Of a stretch of DNA of 64,000 nt, positions 1 to 64,000 are shown one piece after another. Below the pieces are notes generated by a model. It saw only the letters and a list, made by a program, of their open reading frames with translations. It ran no database searches and was not told the DNA's origin. Source of the DNA: Mobula hypostoma (Eukaryota). How positions within the stretch are numbered: the first letter of the stretch is position 1; each line of letters opens with the position of its first letter. The translations under genes and the position numbers were made by a program. The stretch lies in the NCBI RefSeq assembly GCF_963921235.1, contig NC_086108.1:2542001-2606000 (forward strand), written 5' to 3'.

Positions 1-325
1 CTCACTCTCTCCTCTTCCTCTATGAGGATTGGTATGTGTTCCTTCACCTTACCCTTCCGGAAGTCCACAGTCAGCTCTTTCATCTTACTGACGTTGAGTG
101 CCAGGTTGTTGCTACGACACCACTCCACTAGTTGGCATATCTCACTCCTGTACGCCCTCTTGTCACCACCTGAGATTCTACCGACAATGGTTGTATCATC
201 CCCAAATTTATATAGATGGTATTTGAGCTGTGCCTAGCCACACAGTCATGTGTATACAGAGAGTAGAGCAGTGGGCTAAGCACACACCCCTGAGATGCGC
301 CAGTGTTGATCATCAGCGAGGAGGA
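1..325 (-). mobile_element. Rex1/Babar-type LINE RT fragment
   Basis: Minus-strand translation [30 protein letters not shown] is the RT motif seen in the other Rex1-like copies in the window. Confidence 0.8.
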
Positions 326-705
326 TACCGCCAACTCAACCTTCAAGTTAACCTTTAGGGAATTCTGCATGAGGACTCCCAAGTCCCTTTGCATCTCTGA
401 TTTTTGAATTTTTTCCCCGTTCAGAAAATAGTCTACACCTATATTCCTTCCTAAAGTGCATGACCATGCACTCCCCTACACTGTATTTCATCTGCCACTT
501 CTTTGCCCATTCTTTTAATATACAGTAAGTCCTTTTACAAACTCCCTACTTCCTCAACACTATCTGCCCATCCATCTATCTGTGTATCATACTCAAAATT
601 TGGCCTCAAAGTCATCAATTCCATTATCCAAATCCATTGACATATAACTTGAAAAGCAGCAGTCCCAACAGCGACCCCTGTGGAACATCACTAGTCACCG
701 GCAGA
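326..705 (-). mobile_element. CR1-like LINE RT fragment
   Basis: MQRDLGVLMQNSLKVNLKVE on the minus strand; similar to the + copy at 5370-5760. Confidence 0.75.
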
Positions 706-2571
706 CCATCATTGTAGACCCCCCCTTCCCCCCCCCGCTCCTAACAGCAAGTCAACTTTGATTCCATTTTGCATTGTCACCCTCAATCCTTACAGATGAG
801 CTTGCCCACAGAAGTTTGACAAAGGTCTTGCTAACATCCTGTGGGCAATGTCTACACCACTGCCCTCGTCAATCTTTTCAGTCACATTCTCAAAATATAA
901 ACTTAAGTAAGACATAATCTCCCAAAAAGTCATTCTGATTTTCCCTAGTAACTCCTTACCTTTCCAAATGTAAATATGGCCTGCCCACAGAGTCCTTTCC
1001 TGTGGGTGCTATGGTACCATATACTATTACAGCACAAGTGATGCAGGTTCAGTTCTGCTGCTGTCTGGAAGGAGTTTATACGTTCTCTCCGTGACCACTT
1101 GTGTATCCTCCGAGTGCTCACAGTTTCCTCCCACGTTCCAAAGGTTAGTAACATTGGTCCCATGGGTGTAATTGGTTGGCAGGGGCTTGTTAGGCCAGAA
1201 GATCCTGTTACTGTGATGTACTGCTAATTAATTTTTTTTTAATTCAGAGCACTGTAATTCCCTGACTTGTCCTTACAGCCCTCCTTAAACATCAGCCTTC
1301 CCTCAGTCTTTGGTATTTTGCCATTGATAAAGGAAAACACAAAACATCTTTCCCAGGGCTTCAACAATATCCTCCTTTACTTCCCACAACGTCCCAGGAT
1401 GATGAAGGGTCATGGCCCGAAACTGGTTATTCCTTTCCATGGATGTTGCCTGACCTGCTGAGTTCCTCCAGCATTTTGTGTGTGTTGCTCTAGATTTCCA
1501 GAATCTTTTATCTCTTAAAATAATCTGGTTAGAGGTTTATCCATAAAACATAGGAGCAGAATTGGGCCATTTGGCCCATCAAATATGGTCCTGCCATTCC
1601 ATCATGGCTGATTTCTACCCCATTCTCCTGCCTTCTCCACATAATCTTAGACATCATTACTTATCAAGAGCCTATCAATCTCCATTTTAAGTATACCCAA
1701 TGACTTGCCTCCATAGCCGTCCATGCCAATGAATTCCACAGATTCACCACTCTCTAGGTAAAGAAATTGCTCCTCAACTCTGTTTTAGGGGGATGTCCTT
1801 CTACTTTGTGCTCTTCAAGTCTGCCGATACCGCCTTCATAATGTCAGTATGCTTCAGGATATCATCGTTCTCTTTTCTGAACCCACTGGCGTCCAGGTCC
1901 TTAAAATGCAAACAAAGTATTCATTAAGGCCTTGCCCATCTCCTGTGGCTCCATGCAGATAATATAGGTATCTGTTTTCAAAACGTTCCATTACCAGAGA
2001 AAAGAACGTGTCTCCAAATTAGTTCTATCTGAAAAACTTGGCTGTACATCAACTTCTTCCCTGCTAATTACGCATTTTACTGGAGGGGATTTCACATGGC
2101 AATGTTAAAATAAAACAACCAGAAATGCATCATAAATATTTGTAATCATACTGGTCTCCATCAAGGGAGAGACAATAGTCCAGTAGAAGTGGATGTAAAC
2201 AATAATTTAAACTCCTAGATGTGTTTTTGTGTTAATGAAGAAGCCTCTGAGACCTCCTGAGACATCCACGACAACTACTACATTTTGGAGTTGTGATTTT
2301 TAAAAAACGTTATTTGCAGTTTAGTAATATTTGTAAACTAATGGCTTTTGTCTTAATTGGATTTTGAGTTTGTTATCAGACAGGCAAATAGAAATATTTC
2401 ACCAAGTAAGATTGGTGTCCTAATCCCACTGGAAGGCTACGGTAATAGTGGTTAGCACAGCAATTTACAGCGCCAGTGATCGCCAATTGGGGTTCAATTC
2501 CCAACACTTTCTTCAAGGAGTTTTTTATATTCTCCCCAAGGTGTCTGGATGCTGCGATTTCCTCTCACATT

Positions 2572-3047
2572 CAGAATCAAAATCAGGTTTAATATCGCTG
2601 GCATATGTCATGAAATTTGGCAACTTTATGCAGCAGTACATAATAATAGAGGGAAAAACCTGTGAATTACCCCAGTAGGTAGGTGTGTGTGTGTATCGTG
2701 CAATAAAAAAGTAATGAGGTTCATGGTTTTAATGTCCATTCAGAAATTGGATGGCAGAGGGAAAGAAGCTGTTCCTGAATCGTTGAGTGTGTGCCTTCAG
2801 GCTCCTGTACCTCCTTACTGATGGTAGCAATGAGAACAAGGATTTTTTTAAAAACCTGAGTGATGGGAGTCCTAAATGATCGACGCTGCCTTTTTGAGGC
2901 ACCATTCCTTGAGGATGTCCTGGATACTACAGAGACTAGTGCCCATGATGGAGCTGGCAAAGTTTACAACTCTCTGCAGCCTACTTCAATCCTGTGCAGT
3001 AGCTTCTCCCCCACCCACCCCATACCAGATGGTGATGCAGCAGGTTA
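2572..3047 (-). mobile_element. Rex1-like LINE 3' end
   Basis: Similar to the Rex1 3' end at 25474-25860; (GATTCT)-type tail at about 2572-2586. Confidence 0.7.
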
Positions 3048-3982
3048 GAATTCGATGGACATGGGAGGAAGCATGGCGACACTGGAGGGCTGCCTCGCAC
3101 TGCACCGGATCTTTCCATGTTTTGATGTACAGAACATGTGACAAAGCTAGCCTTTCGTCTCCTCTCTGCACCTTGTGGCACATTCAGTGGCAACCTTGCC
3201 ATCTCTTTAGCATTTCTTGTAGTGTTTTTTATATATATATATTGCTAGCTCAACGCTCAACCCAGCACAGATGGAAAGCGTGCAAGGAGCCGGCTGGATT
3301 TGAACCTTGGACCATTTGCCTCAAAGTCCAGTGCTGATGCCACTATGCCACCAGCTGGTACTTCATCTTTCTTTACATCCCTATTTTTTTGGTTTATTCA
3401 TGTTCCACAGGGTTGGGGAATTGAATCGATTAGCATAAACACAGGATGCAATTCTTATTTCAGTATTAATGCAGCATAAATTCCAAATGAGCACATCTTC
3501 AGATATCCTATAGCCTGTCTGCCTCTGGAAACAAGTTCATATGGATCGCAATCCCTCCCCACCATCTGAGTATATTTTTCCTTTCCTATCCATAATGGGC
3601 AGGAATCTTGCTAGCACTCTCCCTGTTCAGCAATGCCATAATTGCAATGTCCAGACAATTCAACATTCCCAGAAAAATCTGAAGTATTTGTGGGACATAC
3701 AGAGAGGGAATATGTCTCAGTCTGCACAGCCTAATATATTATAAAACAGGAGCATTGTTCCTCTGAAACTGGTATAATCCTGTGTTTATAGACAACAGTG
3801 TTAATTTAATGCAGTCATGTTTGCTTAATGCTGTAAATGCTTTAGGCATGAGAGGAACACTAGCCCTCTCCCATCAGCAACTAAATTAAGCCATTATGGC
3901 AGTACAGTCCAATTTCACTAGCAAACTGTGTTTGACCAGACCAATACTGAGCAATATCATACCCAGTGTACCTAGTATAATA

Positions 3983-6333
3983 AATGGCTGTTGTGTGTTC
4001 TTCATGCTGGATGTTGGAGTCCCGGGAGATCCAGAGACTCCCAGGGAGCTACATCTGCGTGAAGTGCATCCGGCTGCAGCTCTTTGAAGACTGTGTTAGG
4101 GATCTGGAGCAGCAGCTGGATAACCTTCAGCTTGTACAGGAGAGTGCGGAGATAATCGATCAGAGTTATAGGGAAGTAGTCAGATCAGGTTGGAAACGGA
4201 TCTCAAGGGAGTCAAGTTGTTGAATGCATATGGATTGGCTTTTTAGAGCAGTTAGTTGTTGAGCATACTAGGGGATCAGCTATGCTGGATTGGGTGTTAT
4301 GTAATGAACTGGACGTGATTAGGGAGCTTAAGGTAAAAGAACCCTTAGGAGACAGTAATCACAATATGACTGAGTTCAACTTGAAATTTGATGGAGGAAA
4401 AGTAAAGTCTGACATAGCAGTATTTCATTGGAGTAAAGGAAATTAGAGTGGTATGAGAGAGGAAAGTAAATTGGAAGGAGATGCAGTTAGTGGGAAGGCT
4501 GAGGATTAGGAAACCTTTAAAACCCTACAGAGAGCAACTGAAAGAATCATTAGGAGGGAAAAGATGAAATATGAAAGCAAGCTAGCAAATAATATCAAAG
4601 TGAATAGTAAAAGCTTTTTCATGTGTGTTAAAAATAAAAGAGAGTGGATATAGGACCACTAGAAATTGAGGCCAGAGGACAAGGAGATGACAGGTGAACT
4701 AAATGAGTATTTTGCATCAGTCTTCACTGTGGAAGACGCAAGCAGTGTGTCAGTTGTTGAAGGGTGTGAGGGAAGAGAAGTGGATGCAGTTACTATTTCA
4801 AGGGAGAAGGTGCTCAAAAAACTGAAAAACCTAAGGGTACATAAGTCACCTGTACCAGATGAACAGCACGCTAGGGTTCTGAAAAAGGTAGCGGTAGAGA
4901 TTATGGAGTCATTAGTAATGATCCTTCAAAAATCAATGGACTCTGGGATGGTGCCAGATGACTGGAAAATTGCAAGTGTCACTCCACTCTTTAAGAAAGG
5001 AGGACGGCAGCAGGAAGGAAATTATAGACCAGTTAGCCTGATCTCAGTGGTTGGAAAGACATTGGAGTCAATTGGTAAGGATGAGGTTATGGAATACTTG
5101 GTGACACAGGACAAGATAGGGCAAAGTCAGCATGGTTTCCTTAAGGGAAAATCCTGCCTGTCGAACCTGTTGTAATTCTTTGAGGAGATTACAAGCAGGA
5201 TAGATAAAGTGGATACAGTCGATGTTGTGTATTTGGACTTTCAGAAGGCCACACATGAAGCTGCTTACCAAGTTAAGAACCCATGTATTACAGGGAAGTC
5301 ACTGGCATGGTTAGAGCATTGGCTGATTGGTAGGAGGCAGCAAGGGGGAATAAAAGGATCTTTTCTGGTTGGCTGCCAGTGACTAGTGGTGTTCTGTGGG
5401 GTCGGTGTTGAGACCGCTTCTTTTTAGATGATGGAATAGATGGCTTTGTTGCCAAGTTTGCAGATGATGCAAAGATTGGTGGTGGGGCAGGTAATGTTGA
5501 GGAAACAGGTAGGCTGCAGAAGAACAGACAAATTAGAAAAATGGGCAAGGGAATGGCAAATGAAATACCATGTTGGAAAGTGCATGGTCTTGCACTTTGA
5601 TAGTAGAAATAAATGTGCAGACTATTTTCTAAACAGGGAGAAAATCCAAAAATCTGAGATGCAGAGGGACTTGGGAGCCCTCGTGCAGAACACCCTGAAG
5701 GTTAACTTGCAAGTTGAGTCGATGGTGAGGAAGGCAAATGCAATGTTAGCATTCATTTCAAGAGCTCTAGAATACAAGAGCAGGGATGTGATACTGAGGC
5801 TTTAGAAGGCACTGGTGAGGCTTCACCCTTGAGTATTTTGAACAGTTCTGGGCTCCCCATCTAAGAAAAGATGTGCTGGCATTTGAGAGGGTTCAGAGAA
5901 AATTCACAAGGATGATTCTGGTAATGAAAGGGTTCTGTACTTGCTGGAATTCAGATGGATGAGGGGGAATCTCATTAAATCCTTTTGACTGTTGAAAGGC
6001 CTAGGCAGAGTAGATATGGAAAGTATGTTTCCCATGGTGGGGGAGTCTAGGACGAGAGGACACAGCCTCAGGATAGAGAGGCGTCCATTTAAAAGAGGGA
6101 TGCGAAGAAATTTTTTAGCCATAGGGTAGTGAATTTGTGAAATTTATTACCAGGTTGTTGGTATATTTAAGGCAGAGCTTAATAGGTTCTTGATTGGACA
6201 TGGCATCAAAGGTTCTGTAGAGAAGGCCCGGGAGTGGGGCTGAGGGAGGGAAGTGGATCAGCCATGATTGAATGGTGGAGCAGACTTGATGGGCCAAATG
6301 GCTTAATTCTGCTCCTGTGTGTTATGTCTTATA
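3983..6333 (+). mobile_element. Internally deleted CR1/HER1-like LINE (ORF1 zinc-finger start joined to degenerate ORF2 RT and 3' tail)
   Basis: ORF1-like MAVVCSSCWM...YICVKCIRLQL...LEQQLD; ORF2 motifs DWKIASVTPLFKKG, NYRPVSLISVVGK, QHGFLKGKSC, KFADD; CR1-type 3' end; many stops and frameshifts. Confidence 0.9.
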
Positions 6334-6455
6334 TACACTGTGTTTGACTAGAACAAAACTGAACAAGATCATGTACACTGTGTGTCTGACCAGAACAAAA
6401 CTGAACAAGATCATGTACACTGTGTGTTTGACCAGACCAAAGCTGAATAAGATGA
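6334..6455 (+). repeat. About 42-44 bp minisatellite (3 copies), with related units at about 3926-3960 and 7076-7110
   Basis: TACACTGTGT(GT)TTGACCAGAACAAAACTGAACAAGATCATG repeated in tandem. Confidence 0.8.
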
Positions 6456-6467
6456 TATAAACACAAG

Positions 6468-7065
6468 GATGCAATGTCGAGGTTTTATAAAGCACTGGTG
6501 AGGCCTCACTTGGAGTATTGTGAGCAGTTTTGGGCTCCTTATCTTAGAAAGGATGTGCTGACACTGGAGAGGGTTCAAAGGAGGTTCATGAAAATGCTTC
6601 AAGGATTGAATAGTTTGTCATATGAAGAGAGTTTGATGGCTCTGGGCCTGTACCCACTGGAATTAATAAGAATGAGGATTGACCTAATTGAAACCTATCG
6701 AATGTCGAAAAGCCTCAATAAAGCGGATGTGAAGAGGATGTTTCCCATGGTGGGGGAGTCAAAGACCAGAGTACAAAGCTTCAGAATAGAGGGGCGACCT
6801 TTTAGAACGGTGATGAGGAGGGTTTTCTTTAGCCAAAGAGTGGTGAATCAGTGGAAGTCATTGCCGCAGGCAGCTGTGGAGGCTAAGTCTTTATGTATAT
6901 TTAAAGCAGAGGTTGATAGATTCTTGATTGGTCAGGCCGTGAAGGGACACAGGGAGAATGCAGGAGATTGGAGCTGAGAGGGGAAATGGATCAGCCATGA
7001 TAAAATGGTGGAGTAGACTGGATGGGCCAAATGGCCTAATTCTGCTCCTTTATCTTATGGTCTTT
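6468..7065 (+). mobile_element. 5'-truncated CR1-like LINE 3' end
   Basis: ORF 6474-6977 (YKALVRPHLEYCEQFWAPYLRKDV...FFSQRVVNQW) is a CR1 ORF2 C-terminus, followed by the 3' UTR. Confidence 0.9.
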
Positions 7066-7869
7066 TCACATGTAATGTGTTTGATCAGACCAAAGCCGAG
7101 CAAGATCACAGGATTGTTTAATACTTAATGTATATTGTTTATCCATGTATTCTCAACAACACTTAAATGGATGTAGGGTAGCGTAGCTGTTAGTGTAACA
7201 GCGCCAGTCTTAAGGAGTTTGTACATTCTCCCAGGGACCACATAGGTTTTCCTTCAGATGGTCCTGCTTCCTCCCACATTGCAAAGATGTACGGGTTAGT
7301 AGTTGAGTGAGCTGTGGCCATGTTCCGTTGGCACCAACAGCAGGATGATACTTGCAGGCTGCCCCCAAGCACTTTCAGATTCTGTTGGTTATTGATGCAA
7401 ACAATGCATTTCACTGTGTGGTTTGATATACATATGGTGAGTAAAACTAAGCAGGGTTCAAGTTAATGAATTGAGAACTTTTTCCCAGTTTGAAACATGT
7501 TAAAATCTTTGTTGTTTTAAGAATGCTATACAAATGCAAATAGTTTTCGCACTTTTGTATTATATAAGAGGAAAAATAGGAGCAAAACAGCAACTTCACA
7601 TCTGTGGAAGTTATTCTGTCTCTTCATGGAATCTACGAACATTACATTTATGGACGTTGTATTGTCTCCCCAACACATCTCTTGACATCGCACGGACTCC
7701 CCGGCACGTCCAGTGACCTCGCATGGACTTCCCGTCACATCTGTGGATATTATACCGTCTCTTTATTTAATTTATTCAAATTGCCGTCAAACCTCTTTGC
7801 ATCTTCCTTGCAATCCATGATGCCGCTTAGTTTTGTCATTAGCAAACTTAGAAATGTTATTATCACTTC

Positions 7870-8880
7870 ATAAACATGAGAGATCCTGCTGGTGCTGGAA
7901 ATCCAGAACAACACACACAAAATACTGAAGGAACTCAGCAAGTCAGGCACTATCTTTGGAAATGAATAAACAGTTGACATCCCAGGCTGAGACCCTTCTT
8001 CGGGACTGGAACGGTAGGGGGAAGACATCAGAATAAAAAGGTGAGGGGTGGAAAAGGAGGATAGCTATAAGGCGATTAGTGAAGCCAGGCCAGTGGGAGA
8101 AGTCAAGGACTGGAGAAGAAAGTGCACTGTAGAAGAATGGGAAGGACAAGGGGACCGGGGAGGCGGTAGCATTAATAGGCAGCTGAGAAGAGGTAAGAGG
8201 CTATAGTGGGCAATAGGAAAAGAGTGGGGGGGGGGGCTTTTTGTTAACCGGCAGGAGAAATCAATCAACATGCCATCAGATTGGAGGCTATCCAGGCAGA
8301 ATATAAGGTGTTGCTCCTCCACACTGAGAGAGTCGACTCATCGTAGCATAAGAGGCGGCCATAGATCAACCTGTTAGAACAGGAATGCGAATAGGAATTA
8401 AAATGATTGGCGCTGGAAAATTCCGCTTTCGCAGATGGAGCAGAGGTGCTCATCAAAGCAGTCACCCAATTTACGATAGGTCTCACCAACGTGGAGGACG
8501 GTCGGATACAATGGATGACTGACAAATGGTGCTACATCACCTGGAAGGACTGTTTGGGTCCCTGAGTGGAGGTGGAGGAGGAGATGAATGGCCAGGGGTA
8601 GCACCTTGGCTACTTGCATGGAATCACGGAGGGAGTGATCACTGCGGCAAGTGGAGAGTTGGGGGGAAGCTGAAGATGTGTTTTGTAGTAGGATCCCTTT
8701 GGAGATGGTGGAGATTGCAGAGAATGATGCACTGGATGTGGAGGCTCATGGGGTTGGTAGGGAAGGACAGAAGAACTCTATCCCTGTTAAGGCGACAGGA
8801 AGATGAGGTGAGCGCTGATGTCTGGGAATTGGAGGAGCTGCGGGTCAGGGTAGCATCAGTGTTGGAGGAATGGAAACCCT
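7870..8880 (-). mobile_element. Penelope-like element 3' fragment (GIY-YIG endonuclease remnant plus pLTR)
   Basis: Minus-strand VGETYRKLGDCFDEHL, ANHFNSYSHS, EEQHLIFCLDSLQSDGM; pyrimidine tract; degenerate hammerhead at about 7968-8010. Confidence 0.8.
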
Positions 8881-8917
8881 ATTTTATTAGTTACTTTACC
8901 CAAGTCCTTGAAATTTA

Positions 8918-9460
8918 TGCACTTAGTGGCCCAATAAAGGGCCCAATAATATCCTGTACCTAATAAAGTGACCACTGAGTGTACGTATGTGATCTTCTGC
9001 TGCTGTAGCCCATCCATTTGACCTGTTGTGTGTTCAGAGATGCTCCTCTTCACCCTTCGTCGTAATGTGTGGTTATTTGAGCTACTGTCACCTTTCTGTC
9101 AGCTTGAACCAGTTTGGCCATTATCCTCTGACCTCTCATTAACAAGGCATTTTTGCCCATGGAACTGCCACGCACTGGATTTTGTTCTGTTGTTCACACC
9201 ATTCTCTGTAAACTCTGTAAACATTCTCTTGTGTGTGAATATCCCAGGAGATCAGCAGTTTCTGAGATACTCAAACCACACTGTCTGGCACCAGCAATTA
9301 TTCCATGGTCAAGGTCACTCAGATCACATTTCTTCCCCATTCTGAACAACAACGGAACCTCTTGACCATGTCTACATGCTTTTATGTATTGAGTTGCTGC
9401 CATATGATTAGTTGATTAGATATTTGTATTAATGAGCAGGTGTACTTGCCCACTCATTCA
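8918..9460 (-). mobile_element. Tc1-like DNA transposon remnant
   Basis: MGKKCDLSDLDHGIIAGARQCGLSISETADLLG (N-terminal HTH) and CACTCAGTGG..TTTATTAGGTAC-type ends; related copies at 33365-33750 and 62420-62950. Confidence 0.75.
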
Positions 9461-10027
9461 GTTTAATCAAAATGCCTTGAAAGCTCTTCTCTTTCTCCTT
9501 GCAACTGCAGAGAATGATGCACTGTCCCACTAAATTTTGTCATTAGGAAACGTAAAAATATTACTAACATCTATTATGGAAGTATGTATACATTATACAA
9601 ACTTGAGACTCCTTACAGGCAGCCTCAAACCAAGAAACCCTAATGAAACCATAAAAAAATGAAAAACACCCAATGTGCAGAGAGAAAAAGAAACAAATTG
9701 TGCAAACAATAAAAGTAAACAAATAGCATTGAGAACAAAAGTGAGTCCTCGAACATAAAGCCCAGAGCAGGCCACAGCCTCGGCCTCAGTTCGTCACAGA
9801 GCAGAGCAGAATGTTAGAGCTCTCAGTCACGAAGCCTGGAGCAGCCGCAACAGGCACACAGTCTCAGCATCAGTGCAGTAAAGAGCCAAGTAAATGACTC
9901 TTCACCAATCTGGATGATTTGCCTCATCCAAATCGTTGAAAATTATAAATATTAGTTGTAGGCAGCCTATGGTCCCACATTGGATACCACCTGCCACCCC
10001 TGAGTAGGTCTCATTATTTCCCTTCAG

Positions 10028-10124
10028 TTTGCTGTCTGTGAGCCAGCGTTCAGTCTATCCCAGGATACTGCCCAAATCCCATGGGCTTGAATTTTGCTCT
10101 CTAACCAGTTGTCTGCATCTTCAG
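10028..10124 (+). CDS. Candidate upstream exon of the unidentified gene (coding or 5' UTR)
   Basis: tttcccttcag acceptor and CAG|gtaagt donor in unique sequence; open frame LLSVSQRSVYPRILPKSHGLEFCSLTSCLHLQ ends phase 0, in frame with exon 18321. Confidence 0.55.
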
Positions 10125-10244
10125 GTAAGTGTCTTCTATTCACAGCTTTTAGCAATTTCTGTACAACTGGCTAGGCAGACTCTGTTTACTTTCCTTTTTT
10201 TAATAGTGGGGGGAGGTTAGAAAACTTATTATTAAAAATTTATT

Positions 10245-10495
10245 GAGATACAACGTGGAATCAGCCCTTCCAGCCCTTCGAGCCTCGCTGCACAGCAACC
10301 CCTGATTTAATCCAAGCCTAATCACGGGACAATTTACAATGACCAATTAACCTAACAACCGGTACGTCTTTGGACTGTGGGACAAAACCAGAGCACCCGG
10401 AGGAAAGCTACACTGTCACAGGGAGAACAGGCAGCGGTGGAATTGAACCCAGGTCGCTGGCTCTGTAAAGCATTCTGATAACCACTATGCCACCG
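10245..10495 (-). mobile_element. tRNA-derived V-SINE/HE1-like SINE (representative; others at about 1010-1220, 2440-2570, 7180-7440, 11510-11690, 15490-15740, 19620-19880, 21140-21460, 52070-52300)
   Basis: tRNA-like head (GGTTCAATTCC B box) followed by the V-domain-like TTCCTCCGGGTGCTCTGGTTT..CCCACAGTCCAAAGAC. Confidence 0.75.
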
Positions 10496-10627
10496 TATAA
10501 AATGTAAATTTATAAGGTGAAAAATAGAAATATCTGACTTGTATTATATTTTGAGATGACATGCAGTTAAGTAGCTTGTAAAGCATTTTTACCATTTAGT
10601 GCAGCATAGTTGTAAGTTGAAAAATTA

Positions 10628-11030
10628 CTTACTGCCTGTTACACCACTGGTGATCAAGGCAGCAATGAAGGTCCTCAATCACTGGCGATGTTCAGGGTTT
10701 CCCTCTTCATGTCAGTAGCTTCCTCTCGATTTTCACTACTGTCAGTCACACTAGTCCGGAATGGAGATTCAGGAATACCATCACACTCAGATGCAGAAGG
10801 ATTCTTCATTGCTGTTTCTGTAACAATTTTGTTACTGTACTGAGCTGAACATCCAAAACTGGAGGACCAGTGGACGGCCCTTAGTTTGGCCTCTACCCTT
10901 TGACCTGTTTGGCATGTGTGACCCTACCAGGAGCCAAAGCATAAATCCCTGACACCAACCAACATAGCTCTCCGGGTCATTGAAGCACACAAGCCTCCAA
11001 ACCTTGCAACAACGTTAGGGTCCTCTTAGA
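10628..11030 (-). mobile_element. Non-autonomous RTE-clade derivative (5' UTR fused to 3' tail); shorter copy at 48478-48720
   Basis: Minus strand GAGAGCTATGTTGG..CTGGTAGGGTCAC.CATGCCAAACAGG resembles Rex3/Expander-type RTE 5' UTRs (recalled, not searched); ends in a TAAG-type tail with no ORF between. Confidence 0.55.
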
Positions 11031-12763
11031 AGAAGTTAAAAAATGCAGCAGGCAATTGCGTGTAGCAAGCTCTCTGAAAGAATGCAATGTAATGCCAAAT
11101 TATCTATTTCACGGGTGGTGTTCTGATGTATGTGATGGTTAAATGTTTGTTGTGTATTGGATTGACATCTGACTGGTAGGAGAGTACTACCAAAAAGCTA
11201 GGAATCCTCAGAATCAGGTTTATTATCGTGGAATATGTTTAGAAACAGAGAAGAGGAATTTCTTTAGTCAGAAGACAGTCTGTGGAATTTGTTGTTACAG
11301 ATGGCTGTGGAGGCCAAGTGATTGGATATATTTAAAGCAGAGGTTGATAAGTTCTTGATTAGTAAGAGTTTGAAAGGTTATGGGGCGAAAGCAAGAGAAT
11401 GGAGTTGAGAGGGATAATAAATGAAGGAATTGCGGAGCAGACTTGATAGGCTGAATAGTCTAATCCTGGTCTTCTGATCAAATGTGTAGTTTTTACTATT
11501 TATTTATTGGGCTAGAGCAAGGAACAGGCCCTTCCAGCCCCTCCAGCTGCGTTGCCCAGTAATCCCCCAATTTAACTCTCGCCTAATCACGGGACAATTA
11601 ACAATGACCAATTATCCTACCAACCGGTACGTACGTCTTTGGACTGTGGGAGGAAACCCATGCGGTCACAGGGAGGGACAATACAAACTGCTTACACATG
11701 TTTTGGTGGCAGCAGTACAGTACACTGCAAACAATTACCATAAGTTATGACAAGATATATATAAAAGTAGTGCAAAATAAAGCAAAATAGTGAGGTAGTG
11801 TTTTTGGGGTCATGAATACTACGGAAATCTAATGCCGGAGAGGGAAGAAGCTGTTCTTAAAGTGCTGAGTGTGGATCATCACTGTAATGCACTGAATACC
11901 ATATGGAACTGTTGGCCTGGGTTATGATGGTATTATTTTATATCGTTACTACTGTAGCTTGTGTGGTAAGCCTTTTTAAATTGCAGAGTTCCAGAAAGAG
12001 CTAAAGTCCCAGCGCCTGGTCGTAGTGACGTTGATTGAGGGATGAATATTGGGCCAGGAGTTTGAGGTTAACTTCCCTGCTGTATGGAATCATTCCACGG
12101 GGTTGGTCCCCGTTCCACGGAGTCTTTCCATGGGATCATTAATCTGTAACACTGATGGTGTTTGCGTCTTGCTTTAATACGTGCAGCCATCGGACTCCTG
12201 GACCGGCTTTACTTGCCTCAGTGCTGAACTGGCTTCGTGGCTGTGGACTCACTTTCGGGGAATCTGCAGCTTATGTTCTGGGTATTATTTGTATACTTTC
12301 TATTGTTTGCACAATTTGTTTTTTTTCACACATTGAATGTTTGTCGTTCTTGGTTGTGTGGAGTTTTTGTGGATTCTATTGTATTTCTTTGTTTTGTGGC
12401 TGCCTACAAGGAGACGAATCTCAAGGCTATATATAGAATTCATACTTTGATAACAAATTTACTTTCAACTTTAAAGAGATCTTTAAATATTAGCTTTATT
12501 TGTTGCATGTACATTGAAACCTAGTGAAATGCATTGTTTGCATTAACAAACAACACAGTCTGAGGATTGTGCTGAGGGTGACCCACAACTCTCACCACGC
12601 TTCTGGCACCAGCGTAGCGTGCCCACAGTTTACCTGTGCATCTGTTGAACGGGTAGGAAACTGGATCACTTGGAGGAACCCCCATGTGGCCATGAGTTGT
12701 ACGTACAAACTCCTTGCAGACAGCAGTGGGAATTGGACTTTAGTCGCTAACACTGTAAAGTTT

Positions 12764-13104
12764 TGTGACGCTTGGGGGGGGGGGTGGAGGGACATGGTCA
12801 GCAGTCCGTCCCTGCATTTCTAATGACCAGTACTGTCTGTTGTTCTTGTGTTAAAATGCTTTTGTGGGATTATGGTGGGAAGTTCTAGTTCATTTATTGT
12901 TACATTTTAGCTTGGATTATACAGTTATTCACTTATGTATTTGTAACTGGGGTGTGTGATGGTCACCTCCCACGTCTGTGTGAGACTGGGGGGGGGTGCT
13001 CTCTGGGTCATGGTGCCCAGTCTGTTTTGTGTCTATCACAATAAAACGCTTGTTGAGTTCAATGAGCTTCCTCGTCTGTCATTATGGACCAAATGCTCAC
13101 CACA
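12764..13104 (+). mobile_element. Short solo LTR (about 340 bp) inserted in a SINE
   Basis: TGTGAC...CACCACA termini, AATAAA at about 13039, near-match 4-bp TSD gttt/gtat; SINE sequence resumes on both sides. Confidence 0.55.
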
Positions 13105-13122
13105 GTATTATGCTAACTGCTA

Positions 13123-13342
13123 ACACACACAGAATGCTGGAGGAACTCAGCAGGCCAGGCAGCATCTATAGAAAAAAGTACAGTTGACATTTTGGGCTGA
13201 GACCCATTTCGGGCCAAGAAGGGTCTCAGTCTGAAACGTCAACTGTACTTTTTTCCATAGATGCTGCCTGGCCTGCTGAGTTCCTCCACCATTTTGTGTG
13301 TGTTGCGTGGATTTCCAGCATCTGCAGATTTTCTCTTGTTTG
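13123..13342. mobile_element. Inverted (palindromic) Penelope pLTR insertion with 13-bp TSD
   Basis: ATGCTAACTGCTA at 13110-13122 and 13343-13355; arms of about 85 bp are reverse complements around about 13207-13220. Confidence 0.85.
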
Positions 13343-13625
13343 ATGCTAACTGCTATGCTACTGTGCCCCCCCGCCCATTTAAAAGTTTCCTAGCTTAGTA
13401 TCGCACCAAGATTTCGCACCCTATGTATTTTGGGAGGCAGTATGGAGAATTGGCTCTACCAAAGGAGGTATAAGGTGTTCCTTCCCTACGCTAGCTGGCA
13501 GGTCACCCTTGGGCAAAGTGTAACACCTCCTTAGACCCCCCCCCCCCCCGATTAGGGTCACATGAAGCCGTGGAAGCAGATGGTGGATAGGTATATGAGC
13601 AGCTGGTGCATATCACAAATCCTGG

Positions 13626-14075
13626 TTCAAAGTACTTATATGTCACCATATGCAACCCCGAGATTTATTTTTCTGTGGGCATACTCAGCAAATCTATAGA
13701 ATAGTAACTATAACAGGATCAATGAAAGATAACCACAATGCAGAAGACAACAAATTACGTGAGTGCAAATATAAATAAATAGCAATAAATAATAAGAACA
13801 TGAGATAATGAGACAGAGTCCTTGAATTGACATCATTTGTGGGTAGGAACATCTTAATGATGGGACAAGTGAGTGTAGTTATCCCCTTTTGTTTTGGAGC
13901 CTGATGGGTGAGGGGTAGTAACTGTTCCTGAAACCTGGCGGTGAGAGTCCTGAGACTCTTGTACCTTCTACCTGATGGCAGCAGTGAGAAGAGAGCATGG
14001 CCTGGGTAATGGGAGTCCCTGAGGATGGATGCTGCTTTCCTACAACAGCGTTTCATGTGGATGTGTTCAATGGTT
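13626..14075 (-). mobile_element. Rex1-like 3' fragment inserted in an RTE-related SINE (13430-13625 and 14090-14290)
   Basis: RKAASILRDSHYPGHALFSLLPSGRRYKSLRT; host repeat resumes after the insertion. Confidence 0.7.
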
Positions 14076-15300
14076 TTACCAATCATAAACTGGGTTATGC
14101 AACCACTAGCACCAGGCAGACAATCTATGAAGAGTATTAATAGATGCTGGGTCACTCGTCTTTTAAAGACACTGCCCAGAAGAAGGTAATGGCAAGCCAC
14201 GTCTGTAGAACTGTTTGCCATAAACAATCATGGTCATGGAAAGATCCTCATTGCCTACATCATACGACCCAGCACTTAATGAATAAGCAACATATGTTCA
14301 AGTCTCTTAAACTCGTGAGCTCTGACTCACTGGTGAGGGTACTGTGCAACTAGCCCTCTGAATGTGTAAGTCTCCAATCTTCAAATATTTACTTAACCAG
14401 CAGAGGCCTCTTAATTGACCTCTGTATGATCCCATTATCTATTTGAAATAATGTGTATATTAACTTTAAATGTTACGTGTTTAACCTTATAAAGGTTCCT
14501 TTCACCTGCACAAGATATTTGCTGGTGATATGTATCTGCATTGCCAATCATTATATTCTGTTGCATGGGACAGGAATATAAAGGAAGTGAATAGAAATTT
14601 GGAAAGAACCTTGAATTGCTTCATGAGTAGAAAGCTCCTTGAGAGGATTATCTCTTTTCCCTTTCATTGATCGGCTAAACGTGCTGATTCATGACTGCAG
14701 TGTAGATAGCAGCTGAACTCTGAGAATACTAACAATGGACACTAAGAGAGCAAAATGCCATGCAGCCCGTCAGGTCTGCTTGGCCATTCAGTCGTTGTCA
14801 TCACTCTCAACCTCGTTCTCCTGCCTTCTTCCGGTAACCTTTGACACTTGACTGATTTAGAACCTATCAACTTCTGCTAAATATAAACATGAGAAAGTCT
14901 GCAGACGCTGGAAATTCAAAGGTGAAGCGTTTGCCCAGTTGGACAACAATGAAGGTCCTTCATCTCTGGCGATGTTCAGGGTTTCCTTCATTGTGTCAGT
15001 AACTTCCTCTGGAAATCCAAAACAACATATACAAAATGCAGGGTGAACTCAGCAGATCAGGCAGCTTCTATGAGAAGAAGTAACAGTCGACGTTTCAGGC
15101 CGATGCCCTTCTTCAGAACTGAAGGAAGAGGGAAGATGCCGGACTTGGCCTCTACAACCATGTGTGACAATGAATTCCACAGATCACCACCCTCTGGTAA
15201 AGAAATTCTTCCTCATCTCTATTCTAAAGGGACATCCTTCTATTCTGAGAATGTGCACCTGATCCACTATTGGAAACATCCTCTGTATGTCTATCTAGGC

Positions 15301-15381
15301 CAGGGGTTTCCAACTTATTTTTCTGCATTGCACCCCTACCATTAACAGAGGGGTCCATAGATCCCAGGTTGGGAACCCTTG
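15301..15381 (+). mobile_element. hAT-Charlie type MITE with perfect 8-bp TSD (related copies at 44114-44180, 45772-45851, about 49577-49630, about 62598-62660)
   Basis: TIRs CAGGGGTTTCCAAC / GTTGGGAACCCTTG; TSD ATCTAGGC at 15293-15300 and 15382-15389. Confidence 0.85.
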
Positions 15382-16042
15382 ATCTAGGCCTTGCAGTACT
15401 CAAGTGGTTTGGAGAGGAGCGGCCACCAGTATAAATTTATTCAGGTTATTTGATTAACTGCGTTTGAAGTATGATTGATGGACGCTACCTGTAAGATCGA
15501 TTCCCGCTGCTGTCTGTAAAGAGTTTGTGCATCCTCCCTGTGATCATGCTGGTTTCCTGCGGGTGCTCCAGATTTCTCCCACATTCCAAAGATATACGGT
15601 TGGGTTAGTGAGTTGTGGACATGCTATGTTGCTAATGGAAGCATGGTGACACTTGCCTGCTGCTCAGCGCAATCATCACTGATTTGATTTAATACAAATA
15701 ACGCATTTCACTGTGTGTTTCAATGCACGTGTCATAAATAAAGAATTGTTTCCTTTTGTATTTCTAGTATTTCATTAAATTCTTTCTTTTTGCATTTGCA
15801 TATCAATTCAACTTTTAAAAACAAAAATTAAATGCTTTGACCTGGAGCTTTCTGGAATCATACAGCTGGATGTTCTATCAAATGTGGGCGTAGGTTTGGG
15901 CTCCCATACGAGAATGCACGAAAGTACTGAACTTCTACAACACTGACGCTGCTAGCAGGAGCTCTGTGCTTCAGTGCTGAACTCCTTGCAGCTTGCCAGT
16001 AGTCCCTTCACTAGGAACACCCAGTGCCCTAACTAATGTTTA

Positions 16043-16262
16043 AAGAAGAAGAAGAAGAAAGCCCTTAACTCCGAGTGGAGTCATCGGGACGCCGTCATGA
16101 CAGCATTTTCTTAGCAGGCTTTCTTATTTTTACGAGGCTGAGTTGCTAGCTCGACGCTCAACCCAGCACAGATGGAAAGCGTGCAAGGGAGCCGGCTGGA
16201 TTCGAACTCGGGAGCCTTCGCTCCAAAGTCAGGCGCTGATGCCACTATGCCACCAGCTGGCC
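16043..16262 (-). mobile_element. tRNA-derived SINE with (TTC)n tail and long TSD (related copies about 3060-3360, 56080-56290)
   Basis: Minus strand A box TGGCATAGTGG, B box GAGTTCGAATCC; flanked by direct repeat (CC)TAACTAATGTTTA at 16028-16042 and 16261-16275. Confidence 0.8.
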
Positions 16263-16984
16263 TAACTAATGTTTACACCTTGGGGTAATCTTCTGTTGAG
16301 AAAGATTACTTTTCTAATTTTACAGCCTTCTTCATGAAAGCTTGCTACGTGGCAATTAGTTGCTATATATTTCTTTGTCACAACAGTGTTATTTTCGGTT
16401 AAAGCTGGCAGAGGCCATCTGTGAATGGAGAGGAGTTGTTGCCTGTATAAAGCTGTGTGCATTTTTTGAGTTCACTTTCTCAGTACAGTGGATTCTGGTT
16501 AATTGGGACACATTGGGACCAGTACATTTTGGCTCAATTAGCTGAGTTGCATGGAACTAGTTAAAAAGACAAACAAAAAAGACAAACTACTGGGCATTCA
16601 ACCAGTGTGCAAAGGACAACAAACTGCAAATACAAAAAGAAAGAATAATAATAATAAACAAATAAGCCATAAATATCAAGAACATGAGGTGAAGAGACCT
16701 TGAAAGTGAGTTCATTGGTTGTGGGAACAGTTCAATGATGGAGCAAGAAAAATTGAGTGAAGTTACCCCATTTGGTTCAAGAGCCTGATGGTTGAGGGAT
16801 GATAACTGTTCCTGAACATGGTGTTGTGAGTTCTGAGGCTCTTGTACCTTCTTCCTGATGGTAGCAAGAAGAAAGCATGAACTAGATAGTGGGGCTCCCT
16901 GATGTAAAAATGCCTAATGCCAAATAACTTGAATTTCCTGTCTATGTTAGTAGCTAAATACTATCTTGCTTCCTTTTTCCTCAT

Positions 16985-17905
16985 AAACACGAAATTCTGC
17001 AGATGCTGGAAATCCAGAGCAACATAAGCAAAATGCAGGAAGATCTCAGCAGTTCAGACAGCATCTATAGAGAGGAATGAAGAGTCAATGATTCGGGCCG
17101 AGACCCGGCATCAGGAATGGAATGGAAAGAGGCAGAAGCCAGAATAAAAGGGGGGGGGGAGGTGAGGGAGTACAAGCTGGAAGGTGATGGGTTGAAGGGT
17201 TAAGAGCTGAAGAAGGTGGAATCTGATAGGAGATGAGAGTGGGCCACAGGAGAAAGGGAAGGAGGAGTGGAATCAGAGAGAGGTGATAGGCAGATGAGGA
17301 GAAGATAAGGGGTAAGAGTGAAGCCGGAATGGAAAAAGGAAAATGTGTGAGGGGGGCGAAATTACCAGAAAGTGGCTATGGAGACCAGGTCACTGGGTGT
17401 ATTTAAGATGGCGATTAGTTAAGAAGTAAAAGATTGTGGGGAAAAGACGGGGGTCTAGGGTTGAGAGGGAAATGGATCAACCATGATGAAATGATGGAGC
17501 AGAATTGATGGGACAAATTGCCTAATTTTTCTCCTATGTCTTATGGTCATATGAAAGTTAGTGCAGTCAATATTCATGCCATCAGGTTTGCTACCCAGAC
17601 GGAGTTAGAGGTTTTGCTCCTCCAACCTTAGTGGCAGTAGAGGTGGCCGTGGACCAACATGCCAGAATGGAAATACGATTGTAATTAAAATGGTTGACCA
17701 GCAGGAAATACTGCTTGTCACAGAGGGAGTGAAGGTGTTGGATATAGCGGTCCCCCAGTCTACATCGGGTCTCAACCACTGTAAAGGAGGCCACCCTGAA
17801 GACTCACAGGTGAAGTGTTGCACAGGGAAGGACTGTTTGAAGCCCTGCTTAGTGGTGACGGCAGAGGTGAACGGGCAGGTGTAGCCCTTTTTCCGTTGGC
17901 AGGGA
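16985..17905 (-). mobile_element. Penelope-like element fragment with an internal CR1 3' piece
   Basis: VVETRCRLGDRYIQHLHSL...NHFN GIY-YIG remnant; pLTR with degenerate hammerhead at about 17080-17120. Confidence 0.7.
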
Positions 17906-18320
17906 TAAGATCCTAACAGGTTCTACCACTAATCAGAAAACGAATCTCGGGGTTGTATATGGTGACATATAAGTACTTCGATAATAAATTTACTTTGAAC
18001 TTAAAATTTGCTTTTAAACTGGTAGAATAGTGAAGTATGATTGGATATGATGTATTTTGTTGTATGTTTCAATGTACATGTGAAAAATAAATCTTTTAAA
18101 ATAAGCCATCTTTATAATCTTTAACTTTATACTGGTCATCTCCCACAACCTCCCCCATCTTTCAGTACAGAGGAACAGTCTTGACTGAGACGTCAACTGT
18201 CTATTCCCCTCCGCAGATGCTGCCTGAACAGTAGAATTCCTGTAGTACCTCATTTGTTTGCTTTGTTTCTTATCCACTGTGTTATAGAGTGGAAGTGACA
18301 AATTATTTTTTGTTTTGCAG

Positions 18321-18464
18321 ATGAAGCGAGCATTGATCAGTTCTCCTCCACTGGACATGCTCCCACCCCCAGAGGGAAGGAAATCCAGAGCATGGTTTTG
18401 CCTCAAGGCCTCTGGTATCGGTGCCAGACCTCGTCTGTTTACGCCATACATCGAGGAAGCCAAG
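18321..18464 (+). CDS. Exon of unidentified protein-coding gene (MKRALISSPP...FTPYIEEAK)
   Basis: tttttgttttgcag acceptor; 144 nt; AAG|gcaagt non-canonical GC donor; phase 0 joins exon 23671. Confidence 0.75.
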
Positions 18465-21400
18465 GCAAGTTGATATAAAGCAACTAGTTCATTTTACCAG
18501 TATTAGAATGCAGCAGTTCAAAATATTGCAGAGAAATGCTGTAGTTAAGTGTTGCCATTGGGCAGAAGGTACAGAAGCCTTAGATCCCACACCACCAGGT
18601 TAGGAATAGTTATTACCCTTCAACCATCAGTTTTCTGAACCAGCATGGTTAATTTCACTCACCTCAACATTGAATTGATTCCACAACTTATAGATTCACT
18701 TTCAGGGACTCGACAACTCATGTTCTCAGTATTATTTATTTACTTATTTATGTACTATTAATTTTATTTATTTTTTGTATTTGCGCAGTTTGTCTTTTGC
18801 ACATTGATTGTCAGTCATTGTAGCTTTTCTTTGATTTTGTAGTGTTTTTTTGTTCTACCCTGAATGCCTGCAAGAAAATGAATCTCAGGGTAGTATATGA
18901 TGACATAAAATCAAATCAAATCAAGTTCAATTTTAATTATCGTTCAACCATACATGAATACAGCTGAATGAAACAGCATTCCTCTGGGGCTAATGTACAA
19001 AATGTACACAGCACATTCAAAATAACAAGCAAAACAAAACATAGTAATGCCAAAAAAAACATAACCAAGTCTCTGAGCGATATGTCCCGTAAATTGATGG
19101 TACAGTTCCCAGCAGTGCGCAGACGCACACAATCCAGCCTGTCATCCCACTGATCGAGCATTGGAAAACAGCTCTGACAGGAGAGGCCACCCCCAGTGGA
19201 GCACGGAGCCACGCTGCACCACCTTCGGCGTCCCCTCTCCTGGTCAGCAGCAGCAGGTAAGCCCGTGGCTTGAGGCCTAGTCTTTGCCACAACCAAGGCC
19301 ACGCAGCTACTCTGCTGTCTGTCGAACCACCAAACAAGGGAAACAGGCCAGCCGCATCTTATATTATCAATATCACGTATTTTGATAATTACTTTGAAGT
19401 CTGTACAGCCATATCTTTAATGCATCCAGCCTGTGACATTATATAAAACCCAGGGCTCGTTCCACCTCACTTCCTTGTTTGTTAACTCGTGATTTAATGC
19501 TTGCTAATTAGCAGTGGGTTTTATTTGTCCTGTGAGTCTGCATATTGCTTTAAAGTAAAACTTTATTAACAAGATATGTATCTGTCACCATATTTATTTT
19601 TATATATTTATTTAAAGCTACAATGCAGAATAGGTCCTTCCAGCCCTTTGAGCCTTGCCACCCAGCAATTGCCCAATTTAGTCATAGCCTAGTCACGGGA
19701 CAATCTGCAATGACCAATTAACCTACCTACCATCCGGTGCTGAGGGAGGAAACCAGACCAGACCACCCGAGGAAACCCACACGGTCACGGGGGAGAACGT
19801 GCCAACTCCATACAGGCAGTGGCGGGAGTTGAACCCCAGTCGCTGCTACTGTAAAACATCGTGCTAACCACTACGTTACCATTACGCTTGAGATTCATTT
19901 TCTGGCAGGCATTCACAGTAGAACAAAGAAATGCGATAGAATCGGTGAAAAACTGCACACAAAGTCTGACAAACAACAATGCAAAAGAAGGAAACTGTGC
20001 AAATACAAACAAAATAATAGTGAAAATAAATAACACTGAGCACATGAGGTATAGAGTCTTTGAAAGTGAGTCCATAGGTTGTGGAGTCACTTCAGAGCTG
20101 AGGTGAGTGAAGTTATCCACGCTGCTTTAGGAGCCTGATGGGTGATGGTTAACAACTGTTCCAATGGCTCCTGTACCACCTTCTCAACAGCAAAAAGAAG
20201 AGAGCATGGTCTCGATGGTGGAGGTCCCTTCTAAAAGGACGCCTCTCTATTCTGGTCCTAGACTCTCCCACTGTAGGAAACATCCTCTCCACATCCACTC
20301 TTATCAAGGCCTTTCAATATTCAACAGGTTTCAATTAGGTCACCCCTCATTCTTCTGAGTTCTAGTGAGGACTGGCCTTGAGCCATCAAAGACTCATCAA
20401 AAGACAAGCAGTTCAATCCCGGAATCCTTTTCGTGAACCTCCTTTGAACCCTCTTCAGTGTCAATACATGCCCTCTAAGATAAGGGACCCAAAGCTGCTT
20501 ACAAGTGAGGCCTCACCAGTGTTTTATAAAGCCTCAACATTTCATCCTTGCTTTTATATTCTAGCCCTCTTGAAATGAATGCTGACATCATGTTTGCATT
20601 CCTCACCACCAACTCAACCTGCAAAATAACCTCTAGGGAATCCTGCATAAGGACGCCCAAGTTCCTTTGCGCCTCCAATTTTTGAATTTTCTCTCCATGA
20701 ATACCTATGGCCTTTTTGCCAAAGTGAGCACTCAAGTATGCAGCATTTTAAAAAGAAAAGTCTTGATTTATTTATGCAGCATTTAATATTAGAAATTCAT
20801 TTTCTCAGCATTGTTCTGCTCTGAAGAGAGATTAAGAGGTGTTCAGAATTATGTAGGACTTTGATAAGAGTAGGTCACCATTGCCCAAGAGCAGGGTAAA
20901 ATTTAATTTTTGTTTAGAGATACTGCACATTTGGAGAATCTGTGGAATTTGTGGCCACAGGTGGCTGTGGAGACAAGTCATTGGGCATATTTAAGGCAGA
21001 GGTTGATAGATTCTTGAATAGTCAAGGCATGAAGAGATGTGGGGAGAGGGAAAATAGATCAGCCATGGTAAAATGGCAGAGCAGACTCAATGGGCCACAT
21101 GGCCCAGTTCTACTCCTATATCTTACAATCTTAATGCAACAGGCCCTTCCAGCCCATTGAGCCCACACCACCCAATTACACCCACGTGGCCTATTTATTT
21201 ATCTATTGAGGTATAGTGCAGAACAGGCCCTTCGAGACACGCCACCCAGCAATCCCAGCCTAATCACAGGACAGTTTACAACAACCGATGAACCTACCAA
21301 CCAATACAACTTTGGAGTGTGGGAGGAAACCGGAGCACCCGGAGGAAACCCACACAGTCATGGGAGAACGTACAAACTCCTTACAGGCAGCTGCGTGAAT

Positions 21401-21874
21401 TGACCTTGGGTTGCTGGTGCTGTAAAGTGTTGTGCTAACCACTACTCAACTATGCCAGCCACAAAAAGCCAGTGAAATGGGTGTAAAATGAGGGGCTAAC
21501 ACAAAATTGTAAATAAGAATCATTTTTTAGTATAAAATTGATCTGTAAGCAATGCACTGTCTGAAAGGGAATTGGAAACTAATCCATTGTTAACTTTCAA
21601 AGAGAAGTCAGTGTATACTTGAGGGAGTGGAAAAGGACGAACGTATAAGCCTTTGGGGTAACCTAGAGGAGTGTATGTAATTGGTTGGAACTTTCAAAGA
21701 CTTGTTACGTTTGTGATGGGCCAAATGGCTTCTTGGCTCACGTGTTTCTCAATTGTGGCTGACTTTGCATACTGACTGATTAGTAATCCCCACTCTCCAC
21801 AGAGTTTACAGCACTCAAATATAGTCCATTGGTTCACTGAATACATTTAGTTTAATTCAGAAAATGTGTAGCTT

Positions 21875-21970
21875 GGGTGGTTAATGGCTGGGTTGTGTTG
21901 TTCTCCGATCTTGGCGATTTAATTCCCAATGTTTCATCACCATATGAGGAGACATCATCAGTGCGCGGTT
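21875..21970 (-). mobile_element. Degenerate pLTR and hammerhead of a second Penelope-like family
   Basis: Minus strand gcaCTGATGAtgtctcctcatatggtgatGAAAcatt; stems partly decayed. Confidence 0.5.
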
Positions 21971-23670
21971 AATTGTGATGTATCTTATGCATGCACTGTC
22001 CTTCCCTATCATATTCCTCCTCTTAGACTACACACACAAAATGCTGGAGGAACTCAGATCAGGCAGCATCTATGAAAAAGAGTAAACAGTTGGCACTTCG
22101 AGCAGAAACTCTTCTTCAGGACTGTGAAGGAAGGGAGAAGATGCCAGAATAAAAAAGTGGGGACAGGAGGAAGCAGGCCAGTTGGGAGGTGATAGGTGAA
22201 GACAGGTGGGTGGGATAGGCAAGTGAGAAGAAGTGAAAGGTCAGAGTTGGGGAAAGGGTTTAATTCCAGGTGTAATATAAGGTGTTGCTCCTCCACACTG
22301 AAATACAATCAGCTTACAGCCTTTTCACCAGCTTTTAACCCTCCTATGGGCAATAAAGACTTCTGCTCGTATCAAAGTCCTAAACAAGTCTGAACATCAA
22401 AGCAGAACAATGCAGAGACTAGACGAGGAAATTAATTTCTAATGTTAAATGTTGCATAAATCATGATTTTTTTTCTGCTACACTCTTAAGTTGAATGTTC
22501 ATTTTGGCAAAAGGCCATGGATTCCTTTTCAAAGAAAAAACTACCAGCTTGACTGATCTAAATAAAAGCAAGACAATTGCAACAGCAAACCAATTTTTTT
22601 AAAAAAGAAATCCTTGAGAAATATATTTGTTAGTTAGGGTTTGTTCACGAAACTGATGTTAAGTCTTGAAGTGTGGTTTTGAGGGTCTTGTACTTGCCGC
22701 ATATCCCAGTTAGGGGTGGGATGGTCACTGATGTTTTGATTGACAGAAGAATTACCCAATTAAGTTCCCAATTGGCTGGTAGGCTGACAGATTGTCACAT
22801 TATACAGCCAATACAGAAAGGTGCTGTAGCTGTCTTTATTCCTCGAGACATTCCCTTGAATAAGACCTCCTTACCAGATTCCTTCTGTCCTTCCAAAAGA
22901 GACTATAGCCAGTCCTTGGCCCATTCATCCTCTTTCCATAAGTCGAGTCAAGTCAAGTTTATTGTTATTTAACTATGTACATGTATACCGTCAAATGAGA
23001 CTACTTTTCTCCGTACTAGGGTGTAAAGCACTGAAGTACACATAACACACATATAACACACAAGAATTTATGAAAGTGAGAATAAAATCTATAGATGAAT
23101 TACACATAAATAAACAAAGTGCATAAATTAAATATTGTAAGGTACACAGTGAATTAGCCAGTGAAACTTCGAATACGATGCGGCAGAGAGTTCAAGAGCC
23201 TAATGGCCTGAGGGAAGAAACTATCCCGTCCTGACCATTCTTGTCTTCATGTATTGGAGTCTCCTGCCTAGTGGTAGATTGTCAAAGAGGATGCTGGATG
23301 GGTGGGATCCTTGATAATACTAAGGGCCCTGCATGCTTTTCATAAAGAAGTGTATGTACAGAGTGCAATCAAAGCCACGTTCTCAAAGATATTAATAGAT
23401 CATTAGACCATAAAACATAGGAGCAGGATTTGACCCATTGTACCTGCTCTCCCATTTCTTCATCGTTGTTCTATCCCTCTTAACTCCTGCCTTCTCAACA
23501 CACCCACTAATCAAGAACTTACCAACTTCCACTTTAAATGTACCCAATGACTTGGCCTCCACAGCTGTCTGTTGCAATCAGTTGCACAGGTATGGTCTGC
23601 TTGGAATAAGCAAAACAACTAATGTCACCAAAAATACTGGAAAAACCAAGTGCAAGTTCTTTCCATTTAG

Positions 23671-23857
23671 ATCGTGCTGGATGAGCTGATGTCAGAGCAG
23701 AGCAGTCTGGAAAAGGTTCGAATGAGCCGGATCTCCAGTGTCCCAGACACTCTCTACATGGTTGACTCCAGCGTAGCGGATTTTTCTCGTTTTAATTCTG
23801 GATCACCCCAGGGATGTGATGAAAGTGTTTCTGCCACTCTGCGAGATGAAGTACCTG
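23671..23857 (+). CDS. Exon (IVLDELMSEQ...TLRDEVP)
   Basis: ttctttccatttag acceptor, CTG|gtaggt donor, 187 nt, phase 0 in and phase 1 out. Confidence 0.85.
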
Positions 23858-24013
23858 GTAGGTTGACTAATGTTGATGGGTCAGAGTTCTCCCAGAAGTG
23901 TTGAGTTGCCCTTGAACTCTTTGACTGTAATACCGGACATTTGTTATGTATTGACTTGCTGCGACATGGAAAGAGGGTGTTTGAATCAGAATCGAGTTTA
24001 ATATCACTGCCAT

Positions 24014-24552
24014 ATGTCCGCACTCAGGTTGGAGGAACAACACCTTATATTCCGTCTGGGTAGCCTCCAACCTGATGGCATGAACATTGACTTCTCTAAC
24101 TTCCGTTTGTGCCCCACCTCCCCTTCGTACCCCATTCCTTATTTATTTATTTATTATTATTGGGTTTTTTTCCCTCTCTTTTTTCTCCCTCTGTCCCTCT
24201 CACTATAACTCCTTGTCTATCCTCTGGGCTCCCCTCCCCTTTCTTTCTCCCTAGTCCTCCCATCCCATGAGCCTCTCCCTTTTCCAGCCTCGTATCCCTT
24301 TTGCCAATCAACTTTCCAGCTCTTAGCTCCAATCCTCCCCCTCCTGTCTTCTCCTATCATTTTGGATCTCCCCCTCCCCTTCCCACTTTCAAATCTCTTA
24401 CTATCTCTTCTTTCAGTTAGTCCTGACGAAGGGTCTCGGCCCAAAACGTCAACTGTACCTCTTCCTAGAGATGCTGCCCGGTCTGTTGCGTTCACCAGCA
24501 TTTTTTATGTGTGTTGCTTGAATTTCCAGCATCTTCAGATTTTCTCATGTTT
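24014..24552 (+). mobile_element. Young Penelope-like 3' end (endonuclease C-terminus plus pLTR with hammerhead motif at about 24418-24455)
   Basis: LRLEEQHLIFRLGSLQPDGMNIDFSNF; CTGACGAagggtctcggccc-AAAAC-GTC (G12 lost). Confidence 0.85.
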
Positions 24553-24637
24553 GTGTCGTGAAATTTGTTGACTTTGCAACAGCACTATAATGCAATACAT
24601 AATAATAGAGGAAAAAACTGTTAATTGCAGTAAGTAT

Positions 24638-25469
24638 TGTTACGTACCCCATAACTGGGTTGCCAAACCAGCAGAAGTGGACCACGTGTTGGAGTCTGGT
24701 TTAACAGAAACTAATAAAGTTTTATTAAAGAAATAAGTAACACAGTACTCTAATCGTAAGGATATAAATGCAACAGGTTAGCACTGATAAAACACACATG
24801 TACACAGAACTAGGGTAATAGGAATCAATCAAGCTCTATCGCAGTCCGGGGGTAAAATGATCAGTCTTAAATGACGCAGAGTTCAGTTCAGTTTAGTACA
24901 GTTCGCAGTAATCGCTGTTGTGCCGTTGGAAAGAGAGAGAGAGGATGCAAATTTTGATTCAAACAGACCTTTGATGTTCTTCGCAGTTAGCTTTCGGGCG
25001 AACCCTTTTATGTCTTCTGTGGTCACCGACTGTGACCCCTCCGTTCCGGATACGACCGTTCTTCCACGGTGAACCCGGCACCCAGGCAAGGGCGGACACA
25101 CACACCAGGTTCCCGCCGATCGTCCCTTTTCACCCTGTCAGTTTATGGTCGGTTCCCTTGAACCAGACCTCCAACTCGCACCAACTTGTGGGGGCACACC
25201 GCTCTTCCAGGGTCTCGTTATCTCATGATCTCGTGGTGTGTGTCGTGCCTTAGTGAACCTGTTCTTTTTATCCCCCTGCTGGGGTATCGCCTGTCCATCA
25301 AACTTCAAACAGTTCAGGTTCAAAGCAACCAGTCTGTCAGTATTCTGAATGTGTTTCTTTTCCATTATCCCTCTCCTCTCTCATTAACATTTTGAAAGTT
25401 CCTCCATTGTCTCCCCTATCTCTCTCTCTCATTAGCATCAATCTTCTGATAACTTGGTTTTTCGTCACA
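24638..25469 (-). mobile_element. Solo LTR (832 bp), Gypsy-like
   Basis: TGTTACG...CGTCACA inverted termini; perfect 4-bp TSD GTAT (24634-24637, 25470-25473); CpG-rich; splits a Rex1 3' UTR; strand inferred from TTTATT at 24721. Confidence 0.8.
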
Positions 25470-25473
25470 GTAT

Positions 25474-26250
25474 ATATATTAGATAAATAAGTAGTGAAAA
25501 AATAGAAATAAAAAAAAATAGTGAGGTAGTGTTCATGGGTTCAATGTCATTCAGAAATCAGATGGCAAAGGGGAAGAAGCTGTTCCTGAATCGCTGAGTG
25601 TGTACCTTCAGGCGTCTGTACCTCCTTCCTGATAGTAACAGTGAGAAAAGGGCATGCCCTGGATGCTGGAGGGTCCTTAATAATGGACGCTGCCTTTCTG
25701 AGACACCGCTCCTTGAAGATGTCCTGGGTACTTTGTAGGCTAGTACCCAAGATGGAGCCGACTAAGTTTACGACCCTCTGCAGTTTCTTTCGGTCCTTTG
25801 CAGTAGCCTCCCCCCCCGCCCACCCCCATAACAGACAGTGATGCAGCCTGTCAGAATGTTCTCCACGGTACAACTATAGAAGTTTTTGAGTGTTTTTGTT
25901 GACATAGCAAATCCCTTCAGACTCCTAATAAAGTATAGTCATTGTCTTACCTTCTTTATAGCTGCTTCAGTATGTTGGGACCAGGTTAGATCCTCAGACA
26001 TCTTGACACCCAGGAACTTGAAACTGCTCACTCTCTCCACTTCCGATCCCTCTATGAGGATTGGTATGTGCTCCTTCATCTTACCCTTCCTGAAGTCCGC
26101 AATCAGCTCTTTCATCTTACTGATGTTGAGTGCAGGGTTGTTGCTGTGACACCACTCTACTAGTTGGTGTATCTCGCTCCTGTACGCCCTCTCATCTCCA
26201 TTTGAGGTTCCACCAACAATGATTGTATATTCAACAAATTTACAGATGGT
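25474..26250 (-). mobile_element. Rex1-like LINE 3' portion (its tail continues at 24553-24637 and 23984-24013)
   Basis: DRKKLQRVVNLVGSILG...RCLRKAASIIKDP. Confidence 0.8.
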
Positions 26251-26455
26251 ATCTCAATAAATATATATATTTATATATGAAATTAAAAACCTTCCAGTGG
26301 GATGAAATGTACAGAAACTGATCAGGTATATTGTTTTGTTCGGTGAACTCTATTGTATAGTACTGTTATTAACCAACTCTTAATTTTTTTTTCTCTTTCA
26401 CTCTTTCATCCTGTTTTATTTTCTTTCCTTGCCCTTTTTATCTTTTATCCTGTAG

Positions 26456-26634
26456 TGCCCCCAGTAGATGTCGCCAAGTCCATGTTCAGGCGTCTCAGGG
26501 AGATTTGGCACAGTGACCAGGTACAGCGGGCATATGCTCTGAACATCGGTGCAGGGGCCGCTGTGACCCAGGCAGTCTATTTACGGGTGGTCAGAGAGTT
26601 TGGCCTCCCAGATGCTACCACTGAGTTATTGAAG
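26456..26634 (+). CDS. Exon (VPPVDVAKSMFRRLREIWHSDQ...DATTELLK)
   Basis: Long polypyrimidine tract plus tgtag acceptor; AAG|gtaatc donor; 179 nt, phase 1 in and phase 0 out. Confidence 0.85.
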
Positions 26635-26754
26635 GTAATCGTTTTTCTCTGGAGAAGGGGCTTTCAGGGGTGGGTTGGGTATTGGAATGTCTGCAGAGTG
26701 GATGAAAGGCCAGGGATTCAGATTCATTTATTATCACATGTACATTGAAACATC

Positions 26755-27120
26755 CCCCCGGTCAGGGTCACGTGAAGCCAAGGGAGCAGGTGGCGGATGG
26801 TCGTATGAGCAGCTGGTACATTTCACAAATCCAGGTTATGCAACCACTGACACCAGGCAGAGAGTCTGAAGAGTATTGATAATGGCTGGGGTCACCCATC
26901 TTGTAAAGCCAATGACAAACATCTTCTGTAGAAAAATTTGCCAAGAACAATGGTGGTGGCATAACCAGGAGTGGTGAAATGCACCGGCTGCTCATACGAC
27001 CATCCCCCACCTGCTCTCGTGGCTTCACATGACCCTGATCGGGTGGCGGGGCTAAGCAGGTGCTGCACCTTGCCCAGGGGTGACAGAGGGAAGGAGCGAC
27101 GTATCTCCACCCCACCATCC
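26755..27120. mobile_element. RTE-related SINE with internal inversion
   Basis: 26755-26848 is the reverse complement of about 26952-27047; same family as 13430-13625 and 14090-14290. Confidence 0.65.
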
Positions 27121-27129
27121 AACAACCTC

Positions 27130-27700
27130 CAGCAGGAATACACACAAAATGCTGGAGGAACGCAGCACCCATGGGAATGAATGAGCAGTCAAGGGGAAGG
27201 AGTATAAGCTGGAAAGTGATGTGAAGCCATGTGACGGGGAGTGAAGTGAAAAACTGGGAGGTGATAGGTGGAAAAAGTAAAGGGCTGAAAAAGAAGGAAT
27301 CTGATGGGAGTGGAGAGTGGACCATGAGAGAAGGCAAAGCAGGAAGAGAACCAGAGAGGGGTAATCAGCAGGTGAGATGAGAAGGGGTAAGACTGGAGAC
27401 AGAATGGGGAATGGGAAAAGAGAAAAGGGGAAGGGGGTGAAATTACTAAAAGTTGGAGAAATCGATGTTCATTCCATCAGGTTAGGGCTACCTAGATGAA
27501 ATATAAGATGTCGCTCCCACAACTTGAGAGTGGCTTCATCATTGCAGTAGTGGAGGCCATGGACCAAATGTCAGAAGGAGGAGTGGGATTAAAATGGTTG
27601 GCTACCAGGAAATCCTCCCTGTTGCAGACAGAGTGAAGGGTGCTTAACATAGTCCCCCCCGCCAAATCTATGTCAAGTCTTACTGATGTAGAGGAGTTCC
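27130..27700 (-). mobile_element. Penelope-like element fragment
   Basis: EDFLVANHFNPT endonuclease remnant plus pLTR end. Confidence 0.65.
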
Positions 27701-27929
27701 TCCAGAAGACTGTTTCTTGGTAAAAAAGATAAACTGTCCGGTTGTGGACCCATTGCCTAAGCTGTGAAAGAATTGGATGTGTGGCTTTCCTAATGTGGGA
27801 AAATCTGTGTGCTTTTTCATTACTATCTTCTGTGTGTATTTCAGATTGGTGATGTATCATTAGCTACAGCTTTTTTACTAAGTTATCAAAAACTCCTCCT
27901 TAACCATCTTTCCTCTTTTTCCCTGTCAG

Positions 27930-28298
27930 TATCCCACGGTGTATTTTCCGAATGAGCATCTGAGCATCGACAGCCCGGTCTTGGGGAAACGCCTGCCTAA
28001 TTCCCGCCGGGCCACCCCTGTGAAGGAAACCAATGTCCAGAGCTTGGATCCCTTCCGGAATTTCAGCCCCCCACTCCCTCCGCCACCCCCTCCCTACCAC
28101 CCTCCTCTGTCACCCCGGAGGGAGCAGATGCAGGCCGGTGAAAAGAAAGAAGAGAGTCAGCCTACCTCATGCCGTGCCCTGCGTGCTAATCTGCAGCCGC
28201 ACTCTGCTGCTCGGACCTTGGAACAGGCCGTTCAAGCTTCTCTCAGGGCAGCAAATTGTGAGGAGCCCTCCGACGATCGCTCGGCACTCGAAGAGCAG
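27930..28298 (+). CDS. Exon (YPTVYFPNEHL...poly-Pro...RSALEEQ)
   Basis: cctctttttccctgtcag acceptor; CAG|gtattt donor; 369 nt, phase 0/0. Confidence 0.85.
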
Positions 28299-29996
28299 GT
28301 ATTTACGAGCATCCCACCACCTCTCGCTTTAGACAGGGCTGGGGTAGAGTGTCAGTGCTGCCCTTTGCTAATACACTTGTATTGTGCCTGCCAGTCTTAG
28401 CTGCAGTCTCTGTGGTCACAATCAGGCCACACTCAGGTTGGAGAAGCAACCCCTCATATTCCATCTGGGTAGCATCCAGTCTGATGACACAAGTATCTAT
28501 CTCTAACTTATGGTAATTTCTCCCCGTTCCCTTTTCTTTTTCCTTTTTCCATTCCTCATTCTGACTCCTCTCACCATTCCCATTCGGACATGGGGGTGAC
28601 CTTAGGGGTCCTTTGTCGTCGTTAAGAAGGTGTGTTGGCCTTCATTAATCGGAGGATTGAGTTCAAGGCTGTGAGGTTATGTTACAGGTCTGTAATACGC
28701 TGGTTAGACCACACCTTTAGTATTGTGTTCATTTCTGGTTGCCTCATTGTAGGAAGATGCGGAAGCTTTAGAGAGGGTACGGAGGACATTTATCAGGATA
28801 CTGCCTGCCTGGATTAGAGAACATGTCTTATGAGGATAAGCTGAGAAAGCTAGGGCTTTTCTTTCTGCAGTAGAGGAGGATGAGAGGTGACTTATAAGAG
28901 GTGTACAAGATGATATGTGGCATAGATGGAGTGGACAGCCAAATACTTTTTGGCAGAAAGCAAAGATTCACATGCTTTTTCTAACAAATACATATAATAT
29001 AGGATCATTTTCTCAATAAATAAATGAACAAGTATAATTCTTTGTGTTATTTATTTAATTAGGTCTCTTCCTCTAGTTTTAGAATTTACATGAAGATCTG
29101 ATCACATTTTAGGTCATATTTATTGCAGAAGTAGAGAAAATTCTACAAGGTTCACAAACTGTACCACTGTAAGTTAGAAGGCTGGTAAAGCATCCTGGAC
29201 CAAAAGGGAAGAGACCGAAGAGATTTAAAGTAAGCACCAGTTTGACAAAGATAAGTAGAATTATTTTCTTTGAGGCTGAGAGGAAACTTGATTCTCTAGA
29301 CAGTAAGTAGGAAAGCCCGTTCCCACCAGCCAGAGGGCAGAGAGGTAAAGTAGTTGATGGGAAGAGTTTGAGGAAGGCTGAGGAATATTTTCATCCATAG
29401 GTTAATGGAGGTCTGTAACTCTCTGTAGAAATCCTTGTTACATTGGAAAGATATGCACACACTCAATTTATAGATCTTCTGATACAAGTTTCAGTCCAAA
29501 GTTCAATAGTGTTCCCCTTTTGCTCTAGCTGCCTGTGGATGCTTGGTCACTGTTTAAAAAAAAACATCTTTGTGATTATCTCCTAACTGTCTACTTTCCT
29601 CAAATTGGCAGTGGCTTTTCTCCACTTCAAAGTAACTGTGCTGCCTATCACTTCAGATATGCAGTGACAGGAAATATAGATCACAGAGCCATAGTACAGG
29701 ACTTTCGGTCCACGAAGATTTGCCAATCTTCTAATCTACTCTAAGATCAATCTAACCCTTCCCTCCGACATAGCCTATTTTTCTATCATCCGTGCGCCAA
29801 ATATTCAAAGTTCAAAATAAATGTATTATCTTTTATACACCTGCTCGTTGATGCAAACATCTAATCAGTCAGTCATGTGGCAGCGACTCAGTACATAAAA
29901 GCATGCAGACTGGTCAACTTCACTCACCCCAAAACTGAAATGTTTCCACGACCTATAAACTAACTTTAAAGGACTCTTCATTTCATGTTCTCAGCA

Positions 29997-32900
29997 CAAT
30001 GGTTTCTGGTTAATTGGGCCATCAGTTGATTAGGGCAGCCGCTTTCTTAGGACAACTCTTAAAGAACAAAAACTGTTTGCGAAATTATGCTGTTTAACTA
30101 AGACAGGAGACTGTTGGTGAACAGTTTCTAACTAGCGTGCACTTGCATGGCTGTTAGACACTGCACCATGCTTAGAGTGAACAGCTTTTAAATAGTGCCA
30201 GTTTCAGAGTTTTTCAAAGTACATGCATATCACCACATACAACCCTGAGGTTCTTTTTCTGCAGGCGTACTTAGAGACCAATAACTGTAAACAAACTGTG
30301 CAAAAGCAGATATAAATAATTAGCAATAAATAACAAGCTTGAAATAACAGTGGAACAGAGTCCTTAAATGAGTGTAGCTATCCCCTTTTGTTCGAGAGCC
30401 TGATGGCTGAAGGTTAGTAACTGCTCTTGAACCCGGTGGTGCGAGTCCTGAGGCTTTTGTACCTTCTGCCTGATAGTAGCAGCGTGAAAAGAGCATGACC
30501 TGGGTGATGGGGATCTTTAATGATGGATGCTGCTTTTCTACAATATTGCTTTATGTGGATGTGTTCGATGGTTGCGAGGGTTTTACCCATGATGTACCGG
30601 GCCAAATCCATTACCCATTGTAGGATTTTCCACTCAAGGCCATTGGTGTTCCCGTACCAATCCTTAATGCAGCCGGTCAGCAAATGTTCCACCACACATC
30701 TATAGAAGTTTGCCAAGGTTTTTGATGACATCCCGAACCTCTGCAGACTCCTGAGCATGTAGAGGCGCTGTCATGCTTTCTTCACAATAATATCTATATG
30801 ATGGGTCCAGGACAGGTCCTCTGAGATGGTGACACCCAGGAGTTTAAAGTTACTGACCCACTCCACCTCTGATCCTCCGATGATTACTGGCTCATGAACA
30901 TCCCCTTCCTTTCCTGTGAAGTCTACAATCAATTCCTTGGTCTTATTGACATTGAGTGAGAGGTTGTTGTTATTACACCCCTCAGCCAAATTTTCAGTCT
31001 TCCTCCTGAATGCTGATTCATCACCCCCTTTGATACAGCAACAGTGGTGTTGTCAGAAAACTTGTATATGGTGTTGGAGCTGTACGTAGCCACACAGTCA
31101 CAGGTGTAAAGTGAGTAGAGCAGGGGGCTAAGCACACATCCCTGTGATGCTGCTGTGCTGATGGAGATTGTGGGGTCTACAAGTGAGGAAATTCAGAATC
31201 CAAATGCAGAAGGGGTATTGAGGCCCAGGTCTTGGAGTTTACTGATTAGTTTTGAGGGGATGTTGGTGTTAAATGCTGAGCTGTGGTGGGTAAAGAGCAT
31301 CCTGATGTTTGCATCTTTGCTGTCCGGATGTTCCAGGGTTGTGTGAAGAGCCAATGAGATAGCGTCCACTGTAGGCCTGCTATTTCAGTAGGCGAATTGA
31401 AGCAGATCCAAGTCACCATTCAGACAGGAGCGGATATGCGTCAACACCAACCTCTCAGAACACTTCATCACTGTGGGCATAAGTGCCACTGGGCGATAGT
31501 CACTTAGACAGGTTACCACGCTCTTCTTGGGCACCAGTATAATCGAAGCCTCCTTTATACAGGTGTATACCACACACTGCTAGAACGAGAAATTGAAGAT
31601 ATCCATGAATACACCAGCCAGCTGATCGGCACAGGGCTCCAGTACTCAGCTAGGTACTCCACCCGGATCATATGCTTTCCTTGGATTCACTCTCTTGAAG
31701 GCAGCCCACATGTCATCTTCAGATACCAAGACCAAAGGATCATTGGGAGACATGGGGGTGTGCGATGGTTCATCTCTGTTCTCGTGTTCAAAGCGAGCAT
31801 AGAAGAAAGCAAAACTCTGCTGTCCCCTGTGTCGCAAGGTTTAGTTAGTAGGAGGTTATAGCATTCAAACCTTGCCTCCGCTGTCGAGCGTTCCTCATTG
31901 ATTCCAGTCTAGTCCGGAATCTCCACTTGACCTAGAGGTGGCTTTCCAGAGATCATACCTGCACCTCTTGTAGCATTCTTGATCTCCAGACTTGAATGCC
32001 TCTGATCTGGTTCTCAGCAGGCTCTGGGTTTCATTGCTCCTCTAGAGTTTCTGACTGGGGGAAACCACGAACGATTTTGTGGGAACAGACTCATCCACAG
32101 CTGTTTTAATGAAGTCTGTTACTACCCTGGTGTAGTCATTCAGATCCTCAGACGAGTTCTTGAATACAGCCCAATCCACTGACTCAAGGCAATCCTGTAA
32201 CCGATCCTCAGCCTCCTGCGACCACCTCTTGGTTGTTCTGATCTCTGGGGCCTTGCTCTTTAGGCTCTGTCGGTATACAGGTAGCAGGAGTACAGACAAA
32301 TGGTCTGACTTGCCAAAATGTGGTTTCGGGAAGGAATGATAAGTATTCCCTATCGTAGTGTAGCAATGATCAAGTGGTTACTCTGGTGCAACGGGTTACA
32401 GTCTGTTGATAATTGGGCAGGGTTTTCTTCAAACAGGCCTGGTTAAAGTCGCGAACTATAATTTGAAATGCGTCAGGATGGGCTGTTTCTTGTCTACAGA
32501 CAGCATTGTGCAGTTTCGCAAATGCTTGCATATAGTCAGCCGCTAGTGGTATGCAGTCAGAATCACAGATGAGAACTCTTGAGACAAATAAAGTTTCACA
32601 TGTTTGTGTTCAAAAAAAGTGATTTTTGTCACTGATAGTTGGTGAGAAATAAGCAATAAGGTAATTCAGAACGGTTGTGCTCTCATCGTGGTTTTAAGCT
32701 TTCAGGTTTAGAGATGCCATAAATGGTCAAGAGTGAAAATGAATCAATTGCACTACCTCACCAAGTTAAGAACTATGAAGTACTTGAAGGTAACCAAAAT
32801 TATCTTGAATGTTACAATAAAAGTGAAGCTTTGAAGGATGCAGTCGCTGATAGCACAGTATGAAGGCACTAGCTGTCTGCACCAATTTTGTTCATTTAGT

Positions 32901-33167
32901 CAATCAAAAAGAACGTGGTAGCGTTACACTGGATGAAATCCTCTGTTGATAGAACTATTAGGAACCAATACACAGTTTTAGAGTGCTGTTGTGGTACTGG
33001 TAGTTCTAATTTGTTCTGTATTTCATTTAAATATTTAATTTGTTACTCAGTTAAATGAGAGTTGGCCTTTTTAACTACTTGTATGAAACTTGGGCTAATT
33101 GGGACAGCCATTTAATTGGGCCAAAATGTACTGGACCCTATGTGTCCTAATTAACCAGAATCCACTG
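29997..33167. mobile_element. Tigger/pogo-like non-autonomous DNA element carrying a Rex1 insertion
   Basis: TIRs CAATGGTTTCTGGTTAATTGGG / CCTAATTAACCAGAATCCACTG followed by TA; same TIR at 16486 and 39064. Confidence 0.65.
30207..32591 (-). mobile_element. Rex1/Babar LINE, 5'-truncated and degenerate
   Basis: Endonuclease-to-RT motifs ([56 protein letters not shown]); candidate TSD AGTTTCA at 30200-30206 and 32592-32598. Confidence 0.85.
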
Positions 33168-33988
33168 TATTTATTGCTTATTTATTTATTTTGTCTTTTT
33201 GGATTTGTACAGTTAGTTGTCTTTTGCCAGTTGCTTGTTTTAATGTCTTGTTTTGTGTGGTCCTTCATAGATTCTGTTGTGTTTCTTGAATGCAGCAAGA
33301 AAATATGTATATGGTGCCATAAATGTACTTTGGTAATAAATTTCCTTTGAATTTTGAACATTTGAAAAGGTTCAGTTGTTCAGACCAAACATCAGAATGG
33401 GGAAGAAATATGATTAAGTGGTTTTGACCGTGGAATGTTGTTGGTGCCAGATGGGGTGGTTTGAGTATCTCAGAAACTGCAGATCTCTTGGGATTTTCAC
33501 ACACAACAGTGTCTTGAGTTTACAGAGAATGGTGCGAGAAACAAAAAAAATCCAGTGAGCAGCATTTCTGGGGATGAAAACACCTTGGTAATGAGAGAGG
33601 TGAGAGGAGAATGGCCAGACTGGCTCAGGCTGACAGGAAGGTGGCAGTAACTCAAATAACTACACATTACAACAGTGCTGTGCAGAAGAGTATCCCTGAA
33701 CACAAAACACGTTGAACCTTGAAGTGGATGAGCTACAAAAGCAGAAGATGACTAATATACTAATATTATATGAATATAATATATTAATATTAATATAATG
33801 ACTAATATAAGATTATTTGTTTTCAAGATGGCGCTGGTATCTGGCGACTCAGCACGTGCTCTCCCGAGCAAACTGCCCTCTACACTATCCTATACCCAAG
33901 AAACCCTTCTAAACCTCCAATCTGCTACATCTAGCAAGATCAACAACACCCTGGCGAAGCTACTGACCCAGCTGGAGATCACCGCACC

Positions 33989-34250
33989 TCTCATATCCCT
34001 TTTGCCTATCACCTGTCCAGCTCTTAGCTCCATCCCTCCCCCTCCTGTCTTCTCCTATCATTTTGGATCTCCCCCTCCCACTTTCAAATCCCTTACTCAC
34101 TCTTCCTTCAGTTAGTCCTGACGAAGGGTCTCGGCCTGAAACGTTGACTGCACCTCTTCCTAGAGATGCTGCCTGGCCTGCTGTGTTCACCAGCAACTTT
34201 GATGTGTGTTGCTTGAATTTCCAGCATCTGCAGAATTCCTGTTGTTTGTG
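33989..34250 (+). mobile_element. Penelope pLTR with hammerhead, inserted in the Rex1 5' region
   Basis: Highly similar to 24285-24552 and 50745-50980; flanked by ACCGCACC / ACCGTACC. Confidence 0.8.
34113..34150 (+). ncRNA. Minimal type I hammerhead ribozyme motif (GUU site)
   Basis: tagtc-CTGACGA-a-gggt ctcg gcct-GAAA-cgtt-gactg: core plus stem I agtc/gact. Confidence 0.7.
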
Positions 34251-37200
34251 ACCGTACCAGAATTGCTTCTTCAACTCCGGACCACAGCTGCACCCAACCA
34301 GTGAGGTCTGGTCCAAGGTCCACCACGTTCCCGGAGACCCGCGGTCAGCTACCGTGCCGGAGCGCTTGGAGACGCGGCCCATTCTGACCAGCACCTCTCC
34401 GGAGCAGACGACCACACAGAAGTGACAGCGGAGACCTCAAGGTGCCCCAGACGCTTCCCCGGAGTGACCACCGTAAAGCCCCCGTTGGTGGCCATCCACA
34501 GCTGCTGGAAGTGAGGCCTCCACTGCTGACCTCGGAAACTGAGCCCGAGGCTCAGCTGGAGCGGAGGCCTCCGCAACTGTGACTCAGTTTATTGACTTGT
34601 TTCAGCCAGGAGCCCAGCCCTCCAGGATTAAGTGTCGGCTTTGGGTCCCGACCCAATCAACAGCCCGGGCCCCCGGCAGCGGAGCCTCCCCCGTCTCTCG
34701 GCCTGACCCGGCGTGCCCGACAACGCGACCCACCAATCGATCCCCACAGGACGCATCCACCAATCTCTAAGAGCTGTCAACAACACACTGCATCGATGGA
34801 AACCTGGAAAGATGCACTATTTACCGAGGAAGCATGGGAAAGGAGCAGGGCTGCTGGTCAGATTGAAGCTGAGGGGCTTCAGGGTCCCTATGCCCACCAT
34901 CCTACTAGCTAATGTGCAAGCCATAGAGAACAAGGTGGATGATCTTAAAGGGAGACTCACCTACTGCAGGGAGATGCAGAACTGCTGCGTATTCTGTTTC
35001 ACCAAGACCTGGCTCTCCCCTGCCACCCCCGAATGTGCCATCTGACCGGAGAGATTTTTGATCCATCGGATGGACCGCACGGCATCTTCAGGCAAGACAA
35101 GGGGAGGTGGTGTCTGCCTACTGATCAACACTGCGTGGTGCTCGGACACAGTGGCACTGACAAGCTCCTGCAGTCCGGACCTGGAACACCTGTCGATGAA
35201 GTATCGTCCCTACTATCTGCCACGGGAATTCACCTCGGTCATACTGACAGCGGTCTACATTCCCCTCCAGACAGACGTGGAGTGTGCTCCGAACATACTG
35301 TATGCCACCATCAGTGAACTTAAGACCAGGTATCCGGAGGCTTTGCTCAATACAGCCAGGGACTTTAACCAAGCCAACCTCAGAAAGGCGCTGCCAAAGT
35401 TATACCAACATGTTTGCTGCCGCACTAGAGGCCCGAATATACTTGACCACTGCTACACAGCAGTCAAGGATGCCTACTGTTCTGTCCCACGACCTCACTT
35501 CGGAAAATCAGACCATCAGGCCGTACTCCTCCTCCCGGTTTACAAACAGAAACTGAAGCGGGAGGTCACGGTGTCAAAAGTGGTGTTGCGTTGGACGGAG
35601 GAAATGGATGAGGTCCTCCGTGACTGCTTTGAATCGGTGGACTGGTTAGTATTCAAGGACTCGGCAGCTAACCTCGATGAGTATGCCTCAGCTGTCACGG
35701 ACTTTATCTGGAAATGCACAGAGGACTGTGTGTCTCACAAGACGATCCGGGTATTCCCTAACCAAAAACCTTGGATGAAATATGAGGTCAAGTCCCTTTT
35801 GAAGGCTAGAGCTGCGGCTTTTAGGTCCAGGGATACCAGTCGCTACACAGAATCCAGGCGTGAACTCCGGAAAGCCATTAAGGGCGCCAAAAGGCAATAT
35901 CGAGCCAAGTTGGAAGCCCAGGCTAACCAGAGGGATGCCGGTAGACTATGGCAGGGTCTAAATGAGATCACTGGGCACAAAGAAAAGGCTGGGAATATCA
36001 AGTGGCGCTTTCTCTTCCTGACGAACTTAACGTATTCTACGCAAGATTTGAACAGAAGAGGAGTGTCCCGCTCCCTCCTGATGAACCAGACCTGGTGGCA
36101 TCAAGATTCATCGTCACCGAGGAGGACATTAGAAGGGCCTTCCTGAAGATAAATCCAAGGAAGGCGATGGGCCCAGATGGCGTCCCGGGACGGGTTCTCC
36201 AGGCCTGTGCAAGCGAGCTAGCTGGAGTGTTTGCTGACATCTTCAACTGCTCCTTGCTTCAGTCTAAGATCCCCTCGTGTTTTGAGAAGGCAACGATAAT
36301 CCCGGTGCCGAAGAAGAGCAAGGTGACATGCCTGAATGACTATTGACCTGTGGCTCTGACATCAATTGCTATGAAGTGCTTCGAGAGATTGGTTATGGCA
36401 CACATCAACCACAGCCTACCGGTCAACCTCGACGCTTTGCAATTCGCCTACCGGAGCAACAGGTCAATGGCAGATGCCACCTCTCTGGCCCTACATTCCT
36501 CCTTAGAACACCTGGAGAATAAAGACGCATATGTAAGGCTCCTTTTCATTGACTACAGCTCTGCCTTTAATACCATCATTCCAAATAAACTGATTCCTAA
36601 GCTCCGGAACCTGGGCCTCAGCACTCAGATCTGCAGCTGGATCTTCAACTTCCTCACAGACAGGACCCAGGCTGTAAAAATAGGGGACAAGCTCTCCTCT
36701 ACAATCACTCCGAGCACCGGTGCCCCACAAGGCTGTGTACTCAGCCCCCTGCTGTACTCACTGTACACCCATGATTGTGTAGCCAAGTTTCCATCAAACT
36801 CAATATATAAGTTTGCTGATCACACCATAATGTAGGCCGTATCTCGGGTAATGATGAGTTTGAATACAGAGAGGAAATTAAGAACCTGGTGGCATGGTGC
36901 GAAGACAATAACCTATCCCTCAACGTCGGCAAGACGAAGGAATTGGTTGCTGACTTCAGAAGGAGTAACGGACCGCACAACCCAATTTACATCAGTGGTG
37001 CGCAAGTGGAACAGGTCAAAAGCTTTAAGTTCCTCGGGGTCAATATCACAAATGACCTGACTTGGTCCAACCAAGCAGAGCTCAGCGCCAAGAAGGTCCA
37101 TCAGCGCCTTTACTTCCTGAGAAAACTAAAGAAATTTGGCCTGTCCCCGAAAACCCTCACTAATTTTTATAGATGCACCGTAGAAAGCATTCTTCTAGGG

Positions 37201-39198
37201 TGCATCACAACCTGGTATGGAAGTTGTCCTGTCCAAGACCAGAAGAAGCTGCAGAAGATCGTGAACACGACGCAGCACATCACACAAAACAATCTTCCGT
37301 CCTTGGACTCACTTTATACCGCACACTGTCGGAGCAGTGTTGCCAGGATAATCAAGGACACGACCCACCCAGCCAACAGACTTTTTGTCCCTCTTCCCTC
37401 CAGGAGAAGGCTCAGGAGCTTGAAGACTTGTACGGCCAGATTTGGGAACAGCTTCTTTCCAACTCTTATCAGACTGCTGAACGGATCCTGACCCGGATCT
37501 GGGCTGTACCCTCCAAATATCCGGACCTGCCTCTCGGTTTTTTTTTTTGCACTACCTTACTTTCCCTTTTCTATTTTCTATTTATGATTTATAATTTAAA
37601 TTTTTAATACTATCGATTTGTACTCCAGGGAGCACGAAGCACAGAATGAAATATCGCTGTGGTGATTGTACGTTCTAGTATCAATTGTTTGGCGACAATA
37701 AAGTATGAAGTATATACATTCAGTAGTTACGTTATTAGGTACCTCGTGAACCCAATAAAGTGGCTACTGATTGTATGTTATCATATACTACCTTGAGTTT
37801 CATTCTCTTGCAGGCATTTACAAAAAAGTAAGGAAATACAGTATCATTTATTTTTTAAAAACTATATATAACACTGATAAATATCCGATGTGCAAAAGAG
37901 AAATTGTGTCAATAATAAATTTTTAAAAAGTAAGTAAGTAATACTGAGAATGTGTCATAGAGTTGTTGAAAGTGATTCTGTACTGTGCAAAAGTCTCAGG
38001 CACATACATATGGTGACTAAGACTTTTGCACAGTACCATTGTATTGCGCTATAACTGCTGCCACGAGAAAAAAACAAAATTCATGATGTGTGAATGATGA
38101 TAAACCTGATTCTGATATGAGTCTCTATTGTGGACTGAGAGTGGGAAGGGGCAGGGAGAGGGGAATCATGGTTGAGAAAAGGGGAAGAGAGAGGGAGGAG
38201 AGAGCAGAAAGCACCAGAGAGACCTTCTGTAATGATCAATAACAAGTAAGTGACCTTGCTGGGGGCTGGGCGTGTCTGCCAATCCATGCCACCCTTCCCC
38301 TGCCTCTGGCCACCTGTCCCACACTCCTCCCACGGTGCCCCACCCTTGCCATTTGCAGCATCCTTTGCTCCCACCAGATTTACAAACGCACTCTCTTCTC
38401 CACACTGAGAAATTCAGTACCGTGCTAAAGTCTAGGCACCCTAGCTATGTATATGTGACTAAAACATTTACACTGTACTGTAGGTTGTGGAGTCAGTGTG
38501 GTGAGTGATGTTATCCACACCGGTTCAGGAGTCTGATGGTTGAGGGGTAATAACTGTTCCTGAGCCTGGTGGTGTGGGACCTGAGGCTCATTGTGGTGAG
38601 TGAAGTTATCCACACTGGTTCAGGAGACTGATGGTTGTGGGGTAATAACTGTTCCTGAACCTGATGGTGTGGGACCCCTTCTTCTTTATGGTAGTAGTGA
38701 AAAGAGAGCATGTCCTGGATGTTGGGGGTTTTTGATGGATGCTGCTTTCTCGTGGCTCAATGATGAGGAGGACTTTGCCTGTGATGGACTGGGCTGATCC
38801 CACCACTGTCTGTAGACTTTTCTGTTTCTGGGCACTGGTGTTTCTATACCCGGCTGTAACACAAGTGTTGCTGTGTAAATACAATTGCTTGTTTGGCCAC
38901 AGCACCCTACTAAATTGCCACCTGTTCTTCTGTAGGTCTCCTGCGTGTTTACAGATCGGAGATATTTATACAACAGTTCATAAATATAATGCAAGACACA
39001 CAAAATGCTAGATGTAGCATCTATGGAAATGAATAAACAGTCAATATTTAGTATTTCCTTATACAGTGGTTTCTGGTTAATTGGGACACATTAGGACGAG
39101 CACATTTTGACCTAATGAAGAGGTTGTCCCAGTTAGTTAAAGTTTCATGGAAATATATAAAAGGCATAATAAAGACAAACTACTATTTAACTAAGTAA

Positions 39199-39422
39199 GG
39201 GAGGGAACGTTGACTCAGATCATGAGAGGCCTGCGTCAGGCATTTTCATGCCTTACAAGGCGCAGATTGGAAGTGTGTGGGGCGCCACTCCTCACACAGA
39301 CACTAGAGCAATGTGTGGTTAAGTGCCTTGTTCAAGGACACAAACACGCTGCCACAGCTGAGGCTCGAACTAACGACCTTCAGATCACTAGACGAACGCC
39401 TTAACCACTTGCTCACGTGCCC
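39199..39422 (-). mobile_element. tRNA-derived SINE with CORE-like domain
   Basis: Minus strand GGGCACGTGAGCAAGTGGTTAAGG...AGTTCGAGCC head and GTCCTTGAACAAGGCACTTAACC. Confidence 0.6.
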
Positions 39423-39918
39423 AACATACTTCAACTAAGTGACAAAATATGTACTTAAATGAAACACAGAAAAAAATTAGAATACTACCAATGGTAGTTG
39501 CCCATTGTATCTGACGATGACAGGAAACCTGTGTGAGAGAGTTTTTAGAAGTGGAAAAGCCAGTGCACTGGGATATTTCCACTCTCGACCTCAGGAGTCC
39601 AAGTCGAGTGGTACGAACAAGTGTCACAAACTGAGGTCTTCCTTAATTGCACCACTTGAAGAGACTTTGCAGTGAAGTAGTAAATTCTCGTGTTTGTGTT
39701 TCCTGCATCTGCAAACTTCCTCGTGTTTGTGATTGACCACTCCACTGCAAAGTCTTTCCGAGGGGTGCCTACTCTGAAGAAGTTTAGATCGTCCCTTCGA
39801 CGGGAGTCCAGTGAGACCCTCTCTCACTGCTGCCTGCCCCTTAGTGATCTCTTCTGCACCTTGTACCTGCTTGTTTGCCTCCCTACCCAACTTCTTATTT
39901 GGTCGTCTTCTCCCTTTC

Positions 39919-39956
39919 CAGTCCTGAAGAAGGGTCTCAGCCCGAAACGTTGACTG
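39919..39956 (+). ncRNA. Minimal type I hammerhead ribozyme motif in a Penelope pLTR
   Basis: cagtc-CTGAAGA-a-gggt ctca gccc-GAAA-cgtt-gactg; 5-bp stem I, 4-bp stem II. Confidence 0.75.
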
Positions 39957-40196
39957 TTGATTCCCCTCCGTAGACACTGCCTGACCTGCTGAGTTCCTCC
40001 AGCATTTTGTGTGTGTATTAGGAATTTGCTGTGCTGTGTTGATCAGGGCATGACATGCAACAAAAAAACAACACTCATTTATAGAGAATAAAGAGTTATA
40101 TAAAATTAAATTAAAAAGTTAGAAATTAAAGTACAGATATGAAGTAAAATGTGTTTAAATATGTAATTACCGACTTGGTTAACTTTGTTATTACAG

Positions 40197-41297
40197 GTTT
40201 CCAAGAGTGCAGTGAAGGAATTGATGCCAGACATTGCCATGGCAGCCACATCAAAGCCAAGCTTGCCAGCCAAAGACCCTGAGCTTTGCAAAGCTGTGTC
40301 TGAAGCAGGTCAGGATCCCACGGAGCTGAGCGCTGAGGCTCCCGAACTGCCCTGCTCAAGTCGCGGTGTCAGCAAGTACAGCTTGAGGAAGAAGAAACAC
40401 TCTCGGGGACAGAAACCCCGCAGGCACGTAGACTTTTGGAACTACCCTGACTTTTATGACTTCTCTCCGGACGACTCTGGCCAGCCTTTTGCTCCATCCC
40501 AGAAGTTGCCCAGCCCTGCCCCATCCCCTTCAAAGGGTCACACGTTCTGCCAGGATGCGAAAAGCAACTCCAGACAACCCACGAGCTTAAAGCCACCTCA
40601 TTTAAGCCCAGCATTGCTTTCAAAAAGAAAAGAGACCTTGAACAGTGAGTCCGTAGAAGCTCACGAGAAGGCCGACCTTCGGAGGACTTCTGTAAGTTTT
40701 GACCCACCGCCTGCAGTAGAGGTTATTCATTGTACTGCTGGCACAGATCTGACCCATGGTCTGCCAGCTCACGAGGAAAGGCTGCTGGATGTACCTCAGC
40801 AATTCGGGAGGCCTGACCAGCAAATACCTTTAGAACCAGCTGATTACAAAGCCTTTGCTGGTGGGACATTGATAGGCACAGACTTAATCCATGGCTTGCC
40901 GGCTGAAGAGTCGAAGCCCAGGCCCAGGCTTGTGTCACCTGTCAAGTGTTCGTTCCTCCCTTGTGAGCCACTGTCATCCCAGCTGAGACGAAGGAACTCA
41001 CCGCAGACCATAGTAAAGTCGGACAACTTCCCGTCGCCAGCACCTACCTGTTGCGACTACCTTTATCGGAGGGGTGGTTCTGACGCTGCAGTGACCACGG
41101 ACTTGACTTCTAGTCTTCCCGCCAGCCCTGGTGTAGGTGTGCCGTTCATCTCCGTCATTGAGGACGCAGCTGGGAGACTAGCCGAGGCAAGCCACCTCTC
41201 ACCATCAAACTGTTGTATCAGCCATAGCGTGAACACCAAGAGACAGCCAAATAAGTCTGAACCGAGAGACTTTCTATACAAGAAGTCGGCTCTATAA
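40197..41297 (+). CDS. Large terminal coding exon (366 aa, Ser/Pro-rich, likely disordered; basic stretch LRKKKHSRGQKPRRH)
   Basis: ttacag acceptor in phase 0; 1101-nt open frame in non-repetitive sequence ending TAA. Confidence 0.85.
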   Translation, partial: VSKSAVKELMPDIAMAATSKPSLPAKDPELCKAVSEAGQDPTELSAEAPELPCSSRGVSKYSLRKKKHSRGQKPRRHVDFWNYPDFYDFSPDDSGQPFAPSQKLPSPAPSPSKGHTFCQDAKSNSRQPTSLKPPHLSPALLSKRKETLNSESVEAHEKADLRRTSVSFDPPPAVEVIHCTAGTDLTHGLPAHEERLLDVPQQFGRPDQQIPLEPADYKAFAGGTLIGTDLIHGLPAEESKPRPRLVSPVKCSFLPCEPLSSQLRRRNSPQTIVKSDNFPSPAPTCCDYLYRRGGSDAAVTTDLTSSLPASPGVGVPFISVIEDAAGRLAEASHLSPSNCCISHSVNTKRQPNKSEPRDFLYKKSAL

Positions 41298-43270
41298 ATC
41301 TGGCGTATGTTATTTCCCTTCTGATGTTTTGTGTCCTTTTTCTCCCTTTCTCTATCTTATTTGTTTTGTTTTTTTACCCTCTGTCTCTATTTTCCCTTTC
41401 TTTTCCCAGTTTTCCTCTTACTCTTTCTCTTTCTCCTCTCTCAATCTCTTCTTTCTCTTTCTCTCTTCTTTCTCTTTCTCTCTCTCTCTCTCCTTTCCTT
41501 CCAAAGGATGCCCATCAAACAAAAAATCATGTGGTGCGATGGAAATTCTTGTGACTTTAGTCATGGTTAGCTGGTTGGCCGCACTGACTGCATGCCTACA
41601 TCCCGAGCTGTTTGACCCAGATGAATCATGGGGGATGAGTCTCTGAGCAATACAAACAATTCTAGTGACTGTATTTACAGTAGGGAGGTCTTGTTTTGTG
41701 CTTACGTTCTCTTTCTAGTCCCATAACGAGCTGATAGAGTGGACAGGAAGGGATGTGGTCTGGGGGATGGATTTTTTTTTTTGCTCAGTCTCAGTTTATT
41801 TTGACAAGAGGGCATAATTGAAATGTGCTGTATGTTGACAGGGAGAAGAGTCCCATGTCCTATGCAAGTTAAACAGGGGCAAAACAGAGGAACCAGTTGA
41901 GGAAGATTGAAAACTTTGGGCAAAAAGCACAAGGGAATGATTTTTTTTATTTTGGAATTGTTCTGCAAAGAAACTTTCTCTTTAGTTCAGAAATTATGAC
42001 TGGGTTTGCATTTCTGTTTATTTCTGTTGAACTGGAGTGTTATAAGTGAAGTGAAGTGGACAGATGTTTTTGTGTCAATGCTTCGCTACAAGGCAGTCAT
42101 TCCAATTCACAAGAACCGGCTCCACCCACGGGCACTTGCTGCTCACTGCATGGAAATGGGGTCATTGCAAGTAAGACTTATCCCAAGCTTGATTCTTGCT
42201 GCGTGTTGTCAGGCAAGCGGTGTTTCCCCTTCTCCCCCCGCCCCCCACTTGGAATTGTGAGCATTGCTGCATGCAGGAAGGAAGTATTAGTCAAGATCCT
42301 TCCTGCAATGCCATCCATCCTCTGTGCCTATCACCAATCAACTTCAACGAGGGCATGCTCCCACGCTTGTATTTGTCCCTCAGAGCAAATGTAGCCTCCC
42401 TCTGATTTGGGCAGGAGAGCCCTTCTGGAGCCCAGTGCCACTGGGAAGACGATCAGAGTTGCTGCCTCATCCACCCAGGATGAGGGTGCTTCACTGTGGA
42501 TGAGAAACGGGGGAAATAAAAGGAGTTAATATTCAAGTGAAGGGGCTGTCTCTTTATTTTACCATGGTATTCTGTAGCCTGATGCAAATAACTATGCTGG
42601 AAATGATTTCTCTAGTAAAATTATGAATTTTTAAAAACTGGAGCTTGGACAATAGTTTGTAGAACGTTTTGCTGTATCAGCTAAACTGTATGGGGGGAGG
42701 TCAATTTCAAGAAATGCTCATGTGCTTTTACTTGTAGGTAACGCAGGCAAAGCAACCAGTCTCTTATCACTGACATTAAACTGCCTGTTCAGGTTTTGCC
42801 CAGATGTTAAAGATCTGGGGTGAACTGCTAGATTATCAATAAGTATTGTGAGAAATTGAGAGAGGGAGTGTGTTGTGCAAAGGAGGCAGATCGGGTTGAT
42901 AATAGGGCTATTTTGTTGCATGGTTAGTTATGCAACCCGTAAAGGCACTGGAAATTCCCTCGCACCCTTAACCTGTCCCAGGACTCCTCTTTTCGAGGCC
43001 CTTTACTCATAACCTTAACTGTCTCAAGCTGCTTCTAAACTGCTTTGGAGAGGTTGTTTCTATTTTAGACATCTTGAAGTTTAAAATTATGTTTTGAATA
43101 TATTTTTATATGATATTATCAACTGCGCATCTACAGGTTGTATCACCTTTTCCTAAAACATTTAGTCTGTTTAAATTCCAGCCTCTGGTTTCTACCATAC
43201 TTGTTGAAATGCTCATTGAAATCATGAATTAATTTTTTTTTTGTATTTAAAATAAAAAAAAAATTTGATT
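41298..43270 (+). other. Probable 3' UTR with poly(A) signal AATAAA at 43251
   Basis: About 2 kb free of the interspersed repeats that saturate the rest of the window; AATAAA followed by U-rich sequence. Confidence 0.6.
41507..41554 (+). CDS. Candidate alternative last coding segment (DAHQTKNHVVRWKFL*)
   Basis: Follows a polypyrimidine tract of about 170 nt ending ccaaag; phase 0 matches the internal donor TCT|gtaagt at 40692. Confidence 0.4.
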   Translation, partial: DAHQTKNHVVRWKFL

Positions 43271-45449
43271 TTGAAACTCTCTAGTGAGCCAGGGTTTTGT
43301 TCTAAGGCAGTTTAAAGAGGCATGTACCACCGCAAACTTAGCCAAAGCTTTAGGCGTAATCTGTAAACCGATTTAATCTGATGCTGTTGCAAGTATTAGA
43401 GGCATGTTCTATATTGTCCATTCTCAGTCCTTTTGGACCACTAGTATTCTGCAATTAGGTTAAAAAAAAGAGGATTGTGATTGTGCATGCCACTGAAGGA
43501 GCTGCCAAGACCAAAACCAGATGTGTGTGTGGGGTCAGCTGATAAGGCTGGATCCTCACTTGAATAATGAGGTTCACTTTCCTAATTTGTCAGCAAACTA
43601 TTATCAATAGATCAGAACATAGATGGAGCAGAATTAGGCCATTTAGCCCATTGAGCCTACCATTTCACCGAGGCTAATTGATTAGCCCTGTCAACCCGAC
43701 TCTTCTATTTAAACAACGGAGAGCACAGAGAAAGTCGCAGGCTGGTGGTGCCCCCCTTCACTGGAGGAACAGTAATAAAACTGATCCACCAAGCAACATC
43801 CCTCCTCCCATTAATTTTGAGGTGTTCATTCTTATCACTTTCAAGTAGCTAGTTTGCGTTTATGCAGTTGGCCTTTTCTCTATCACCTTGAAACTTTGGA
43901 GACAACTTCTACAAAAATCCGCTGCCAGCTATGTGTTGACTACAGTTACAACACTGGTGATCTGTGACTTAGATTAGCACTGGTAATGTTCTGTTCTCCC
44001 TCACCTTTTGTGGTCCAATATACAGGCAACCGTGAGGTTCTACAGATGCTGGAAATGCAGTGCAGTGCGCACACAAAATGCCGGAGGAACTCAGCAGTCA
44101 GGCAGCATCTAGGCAGAGGTTCCCAACCTATTTTATGCCATTAGACAAGGGGTCTGTGGACCCCAGGTTGGGAACCCCTGATCTATGAGGAGGAATTACT
44201 GTTTATTCCTCTCCATCAATGTCACCTGGCCTCAGTTCCTCAAGCATTTTGTGTGTGTTGTAAAAGACAATGTCTCCTTATTTTCTTACCCACCACCCCC
44301 CCCGCCAACTTCAGTATTATTTTTATCTACTTTACCATCAGATCACTAAATATTTTATGTGTTAGTATTATGGTCAACCTTGTGACTCGGGAAGCCACCA
44401 GATTAAGCCCTTGCCGTTTGCCACTAGACCTTTGAATAAGTTTTGATCTTTTTTCCTGCTTGGGGAAAAGCAGAAAAACTTCCATCAGAGTTGTCTAATT
44501 GGCCGAGTCATATTTGCAAGGCTGACCCACAAGGAGTCATTGTTTGGCCAGTGATTTACAACCTGTCGAGTACCACATCAGTACTGAAGGCAAGCTGAAT
44601 GTCTGGATAAACTTAAGAGCAACTTGTTCAACCTTCCAGCTTGACATTGAATTTCCTCTTCAAAGATTTCCATAAAACATAGATGCAGAATTATCCTTGC
44701 AGCCCATCGAGCCTACTCCACCATTTGATCACGGCTGATTCTTTTCTCCTTCTCAGCCCCATTTTCCTGCCTTCTCCTCATAACCTTTGACACCCTAACT
44801 AATCAAGAACCTATCAACCTCAGCTTTAAATATACCCAATGACTTGGCCTTCCCAGCCATCTGTGGCTTTGAATTCCACAGATTCACCACCCTCTGGCTA
44901 AAGAAATCCTTGCTCATCTCTGTTCTGAGAGACATCCCTCGTTTCTGAGGCTGTGCCCTCTGATCCTAGATTTCCCCCAGCATAGAGAACATTCTCTCCA
45001 CATCCACTCTATCGAGGCCTTTCAATATTCAATAGGTTTCAATGAGCTCACCCCTCATTCTTCTGAATTCCAGCAAGTAGAAGCCTAGAGCTCCTCATAC
45101 TGTACATTAACCCTTTCTTTCTTGGGATCATTATGAATCTCCTCTGGACCCTCTCCAATGCCTGAACATCTTGTCTGAGATGTGGGCCAAAAACTGCTCA
45201 CAGTACTCCCAAGTGGGTCTGACCAAACTCCATCTATACATTCTCCATCATCTAAAATAGATTATATAGTACAGTACAGGCCCTTTGGCCCACAATGTTG
45301 CGCTGATCTTTTAACCTACTCCTAAGATTCATCTAACTCTTCCCTCCTACGTAGCCCTCCATTTTTTTTTCTCAAGAGTTAAGTTCCTTGCATGCAGAGA
45401 CATGATTCTGCAGATGCTGGAACTCTTGAGCAACACGCACACACGCGCG

Positions 45450-45480
<31 letters not shown>

Positions 45481-45674
45481 AGGGGGAACTCAGCAAGACA
45501 CGCCTCCCTCTTCATCACCTTCATCTGGTTCCCCTCCACCTTCCCTTTCTGTCATGGGTCACTCCTTCTTTATCAGCCTTTTACCTCTTCCCTCTCACAT
45601 GTCCTCGCTGATCACCTATATTCCTTCCCCTCGCCTTCTCTCCCCCACCACCTTATTCTGGCTCCTACCCTTTC

Positions 45675-45712
45675 CAGTCCTGATGAAGGGGCTTGGCCTG
45701 AAACGTCGACTG
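45675..45712 (+). ncRNA. Hammerhead motif (core intact, weak stem II)
   Basis: cagtc-CTGATGA-aggggcttggcct-GAAA-cgtc-gactg. Confidence 0.55.
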
Positions 45713-47512
45713 TTTATTTCCCTCCTGACTTGCTGAGTTCCTCAACACTTTATGTGTGTGTTGGCCTAGAGCAGGGGTTCCTAATCTGGGGTCCACAAAC
45801 CCCTTGCTTAATGGTATTGTTCAATAACATAAAAAAGGTTCAGAACCCCTGCTCTCCTGCTGAGAGAGTCAGATACTTCTACGTGTTGACCTAAAGCTGA
45901 CATTTAAATCCAGCTGAAGCACACCAGTGAGGCCTCACTTGGAGTACTGTGAGCAGTTTTGGGCCCCTTATCTAGGAAAGGATGTGCTGACAAAGGAGAG
46001 GGTTCAAGGAAGGTTCACGAAAATGATTATGAGAATCTAAGGCTCGTATGAAGAACGTTTGATGGTTCTGGCCCTCTACTCACTGGAATTCAGAAGAATG
46101 AGGGGTGACCTCATTGAAAACCTTTCGAATGTTGAAAAGGTCTCGATAGAGTGGATATGAAGAGGATGTCTTCTATAGTGGGGACCTGAGGACACAGCAA
46201 AATAGAGGGGTGTCTGTTTAGAATGGAGATGAGGAGGAATTTCTTTAGCCAGAGAATAGAGAACCTAGAATTTATAGCTACAGGCAGCTGTGGAGGCTAA
46301 GTCATAGGGTATATTTAAGGCAGAGGTTTATAGATTCTTAATTAGTCAGAGCATGAAGGGATACGGCGAGAAGGCAGGAGATTTGGGCTGAGAGGAAAAT
46401 GGATCAGTCATGATGAAATAACAGAGTAGACTTTTAAAAAGAAATCTATAGTAAGGGAAGGGGGCAGAGGAGGGTTGGGTTCACAGAAAAAAAGAAGTTT
46501 AACAGTGATAATGGTGTTCTGATGGCATCGTACTTGTGTTCCTTGAGTCTGACTGCCATTGGTCAAGACTCCAGACTTGCTGTGGCAACAGCCCGAGATC
46601 AGCATTGCAAGACAGACAGCTTTGTGCTGTTTGTATGGATAACCACCCAGAGTTGATAACTGGTCACACGTTGGTTCTGATAACAAAAATGTGTCTCAAA
46701 CTCTTTTGACACTTTGAGGGAAAGGGAAAAAAATAATTTTGCATCCTTTTTAAATAAATAGACCATAAGACATAGGAGCAGAATTAGGCTATTTGGCTCA
46801 TTGAGTCTGCTCTGTCATTCAATCTTGACTGATTTATTATCCCTCTCAACCCCATTCTCCTGCCTTCCCCCCTAACCTTTGACCCTTGACGCCCTGACTA
46901 ATCAAGAATCTTTCAACTTCTGCTTTGTATACCCAATGACTTAAACTCCACATCCGTCTGTGAATTACACCGATTCACCACCCCCTGCTTAAGAAATTCC
47001 TCCTCATCCATATTCTAAAAGGACATTCTGAAGCTGTGCCTTTGGGCTTAGAATCCCGCACTATAGGAAGCATCCTCTCCATGTCCTCTCTATCTAGGCC
47101 TTTCAATATTCGATAGGTTTCAATGAGCCCTTCGAGTCTGCTCTGCCGTTCCAAAATGGCTGATTTATTATCCCTCTCAAACCAGTTCTCCTGCCTTCTC
47201 CCTAAAACCTTTGACACCCCTACTAATCAACAACCTATCAACCTTGGCTTTAAATATGCCCATTGACTGATCTCCACAGCTGTCCATGGCAATGACTTCC
47301 ACAGATTCACCCACCCTCTGGCTGAGGAAAATCCTCCTCATCTCTGTTCTAAATGGATGCCCCTCTATTCTGAGGCTGTGCCCTCTGGTCCTCAACTCCT
47401 CGACTATAGGAAACTTCCTACACACCCACTCTATCAAGGCCTCGCCGTATCCAATCTACATAGGCCTTTCAATATTCAATAGGTTTGAATGAGATTTTTG
47501 GGCCAGTGAGAC

Positions 47513-47850
47513 AAACTGGAAAACCCATCCCTAAATAGAGGGTGTGGGGTACAACACCATTTATCAGCTACTTATAATGCTATCCTAACATCTCTATCCT
47601 GGCATCTCCACAGCAGTTCACACCCCGATTCATGCAAAGATTAGTGACCCTCTCATTACCTCTGCGACTCTTAACGACCCTCATGTGATTGCTGTACCTT
47701 TAAACAACTCGGAAAACTACCCGCCATAGATCAGAACTGACGAAGCCTCTCAGATGAATGGCGAAACGTCTTCTAGTCAACACAGCAAGTCCAGTTGATT
47801 CACTACTGCTTGTTTTACAATGATCTGGATAATTGAGAACCTTCAGAGAC
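47513..47850 (+). mobile_element. Third Penelope family: endonuclease C-terminus plus pLTR with hammerhead (47733-47774)
   Basis: KLENPSLNRGCGVQHHLSATYNAIL; agaa-CTGACGA-a-gcc...ggc-GAAA-cgtc-ttct. Confidence 0.75.
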
Positions 47851-50348
47851 ACTCCTCATATGTTAACCCTTTCTTTCCTGGGATGATTCTCGTAAACCTC
47901 CTCCGGACCATCTCCAATGCCAATACATCTTTTCTTAGATAGAGGGTCCAAAACTGCTCACAATACTCCAAGTGCAGTCTAACCAATGCCTTATAATTCA
48001 TCAAGCATTACATCCTTTCTTTTATATTCCAGTCCTCTCAAAATGAATGCTAACATTGCATTTGCCTTCCTCACCAGCGACTTAACCTGCAAGTTAGGGA
48101 ATCCTCTGTGAGGACTCAGGATACCCACTTTCATGTAGCCTTGCATGTCGTTTAACCCCTGATGCCAGCCGTGGTGTTGACAGGGTCTGCGGAGTGTGAT
48201 TGGAGCAAGTAGGGATGTTGCTTTCAGCTGCTGTGATGGGGCTGAGCTTGAAACTGCAGTGGAGACTCAAGGCAGCTGGAAAGAACATTCAGGGTTCTGC
48301 ACAGTGCACCTGGAACACAAGCATTACATTCAACCACTCAAGCCCATTACACCATTTAATTAGATCGTGGTGTAGCTATATTCATGGTGAGGATTGTTGC
48401 AAACTCCATCCTCAGGGTTGTTTCACTCACAAGTGCGCCCTCTTTGACAGTGCATGGTTAGCAGACTTCTCGTTAGCTTACTTACTTAATGCCCGTAATG
48501 CCGCTGGCATTTAGGGCAGCAATGAAGGTCCTCATTGGTTGCTGAACTCATGAACCTGCAGGACCAGTGGACCACTCTTAGCCTGGCCTCTACCCTTTGA
48601 CCTGTTTGGCATGGGTGACCCTACCAAGAGCCAAAGCATAAAGCCCTGACTCAGCCAACATAGCTCTCCGGATAACTGAGGCACACAAACCGCCAAACAC
48701 AGACAAGGCTTTGAGGTTCTCATTAGCATTGAATCATAAAGACAGGAGATTCTGCAGATGCTGGAAATCCCAAAGCAACACACACAAAATGCTGGAGGAA
48801 CTCAGAAAGTCAGGCAGCATCTGTGGAGGAGAATAAACAAGTCAACGTTTCGAGCTAAGATACTTCATCACCACCTGATGAAGGACCTCGGCAAGAAATA
48901 TCGACCCCGCAATAGCATTGGCCACCACACGAAAACTGATTGTTTCCCCTTGTATTGGTACCCACATCTGCTTTTGCAAGACCACAAGGCATAGGAACAG
49001 AATTAGGCTACAGGGCCCAACAAATCTTCTCTGCTGTTCCAACGTGGCAGCTTTATTATCCCCATTCTCCTGCCTTCTCCTCATAACCTTTGACATCCTT
49101 ACTAGTAAGACCATAGGAGTGCAAATAGGCCATTCAGCAGAGACTTAGTCATTTTTAGCATGTGCCGAGGCTCAAGCCAAAGACTTAAAGGACCCATATG
49201 CAGAATCAGCAGAAAAGTATTTGAATGGGAGGTGGTTTACTGAAGAACTGAAAATCATCATAGCTTCAATTTCCCACTTGAGCGTGCGTTGGTAGAGTCT
49301 GCAAGCCATTCTTAATCCTTCACCTGCAGAGCAATGGCAGGTTCTTGCTTAAACCACTGCCCACCAACTTTTTTAAACACCTCATAAGCAGAAGAGATTC
49401 TGCTGATGCTGAAAATCTTGAGCAATGCACTCAAAACGCTGGAGGGAATTCATCAGGTCGGGCAGCATCTGTGGAGGGGAATAAAATGAGGGTTATGTAG
49501 GATTGATTTTGGAAGATCAGCCCAACATGGAGGGCTGAAGGGCTTGTACTGTGCTGCACTGTTCTATGTTCTAATCTAGGGGTTCTCAACCTTTTTTATC
49601 CATAGACCCCTACCATTAACTGAGGTGTCCGTAAACTATTTAAGTTTTTGGCCAAGACTTTTGACTGTTCATTCCCCTCCATCAATGCCACTTGACTTGC
49701 CGAGTTCCTCCAGCATTTGTGTGAGTATTAAGTACTTAGCTGGTTTTAAAATTTACCTATTCACTTACACAGGAGATAATTTATAATTGTCCCAGGCTAT
49801 ATTAATGGTACTGCTCCACCGTGTTACATTTGGGAAGATGTTAAAGGAAGGATGGTAATTAAATTCCATCAATCACATTTTTGTAAGTGCCATGCCCTAC
49901 TTTTTATAACAAACAAAAGTTTACCATTTAATCTACATGTTAATGACTGAATCCCAGCTCACCTGTAAGCCACATTGAGAGTCATTGCCTTTGTAAATTT
50001 CCCCATGTGTATAATATGTGTTTCTTCTAAATCTATTTTTCTACAACATTAGGTGTGTCCAGTGTCAATTAGGGAAAATAAATTGATTATGTTTTTTTTC
50101 CACCCAAATAGTAAGTTATTTATATACTATAGTTGCTTGGATCTTTCTAATGTCCCAACAATAATAAATGTATGAAAACTCTACTGACTGTATGTGCATG
50201 TCTCTTGTATCTGTAGTACTGAACTCCACCTGCCAGAAGCTGAATCCTTCTTATTATCTAGAACAGAAGTTGTGCTATAATAATGTAACCCTCTCTTTAG
50301 AAAAGGGCTCATTGAATATATATCAGACCATAGTGTGCACGTAATCAT

Positions 50349-50980
50349 TCGACGTTTCGGGCCAAGACCCTTCGTCAGGACTAACTGAAAGAAGAGATGG
50401 TAAGAGATTTGAAAGTGGGAGGGGGAGGGGGAGATCCGAAATGATAGGAAGAAGACAGGAGGGGGAGGGATGGAGCTAAGAGCTGGAAAGTTGATTGGGA
50501 AAAGGGATACGAGGCTGGAGAAGGGAGAAAGAAAGGGGGAGGGGAGCCCAGACAATGGGCAAGGAGTTATAGTCAGAGGGAGAAAAGAGAGAGGAAAAAA
50601 AGGGGGGGAAATAAATAATAAATAAATAAGGGGTGGGTATTATTATTTATTTTCCCCCCTATAACTCCTTGCCCATCCTCTGGGACCCCCCCCCCCGGCT
50701 TTCTTTCTCCCTAAGCCTCCCGTCCCATGATCCTCTCCCTTCTCCAGCCTCGTATCCCTTTTGCCAATCAACTTTCCAGCTCTTGGCTCCATCCCTCCCC
50801 CTCCTGTCTTCTCCTATCATTTCGGATCTCCCCCTCCCCCTCCTACACTTTCAAATCTCTTACTATCTCTTCTTTCGGTTAGTCCTGACGAAGGGTCTCG
50901 GCCCGAAACGTCGACTGTTCCCCTTCCTATAGATGCTGCCTGGCCTGCTGCGTTCACCAGCATTTTTTGTGTGTGTTGGT
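50349..50980. mobile_element. Head-to-head inverted Penelope pLTR pair, each arm with an intact hammerhead core
   Basis: 50349-50630 is the reverse complement of about 50637-50914, with indels. Confidence 0.85.
50881..50916 (+). ncRNA. Consensus minimal type I hammerhead ribozyme (GUC site after 50912)
   Basis: agtc-CTGACGA-a-gggt ctcg gccc-GAAA-cgtc-gact; a core-intact antisense partner lies at about 50349-50383. Confidence 0.85.
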
Positions 50981-51229
50981 AAAATAAAGTATGGTTATAA
51001 ACCAAGGTATGACAATAATTATAATTACTTCTGCTCCCCTTCCTTTCCAGTCTTGGCCCACAATGTCCACTGTTAATTCCCCTTGATAGATGCTGCCTGA
51101 CTTGCTGAGATCCTCCGGCACTGGGGTGCATTGCTCCTGATTTCAGCACCAGCAGAATCGTTGGTATCCCCCGGGGAAATCTTTTCATTCAGGCAAGACT
51201 ACAGGCAGTTGAACACACATAAATACAAA

Positions 51230-51990
51230 AAATTCTGCAGATGCTGGAGATCCAGAGCAAATCACACAAAATCCTGCAGGTCAGACAGCATCTATGGAGA
51301 GGAATAAACACTCGAGATTTAAGACCATGACTGGAATGGGGAAGATCCAGAATAATATGGTGAGGGAAAGGGAAGGAGGATAGCTGGAAGGTGATAGGTG
51401 AAGCCAGGTGGGTGGGAAAAGTGAAGGGCTGGAAAGGAAGGAATCTGATGGGAGAGGAGAATGGACCGCAGAAGAAAGTGAAGGAGAGGACCCCAGGAGA
51501 CGTGATAGGTAGGTGAGAAGAGGTAAGAGGCCAGAGTGAGGAACAGAAGAAGAGGGGAGGAGGAGGGAATTTTTTTACTGGAAGGAGAAATTGATATTCA
51601 AACCATCAGGTTGGAGGCTACCCCGATAAAATATAAGGTGTTTCTCCTCCACCTTGAGGGTGGCCTCATCTTGGCACAAGAGGAGGCCATGGGCTGACAT
51701 GTTTGGAACGGGAATGAGAATCAGATTAAAATGTTTGGCCACCAGGAAGCCCCACTTGTGGTGGATGGTACGGAGGTGCTCGACGAAGCGGTTCCCCAAT
51801 TTATAACAGGTCTCAGCAATGTAGAGGAGGAGGCTGCATCAGGAGCACCAGACACAATAGTTGACCCCAGAAAGACTGGGGTCTCGCCTGGAAGGACTGT
51901 TTGGGGCCCTGAATGGAGGAGAGGGATGAGGAGAATGGGCAGGTGTAGCACTTTGGCCGCATGCAGGGATAAGTGCCAGCAGGAAGATTA
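51230..51990 (-). mobile_element. Penelope-like GIY-YIG fragment plus pLTR
   Basis: GVNYCVWCS; GNRFVEHLRTI...VAKHFN...EEKHLIFYRGSLQPDGLNINFS. Confidence 0.8.
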
Positions 51991-52443
51991 GTGGGGAGGG
52001 ACGATTGACAAGGTGATTGAACACATAGATAATCGAGTCACAAGAACCACACAGCACAAATAGCAGTGTGGGGCACCACAGTCAGCATAGTGGTTAGCTG
52101 GCACTATCGCAGCTTGGACTGTCAGGAATTCAGAGTTCAAATCCTGCCACTGCCTGTGAGAAGTTTTTGTATGTCCTTCCCGTGACCACATGGGTTTCCT
52201 CCAGGTGCTCTGGTTTCCTCCCACAGTCCAAAGACATACCGGTTTGGAGGTTCATTTGTCCTTGTAACTTGTCCCGTGATTGGGCTAGGGCAGTGATTCC
52301 CAATAGAGGCAGGCAGTGCTGCAACCTCGCCACCCCTGAAGGGGGTGGTTATGTGTCCTTAAGGGGCATTAGGAGAAATAGAAGTTGTTGGGGGCATTCA
52401 AGATTATTGGGGGGGGGCAGTAAGCAGCACCCTAACTTGAGAC

Positions 52444-52960
52444 TTCTAGGGTGCATCACAATCTGGTATGGAAGTCGTCCTGTCCAAGACTGGAAGAAGC
52501 TGCAGAAGATCGTGAACACAGCCCAGCACATCACACAAACCAATCTTCCGTCCTTGGACTCACTTTACACTGCACACTGTCGGAGCAGTGCTGCCAGGAT
52601 AATCAAGGACACCACCCACCCAGCCAACACACTGTTCGTCCCTCTTCCCTCCGGGAGAAGGCTCAGGAGCTTGAAGACTCGTACGGCCAGATTTGGGAAC
52701 AGCTTCTTTCCAACTGTGATAAGACTGCTGAACGGATCCTGACCCGGATCTGGGCCGTACCCTCCAAATATCCGGACCTGCCTCTTGGTTTTTTTGCACT
52801 ACCTTACTTTCGCTTTTCTATTTTCTATTTATGATTTATAATTTAAATGTTTAATATTTACTATCGATTTGTACTCCAGGGAGCGGGAAGCGCAGAATGA
52901 AATATCGCTGTGATGATTGTATGTTCTGTATCAATTGTTTGGCGACAATGACGTATGAAG
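52444..52960 (+). mobile_element. Rex1 3' fragment, same young subfamily as 33820-37712
   Basis: Nearly identical to 37192-37712 including the 3' UTR. Confidence 0.9.
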
Positions 52961-52964
52961 TGTA

Positions 52965-53885
52965 AAGAAGTGCTCACACTGTTCTCAAAATGGATACCAG
53001 TATTTTAAAATCAATTCCTCTGAGATAAACTCTGTAGCTCATCATATTGATGAGATGAGTGAAGATATTCAGTATCAACTATGTACAGAGCTACAGAAAA
53101 CAGAATTTGGGACACAACTGCTTGAGTTAACTGTGCGAGACAACAAGGCATTGCTAATGGCATATGGCCAGTTGATCAAAAATGGAAAAGTTTATGAAGA
53201 GATACTCTTTTGTAAAATGCTTAAAATCAACAGAGAGTCAATCTACAACGAGCTCAAAATGTATGTTGAGGATAAAAGTATTCTGATTAGGAACATGGTT
53301 TCTTGTGTAATAGATGGAGCACCGTATATGACAGATCGCCATGCTGGTTTACCAGCAATCCATTGTGCAATTCATCGTCAACATCTCACAGCCAAAAACC
53401 TTAGCTAGTGACTTCTTCAAGAATGAGTCTTGTAATATCTGCTATCAACAAAATTCAAGCTCATCCATTAAATAGCAGGATAGTCCACCAGTTACGTCAA
53501 GATAATGGTGAAGAGTTTGAATGCTCGCTTCTTCACACTGAAGCACATTGTCTGTCAAAAGGCTGCTGCCAAAAATGCTTCTTTGATTTTTTTTGATACT
53601 GTGGTTGAATTTTTGCTCAAAGTGAACAAGAACCTGGAAGCAAAATTGAACTTCGATGAAGATTTGATATACCTAGCTGATCTCTATGACAAAATGAACA
53701 TTCTAAATATGAAACTGCGGGATGAGAATTTCAATTTAATCCAGGCAAAAAGTGCAGTGTTCACTTTCATCAGAAAATTGAAAATATATAAGCAAGACAT
53801 TGGGAGAAGAATGTTCTCACAGGTTCCCTACATGGAAAGTACGGCACTCTCTTTCACAGACAGTGATTTGCAAGAGTACTGCTAG
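52965..53885 (+). pseudogene. hAT (Charlie/Buster-like) transposase fragment
   Basis: IDEMSEDIQYQL, DGAPYM, IHCAIHRQHL, YLADLYDKMNILNMKL; stops and frameshifts; no TIRs seen. Confidence 0.85.
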
Positions 53886-54945
53886 ATTACTCTGTTGGAG
53901 GGAAATAAGGGACTGTTATGTTTTATGTTTGACTGAGATGTGGCTTTCTCCCAGCACATTAGATACAGCAGTCAAACCAGAGGGCTTCTCCATTTTCCGT
54001 ATGGACTGAACTGCTGATTCGGAAAAGGCAAAAGGTGGAGGTGAGTGTTTCACGATACATTTTTGGTGGTGTCCTGATGTGGTGGTTTTGTCAAACTCAT
54101 GCTCCCCTGATCTTAAACACACAATGGTCAAGTGCTTCCCATTTTATTTACCTAGGGAGTTCTCCTCCACAATCCTGATTGCAGTTTACATTCCACCAGT
54201 GGCCGAGTATAATCAAGCATTTGAGATACTGCATGAGCCTATCTCCAAACATGAAACAGCCCATCCCATCGCATTTCAAATCAGTGCTGGACACCTCAAC
54301 CAGGTTTGTTTGAAGTAAACCCTGTCCAATTACCATCAGCATATGACCTGTAGCACCAGAGGTCCCAACACACTAGATCACTGTATACTAAGACAAGGAA
54401 CGCCATGTCCAGATAGCATTTTGGTAAATTGGATCACTTGGCTGTCCTTTTCCTGCCCGCATACAGGCAGAGGATAAGGAGCAAAACTCCAGAGATTAGG
54501 ACAAGGAAAGAGGTGGGAGGTAGAGGAGTGGTTTGCTTTGAGTCAGTGGATGGGCCATGTTCAAGGACTCATCTGAGGATCTGAATGGATACACCATGCT
54601 TGTCATGAATTTCATAAAAACAGTCCTAGATGAGTATGTCCACACAAAATCGTTCAGAGTCTTCACCAATCAGAAGCTTTGGAGGAACCATGAGCTCTGC
54701 AATCTGCTGAGAGTCAGATCAGAGGCATTCAAGTCTGGTGACCGAGAGAGTTACAGCAGGTCCAGGCAAAGTGGCAATTCTGGACTAAACGTGAATCAGC
54801 AAAGGATGCTCGACAGTTGTGGCAGTGCTTGAATACTATCACCTCTTATAAAGTTAAATCAAGCGACATAGGAGACAGCAAGACTTCACTCCACATTAGC
54901 TCAATGCCTTCTATACTCACTTTGACCATCAAAACATGAAGATCA
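53886..54945 (+). mobile_element. Degenerate Rex1 endonuclease-region fragment
   Basis: REIRDCYVLCLTEMWL, PFYLPREFSSTILIAVYIPP. Confidence 0.8.
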
Positions 54946-55588
54946 AATTCAATCACCTCAATCCTCAATATCAAAGTATGTATATATTACCATATACTCC
55001 CTTGAAATTAATTTTTGTGGGAAATATAGGAAAATAAAGAAGTACAGTAGAATAAACAAAAAGGCATACATAAAGAAAGACTGAAAAACAACCAGTGTGC
55101 AAAAGAAGACAAATTATGTAAATTGGCAATGCCTTAAAAAGGCAGCATTGGTCACTAAGGACCCCCATCACCCAGGACATGTCTTGTTCTCATTGTGACC
55201 ATCAGGGAGGAGGTACAGGAGCCTCACCACCCAGGATGTGCCCTCTTCTCATTGCTACCATCAGGGAGGATTACAGAAGCCTGAAGACACACACTCAATG
55301 ATTCAGGAACAGCTTCTTCCCCTCTGCTATCAGATTTCTGAATGGGCATTGAACCCATGAACACTACCTCATGACTTTTTCCTCTCATTTTGCATGTCTT
55401 TCTTAATTTAATTTTGTTTTATTACATATATATTTCTTAATGCATTTATAGTTTTTTATTATTATGTATTGCAATGTACTGCAGCTGCAAAACAAATTTC
55501 ACAACATATGCCAATGATATTGATACCTGATTCTGATAAAGAAGAATCCTTGAAAGTGAGTCTGAACTCGTGGAATCAGTTCAGAGTT

Positions 55589-55950
55589 GTGAGTGAAGTT
55601 ATCCACACTGGTTCAGGAGCCTGATGGTTGTGGGGTAACAACTGTTCCTGAACCTGGTGGTGTGGGACCTGAGGCTCATTGTGGTGAGTGAAGTTATCCA
55701 CACTGGTTCAGGAGCCTGATGGTTGTGGGGTAATAACTGTTCCTGAACCTGGTGGTGTGGGACCTGAGGCTCATTGTGGTGAGTGAAGTTATCCACACTG
55801 GTTCAGGAGCCTGATGGTTGAGGGGTAATAACTGTTCCTGAACCTGGTGGTGTGGGACCTGAGGCTCATTGTGGTGAGTGAAGTTATCCACACTGGTTCA
55901 GGAGCCTGATGGTTGTGGGGTAATAACTGTTCCTGAACCTGGTGGTGTGG
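55589..55950. repeat. 95-bp tandem repeat (about 3.8 copies) made from a Rex1-like 3' end
   Basis: GTGAGTGAAGTTATCCACACTGGTTCAGGAGCC...GGGACCTGAGGCTCATTGTG repeated; identical ORFs offset by 95 nt. Confidence 0.9.
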
Positions 55951-58322
55951 GGTCTAGGGCTCCTGTACCTCCTGCAGAATGGTAGCAGTGAGAAGAGAGC
56001 ATGGTCTGGATGACGGGGACTTTGATGATAAAGTTGCTTTCTTGTGGCAGAGCTCCATGTAAATGTGCTCAATTTCTCCAGCGTTTTGTGTGTCGCTTTT
56101 GGGGTTCCCCAGTGTTATTCCTCTCCGCGACATGGCGCACCAAGCGGCAACCTGCCGTTTCTTTTTGTCTTTTTTTTTACGAGACCGAGTTGCTAGCTCG
56201 ACTCTCAACCCAGCACGGATGGAAAGCGTGCAAGGAGCCGGCTGGGTTCAAACCCACACCACTCACCCTGAAGTCCGGTGCTGATTCCCCGGCCTGCTTA
56301 ACCCATGGACCGATGCCATTAAGCAAAGGGTAAATATCGCCTGCTTTCAGTGGGATATTTATCATATTACTGTGTAAATAATTTAACGTGTTATAATTTA
56401 AAATAGGAATAACAGGCCGGAAAATCTAGCCCGGTTGCGCCAAACTCTCAGACGTGCTGGTTTATCGGAGTTATCAGTTACTTTGAACTGATTTCTTCTC
56501 TCCCAGTTTCCCTTTAACAACTGTGTCTGAACCCTTGTTAATTTCACCCTAATTCCCACATCCTGTCGCATCAGATGCCGGCTGGGGACACTGGATCGTC
56601 GGAGAGTGGAAGAGGAATACTGGCCGGCGATCCCTCCGACCACACGGGGGCGGCGTTTCCCCTACTTCGCTCACGGGATGCGGGGGTCACTAGCCGTACC
56701 ACCGCCTACTGTCCGTCGGCGCTCCCACTGACCGGACCCGTAGCTGGGCTGTCCAGAGGCGGTTAGGAGGGAGTCAGCTGGCTGCGTAGCTGCTCATAGA
56801 GCGAATAACATTTTTTAAAAATTTGTCCTGACTCGGGGCATCCACAGTCAAAGTCAGAGTAAAGTTTATCATCACAGTGTCTTGCATATACAACCGAGCT
56901 ACATTTTCCTAGTGGAATTAGAATGGGGTTCGATATCACCGGTACATCTCGTGAAATTTGTTGTGTTTGTGGCGCAGTTCAGTGCGATAGACAATAATAG
57001 AAAAAGGACTGGGAAATACAGAATATATATATAATAGTTAAACTAAATAAGGAGTGCAAAAAAAACAAAAGAGTAGTGAGATAGTGTGGAGTCAGCCCGA
57101 AACGTCGACTGTACTTTTTTTCCCCCCATAATTGCCGCCTGGCTTGCTGAGCTCCTCCAGCATTTTGTGTTGCTCGGATTTCGGGCATCTGCAGATTTTC
57201 TCTTGTTTGTCAGGTAGTGTTGACGGGTTCAATGTCCATTCAGAAATCTGCTGGCAGAGGGGAAGAAGCTGTTCCTGAATCACTGAGTGTGTGTCTTCAG
57301 GCTCCTGTCCCTCCTCCCTGATGGTAACAATGAGAATAGGGCATGTCTTGGGTGATGGAGGAGTGGTCCTTAATGATGGAAAAACTATACAGAAACAGCT
57401 GACCAATGTGCAAAAGAAGACAGATTGTGCAATTAAAAAAATACCGAGAACATGAGTCGTGGCGTCGTTGAAAGTGAGTGTGTAGGTTGTAGAATCCGCT
57501 CAGAGTTCTGGCAAGTTAAGTATCCGTGTTGGTTCGGGAGCCCGGTGGCTGTTGTGTAATAACTTCCTGAACCTGCTGGTGTGGGACCCAAGGCTCAGTT
57601 AGTCCTGATGGACTAGAGAGAAGAGAGATGGTGGAGGGGCCTTCTTGTGGCACCATTCCTCGCAGATGTGCTCAGTGGTGGGGCAGCCACCCTCCCCCTC
57701 ATCTGGCCTCACCTGTCCCCTGCCAGCTTCCACTCCTTCCCTCTTATTCTCCTCCAACCCCCTTCCAGTCCTCGGCCCAAAACGTTGCCTGTTTATTCCC
57801 CTTCACAGATGCTGCCTGACAACCTCCGGCACTTGTGTGTGTGTTGCTCTCTCACCCAGGACGAGCTGGTCACAAAAGATCTAGGGCAGGATTTGATCTC
57901 ATTTCGTCTCCCTCGTTGTGATGAGGGCATTGCATCAAGATCACAAGACAGTTTGCGGATGCTGGAAATCCAGAGCAACACACACAAAATGCCGGAGGAG
58001 CTTAGCAGGTCAGGCAGCATCTATGGAAATGAGTAAACAGTCAACATTTCAGACTGAGACCCTCCAACAGTACTGGAAAGGAAGGGGAAGATGTCAGAAA
58101 AAGAAGGGTGGAGATGGGAGGGGAAGGAGGCTAGCCGGAAGGTGATGGGTGAAGCCAGGTGGTGGGAAAGGTCAAGGGCTGAAGAAGAAGGAATCTGATA
58201 GGACAGGAGAATGGACCATAGGAGATAGGGAAGGAGGAGGGGACCCGGGGGAAGTAATAGGCAGTGAGAAGAAGTGAAATGTCAGAGTGGGGTGGGGATT
58301 TGTTTACTGGATGGACACATCG

Positions 58323-59022
58323 ATTTATGGTTTTATTACTATTTATTATTTATTGTGCAACTGTAACAAAAACCAATTTCCCCCGGGATCAATAAAGTAT
58401 AACTATGACTAAACTGGACGGGTCAAAGAACACTGAGGCTGTCTACAAGAAGGGTCAGAGCCGTCTCTATTTCCTGAGGAGACTGATGTCCTTTAACATC
58501 TGCCGGACGATGCTGAGGATGTTCTATGAGTCTGTGGTGGCCAGTGCTATCATGTTTGCTGTTGTGTGCTGGGGCAGCAGGCTGAGGGTAGCAGACACCA
58601 ACAGAATCAACAAACTCATTCGTAAGGCCAGTGATGTTGTGGGGATGAAACTGGACTCTCTCACGGTGGTGTCTGAAAAGAGGATGCTGTCTAAGTTGCA
58701 TGCCATCTTGGACAATGTCTCCCATCCACTACATAATGTACTGGTTGGGCACAGGAGTACATTCAGCCAGAGACTCATTCCACCGAGATGCAACACAGAG
58801 CGTCATAGGAAGTCATTCCTGCCTGTGGCCATCAAACTTTACAACTCCTCCCTTGGAGGGTCAGACACCCTGAGCCAATAGGCTGGTCCTGAACTTAATT
58901 CCTGGCATAATTTGCATATTACTATTTAACTATTTATGGTTTTATTACTATTTATTATTTATGGAGCAACTGTAACGAAAACCAATTTCCCCCGGGATCA
59001 ATAAAGTATGACTATGACTATG
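58323..59022 (+). mobile_element. Rex1/Babar 3' fragment with duplicated 3' tail, inserted in a Penelope remnant (57950-58322, 59022-59460)
   Basis: Open ORF 58405-58881 (KKGQSRLYFLRRL...RKSFLPVAIKLYN); tail AATAAAG(TATGAC)n at both about 58390-58411 and 59000-59022. Confidence 0.85.
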
Positions 59023-59499
59023 CCATCAGGCTGGAAGGTGCCTAGATAGTATACTAGGTAATGGTGGAGGAACTCGGCAGGCCAGGCAGCATCTATGGAA
59101 AAATAAACAGTCGCTGATTCAGGCCGAGACCCTGCTTCAGGACTGAGAAGGAAGGGGAGACGTCTGTGTCAGAAGATGGGGCGGGGAGGAAGAATTACAG
59201 GGTGGCAGGTGATAGGGGAAACCGGGAGAGGGGGAGTGGGGTGAAGTGAAGAGCTGGGAATTCGATTGGTGAAAAAGATAAAGGGCTGGAGAGGGGGGAA
59301 TCTGACAGGAGCGGCCAGAAGATCACGGGAGATACGGAAGGTCGAGGAGCACCAGGGGGAGATGATGGGCAAGCAAGAAGAGACGGTGTGAGAGGGAAAC
59401 AAGAAAGGGGAATGGTGAAGGAGAGGAGGGGCAGTCACTGGAAGTTCACGCCGTCAATATGAAGTGTTGGTCCTCTAGCCCGGGGCTGGACATTGTCAC

Positions 59500-59780
59500 C
59501 AGCGGCGAGGCAGACTTCAAGCCTTCGCAGCCCATTGGACCGTGAGGGCAGAGGTAGCAGTGACGTCACTCCAGCATGTGAGAGGGACGCCCACGGAAAT
59601 CCACGTGGGTGGGCGTGGCCCGCGGGTGTTGCAACCCTTTGCGGGTCACGTGGCCGCGCTAATATGTTTGTTACACGGCGACCAAGAAATAAAAGCTGGG
59701 GGCAGACCCCGGTGAGGGTCCCGAGAATGTTCTGGGTGGCGCCCCCCGGATCGGCAGCTGGTCGGGGCGCATTGTGTGAC
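59500..59780 (+). promoter_or_regulatory. CpG-island promoter: reverse CCAAT, full CRE, E-boxes, GC box
   Basis: ATTGG 59534; AGTGACGTCACT 59559-59570; CCACGTGG 59601; GGGCGTGG 59611; GTTGCAAC 59628; GTCACGTGGC 59645; high CpG density in non-repeat DNA. Confidence 0.7.
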
Positions 59781-60038
59781 AGGAGGCAAAAATCAGACTT
59801 TGCACCTCGTTGGAGTGGGAGCGTTGAAAGCGATTAGCTATTAACATGGGCTGGGATGACTGAGTTTCTTTATCATTCGTCTCGGAGCCTCCTTCCCTTT
59901 TAGACATTAGGTAAGACCGTCAGTAGCTTTTCCGAGCTGGTCAGTCATGCTGCGGCGCCCAGGGAAACGGTTAGGAGTGTGCTTAAACGGCAAGAAAAGG
60001 AAGAAGTTAAACTTTGTGGTCTTCGCAGAACTCTGCAG
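59780..60038 (+). other. Probable non-coding first exon(s) of a downstream gene
   Basis: Two strong donors AG|GTAAGAC at 59911 and 60039 just downstream of the promoter motifs. Confidence 0.5.
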
Positions 60039-60346
60039 GTAAGACTAGGTTGCCTCTCGCTACTTTGCTGAAGTATCAGTCGCTGCTTTATAAACTCTAG
60101 TACTGCCACGGTCTACGCATGTGAATGTTTCTCCTGCCAAGATACGGACTTGGACTTCCAGATGGAATTGATGAGTGGGTTAATAGTGAGCTCGTGGTCG
60201 GAATATGGGGGAAAACGATGCCGCTTTGTGCACAGCTAGTACTGATGGCAGGATAAAAGTTGGCTGGAACGATGTACGCGATCGAATGAAATGGGGCAGA
60301 GGTACAAGGTGCAAGACTCACACCAGCAGGTTCAGGAACAGCTGGG

Positions 60347-60382
60347 AGTCCTGATGAAGGGTCTCCGACCGAAACGTCGACT
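60347..60382 (+). ncRNA. Hammerhead motif in a pLTR (variant stem II)
   Basis: agtc-CTGATGA-ag-ggtc tcc gacc-GAAA-cgtc-gact. Confidence 0.55.
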
Positions 60383-60706
60383 GTTTACTCGTTTCCCTAG
60401 ATGCTGCCTGAGCTGCTGAGTTCCTCCAGCGCCTTGTGTGTGTGTTGCTCTGGATTTCCAGCATCTGAAGATTTTCTTGTGGATTGCTTCACTGACCTGT
60501 TTCCGCAACCTATGGACTCGCTCTCAACTCCTGTTCTTCATTACTTATTTTCATTTGCACAGTTTGTATTTTTTTAACACATTGGTTGTTTGTCAGTCTT
60601 TGTTTATGTACAGTTTTTCATAAAATGTATTTTTTATTATGCCTGTAAGATAGTGAAGCAGAATATGGAAACATAAACACAAGAGATTCTGCAGATGCTG
60701 GAAATC

Positions 60707-61537
60707 CAGAGTAACACACACAAAATGCTGGAGGAACTCAGCAGGTCAGACAGTGTCGATGGTCAGAGTAACACACACAGAATGCTGGAGGAACTCAGCA
60801 GGTCAGACAGTGTCGATGGTCAGAGTAACACACACAAAATGCTGGAGGAACTCAGCAGGACAGACAGTGTCGATGGTCAGAGTAACACACACAAAATGCT
60901 GGAGGAACTCAGCAGGTCAGACAGTGTCGATGGTCAGAGTAACACACACAAAATGCTGGAGGAACTCAGCAGGTCAGACAGTGTCGATGGTCAGAGTAAC
61001 ACACACAAAATGCTGGAGGAACTCAGCAGGTCAGACAGTGTCGATGGTCAGAGTAACACACACAAAATGCTGGAGGAACTCAGCAGGTCAGACAGTGTCG
61101 ATGGTCAGAGTAACACACACAAAATGCTGGAGGAACTCAGCAGGTCAGACAGTGTCGATGGTCAGAGTAACACACACAAAATGCTGGAGGAACTCAGCGG
61201 GTCAGACAGTGTCGATGGTCAGAGTAACACACACAAAATGCTGGAGGAACTCAGCAGGTCAGACAGTGTCGATGGTCAGAGTAACACACACAAAATGCTG
61301 GAGGAACTCAGCAGGTCAGACAGTGTCGATGGTCAGAGTAACACACACGAAATGCTGGAGGAACTCAGCAGGTCAGACAGTGTCGATGGTCAGAGTAACA
61401 CACACGAAATGCTGGAGGAACTCAGCAGGTCAGACAGTGTCGATGGACAGAGTAACACACACGAAATGCTGGAGGAACTCAGCAGGTCAGACAGTGTCGA
61501 TGGTCAGAGTAACACACACGAAATGCTGGAGGAACTG
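60707..61537. repeat. 57-bp minisatellite, about 14.6 near-identical copies, inside a Penelope pLTR end
   Basis: Unit CAGAGTAACACACACAAAATGCTGGAGGAACTCAGCAGGTCAGACAGTGTCGATGGT; Penelope sequence continues on both sides (60670-60706, 61538-61980). Confidence 0.95.
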
Positions 61538-62419
61538 AGTGGGCAGGCAGCATCTTATGGAAATGAATAGAAATCCGGCGTTTAAAGCTGAGAGTGGAGA
61601 GGAAATGGGAAGACGCCGGAATAAGAGGGGAGGGGAAGAAGGATGACTGGAAGGTGACAGGTGAGGCCAGGTGGGTGGGAGGGTAAGGGGCTGGAGAGGA
61701 AGGACTCTGATAGGAGAGGAGAGTGGACAGTAGGAGGAGGGGCAGCAGGGAGGTGGGAGGAGGTAAAAGACAAGAGTGTGAAATAAAAGACAGAGGTGTA
61801 TTTTTAACCAGAAGGAGAAATCGATCATGCTATCGGTTTGGAGGCTACCCCGACGGAGGTAGCCACAAGGTGTTGCTCCTCCACTCTGAGGGTGGCCTCA
61901 TGTTGGGACTAAAGGAGGCCGTGAACCGACATGTCGGAACGGGACATGGAATCGGAATTGATATGTTTGGCGGCTACTTTGATCATGAAATTACTCTCAG
62001 TTTGGGATGGTTCCGTGGGGCAGGTCGGGCTCGATGTAATGTTAAATTGGTTTAGCATTGCTGTGTGCACTGAGGTAGAGTGGGAAAGCTGTTTTGGTAA
62101 GCGGTCCTTGCAGATCATTTCATCACATTAGCGCGAGGGGAAATAAACAAAATGAGATTTGGATAACAAATTTGGGGGTGATATCAAGATTAGGGGTGTA
62201 GTTGATAGTGAAGAAGACTATCATGGCTTGCAGCAGGATCTGGACCAGCTGAAGAAATGGGTCGAAATAAGATGGCAGATGGAATTTAATGCGGACAAGT
62301 GCGAGGTGTTGCACTTCGGTCGGACCAACCAGGGTAGGTCTTACACAGTGAACGGGAGGGCGCTGAGGAGTGTGAGTACCTACGGGAAAGATGTGCAGAA
62401 GGTTGAAAGAGTACAGACC

Positions 62420-62950
62420 CGTTGTGCATTCAGGGATGTTGATCTGTACACCACTGTTGTAAATGTGTGGTTATTTGCCTTCTGGTCAGCTTGACCTCTT
62501 CTGGCCATTCTCCTCCGTCCTCTCATTAACAAGGTGTTTTTGTCCACAAAGCTGCCACTCACTGGATGCTTATTTGCACCATTCTGTTAACCCTCGAGCA
62601 GGGGGTTTCCAACCTTCTTTATGCCCTGCCCCCCCCCCCACCATTACCATGAACCGCTGCTAACTGGATGTTTTTTTTTCACACCATTCTCTGTAAACTC
62701 TAGAGACTGTTGTAAGAGAGCAGCAGTTTCTAAGATATTCAAACCACCCCATCTGGCACCAACAATTACTGCACGGTCAAAGTCACTTCGATCACATTTC
62801 TTCCTCATTCTGATATTTGGTTTGAACGGCAACTGAACCTCTTGACGATGCCGGCAAGCTTTTATGCACAGAGCTGCTGCCACATGATTTGCTGATTAGA
62901 TATTTGCATTAAGGAGCAGATGTACCTAATAAAGTGGGCACTGAGTGTAC
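62420..62950 (-). mobile_element. Tc1-like remnant with an hAT MITE fragment inside
   Basis: MRKKCDRSDFDRAVIVGARWGGLNILETAALL; end TACCTAATAAAGTGGGCACTGAGTGTA. Confidence 0.7.
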
Positions 62951-64000
62951 ATACATGACATCCCTCTCCTGTACGTCGTATTTCAGGACATGTGTCAGTG
63001 GGAATAAACCTGATTGATTGCCTCAGTCTCTCCCAGTCCCTCAGGGCTGACTGTCACCAGATTCCATGGCAGTTCCCCTTGTTCTGGAGTGCCTGATGAG
63101 GCTGCAAACACCACCATAGGTGAGGCAGGATTAACCCACCCTGTGCTCTCGCACCCACCAATTGGGAGAGGACCAGAATCACTTTATTGCCATTAGGTGA
63201 AACAGACCAGAAATGATTGTGGTTCGGTGCCAAGCGTAAAACACAGGACAATACCCTAACAGATGACACAATAGCAACCAACAATTTACAAGACAATCGT
63301 TCAAACAGCCATGCGCAATCAACAATTAGCGGAACAGTCACATGTGTAAGCATCAATGATCAGATTGAAATGTGAATATATGAATGTACTCAATAATTAT
63401 CAACAGAATCAGAATCGGAATCTGGTTGAATATCACCAGCATCCATAATATGTGGGGTGCCAGTGTTGAAGGTGTTATTTCTGATCTGCACAAATTCTGG
63501 TTGGTCTAGACCCTGTTTGAATTGGCCTGTGCTGGAATGTAACAGAACAAGGGGAGCAGGAGAGACCACTCGATGGATTTTTTTGCAGGGACAGTTAGCG
63601 TATTACACCTGGGTGAGCTTTGTTGAGAATCTGGATAGCTACAGGAAAGAAGCTTCAGAGATGACTGTAGTCCTGGTGCTGATGGACTTGTCGTGTCACT
63701 CTGATGGCAACTTGGCAAACAGGTGACTGCTAGGGTGGATGGGATCAGCAGTAATTTTTCCAGCTCTTCTCTTTGCTCTGGCAATGAACGTGTCTTTAAG
63801 TGTCAGCGGATGGTGGTCAGCGATCTACTCTGCTGAGTGACCTAATCCCTACAACCTGGACTCGGAGAAGGAGGACGCGGCCAGAAACCGACCGGCGATG
63901 GAGGTGGTCACAACACTCTCAATGATACTGAGTAAAAATTCATCGGGATACACCCTGAGATGTCGTGTTTAGCCGGTGTAGGAACAACAATCTCTGATGG

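Follow-up and report, generated by a model that had tools for sequence, protein, structure and literature searches.

Dispersed minimal hammerhead motifs in Mobula hypostoma as probable 5'-truncated insertions of a Neptune-type Penelope-like element

The hammerhead motifs scattered through this part of the Mobula hypostoma genome very probably represent a single pLTR hammerhead, that of an autonomous and recently active Penelope-like element (PLE) of Neptune type, dispersed as 5'-truncated copies, with the ribozyme relevant only in the source elements. We analyzed a window of 64,000 nucleotides (contig NC_086108.1, positions 2,542,001 to 2,606,000) together with the genome as a whole, where results rest on pattern counts, on 100 matches listed on one contig (C1) and on 82 loci.

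Eight matches to the hammerhead core pattern were found in the window, against 0.02 expected from 100 shuffles; the exact core pattern has 6 matches. The original prediction had named seven core-intact copies, and CUGANGA...GAAACGU is present in all seven (C3 at 15116-, 34118+, 39924+, 45680+, 50378-, 50885+ and 60351+). The eighth match, 47737+, belongs to a separate hammerhead family (C) that was absent from that prediction. Every one of the eight carries GUC or GUU as the NUH cleavage triplet and an ACGU palindrome (15.1-16.1) without a helix III loop. Both stems I and II are complete in only four of the seven copies (15116, 34118, 39924 and 50885), while stem I is reduced to 2 bp in copy 50378 and copies 45680 and 60351 have a mismatch in stem II in the canonical register. 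BLAST placed 35 merged fragments of the family A repeat across the window, and all 11 of the sites previously listed as decayed proved to be pLTR fragments. The features, with strand where one applies, are as follows.

50880..50917, +: best minimal hammerhead of family A, with stem I of 5 bp, stem II of 4 bp and palindromic ACGU
between 50912 and 50913, +: predicted cut of the hammerhead at 50880..50917
50660..50978, +: 5'-truncated PLE copy holding the 50885 motif (3' UTR, hammerhead, short 3' end)
50346..50598, -: inverted head-to-head partner of the 50660..50978 copy, giving a long hairpin with the + copy
50346-50383, -: hammerhead in the partner copy, stem I broken
34113..34150, +: minimal hammerhead, stems I and II intact, G10.1-U11.1
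33987-34248, +: copy enclosing hammerhead 34113..34150, 93% to a full-length element, long 3' end
39919..39956, +: minimal hammerhead of an older subfamily, stems I and II intact
39687..40016, +: internally deleted copy, with pLTR tail and first ~50 ORF codons fused to 3' UTR and hammerhead
15084..15121, -: minimal hammerhead within copy 15009-15133, both stems paired including G-U
45675..45712, +: hammerhead, core intact, stem II mismatch
45404-45503, -: inverted partner fragment of hammerhead 45675..45712
60346..60383, +: hammerhead, core intact, stem II mismatch
60347-60487, +: copy with hammerhead 60346..60383, its truncation point immediately upstream of stem I
47733..47774, +: hammerhead of a second family (C), with AGAA/UUCU as stem I and a longer stem II
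21923..21966, -: hammerhead of a third family (B), decay in stems I and III, located at 21961-
24018..24556, +: 5'-truncated copy (3' UTR, hammerhead with G12A, long 3' end)
24017-24106, +: endonuclease C-terminus of the 24018..24556 copy
7861..8879, -: old truncated copy that retains a GIY-YIG remnant (8255-8879) and, near 7970-8011, a decayed hammerhead
16981..17913, -: old truncated copy that retains a GIY-YIG remnant (17554-17913) and, near 17081-17122, a decayed hammerhead
18160-18241, +: fragment listed with the 16981..17913 copy
27128..27696, -: old truncated copy that has lost the hammerhead but keeps a GIY-YIG remnant (27450-27696)
51218..52001, -: old truncated copy, GIY-YIG remnant 51584-52001, hammerhead mostly deleted
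51050-51159, +: fragment listed with the 51218..52001 copy
60672..61971, -: old truncated copy that has lost the hammerhead but keeps an endonuclease remnant (61825-61971)
60707-61536, -: 57-bp tandem array, the amplified 3' segment of the 60672..61971 copy
13122..13341: two short copies arranged head-to-head, each truncated within the hammerhead
48734..48908: head-to-head pair, decayed
57092..58250: three copies, decayed or partial (57092-57208 +, 57771-57850 +, 57931-58250 -)
59060..59358, -: decayed copy, core changed
22027..22233, -: decayed copy
1400..1505, +: decayed copy with a deletion of the stem III region
44034..44261: pair of 3'-end fragments lacking the hammerhead, on opposite strands
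49378..49730: two 3'-end fragments without hammerhead core, on opposite strands

As judged from sequence, these are genuine minimal hammerhead signatures, and their identity as the PLE minimal hammerhead is close to certain. The original prediction was right to describe a minimal type I hammerhead that sits in Penelope-like pLTRs and has a loopless palindromic stem III and an extra A after A9, and it placed the predicted cleavage correctly after 50912. It had also put several copies downstream of GIY-YIG remnants. Six decayed copies (8007-, 17116-, 24423+, 27128-, 51218- and 61400-) do have such a remnant upstream on their own strand, but the seven core-intact copies in the window have none directly upstream. 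The proposed density of one motif per 3 kb holds only if decayed debris is counted, since the exact core is far sparser. An Rfam search of the window, which had been suggested as a check, gave nine matches at E<=1, none of them a hammerhead; its miRNA and snoRNA matches near 50520-50745 fell far under the gathering scores and reflect the inverted pair. Folding of the eight single motifs was no better than that of shuffles (z -0.76 to -2.0), and in 5 of the 8 the core is base-paired to the cleavage strand in the predicted monomer fold.

Across the whole genome, the exact core pattern was counted 88,258 times, or once per 39 kb. The non-C2.1 pattern gave 7,322 matches, about half of them attributable to chance (3,674 control matches), and most of those listed are family A variants. 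The extra base between A9 and 10.1 occurs in all four hammerhead families. In a cross-family alignment of 12 rows, the core is invariant over four families with differing stems, although this is partly fixed by the search pattern, and the closing pair 10.1-11.1 is G-C in six rows and G-U in the other six. The most expanded, young subfamily has G10.1-U11.1 instead of the conserved G-C (74 of the 100 matches listed, by hand count). Stems I and II are paired in 84% of cells with 21 double changes, a level that none of 500 shuffles reached and that compares with 26-41% for slid controls; because the rows were hand-picked as family-like and the core was fixed by the pattern, this result leans toward structure. 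Rows L041, L060, L074 and L076, with little or no stem I, were dropped beforehand, as were L053, L072, L075 and one L073 motif. The anticipated covariation of stems I and II is thus present across families but absent within family A, where 79 and 44 of 500 shuffles scored as high, as expected of copies that are dead on arrival. RNAalifold of 27 family A copies recovered only stem II, and the tail has no conserved structure.

The parent element has the layout pLTR, ORF (RT, CxxC linker and C-terminal GIY-YIG), pLTR in a 3.5-kb unit, and carries two same-strand hammerheads ~3.5 kb apart, one per pLTR. Both elements that were fetched, selected for the length of their 1,043-aa frame, are full-length: the hammerheads are 3,514 bp (L081) and 3,512 bp (L082) apart, and pLTR identity is 99.6% and 98.9%, respectively. 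The 1,043-aa frame was found in 9 of 83 scored protein matches, from 79,193 candidates. RVT_1 (residues 534-696, E 3e-5) scores 24.4 bits against a Pfam gathering cut-off of 29.6, and GIY-YIG (residues 946-1020, E 1e-3) scores 19.7 bits against 22.6; a PDB sequence search returned no match. A CX4CxxC linker lies between RT and endonuclease in L082, L078-L080 and L033-L036. The element thereby resembles Neptune PLEs, as Craig et al. 2021 (PMC8557442) define them, in its RT, CX2-5CxxC linker and C-terminal GIY-YIG, as well as in its pLTRs, 5' truncation, partial tandems, inverted 5' copy and optional 30-40 nt tail. The Neptune label is a motif-based assignment, and Nematis shares the linker.

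Decay of the catalytic core was followed through variants of the young-subfamily 34-mer, which was counted 36,060 times: G8A 1,565, C17U 1,652, G1.1A 1,907 and C7U 2,601. G8 decays at 4.3% versus a neutral CpG rate of 4.6%, and G8A does not fall below C17U in frequency (p 0.13), while C7U, a tolerated change, shows an excess. Decay is not perfectly symmetric, because G1.1A lies slightly above C17U (p 2e-5). Only tolerated changes (U7, U11.1) have been amplified, and A8 and A12 remain at decay level. Loss of G8 at the neutral rate means that the copies are neither kept active nor purged, and suggests that only source elements are under selection; lone copies are probably silent in most cases. 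The picture of a genome seeded with self-cleaving sites was therefore overstated, as most copies are decayed, solitary or in head-to-head hairpins.

As to template use, 99,866 copies read through the cleavage site, versus 1,512 that pass a filter for an absent upstream core. About 95% or more of insertions would thus have been copied via an uncut site, which suggests that insertion uses uncut RNA in vivo. This excess would also fit a motif that is a PLE hammerhead by descent, non-catalytic in this lineage and kept as a structural or protein-binding element, as would the G-U closing pair of the dominant subfamily, the lack of effect of hammerhead mutants on in vitro insertion (PMC11167929) and the spread of Naiad PLEs without canonical hammerheads (PMC8557442). 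We regard that explanation as unlikely, however, given the core's invariance between families, the amplification of U7 and U11.1 only, and the occurrence of G10.1-U11.1 in published PLE motifs as well.

Among 100 listed copies without an upstream core, ~25 break exactly at G1.1, versus 2 per neighbouring position (hand count). One reading is that the genome holds a fossil record of in vivo cleavage, in which a minority of templates would be cut, reverse transcriptase would run off at G1.1, and the cDNA end complementary to stem I would switch template to give a head-to-head junction. We consider this doubtful. About 17 of the 25 breaks show 3-4 nt of microhomology, and ~11 breaks fall at another microhomology site 4 nt away, so the peak may be due to microhomology alone.

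The structure of the dispersed copies argues that they are 5'-truncated insertions, the broken-off tail ends of the autonomous PLE. The 3' ends fall at two fixed points, ~65 and 103 nt beyond the cut site; of 51 parsed loci, 27 end at +57 to +72 and 13 at +101 to +106. The 5' extents of L001-L030, in contrast, run continuously from 4 to 1,503 nt and reach into the ORF, with no shared 5' end. Fixed 3' ends combined with random 5' truncation explain why the hammerhead is present in almost all insertions. Identity between short and longer copies is 98-99%. Many insertions gain an inverted head-to-head partner; among the matches listed, 13 of 21 close pairs (<4 kb) are head-to-head, 4 tail-to-tail and 4 same-strand, with 2.8 per class expected. 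A head-to-head pair cannot form a double hammerhead. None of the 15 tandem-repeat rows in the window contains head-to-tail units with hammerheads, and the window's sole tandem array of the family A repeat lacks the hammerhead.

These observations weigh on the original view, in which the copies form a SINE-like or retrozyme-like pLTR family that is non-autonomous, has an RNA of its own and is moved in trans by the PLE. Eight of the 30 loci do terminate no more than 18 nt upstream of the core, above the smooth truncation curve, one copy (39687-40016) is internally deleted, two same-strand pairs lie <1 kb apart among the 100 matches listed, and bioRxiv 10.64898/2026.07.22.740005 derives tandem retrozymes from pLTRs and reports them in one chondrichthyan. 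Yet a common 5' end is lacking, the short and long copies are near-identical, same-strand neighbours are no commoner than chance predicts (4 against ~5.5 within 4 kb, among matches listed), the tandem array has no hammerhead, and intact autonomous parents exist, which together make a separate family very unlikely. It is about as improbable that dispersed copies act as self-cleaving sites in host transcripts, by trans-dimerisation or protein help, and so shape host RNA processing: the 36,060 identical copies offer ample partners, the dimer interface is 14 bp, and thousands of contigs from four runs align to the repeat (runs guessed to be RNA that may be DNA, with alignments that carry no start or end positions and so do not bear on expression), but G8A accrues neutrally, the core is mispaired in most predicted monomer folds, head-to-head pairs bury the motif in duplex, and published minimal hammerhead monomers had no detectable cleavage and multimers little (PMC4209133).

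Under the preferred reading of truncated PLE insertions, the ribozyme would matter only in source elements. A read-through source transcript would hold two hammerhead copies, which could form a double hammerhead by pairing through the palindromic ACGU and exchanging their stem I strands; the original prediction correctly gave the literature view that minimal hammerheads need a dimer. Cleavage would probably be protein-assisted and slow, releasing unit-length RNA. In a nearest-neighbour model the double hammerhead reaches -16.7 kcal/mol versus -34.1 for a mispaired duplex, which counts against it. From the sequence evidence, we lean slightly towards cleavage of some full-length transcripts in vivo. 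As in the anole element, reverse transcription may start internally at two sites, giving the two 3' ends. After insertion, dispersed copies would decay neutrally, and lone copies would be mostly inert passengers because they have neither stem III nor a partner.

Hammerheads in PLE pLTRs, and the single copies of them spread across genomes, have been documented since 2014, and the arrangement is known in other animals; for cartilaginous fishes, we found no earlier report by title or abstract. Cervera and De la Pena (2014, PMC4209133) describe minimal hammerheads in pLTRs of metazoan PLEs, mostly single motifs from truncated PLEs and with several families per genome, as is also the case here. 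Their motifs share with ours the CUGANGA core, the extra base after A9, G10.1-Y11.1, GAAA, palindromic 15.2-16.2, the missing loop III and a short stem I. Family C (47737) closely resembles fugu, cichlid and Xenopus PLE motifs in the supplement, whereas the family A sequence is absent from the part of the table compared; its stem II is 4 bp, against 4-8 bp in that part. That source gives ~4,000 motifs in coelacanth and ~9,000 in X. tropicalis, obtained with a different descriptor, against the exact matches counted here. Non-LTR retrozymes (PMC7229834; bioRxiv 10.64898/2026.07.22.740005) are likewise high-copy type I hammerheads related to pLTRs, with up to 120,000 in axolotl. Retrozymes are tandem fixed units, however, while the Mobula copies are solitary or inverted, variable in length and without stem III. 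The density of exact cores here is ~6x that of axolotl retrozymes (one per ~235 kb), although counting methods differ.

The Poseidon element PAc of Anolis uses two internal RT starts and unprocessed RNA as its main template, with protein-assisted cleavage (Frangieh et al. 2024, PMC11167929). The Mobula element is similar in its pLTR hammerhead, in two downstream 3' ends that are a 30-40 nt tail apart and overlap the start of the reading frame, and in uncut RNA as the main template. Unlike PAc, it has a CX4CxxC linker (Neptune or Nematis type), and its frame starts ~60 nt past the cut site rather than inside stem II.

The uncut-RNA insertion suggested here in vivo parallels the in vitro result for the anole element. 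If the template-switch reading of the G1.1 breaks were true, the PLE hammerhead would help build the element's typical inverted structure. With ~100,000 young insertions and intact 1,043-aa parents, this genome is a test bed for the role of the PLE hammerhead from genomic data.

The pattern CUGANGA-N10-30-GAAACGU has eight matches in the window, against 0.02 in shuffled sequence (100 shuffles). Seven are the core-intact hammerhead copies of the original prediction, and the eighth, at 47737, belongs to a separate hammerhead family. A pattern scan and BLAST confirmed the eleven decayed sites as true pieces of the same repeat (family A), which forms 35 merged BLAST fragments in the window. Stem parsing upheld the core of all seven copies, with both stems complete in only four. 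Because an Rfam search of the window returned no hammerhead among nine matches, and single motifs folded no better than shuffles, core sequence and comparison carry the case for a hammerhead.

The core, the extra base, G10.1-Y11.1 and ACGU are common to four families, which differ in both stems. In a cross-family alignment of 12 hand-picked rows, 84% of cells are paired, with 21 double changes; no shuffle equaled this pairing (0/500), and slid registers pair at 26–41%. Within family A, 27 rows displayed no covariation. The minimal hammerhead consensus of Penelope-like elements (PLEs) outlined in PMC4209133 agrees point for point with the motif, and family C resembles the fish motifs outlined there. 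Two further families lie in the window, at 47733-47774 (+) and 21923-21966 (-), while a fourth occurs in another part of the genome (further families, loci L067-L073); at L073, two family D motifs sit 120 bp apart on the same strand.

The exact core pattern has 88,258 matches in the 3.48-Gb genome versus 11 for a reversed control, or one per 39 kb, with 6 in the window. A single 34-letter form occurs 36,060 times. For comparison, up to 120,000 canonical motifs are given for axolotl in the account of PMC7229834. Family A, for which literature searches showed no report by title or abstract, is also found on contigs from four other organisms. The LINE tails of this genome may resemble those of cartilaginous fishes. 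The G10.1-U11.1 form is dominant in the genome and in two of these organisms (63% and 52% of depth) and at the decay level of G12A in the other two (sequencing runs X1 and X4 versus X9 and X14), thus marking a lineage-specific burst.

Longer copies encode a GIY-YIG endonuclease, a CX4CxxC linker and an RT with YIDD, all upstream of the motif. The predicted position of copies downstream of endonuclease remnants held for six decayed window copies. A protein search yielded 79,193 candidates, and 9 of the 83 scored carry a 1,043-aa frame, on which Pfam places RT (E 3e-5) and GIY-YIG (E 1e-3), both under gathering scores. Two of the nine were fetched for inspection; both are pLTR-ORF-pLTR, with hammerheads spaced 3,514 and 3,512 bp and terminal repeats (pLTRs) 99.6% and 98.9% identical. 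At another PLE copy, L036, the RT part is inverted relative to the endonuclease part, as in twin-priming inversions.

Our copy-end survey covered 60 loci, 51 of which parsed as family A. Beyond the predicted cut site, 3' ends fall at +57 to +72 (27 of 51), at +101 to +106 (13) or elsewhere (11), and 5' extents in L001-L030 range from 4 nt to 1,503 nt, the locus edge. Passages of PMC8557442 and PMC3846280 describe the PLE insertion signature as fixed 3' ends, random 5' ends and a tail that may be present or absent; the tail is attributed to two internal RT start sites in a passage of PMC11167929. Since the 3' ends are fixed with an optional tail and the 5' ends variable, the predicted SINE-like behavior was rejected. 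Counter to PLE insertion, 8 of 30 loci end ≤18 nt from the core, and a single copy in the window has an internal deletion. Short or internally deleted derivatives are present, but no family of such was seen.

Features of the window
4663-6977: decayed LINE remnant, endonuclease- and RT-like frames
35046-37491 (+): decayed LINE remnant, same frames; the segment 37192-37491 recurs at 52443-52742 (93%)
37712-37778 (+): hairpin matching mir-9256 at 41 bits, only half of what gathering requires; likely an inverted repeat
38493-38676: 95-bp tandem array, 1.9 copies, from another dispersed repeat
39687-40016: internally deleted copy, counting against PLE insertion
40167-41297 (+): open frame, 376 aa, low complexity, possibly host exon; no Pfam match
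41233-41646 (+): next frame, whose end resembles a signal peptide; may be a host exon; no Pfam match
52959-53885 (+): two frames, presumably resembling decayed hAT-type transposase; no Pfam match
55589-55951: 95-bp tandem array, 3.8 copies, same source
60707-61536: 57-bp minisatellite, 14.6 copies, 98% identity, without hammerhead; source, the PLE segment just upstream of the first 3' end; probably expanded at the DNA level after insertion

When compared with a SINE or with a tandem retrozyme, the element failed both tests. Judged from sequence, the element would work like a PLE minimal hammerhead, every testable feature of which it shows. The hammerhead-PLE link is restated in a passage of PMC6155905, and one chondrichthyan is named among the organisms in part of a 2026 retrozyme preprint (bioRxiv 10.64898/2026.07.22.740005).

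The 100 matches listed include 21 neighbors spaced 4 kb or less. Of these, 13 are head-to-head, 4 are tail-to-tail and 4 share a strand, against an expectation of 2.8 close pairs per class. A transcript spanning a head-to-head pair contains one sense and one antisense copy; at 50341-51000, the motif is predicted to fold into a duplex. Predicted monomer folds mispair the core with the cleavage strand in 5 of 8. Two sense copies would be supplied only by tandem or full-length elements. As outlined in PMC4209133, cleavage was absent from minimal hammerhead monomers and weak in multimers; the anole motif required protein (a passage of PMC11167929), and dimer work by Lunse et al. 2017 is cited in PMC6765202.

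A total of 99,866 copies run from the tail across the cut site into GAAA, and 1,512 pass a filter for absence of an upstream core past that site. Corrected by the ~0.29 pass rate of random flanks, these counts suggest template RNA uncut for about 95% or more of copies. Roughly 25 of 100 copies listed from those passing the filter break exactly at G1.1; because ~17 of these carry microhomology (both hand counts), the excess is a lead only.

Relative to the 34-letter form, G8A reaches 4.3%, C17U 4.6%, G1.1A 5.3% and C7U 7.2%. Inactivating G8A matches, at equal depth, the frequency of a tolerated CpG change, indicating that copies decay neutrally. G1.1A exceeds C17U by a modest margin (p 2e-5). 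The C7U excess fits source lineages bearing U7 and is also fed by decay of older U7 copies. Among the matches listed, U11.1 was amplified (74/100) but G12A was not (5/100; hand counts). Since tolerated changes were amplified and G12A was not, selection appears to be confined to parent elements.
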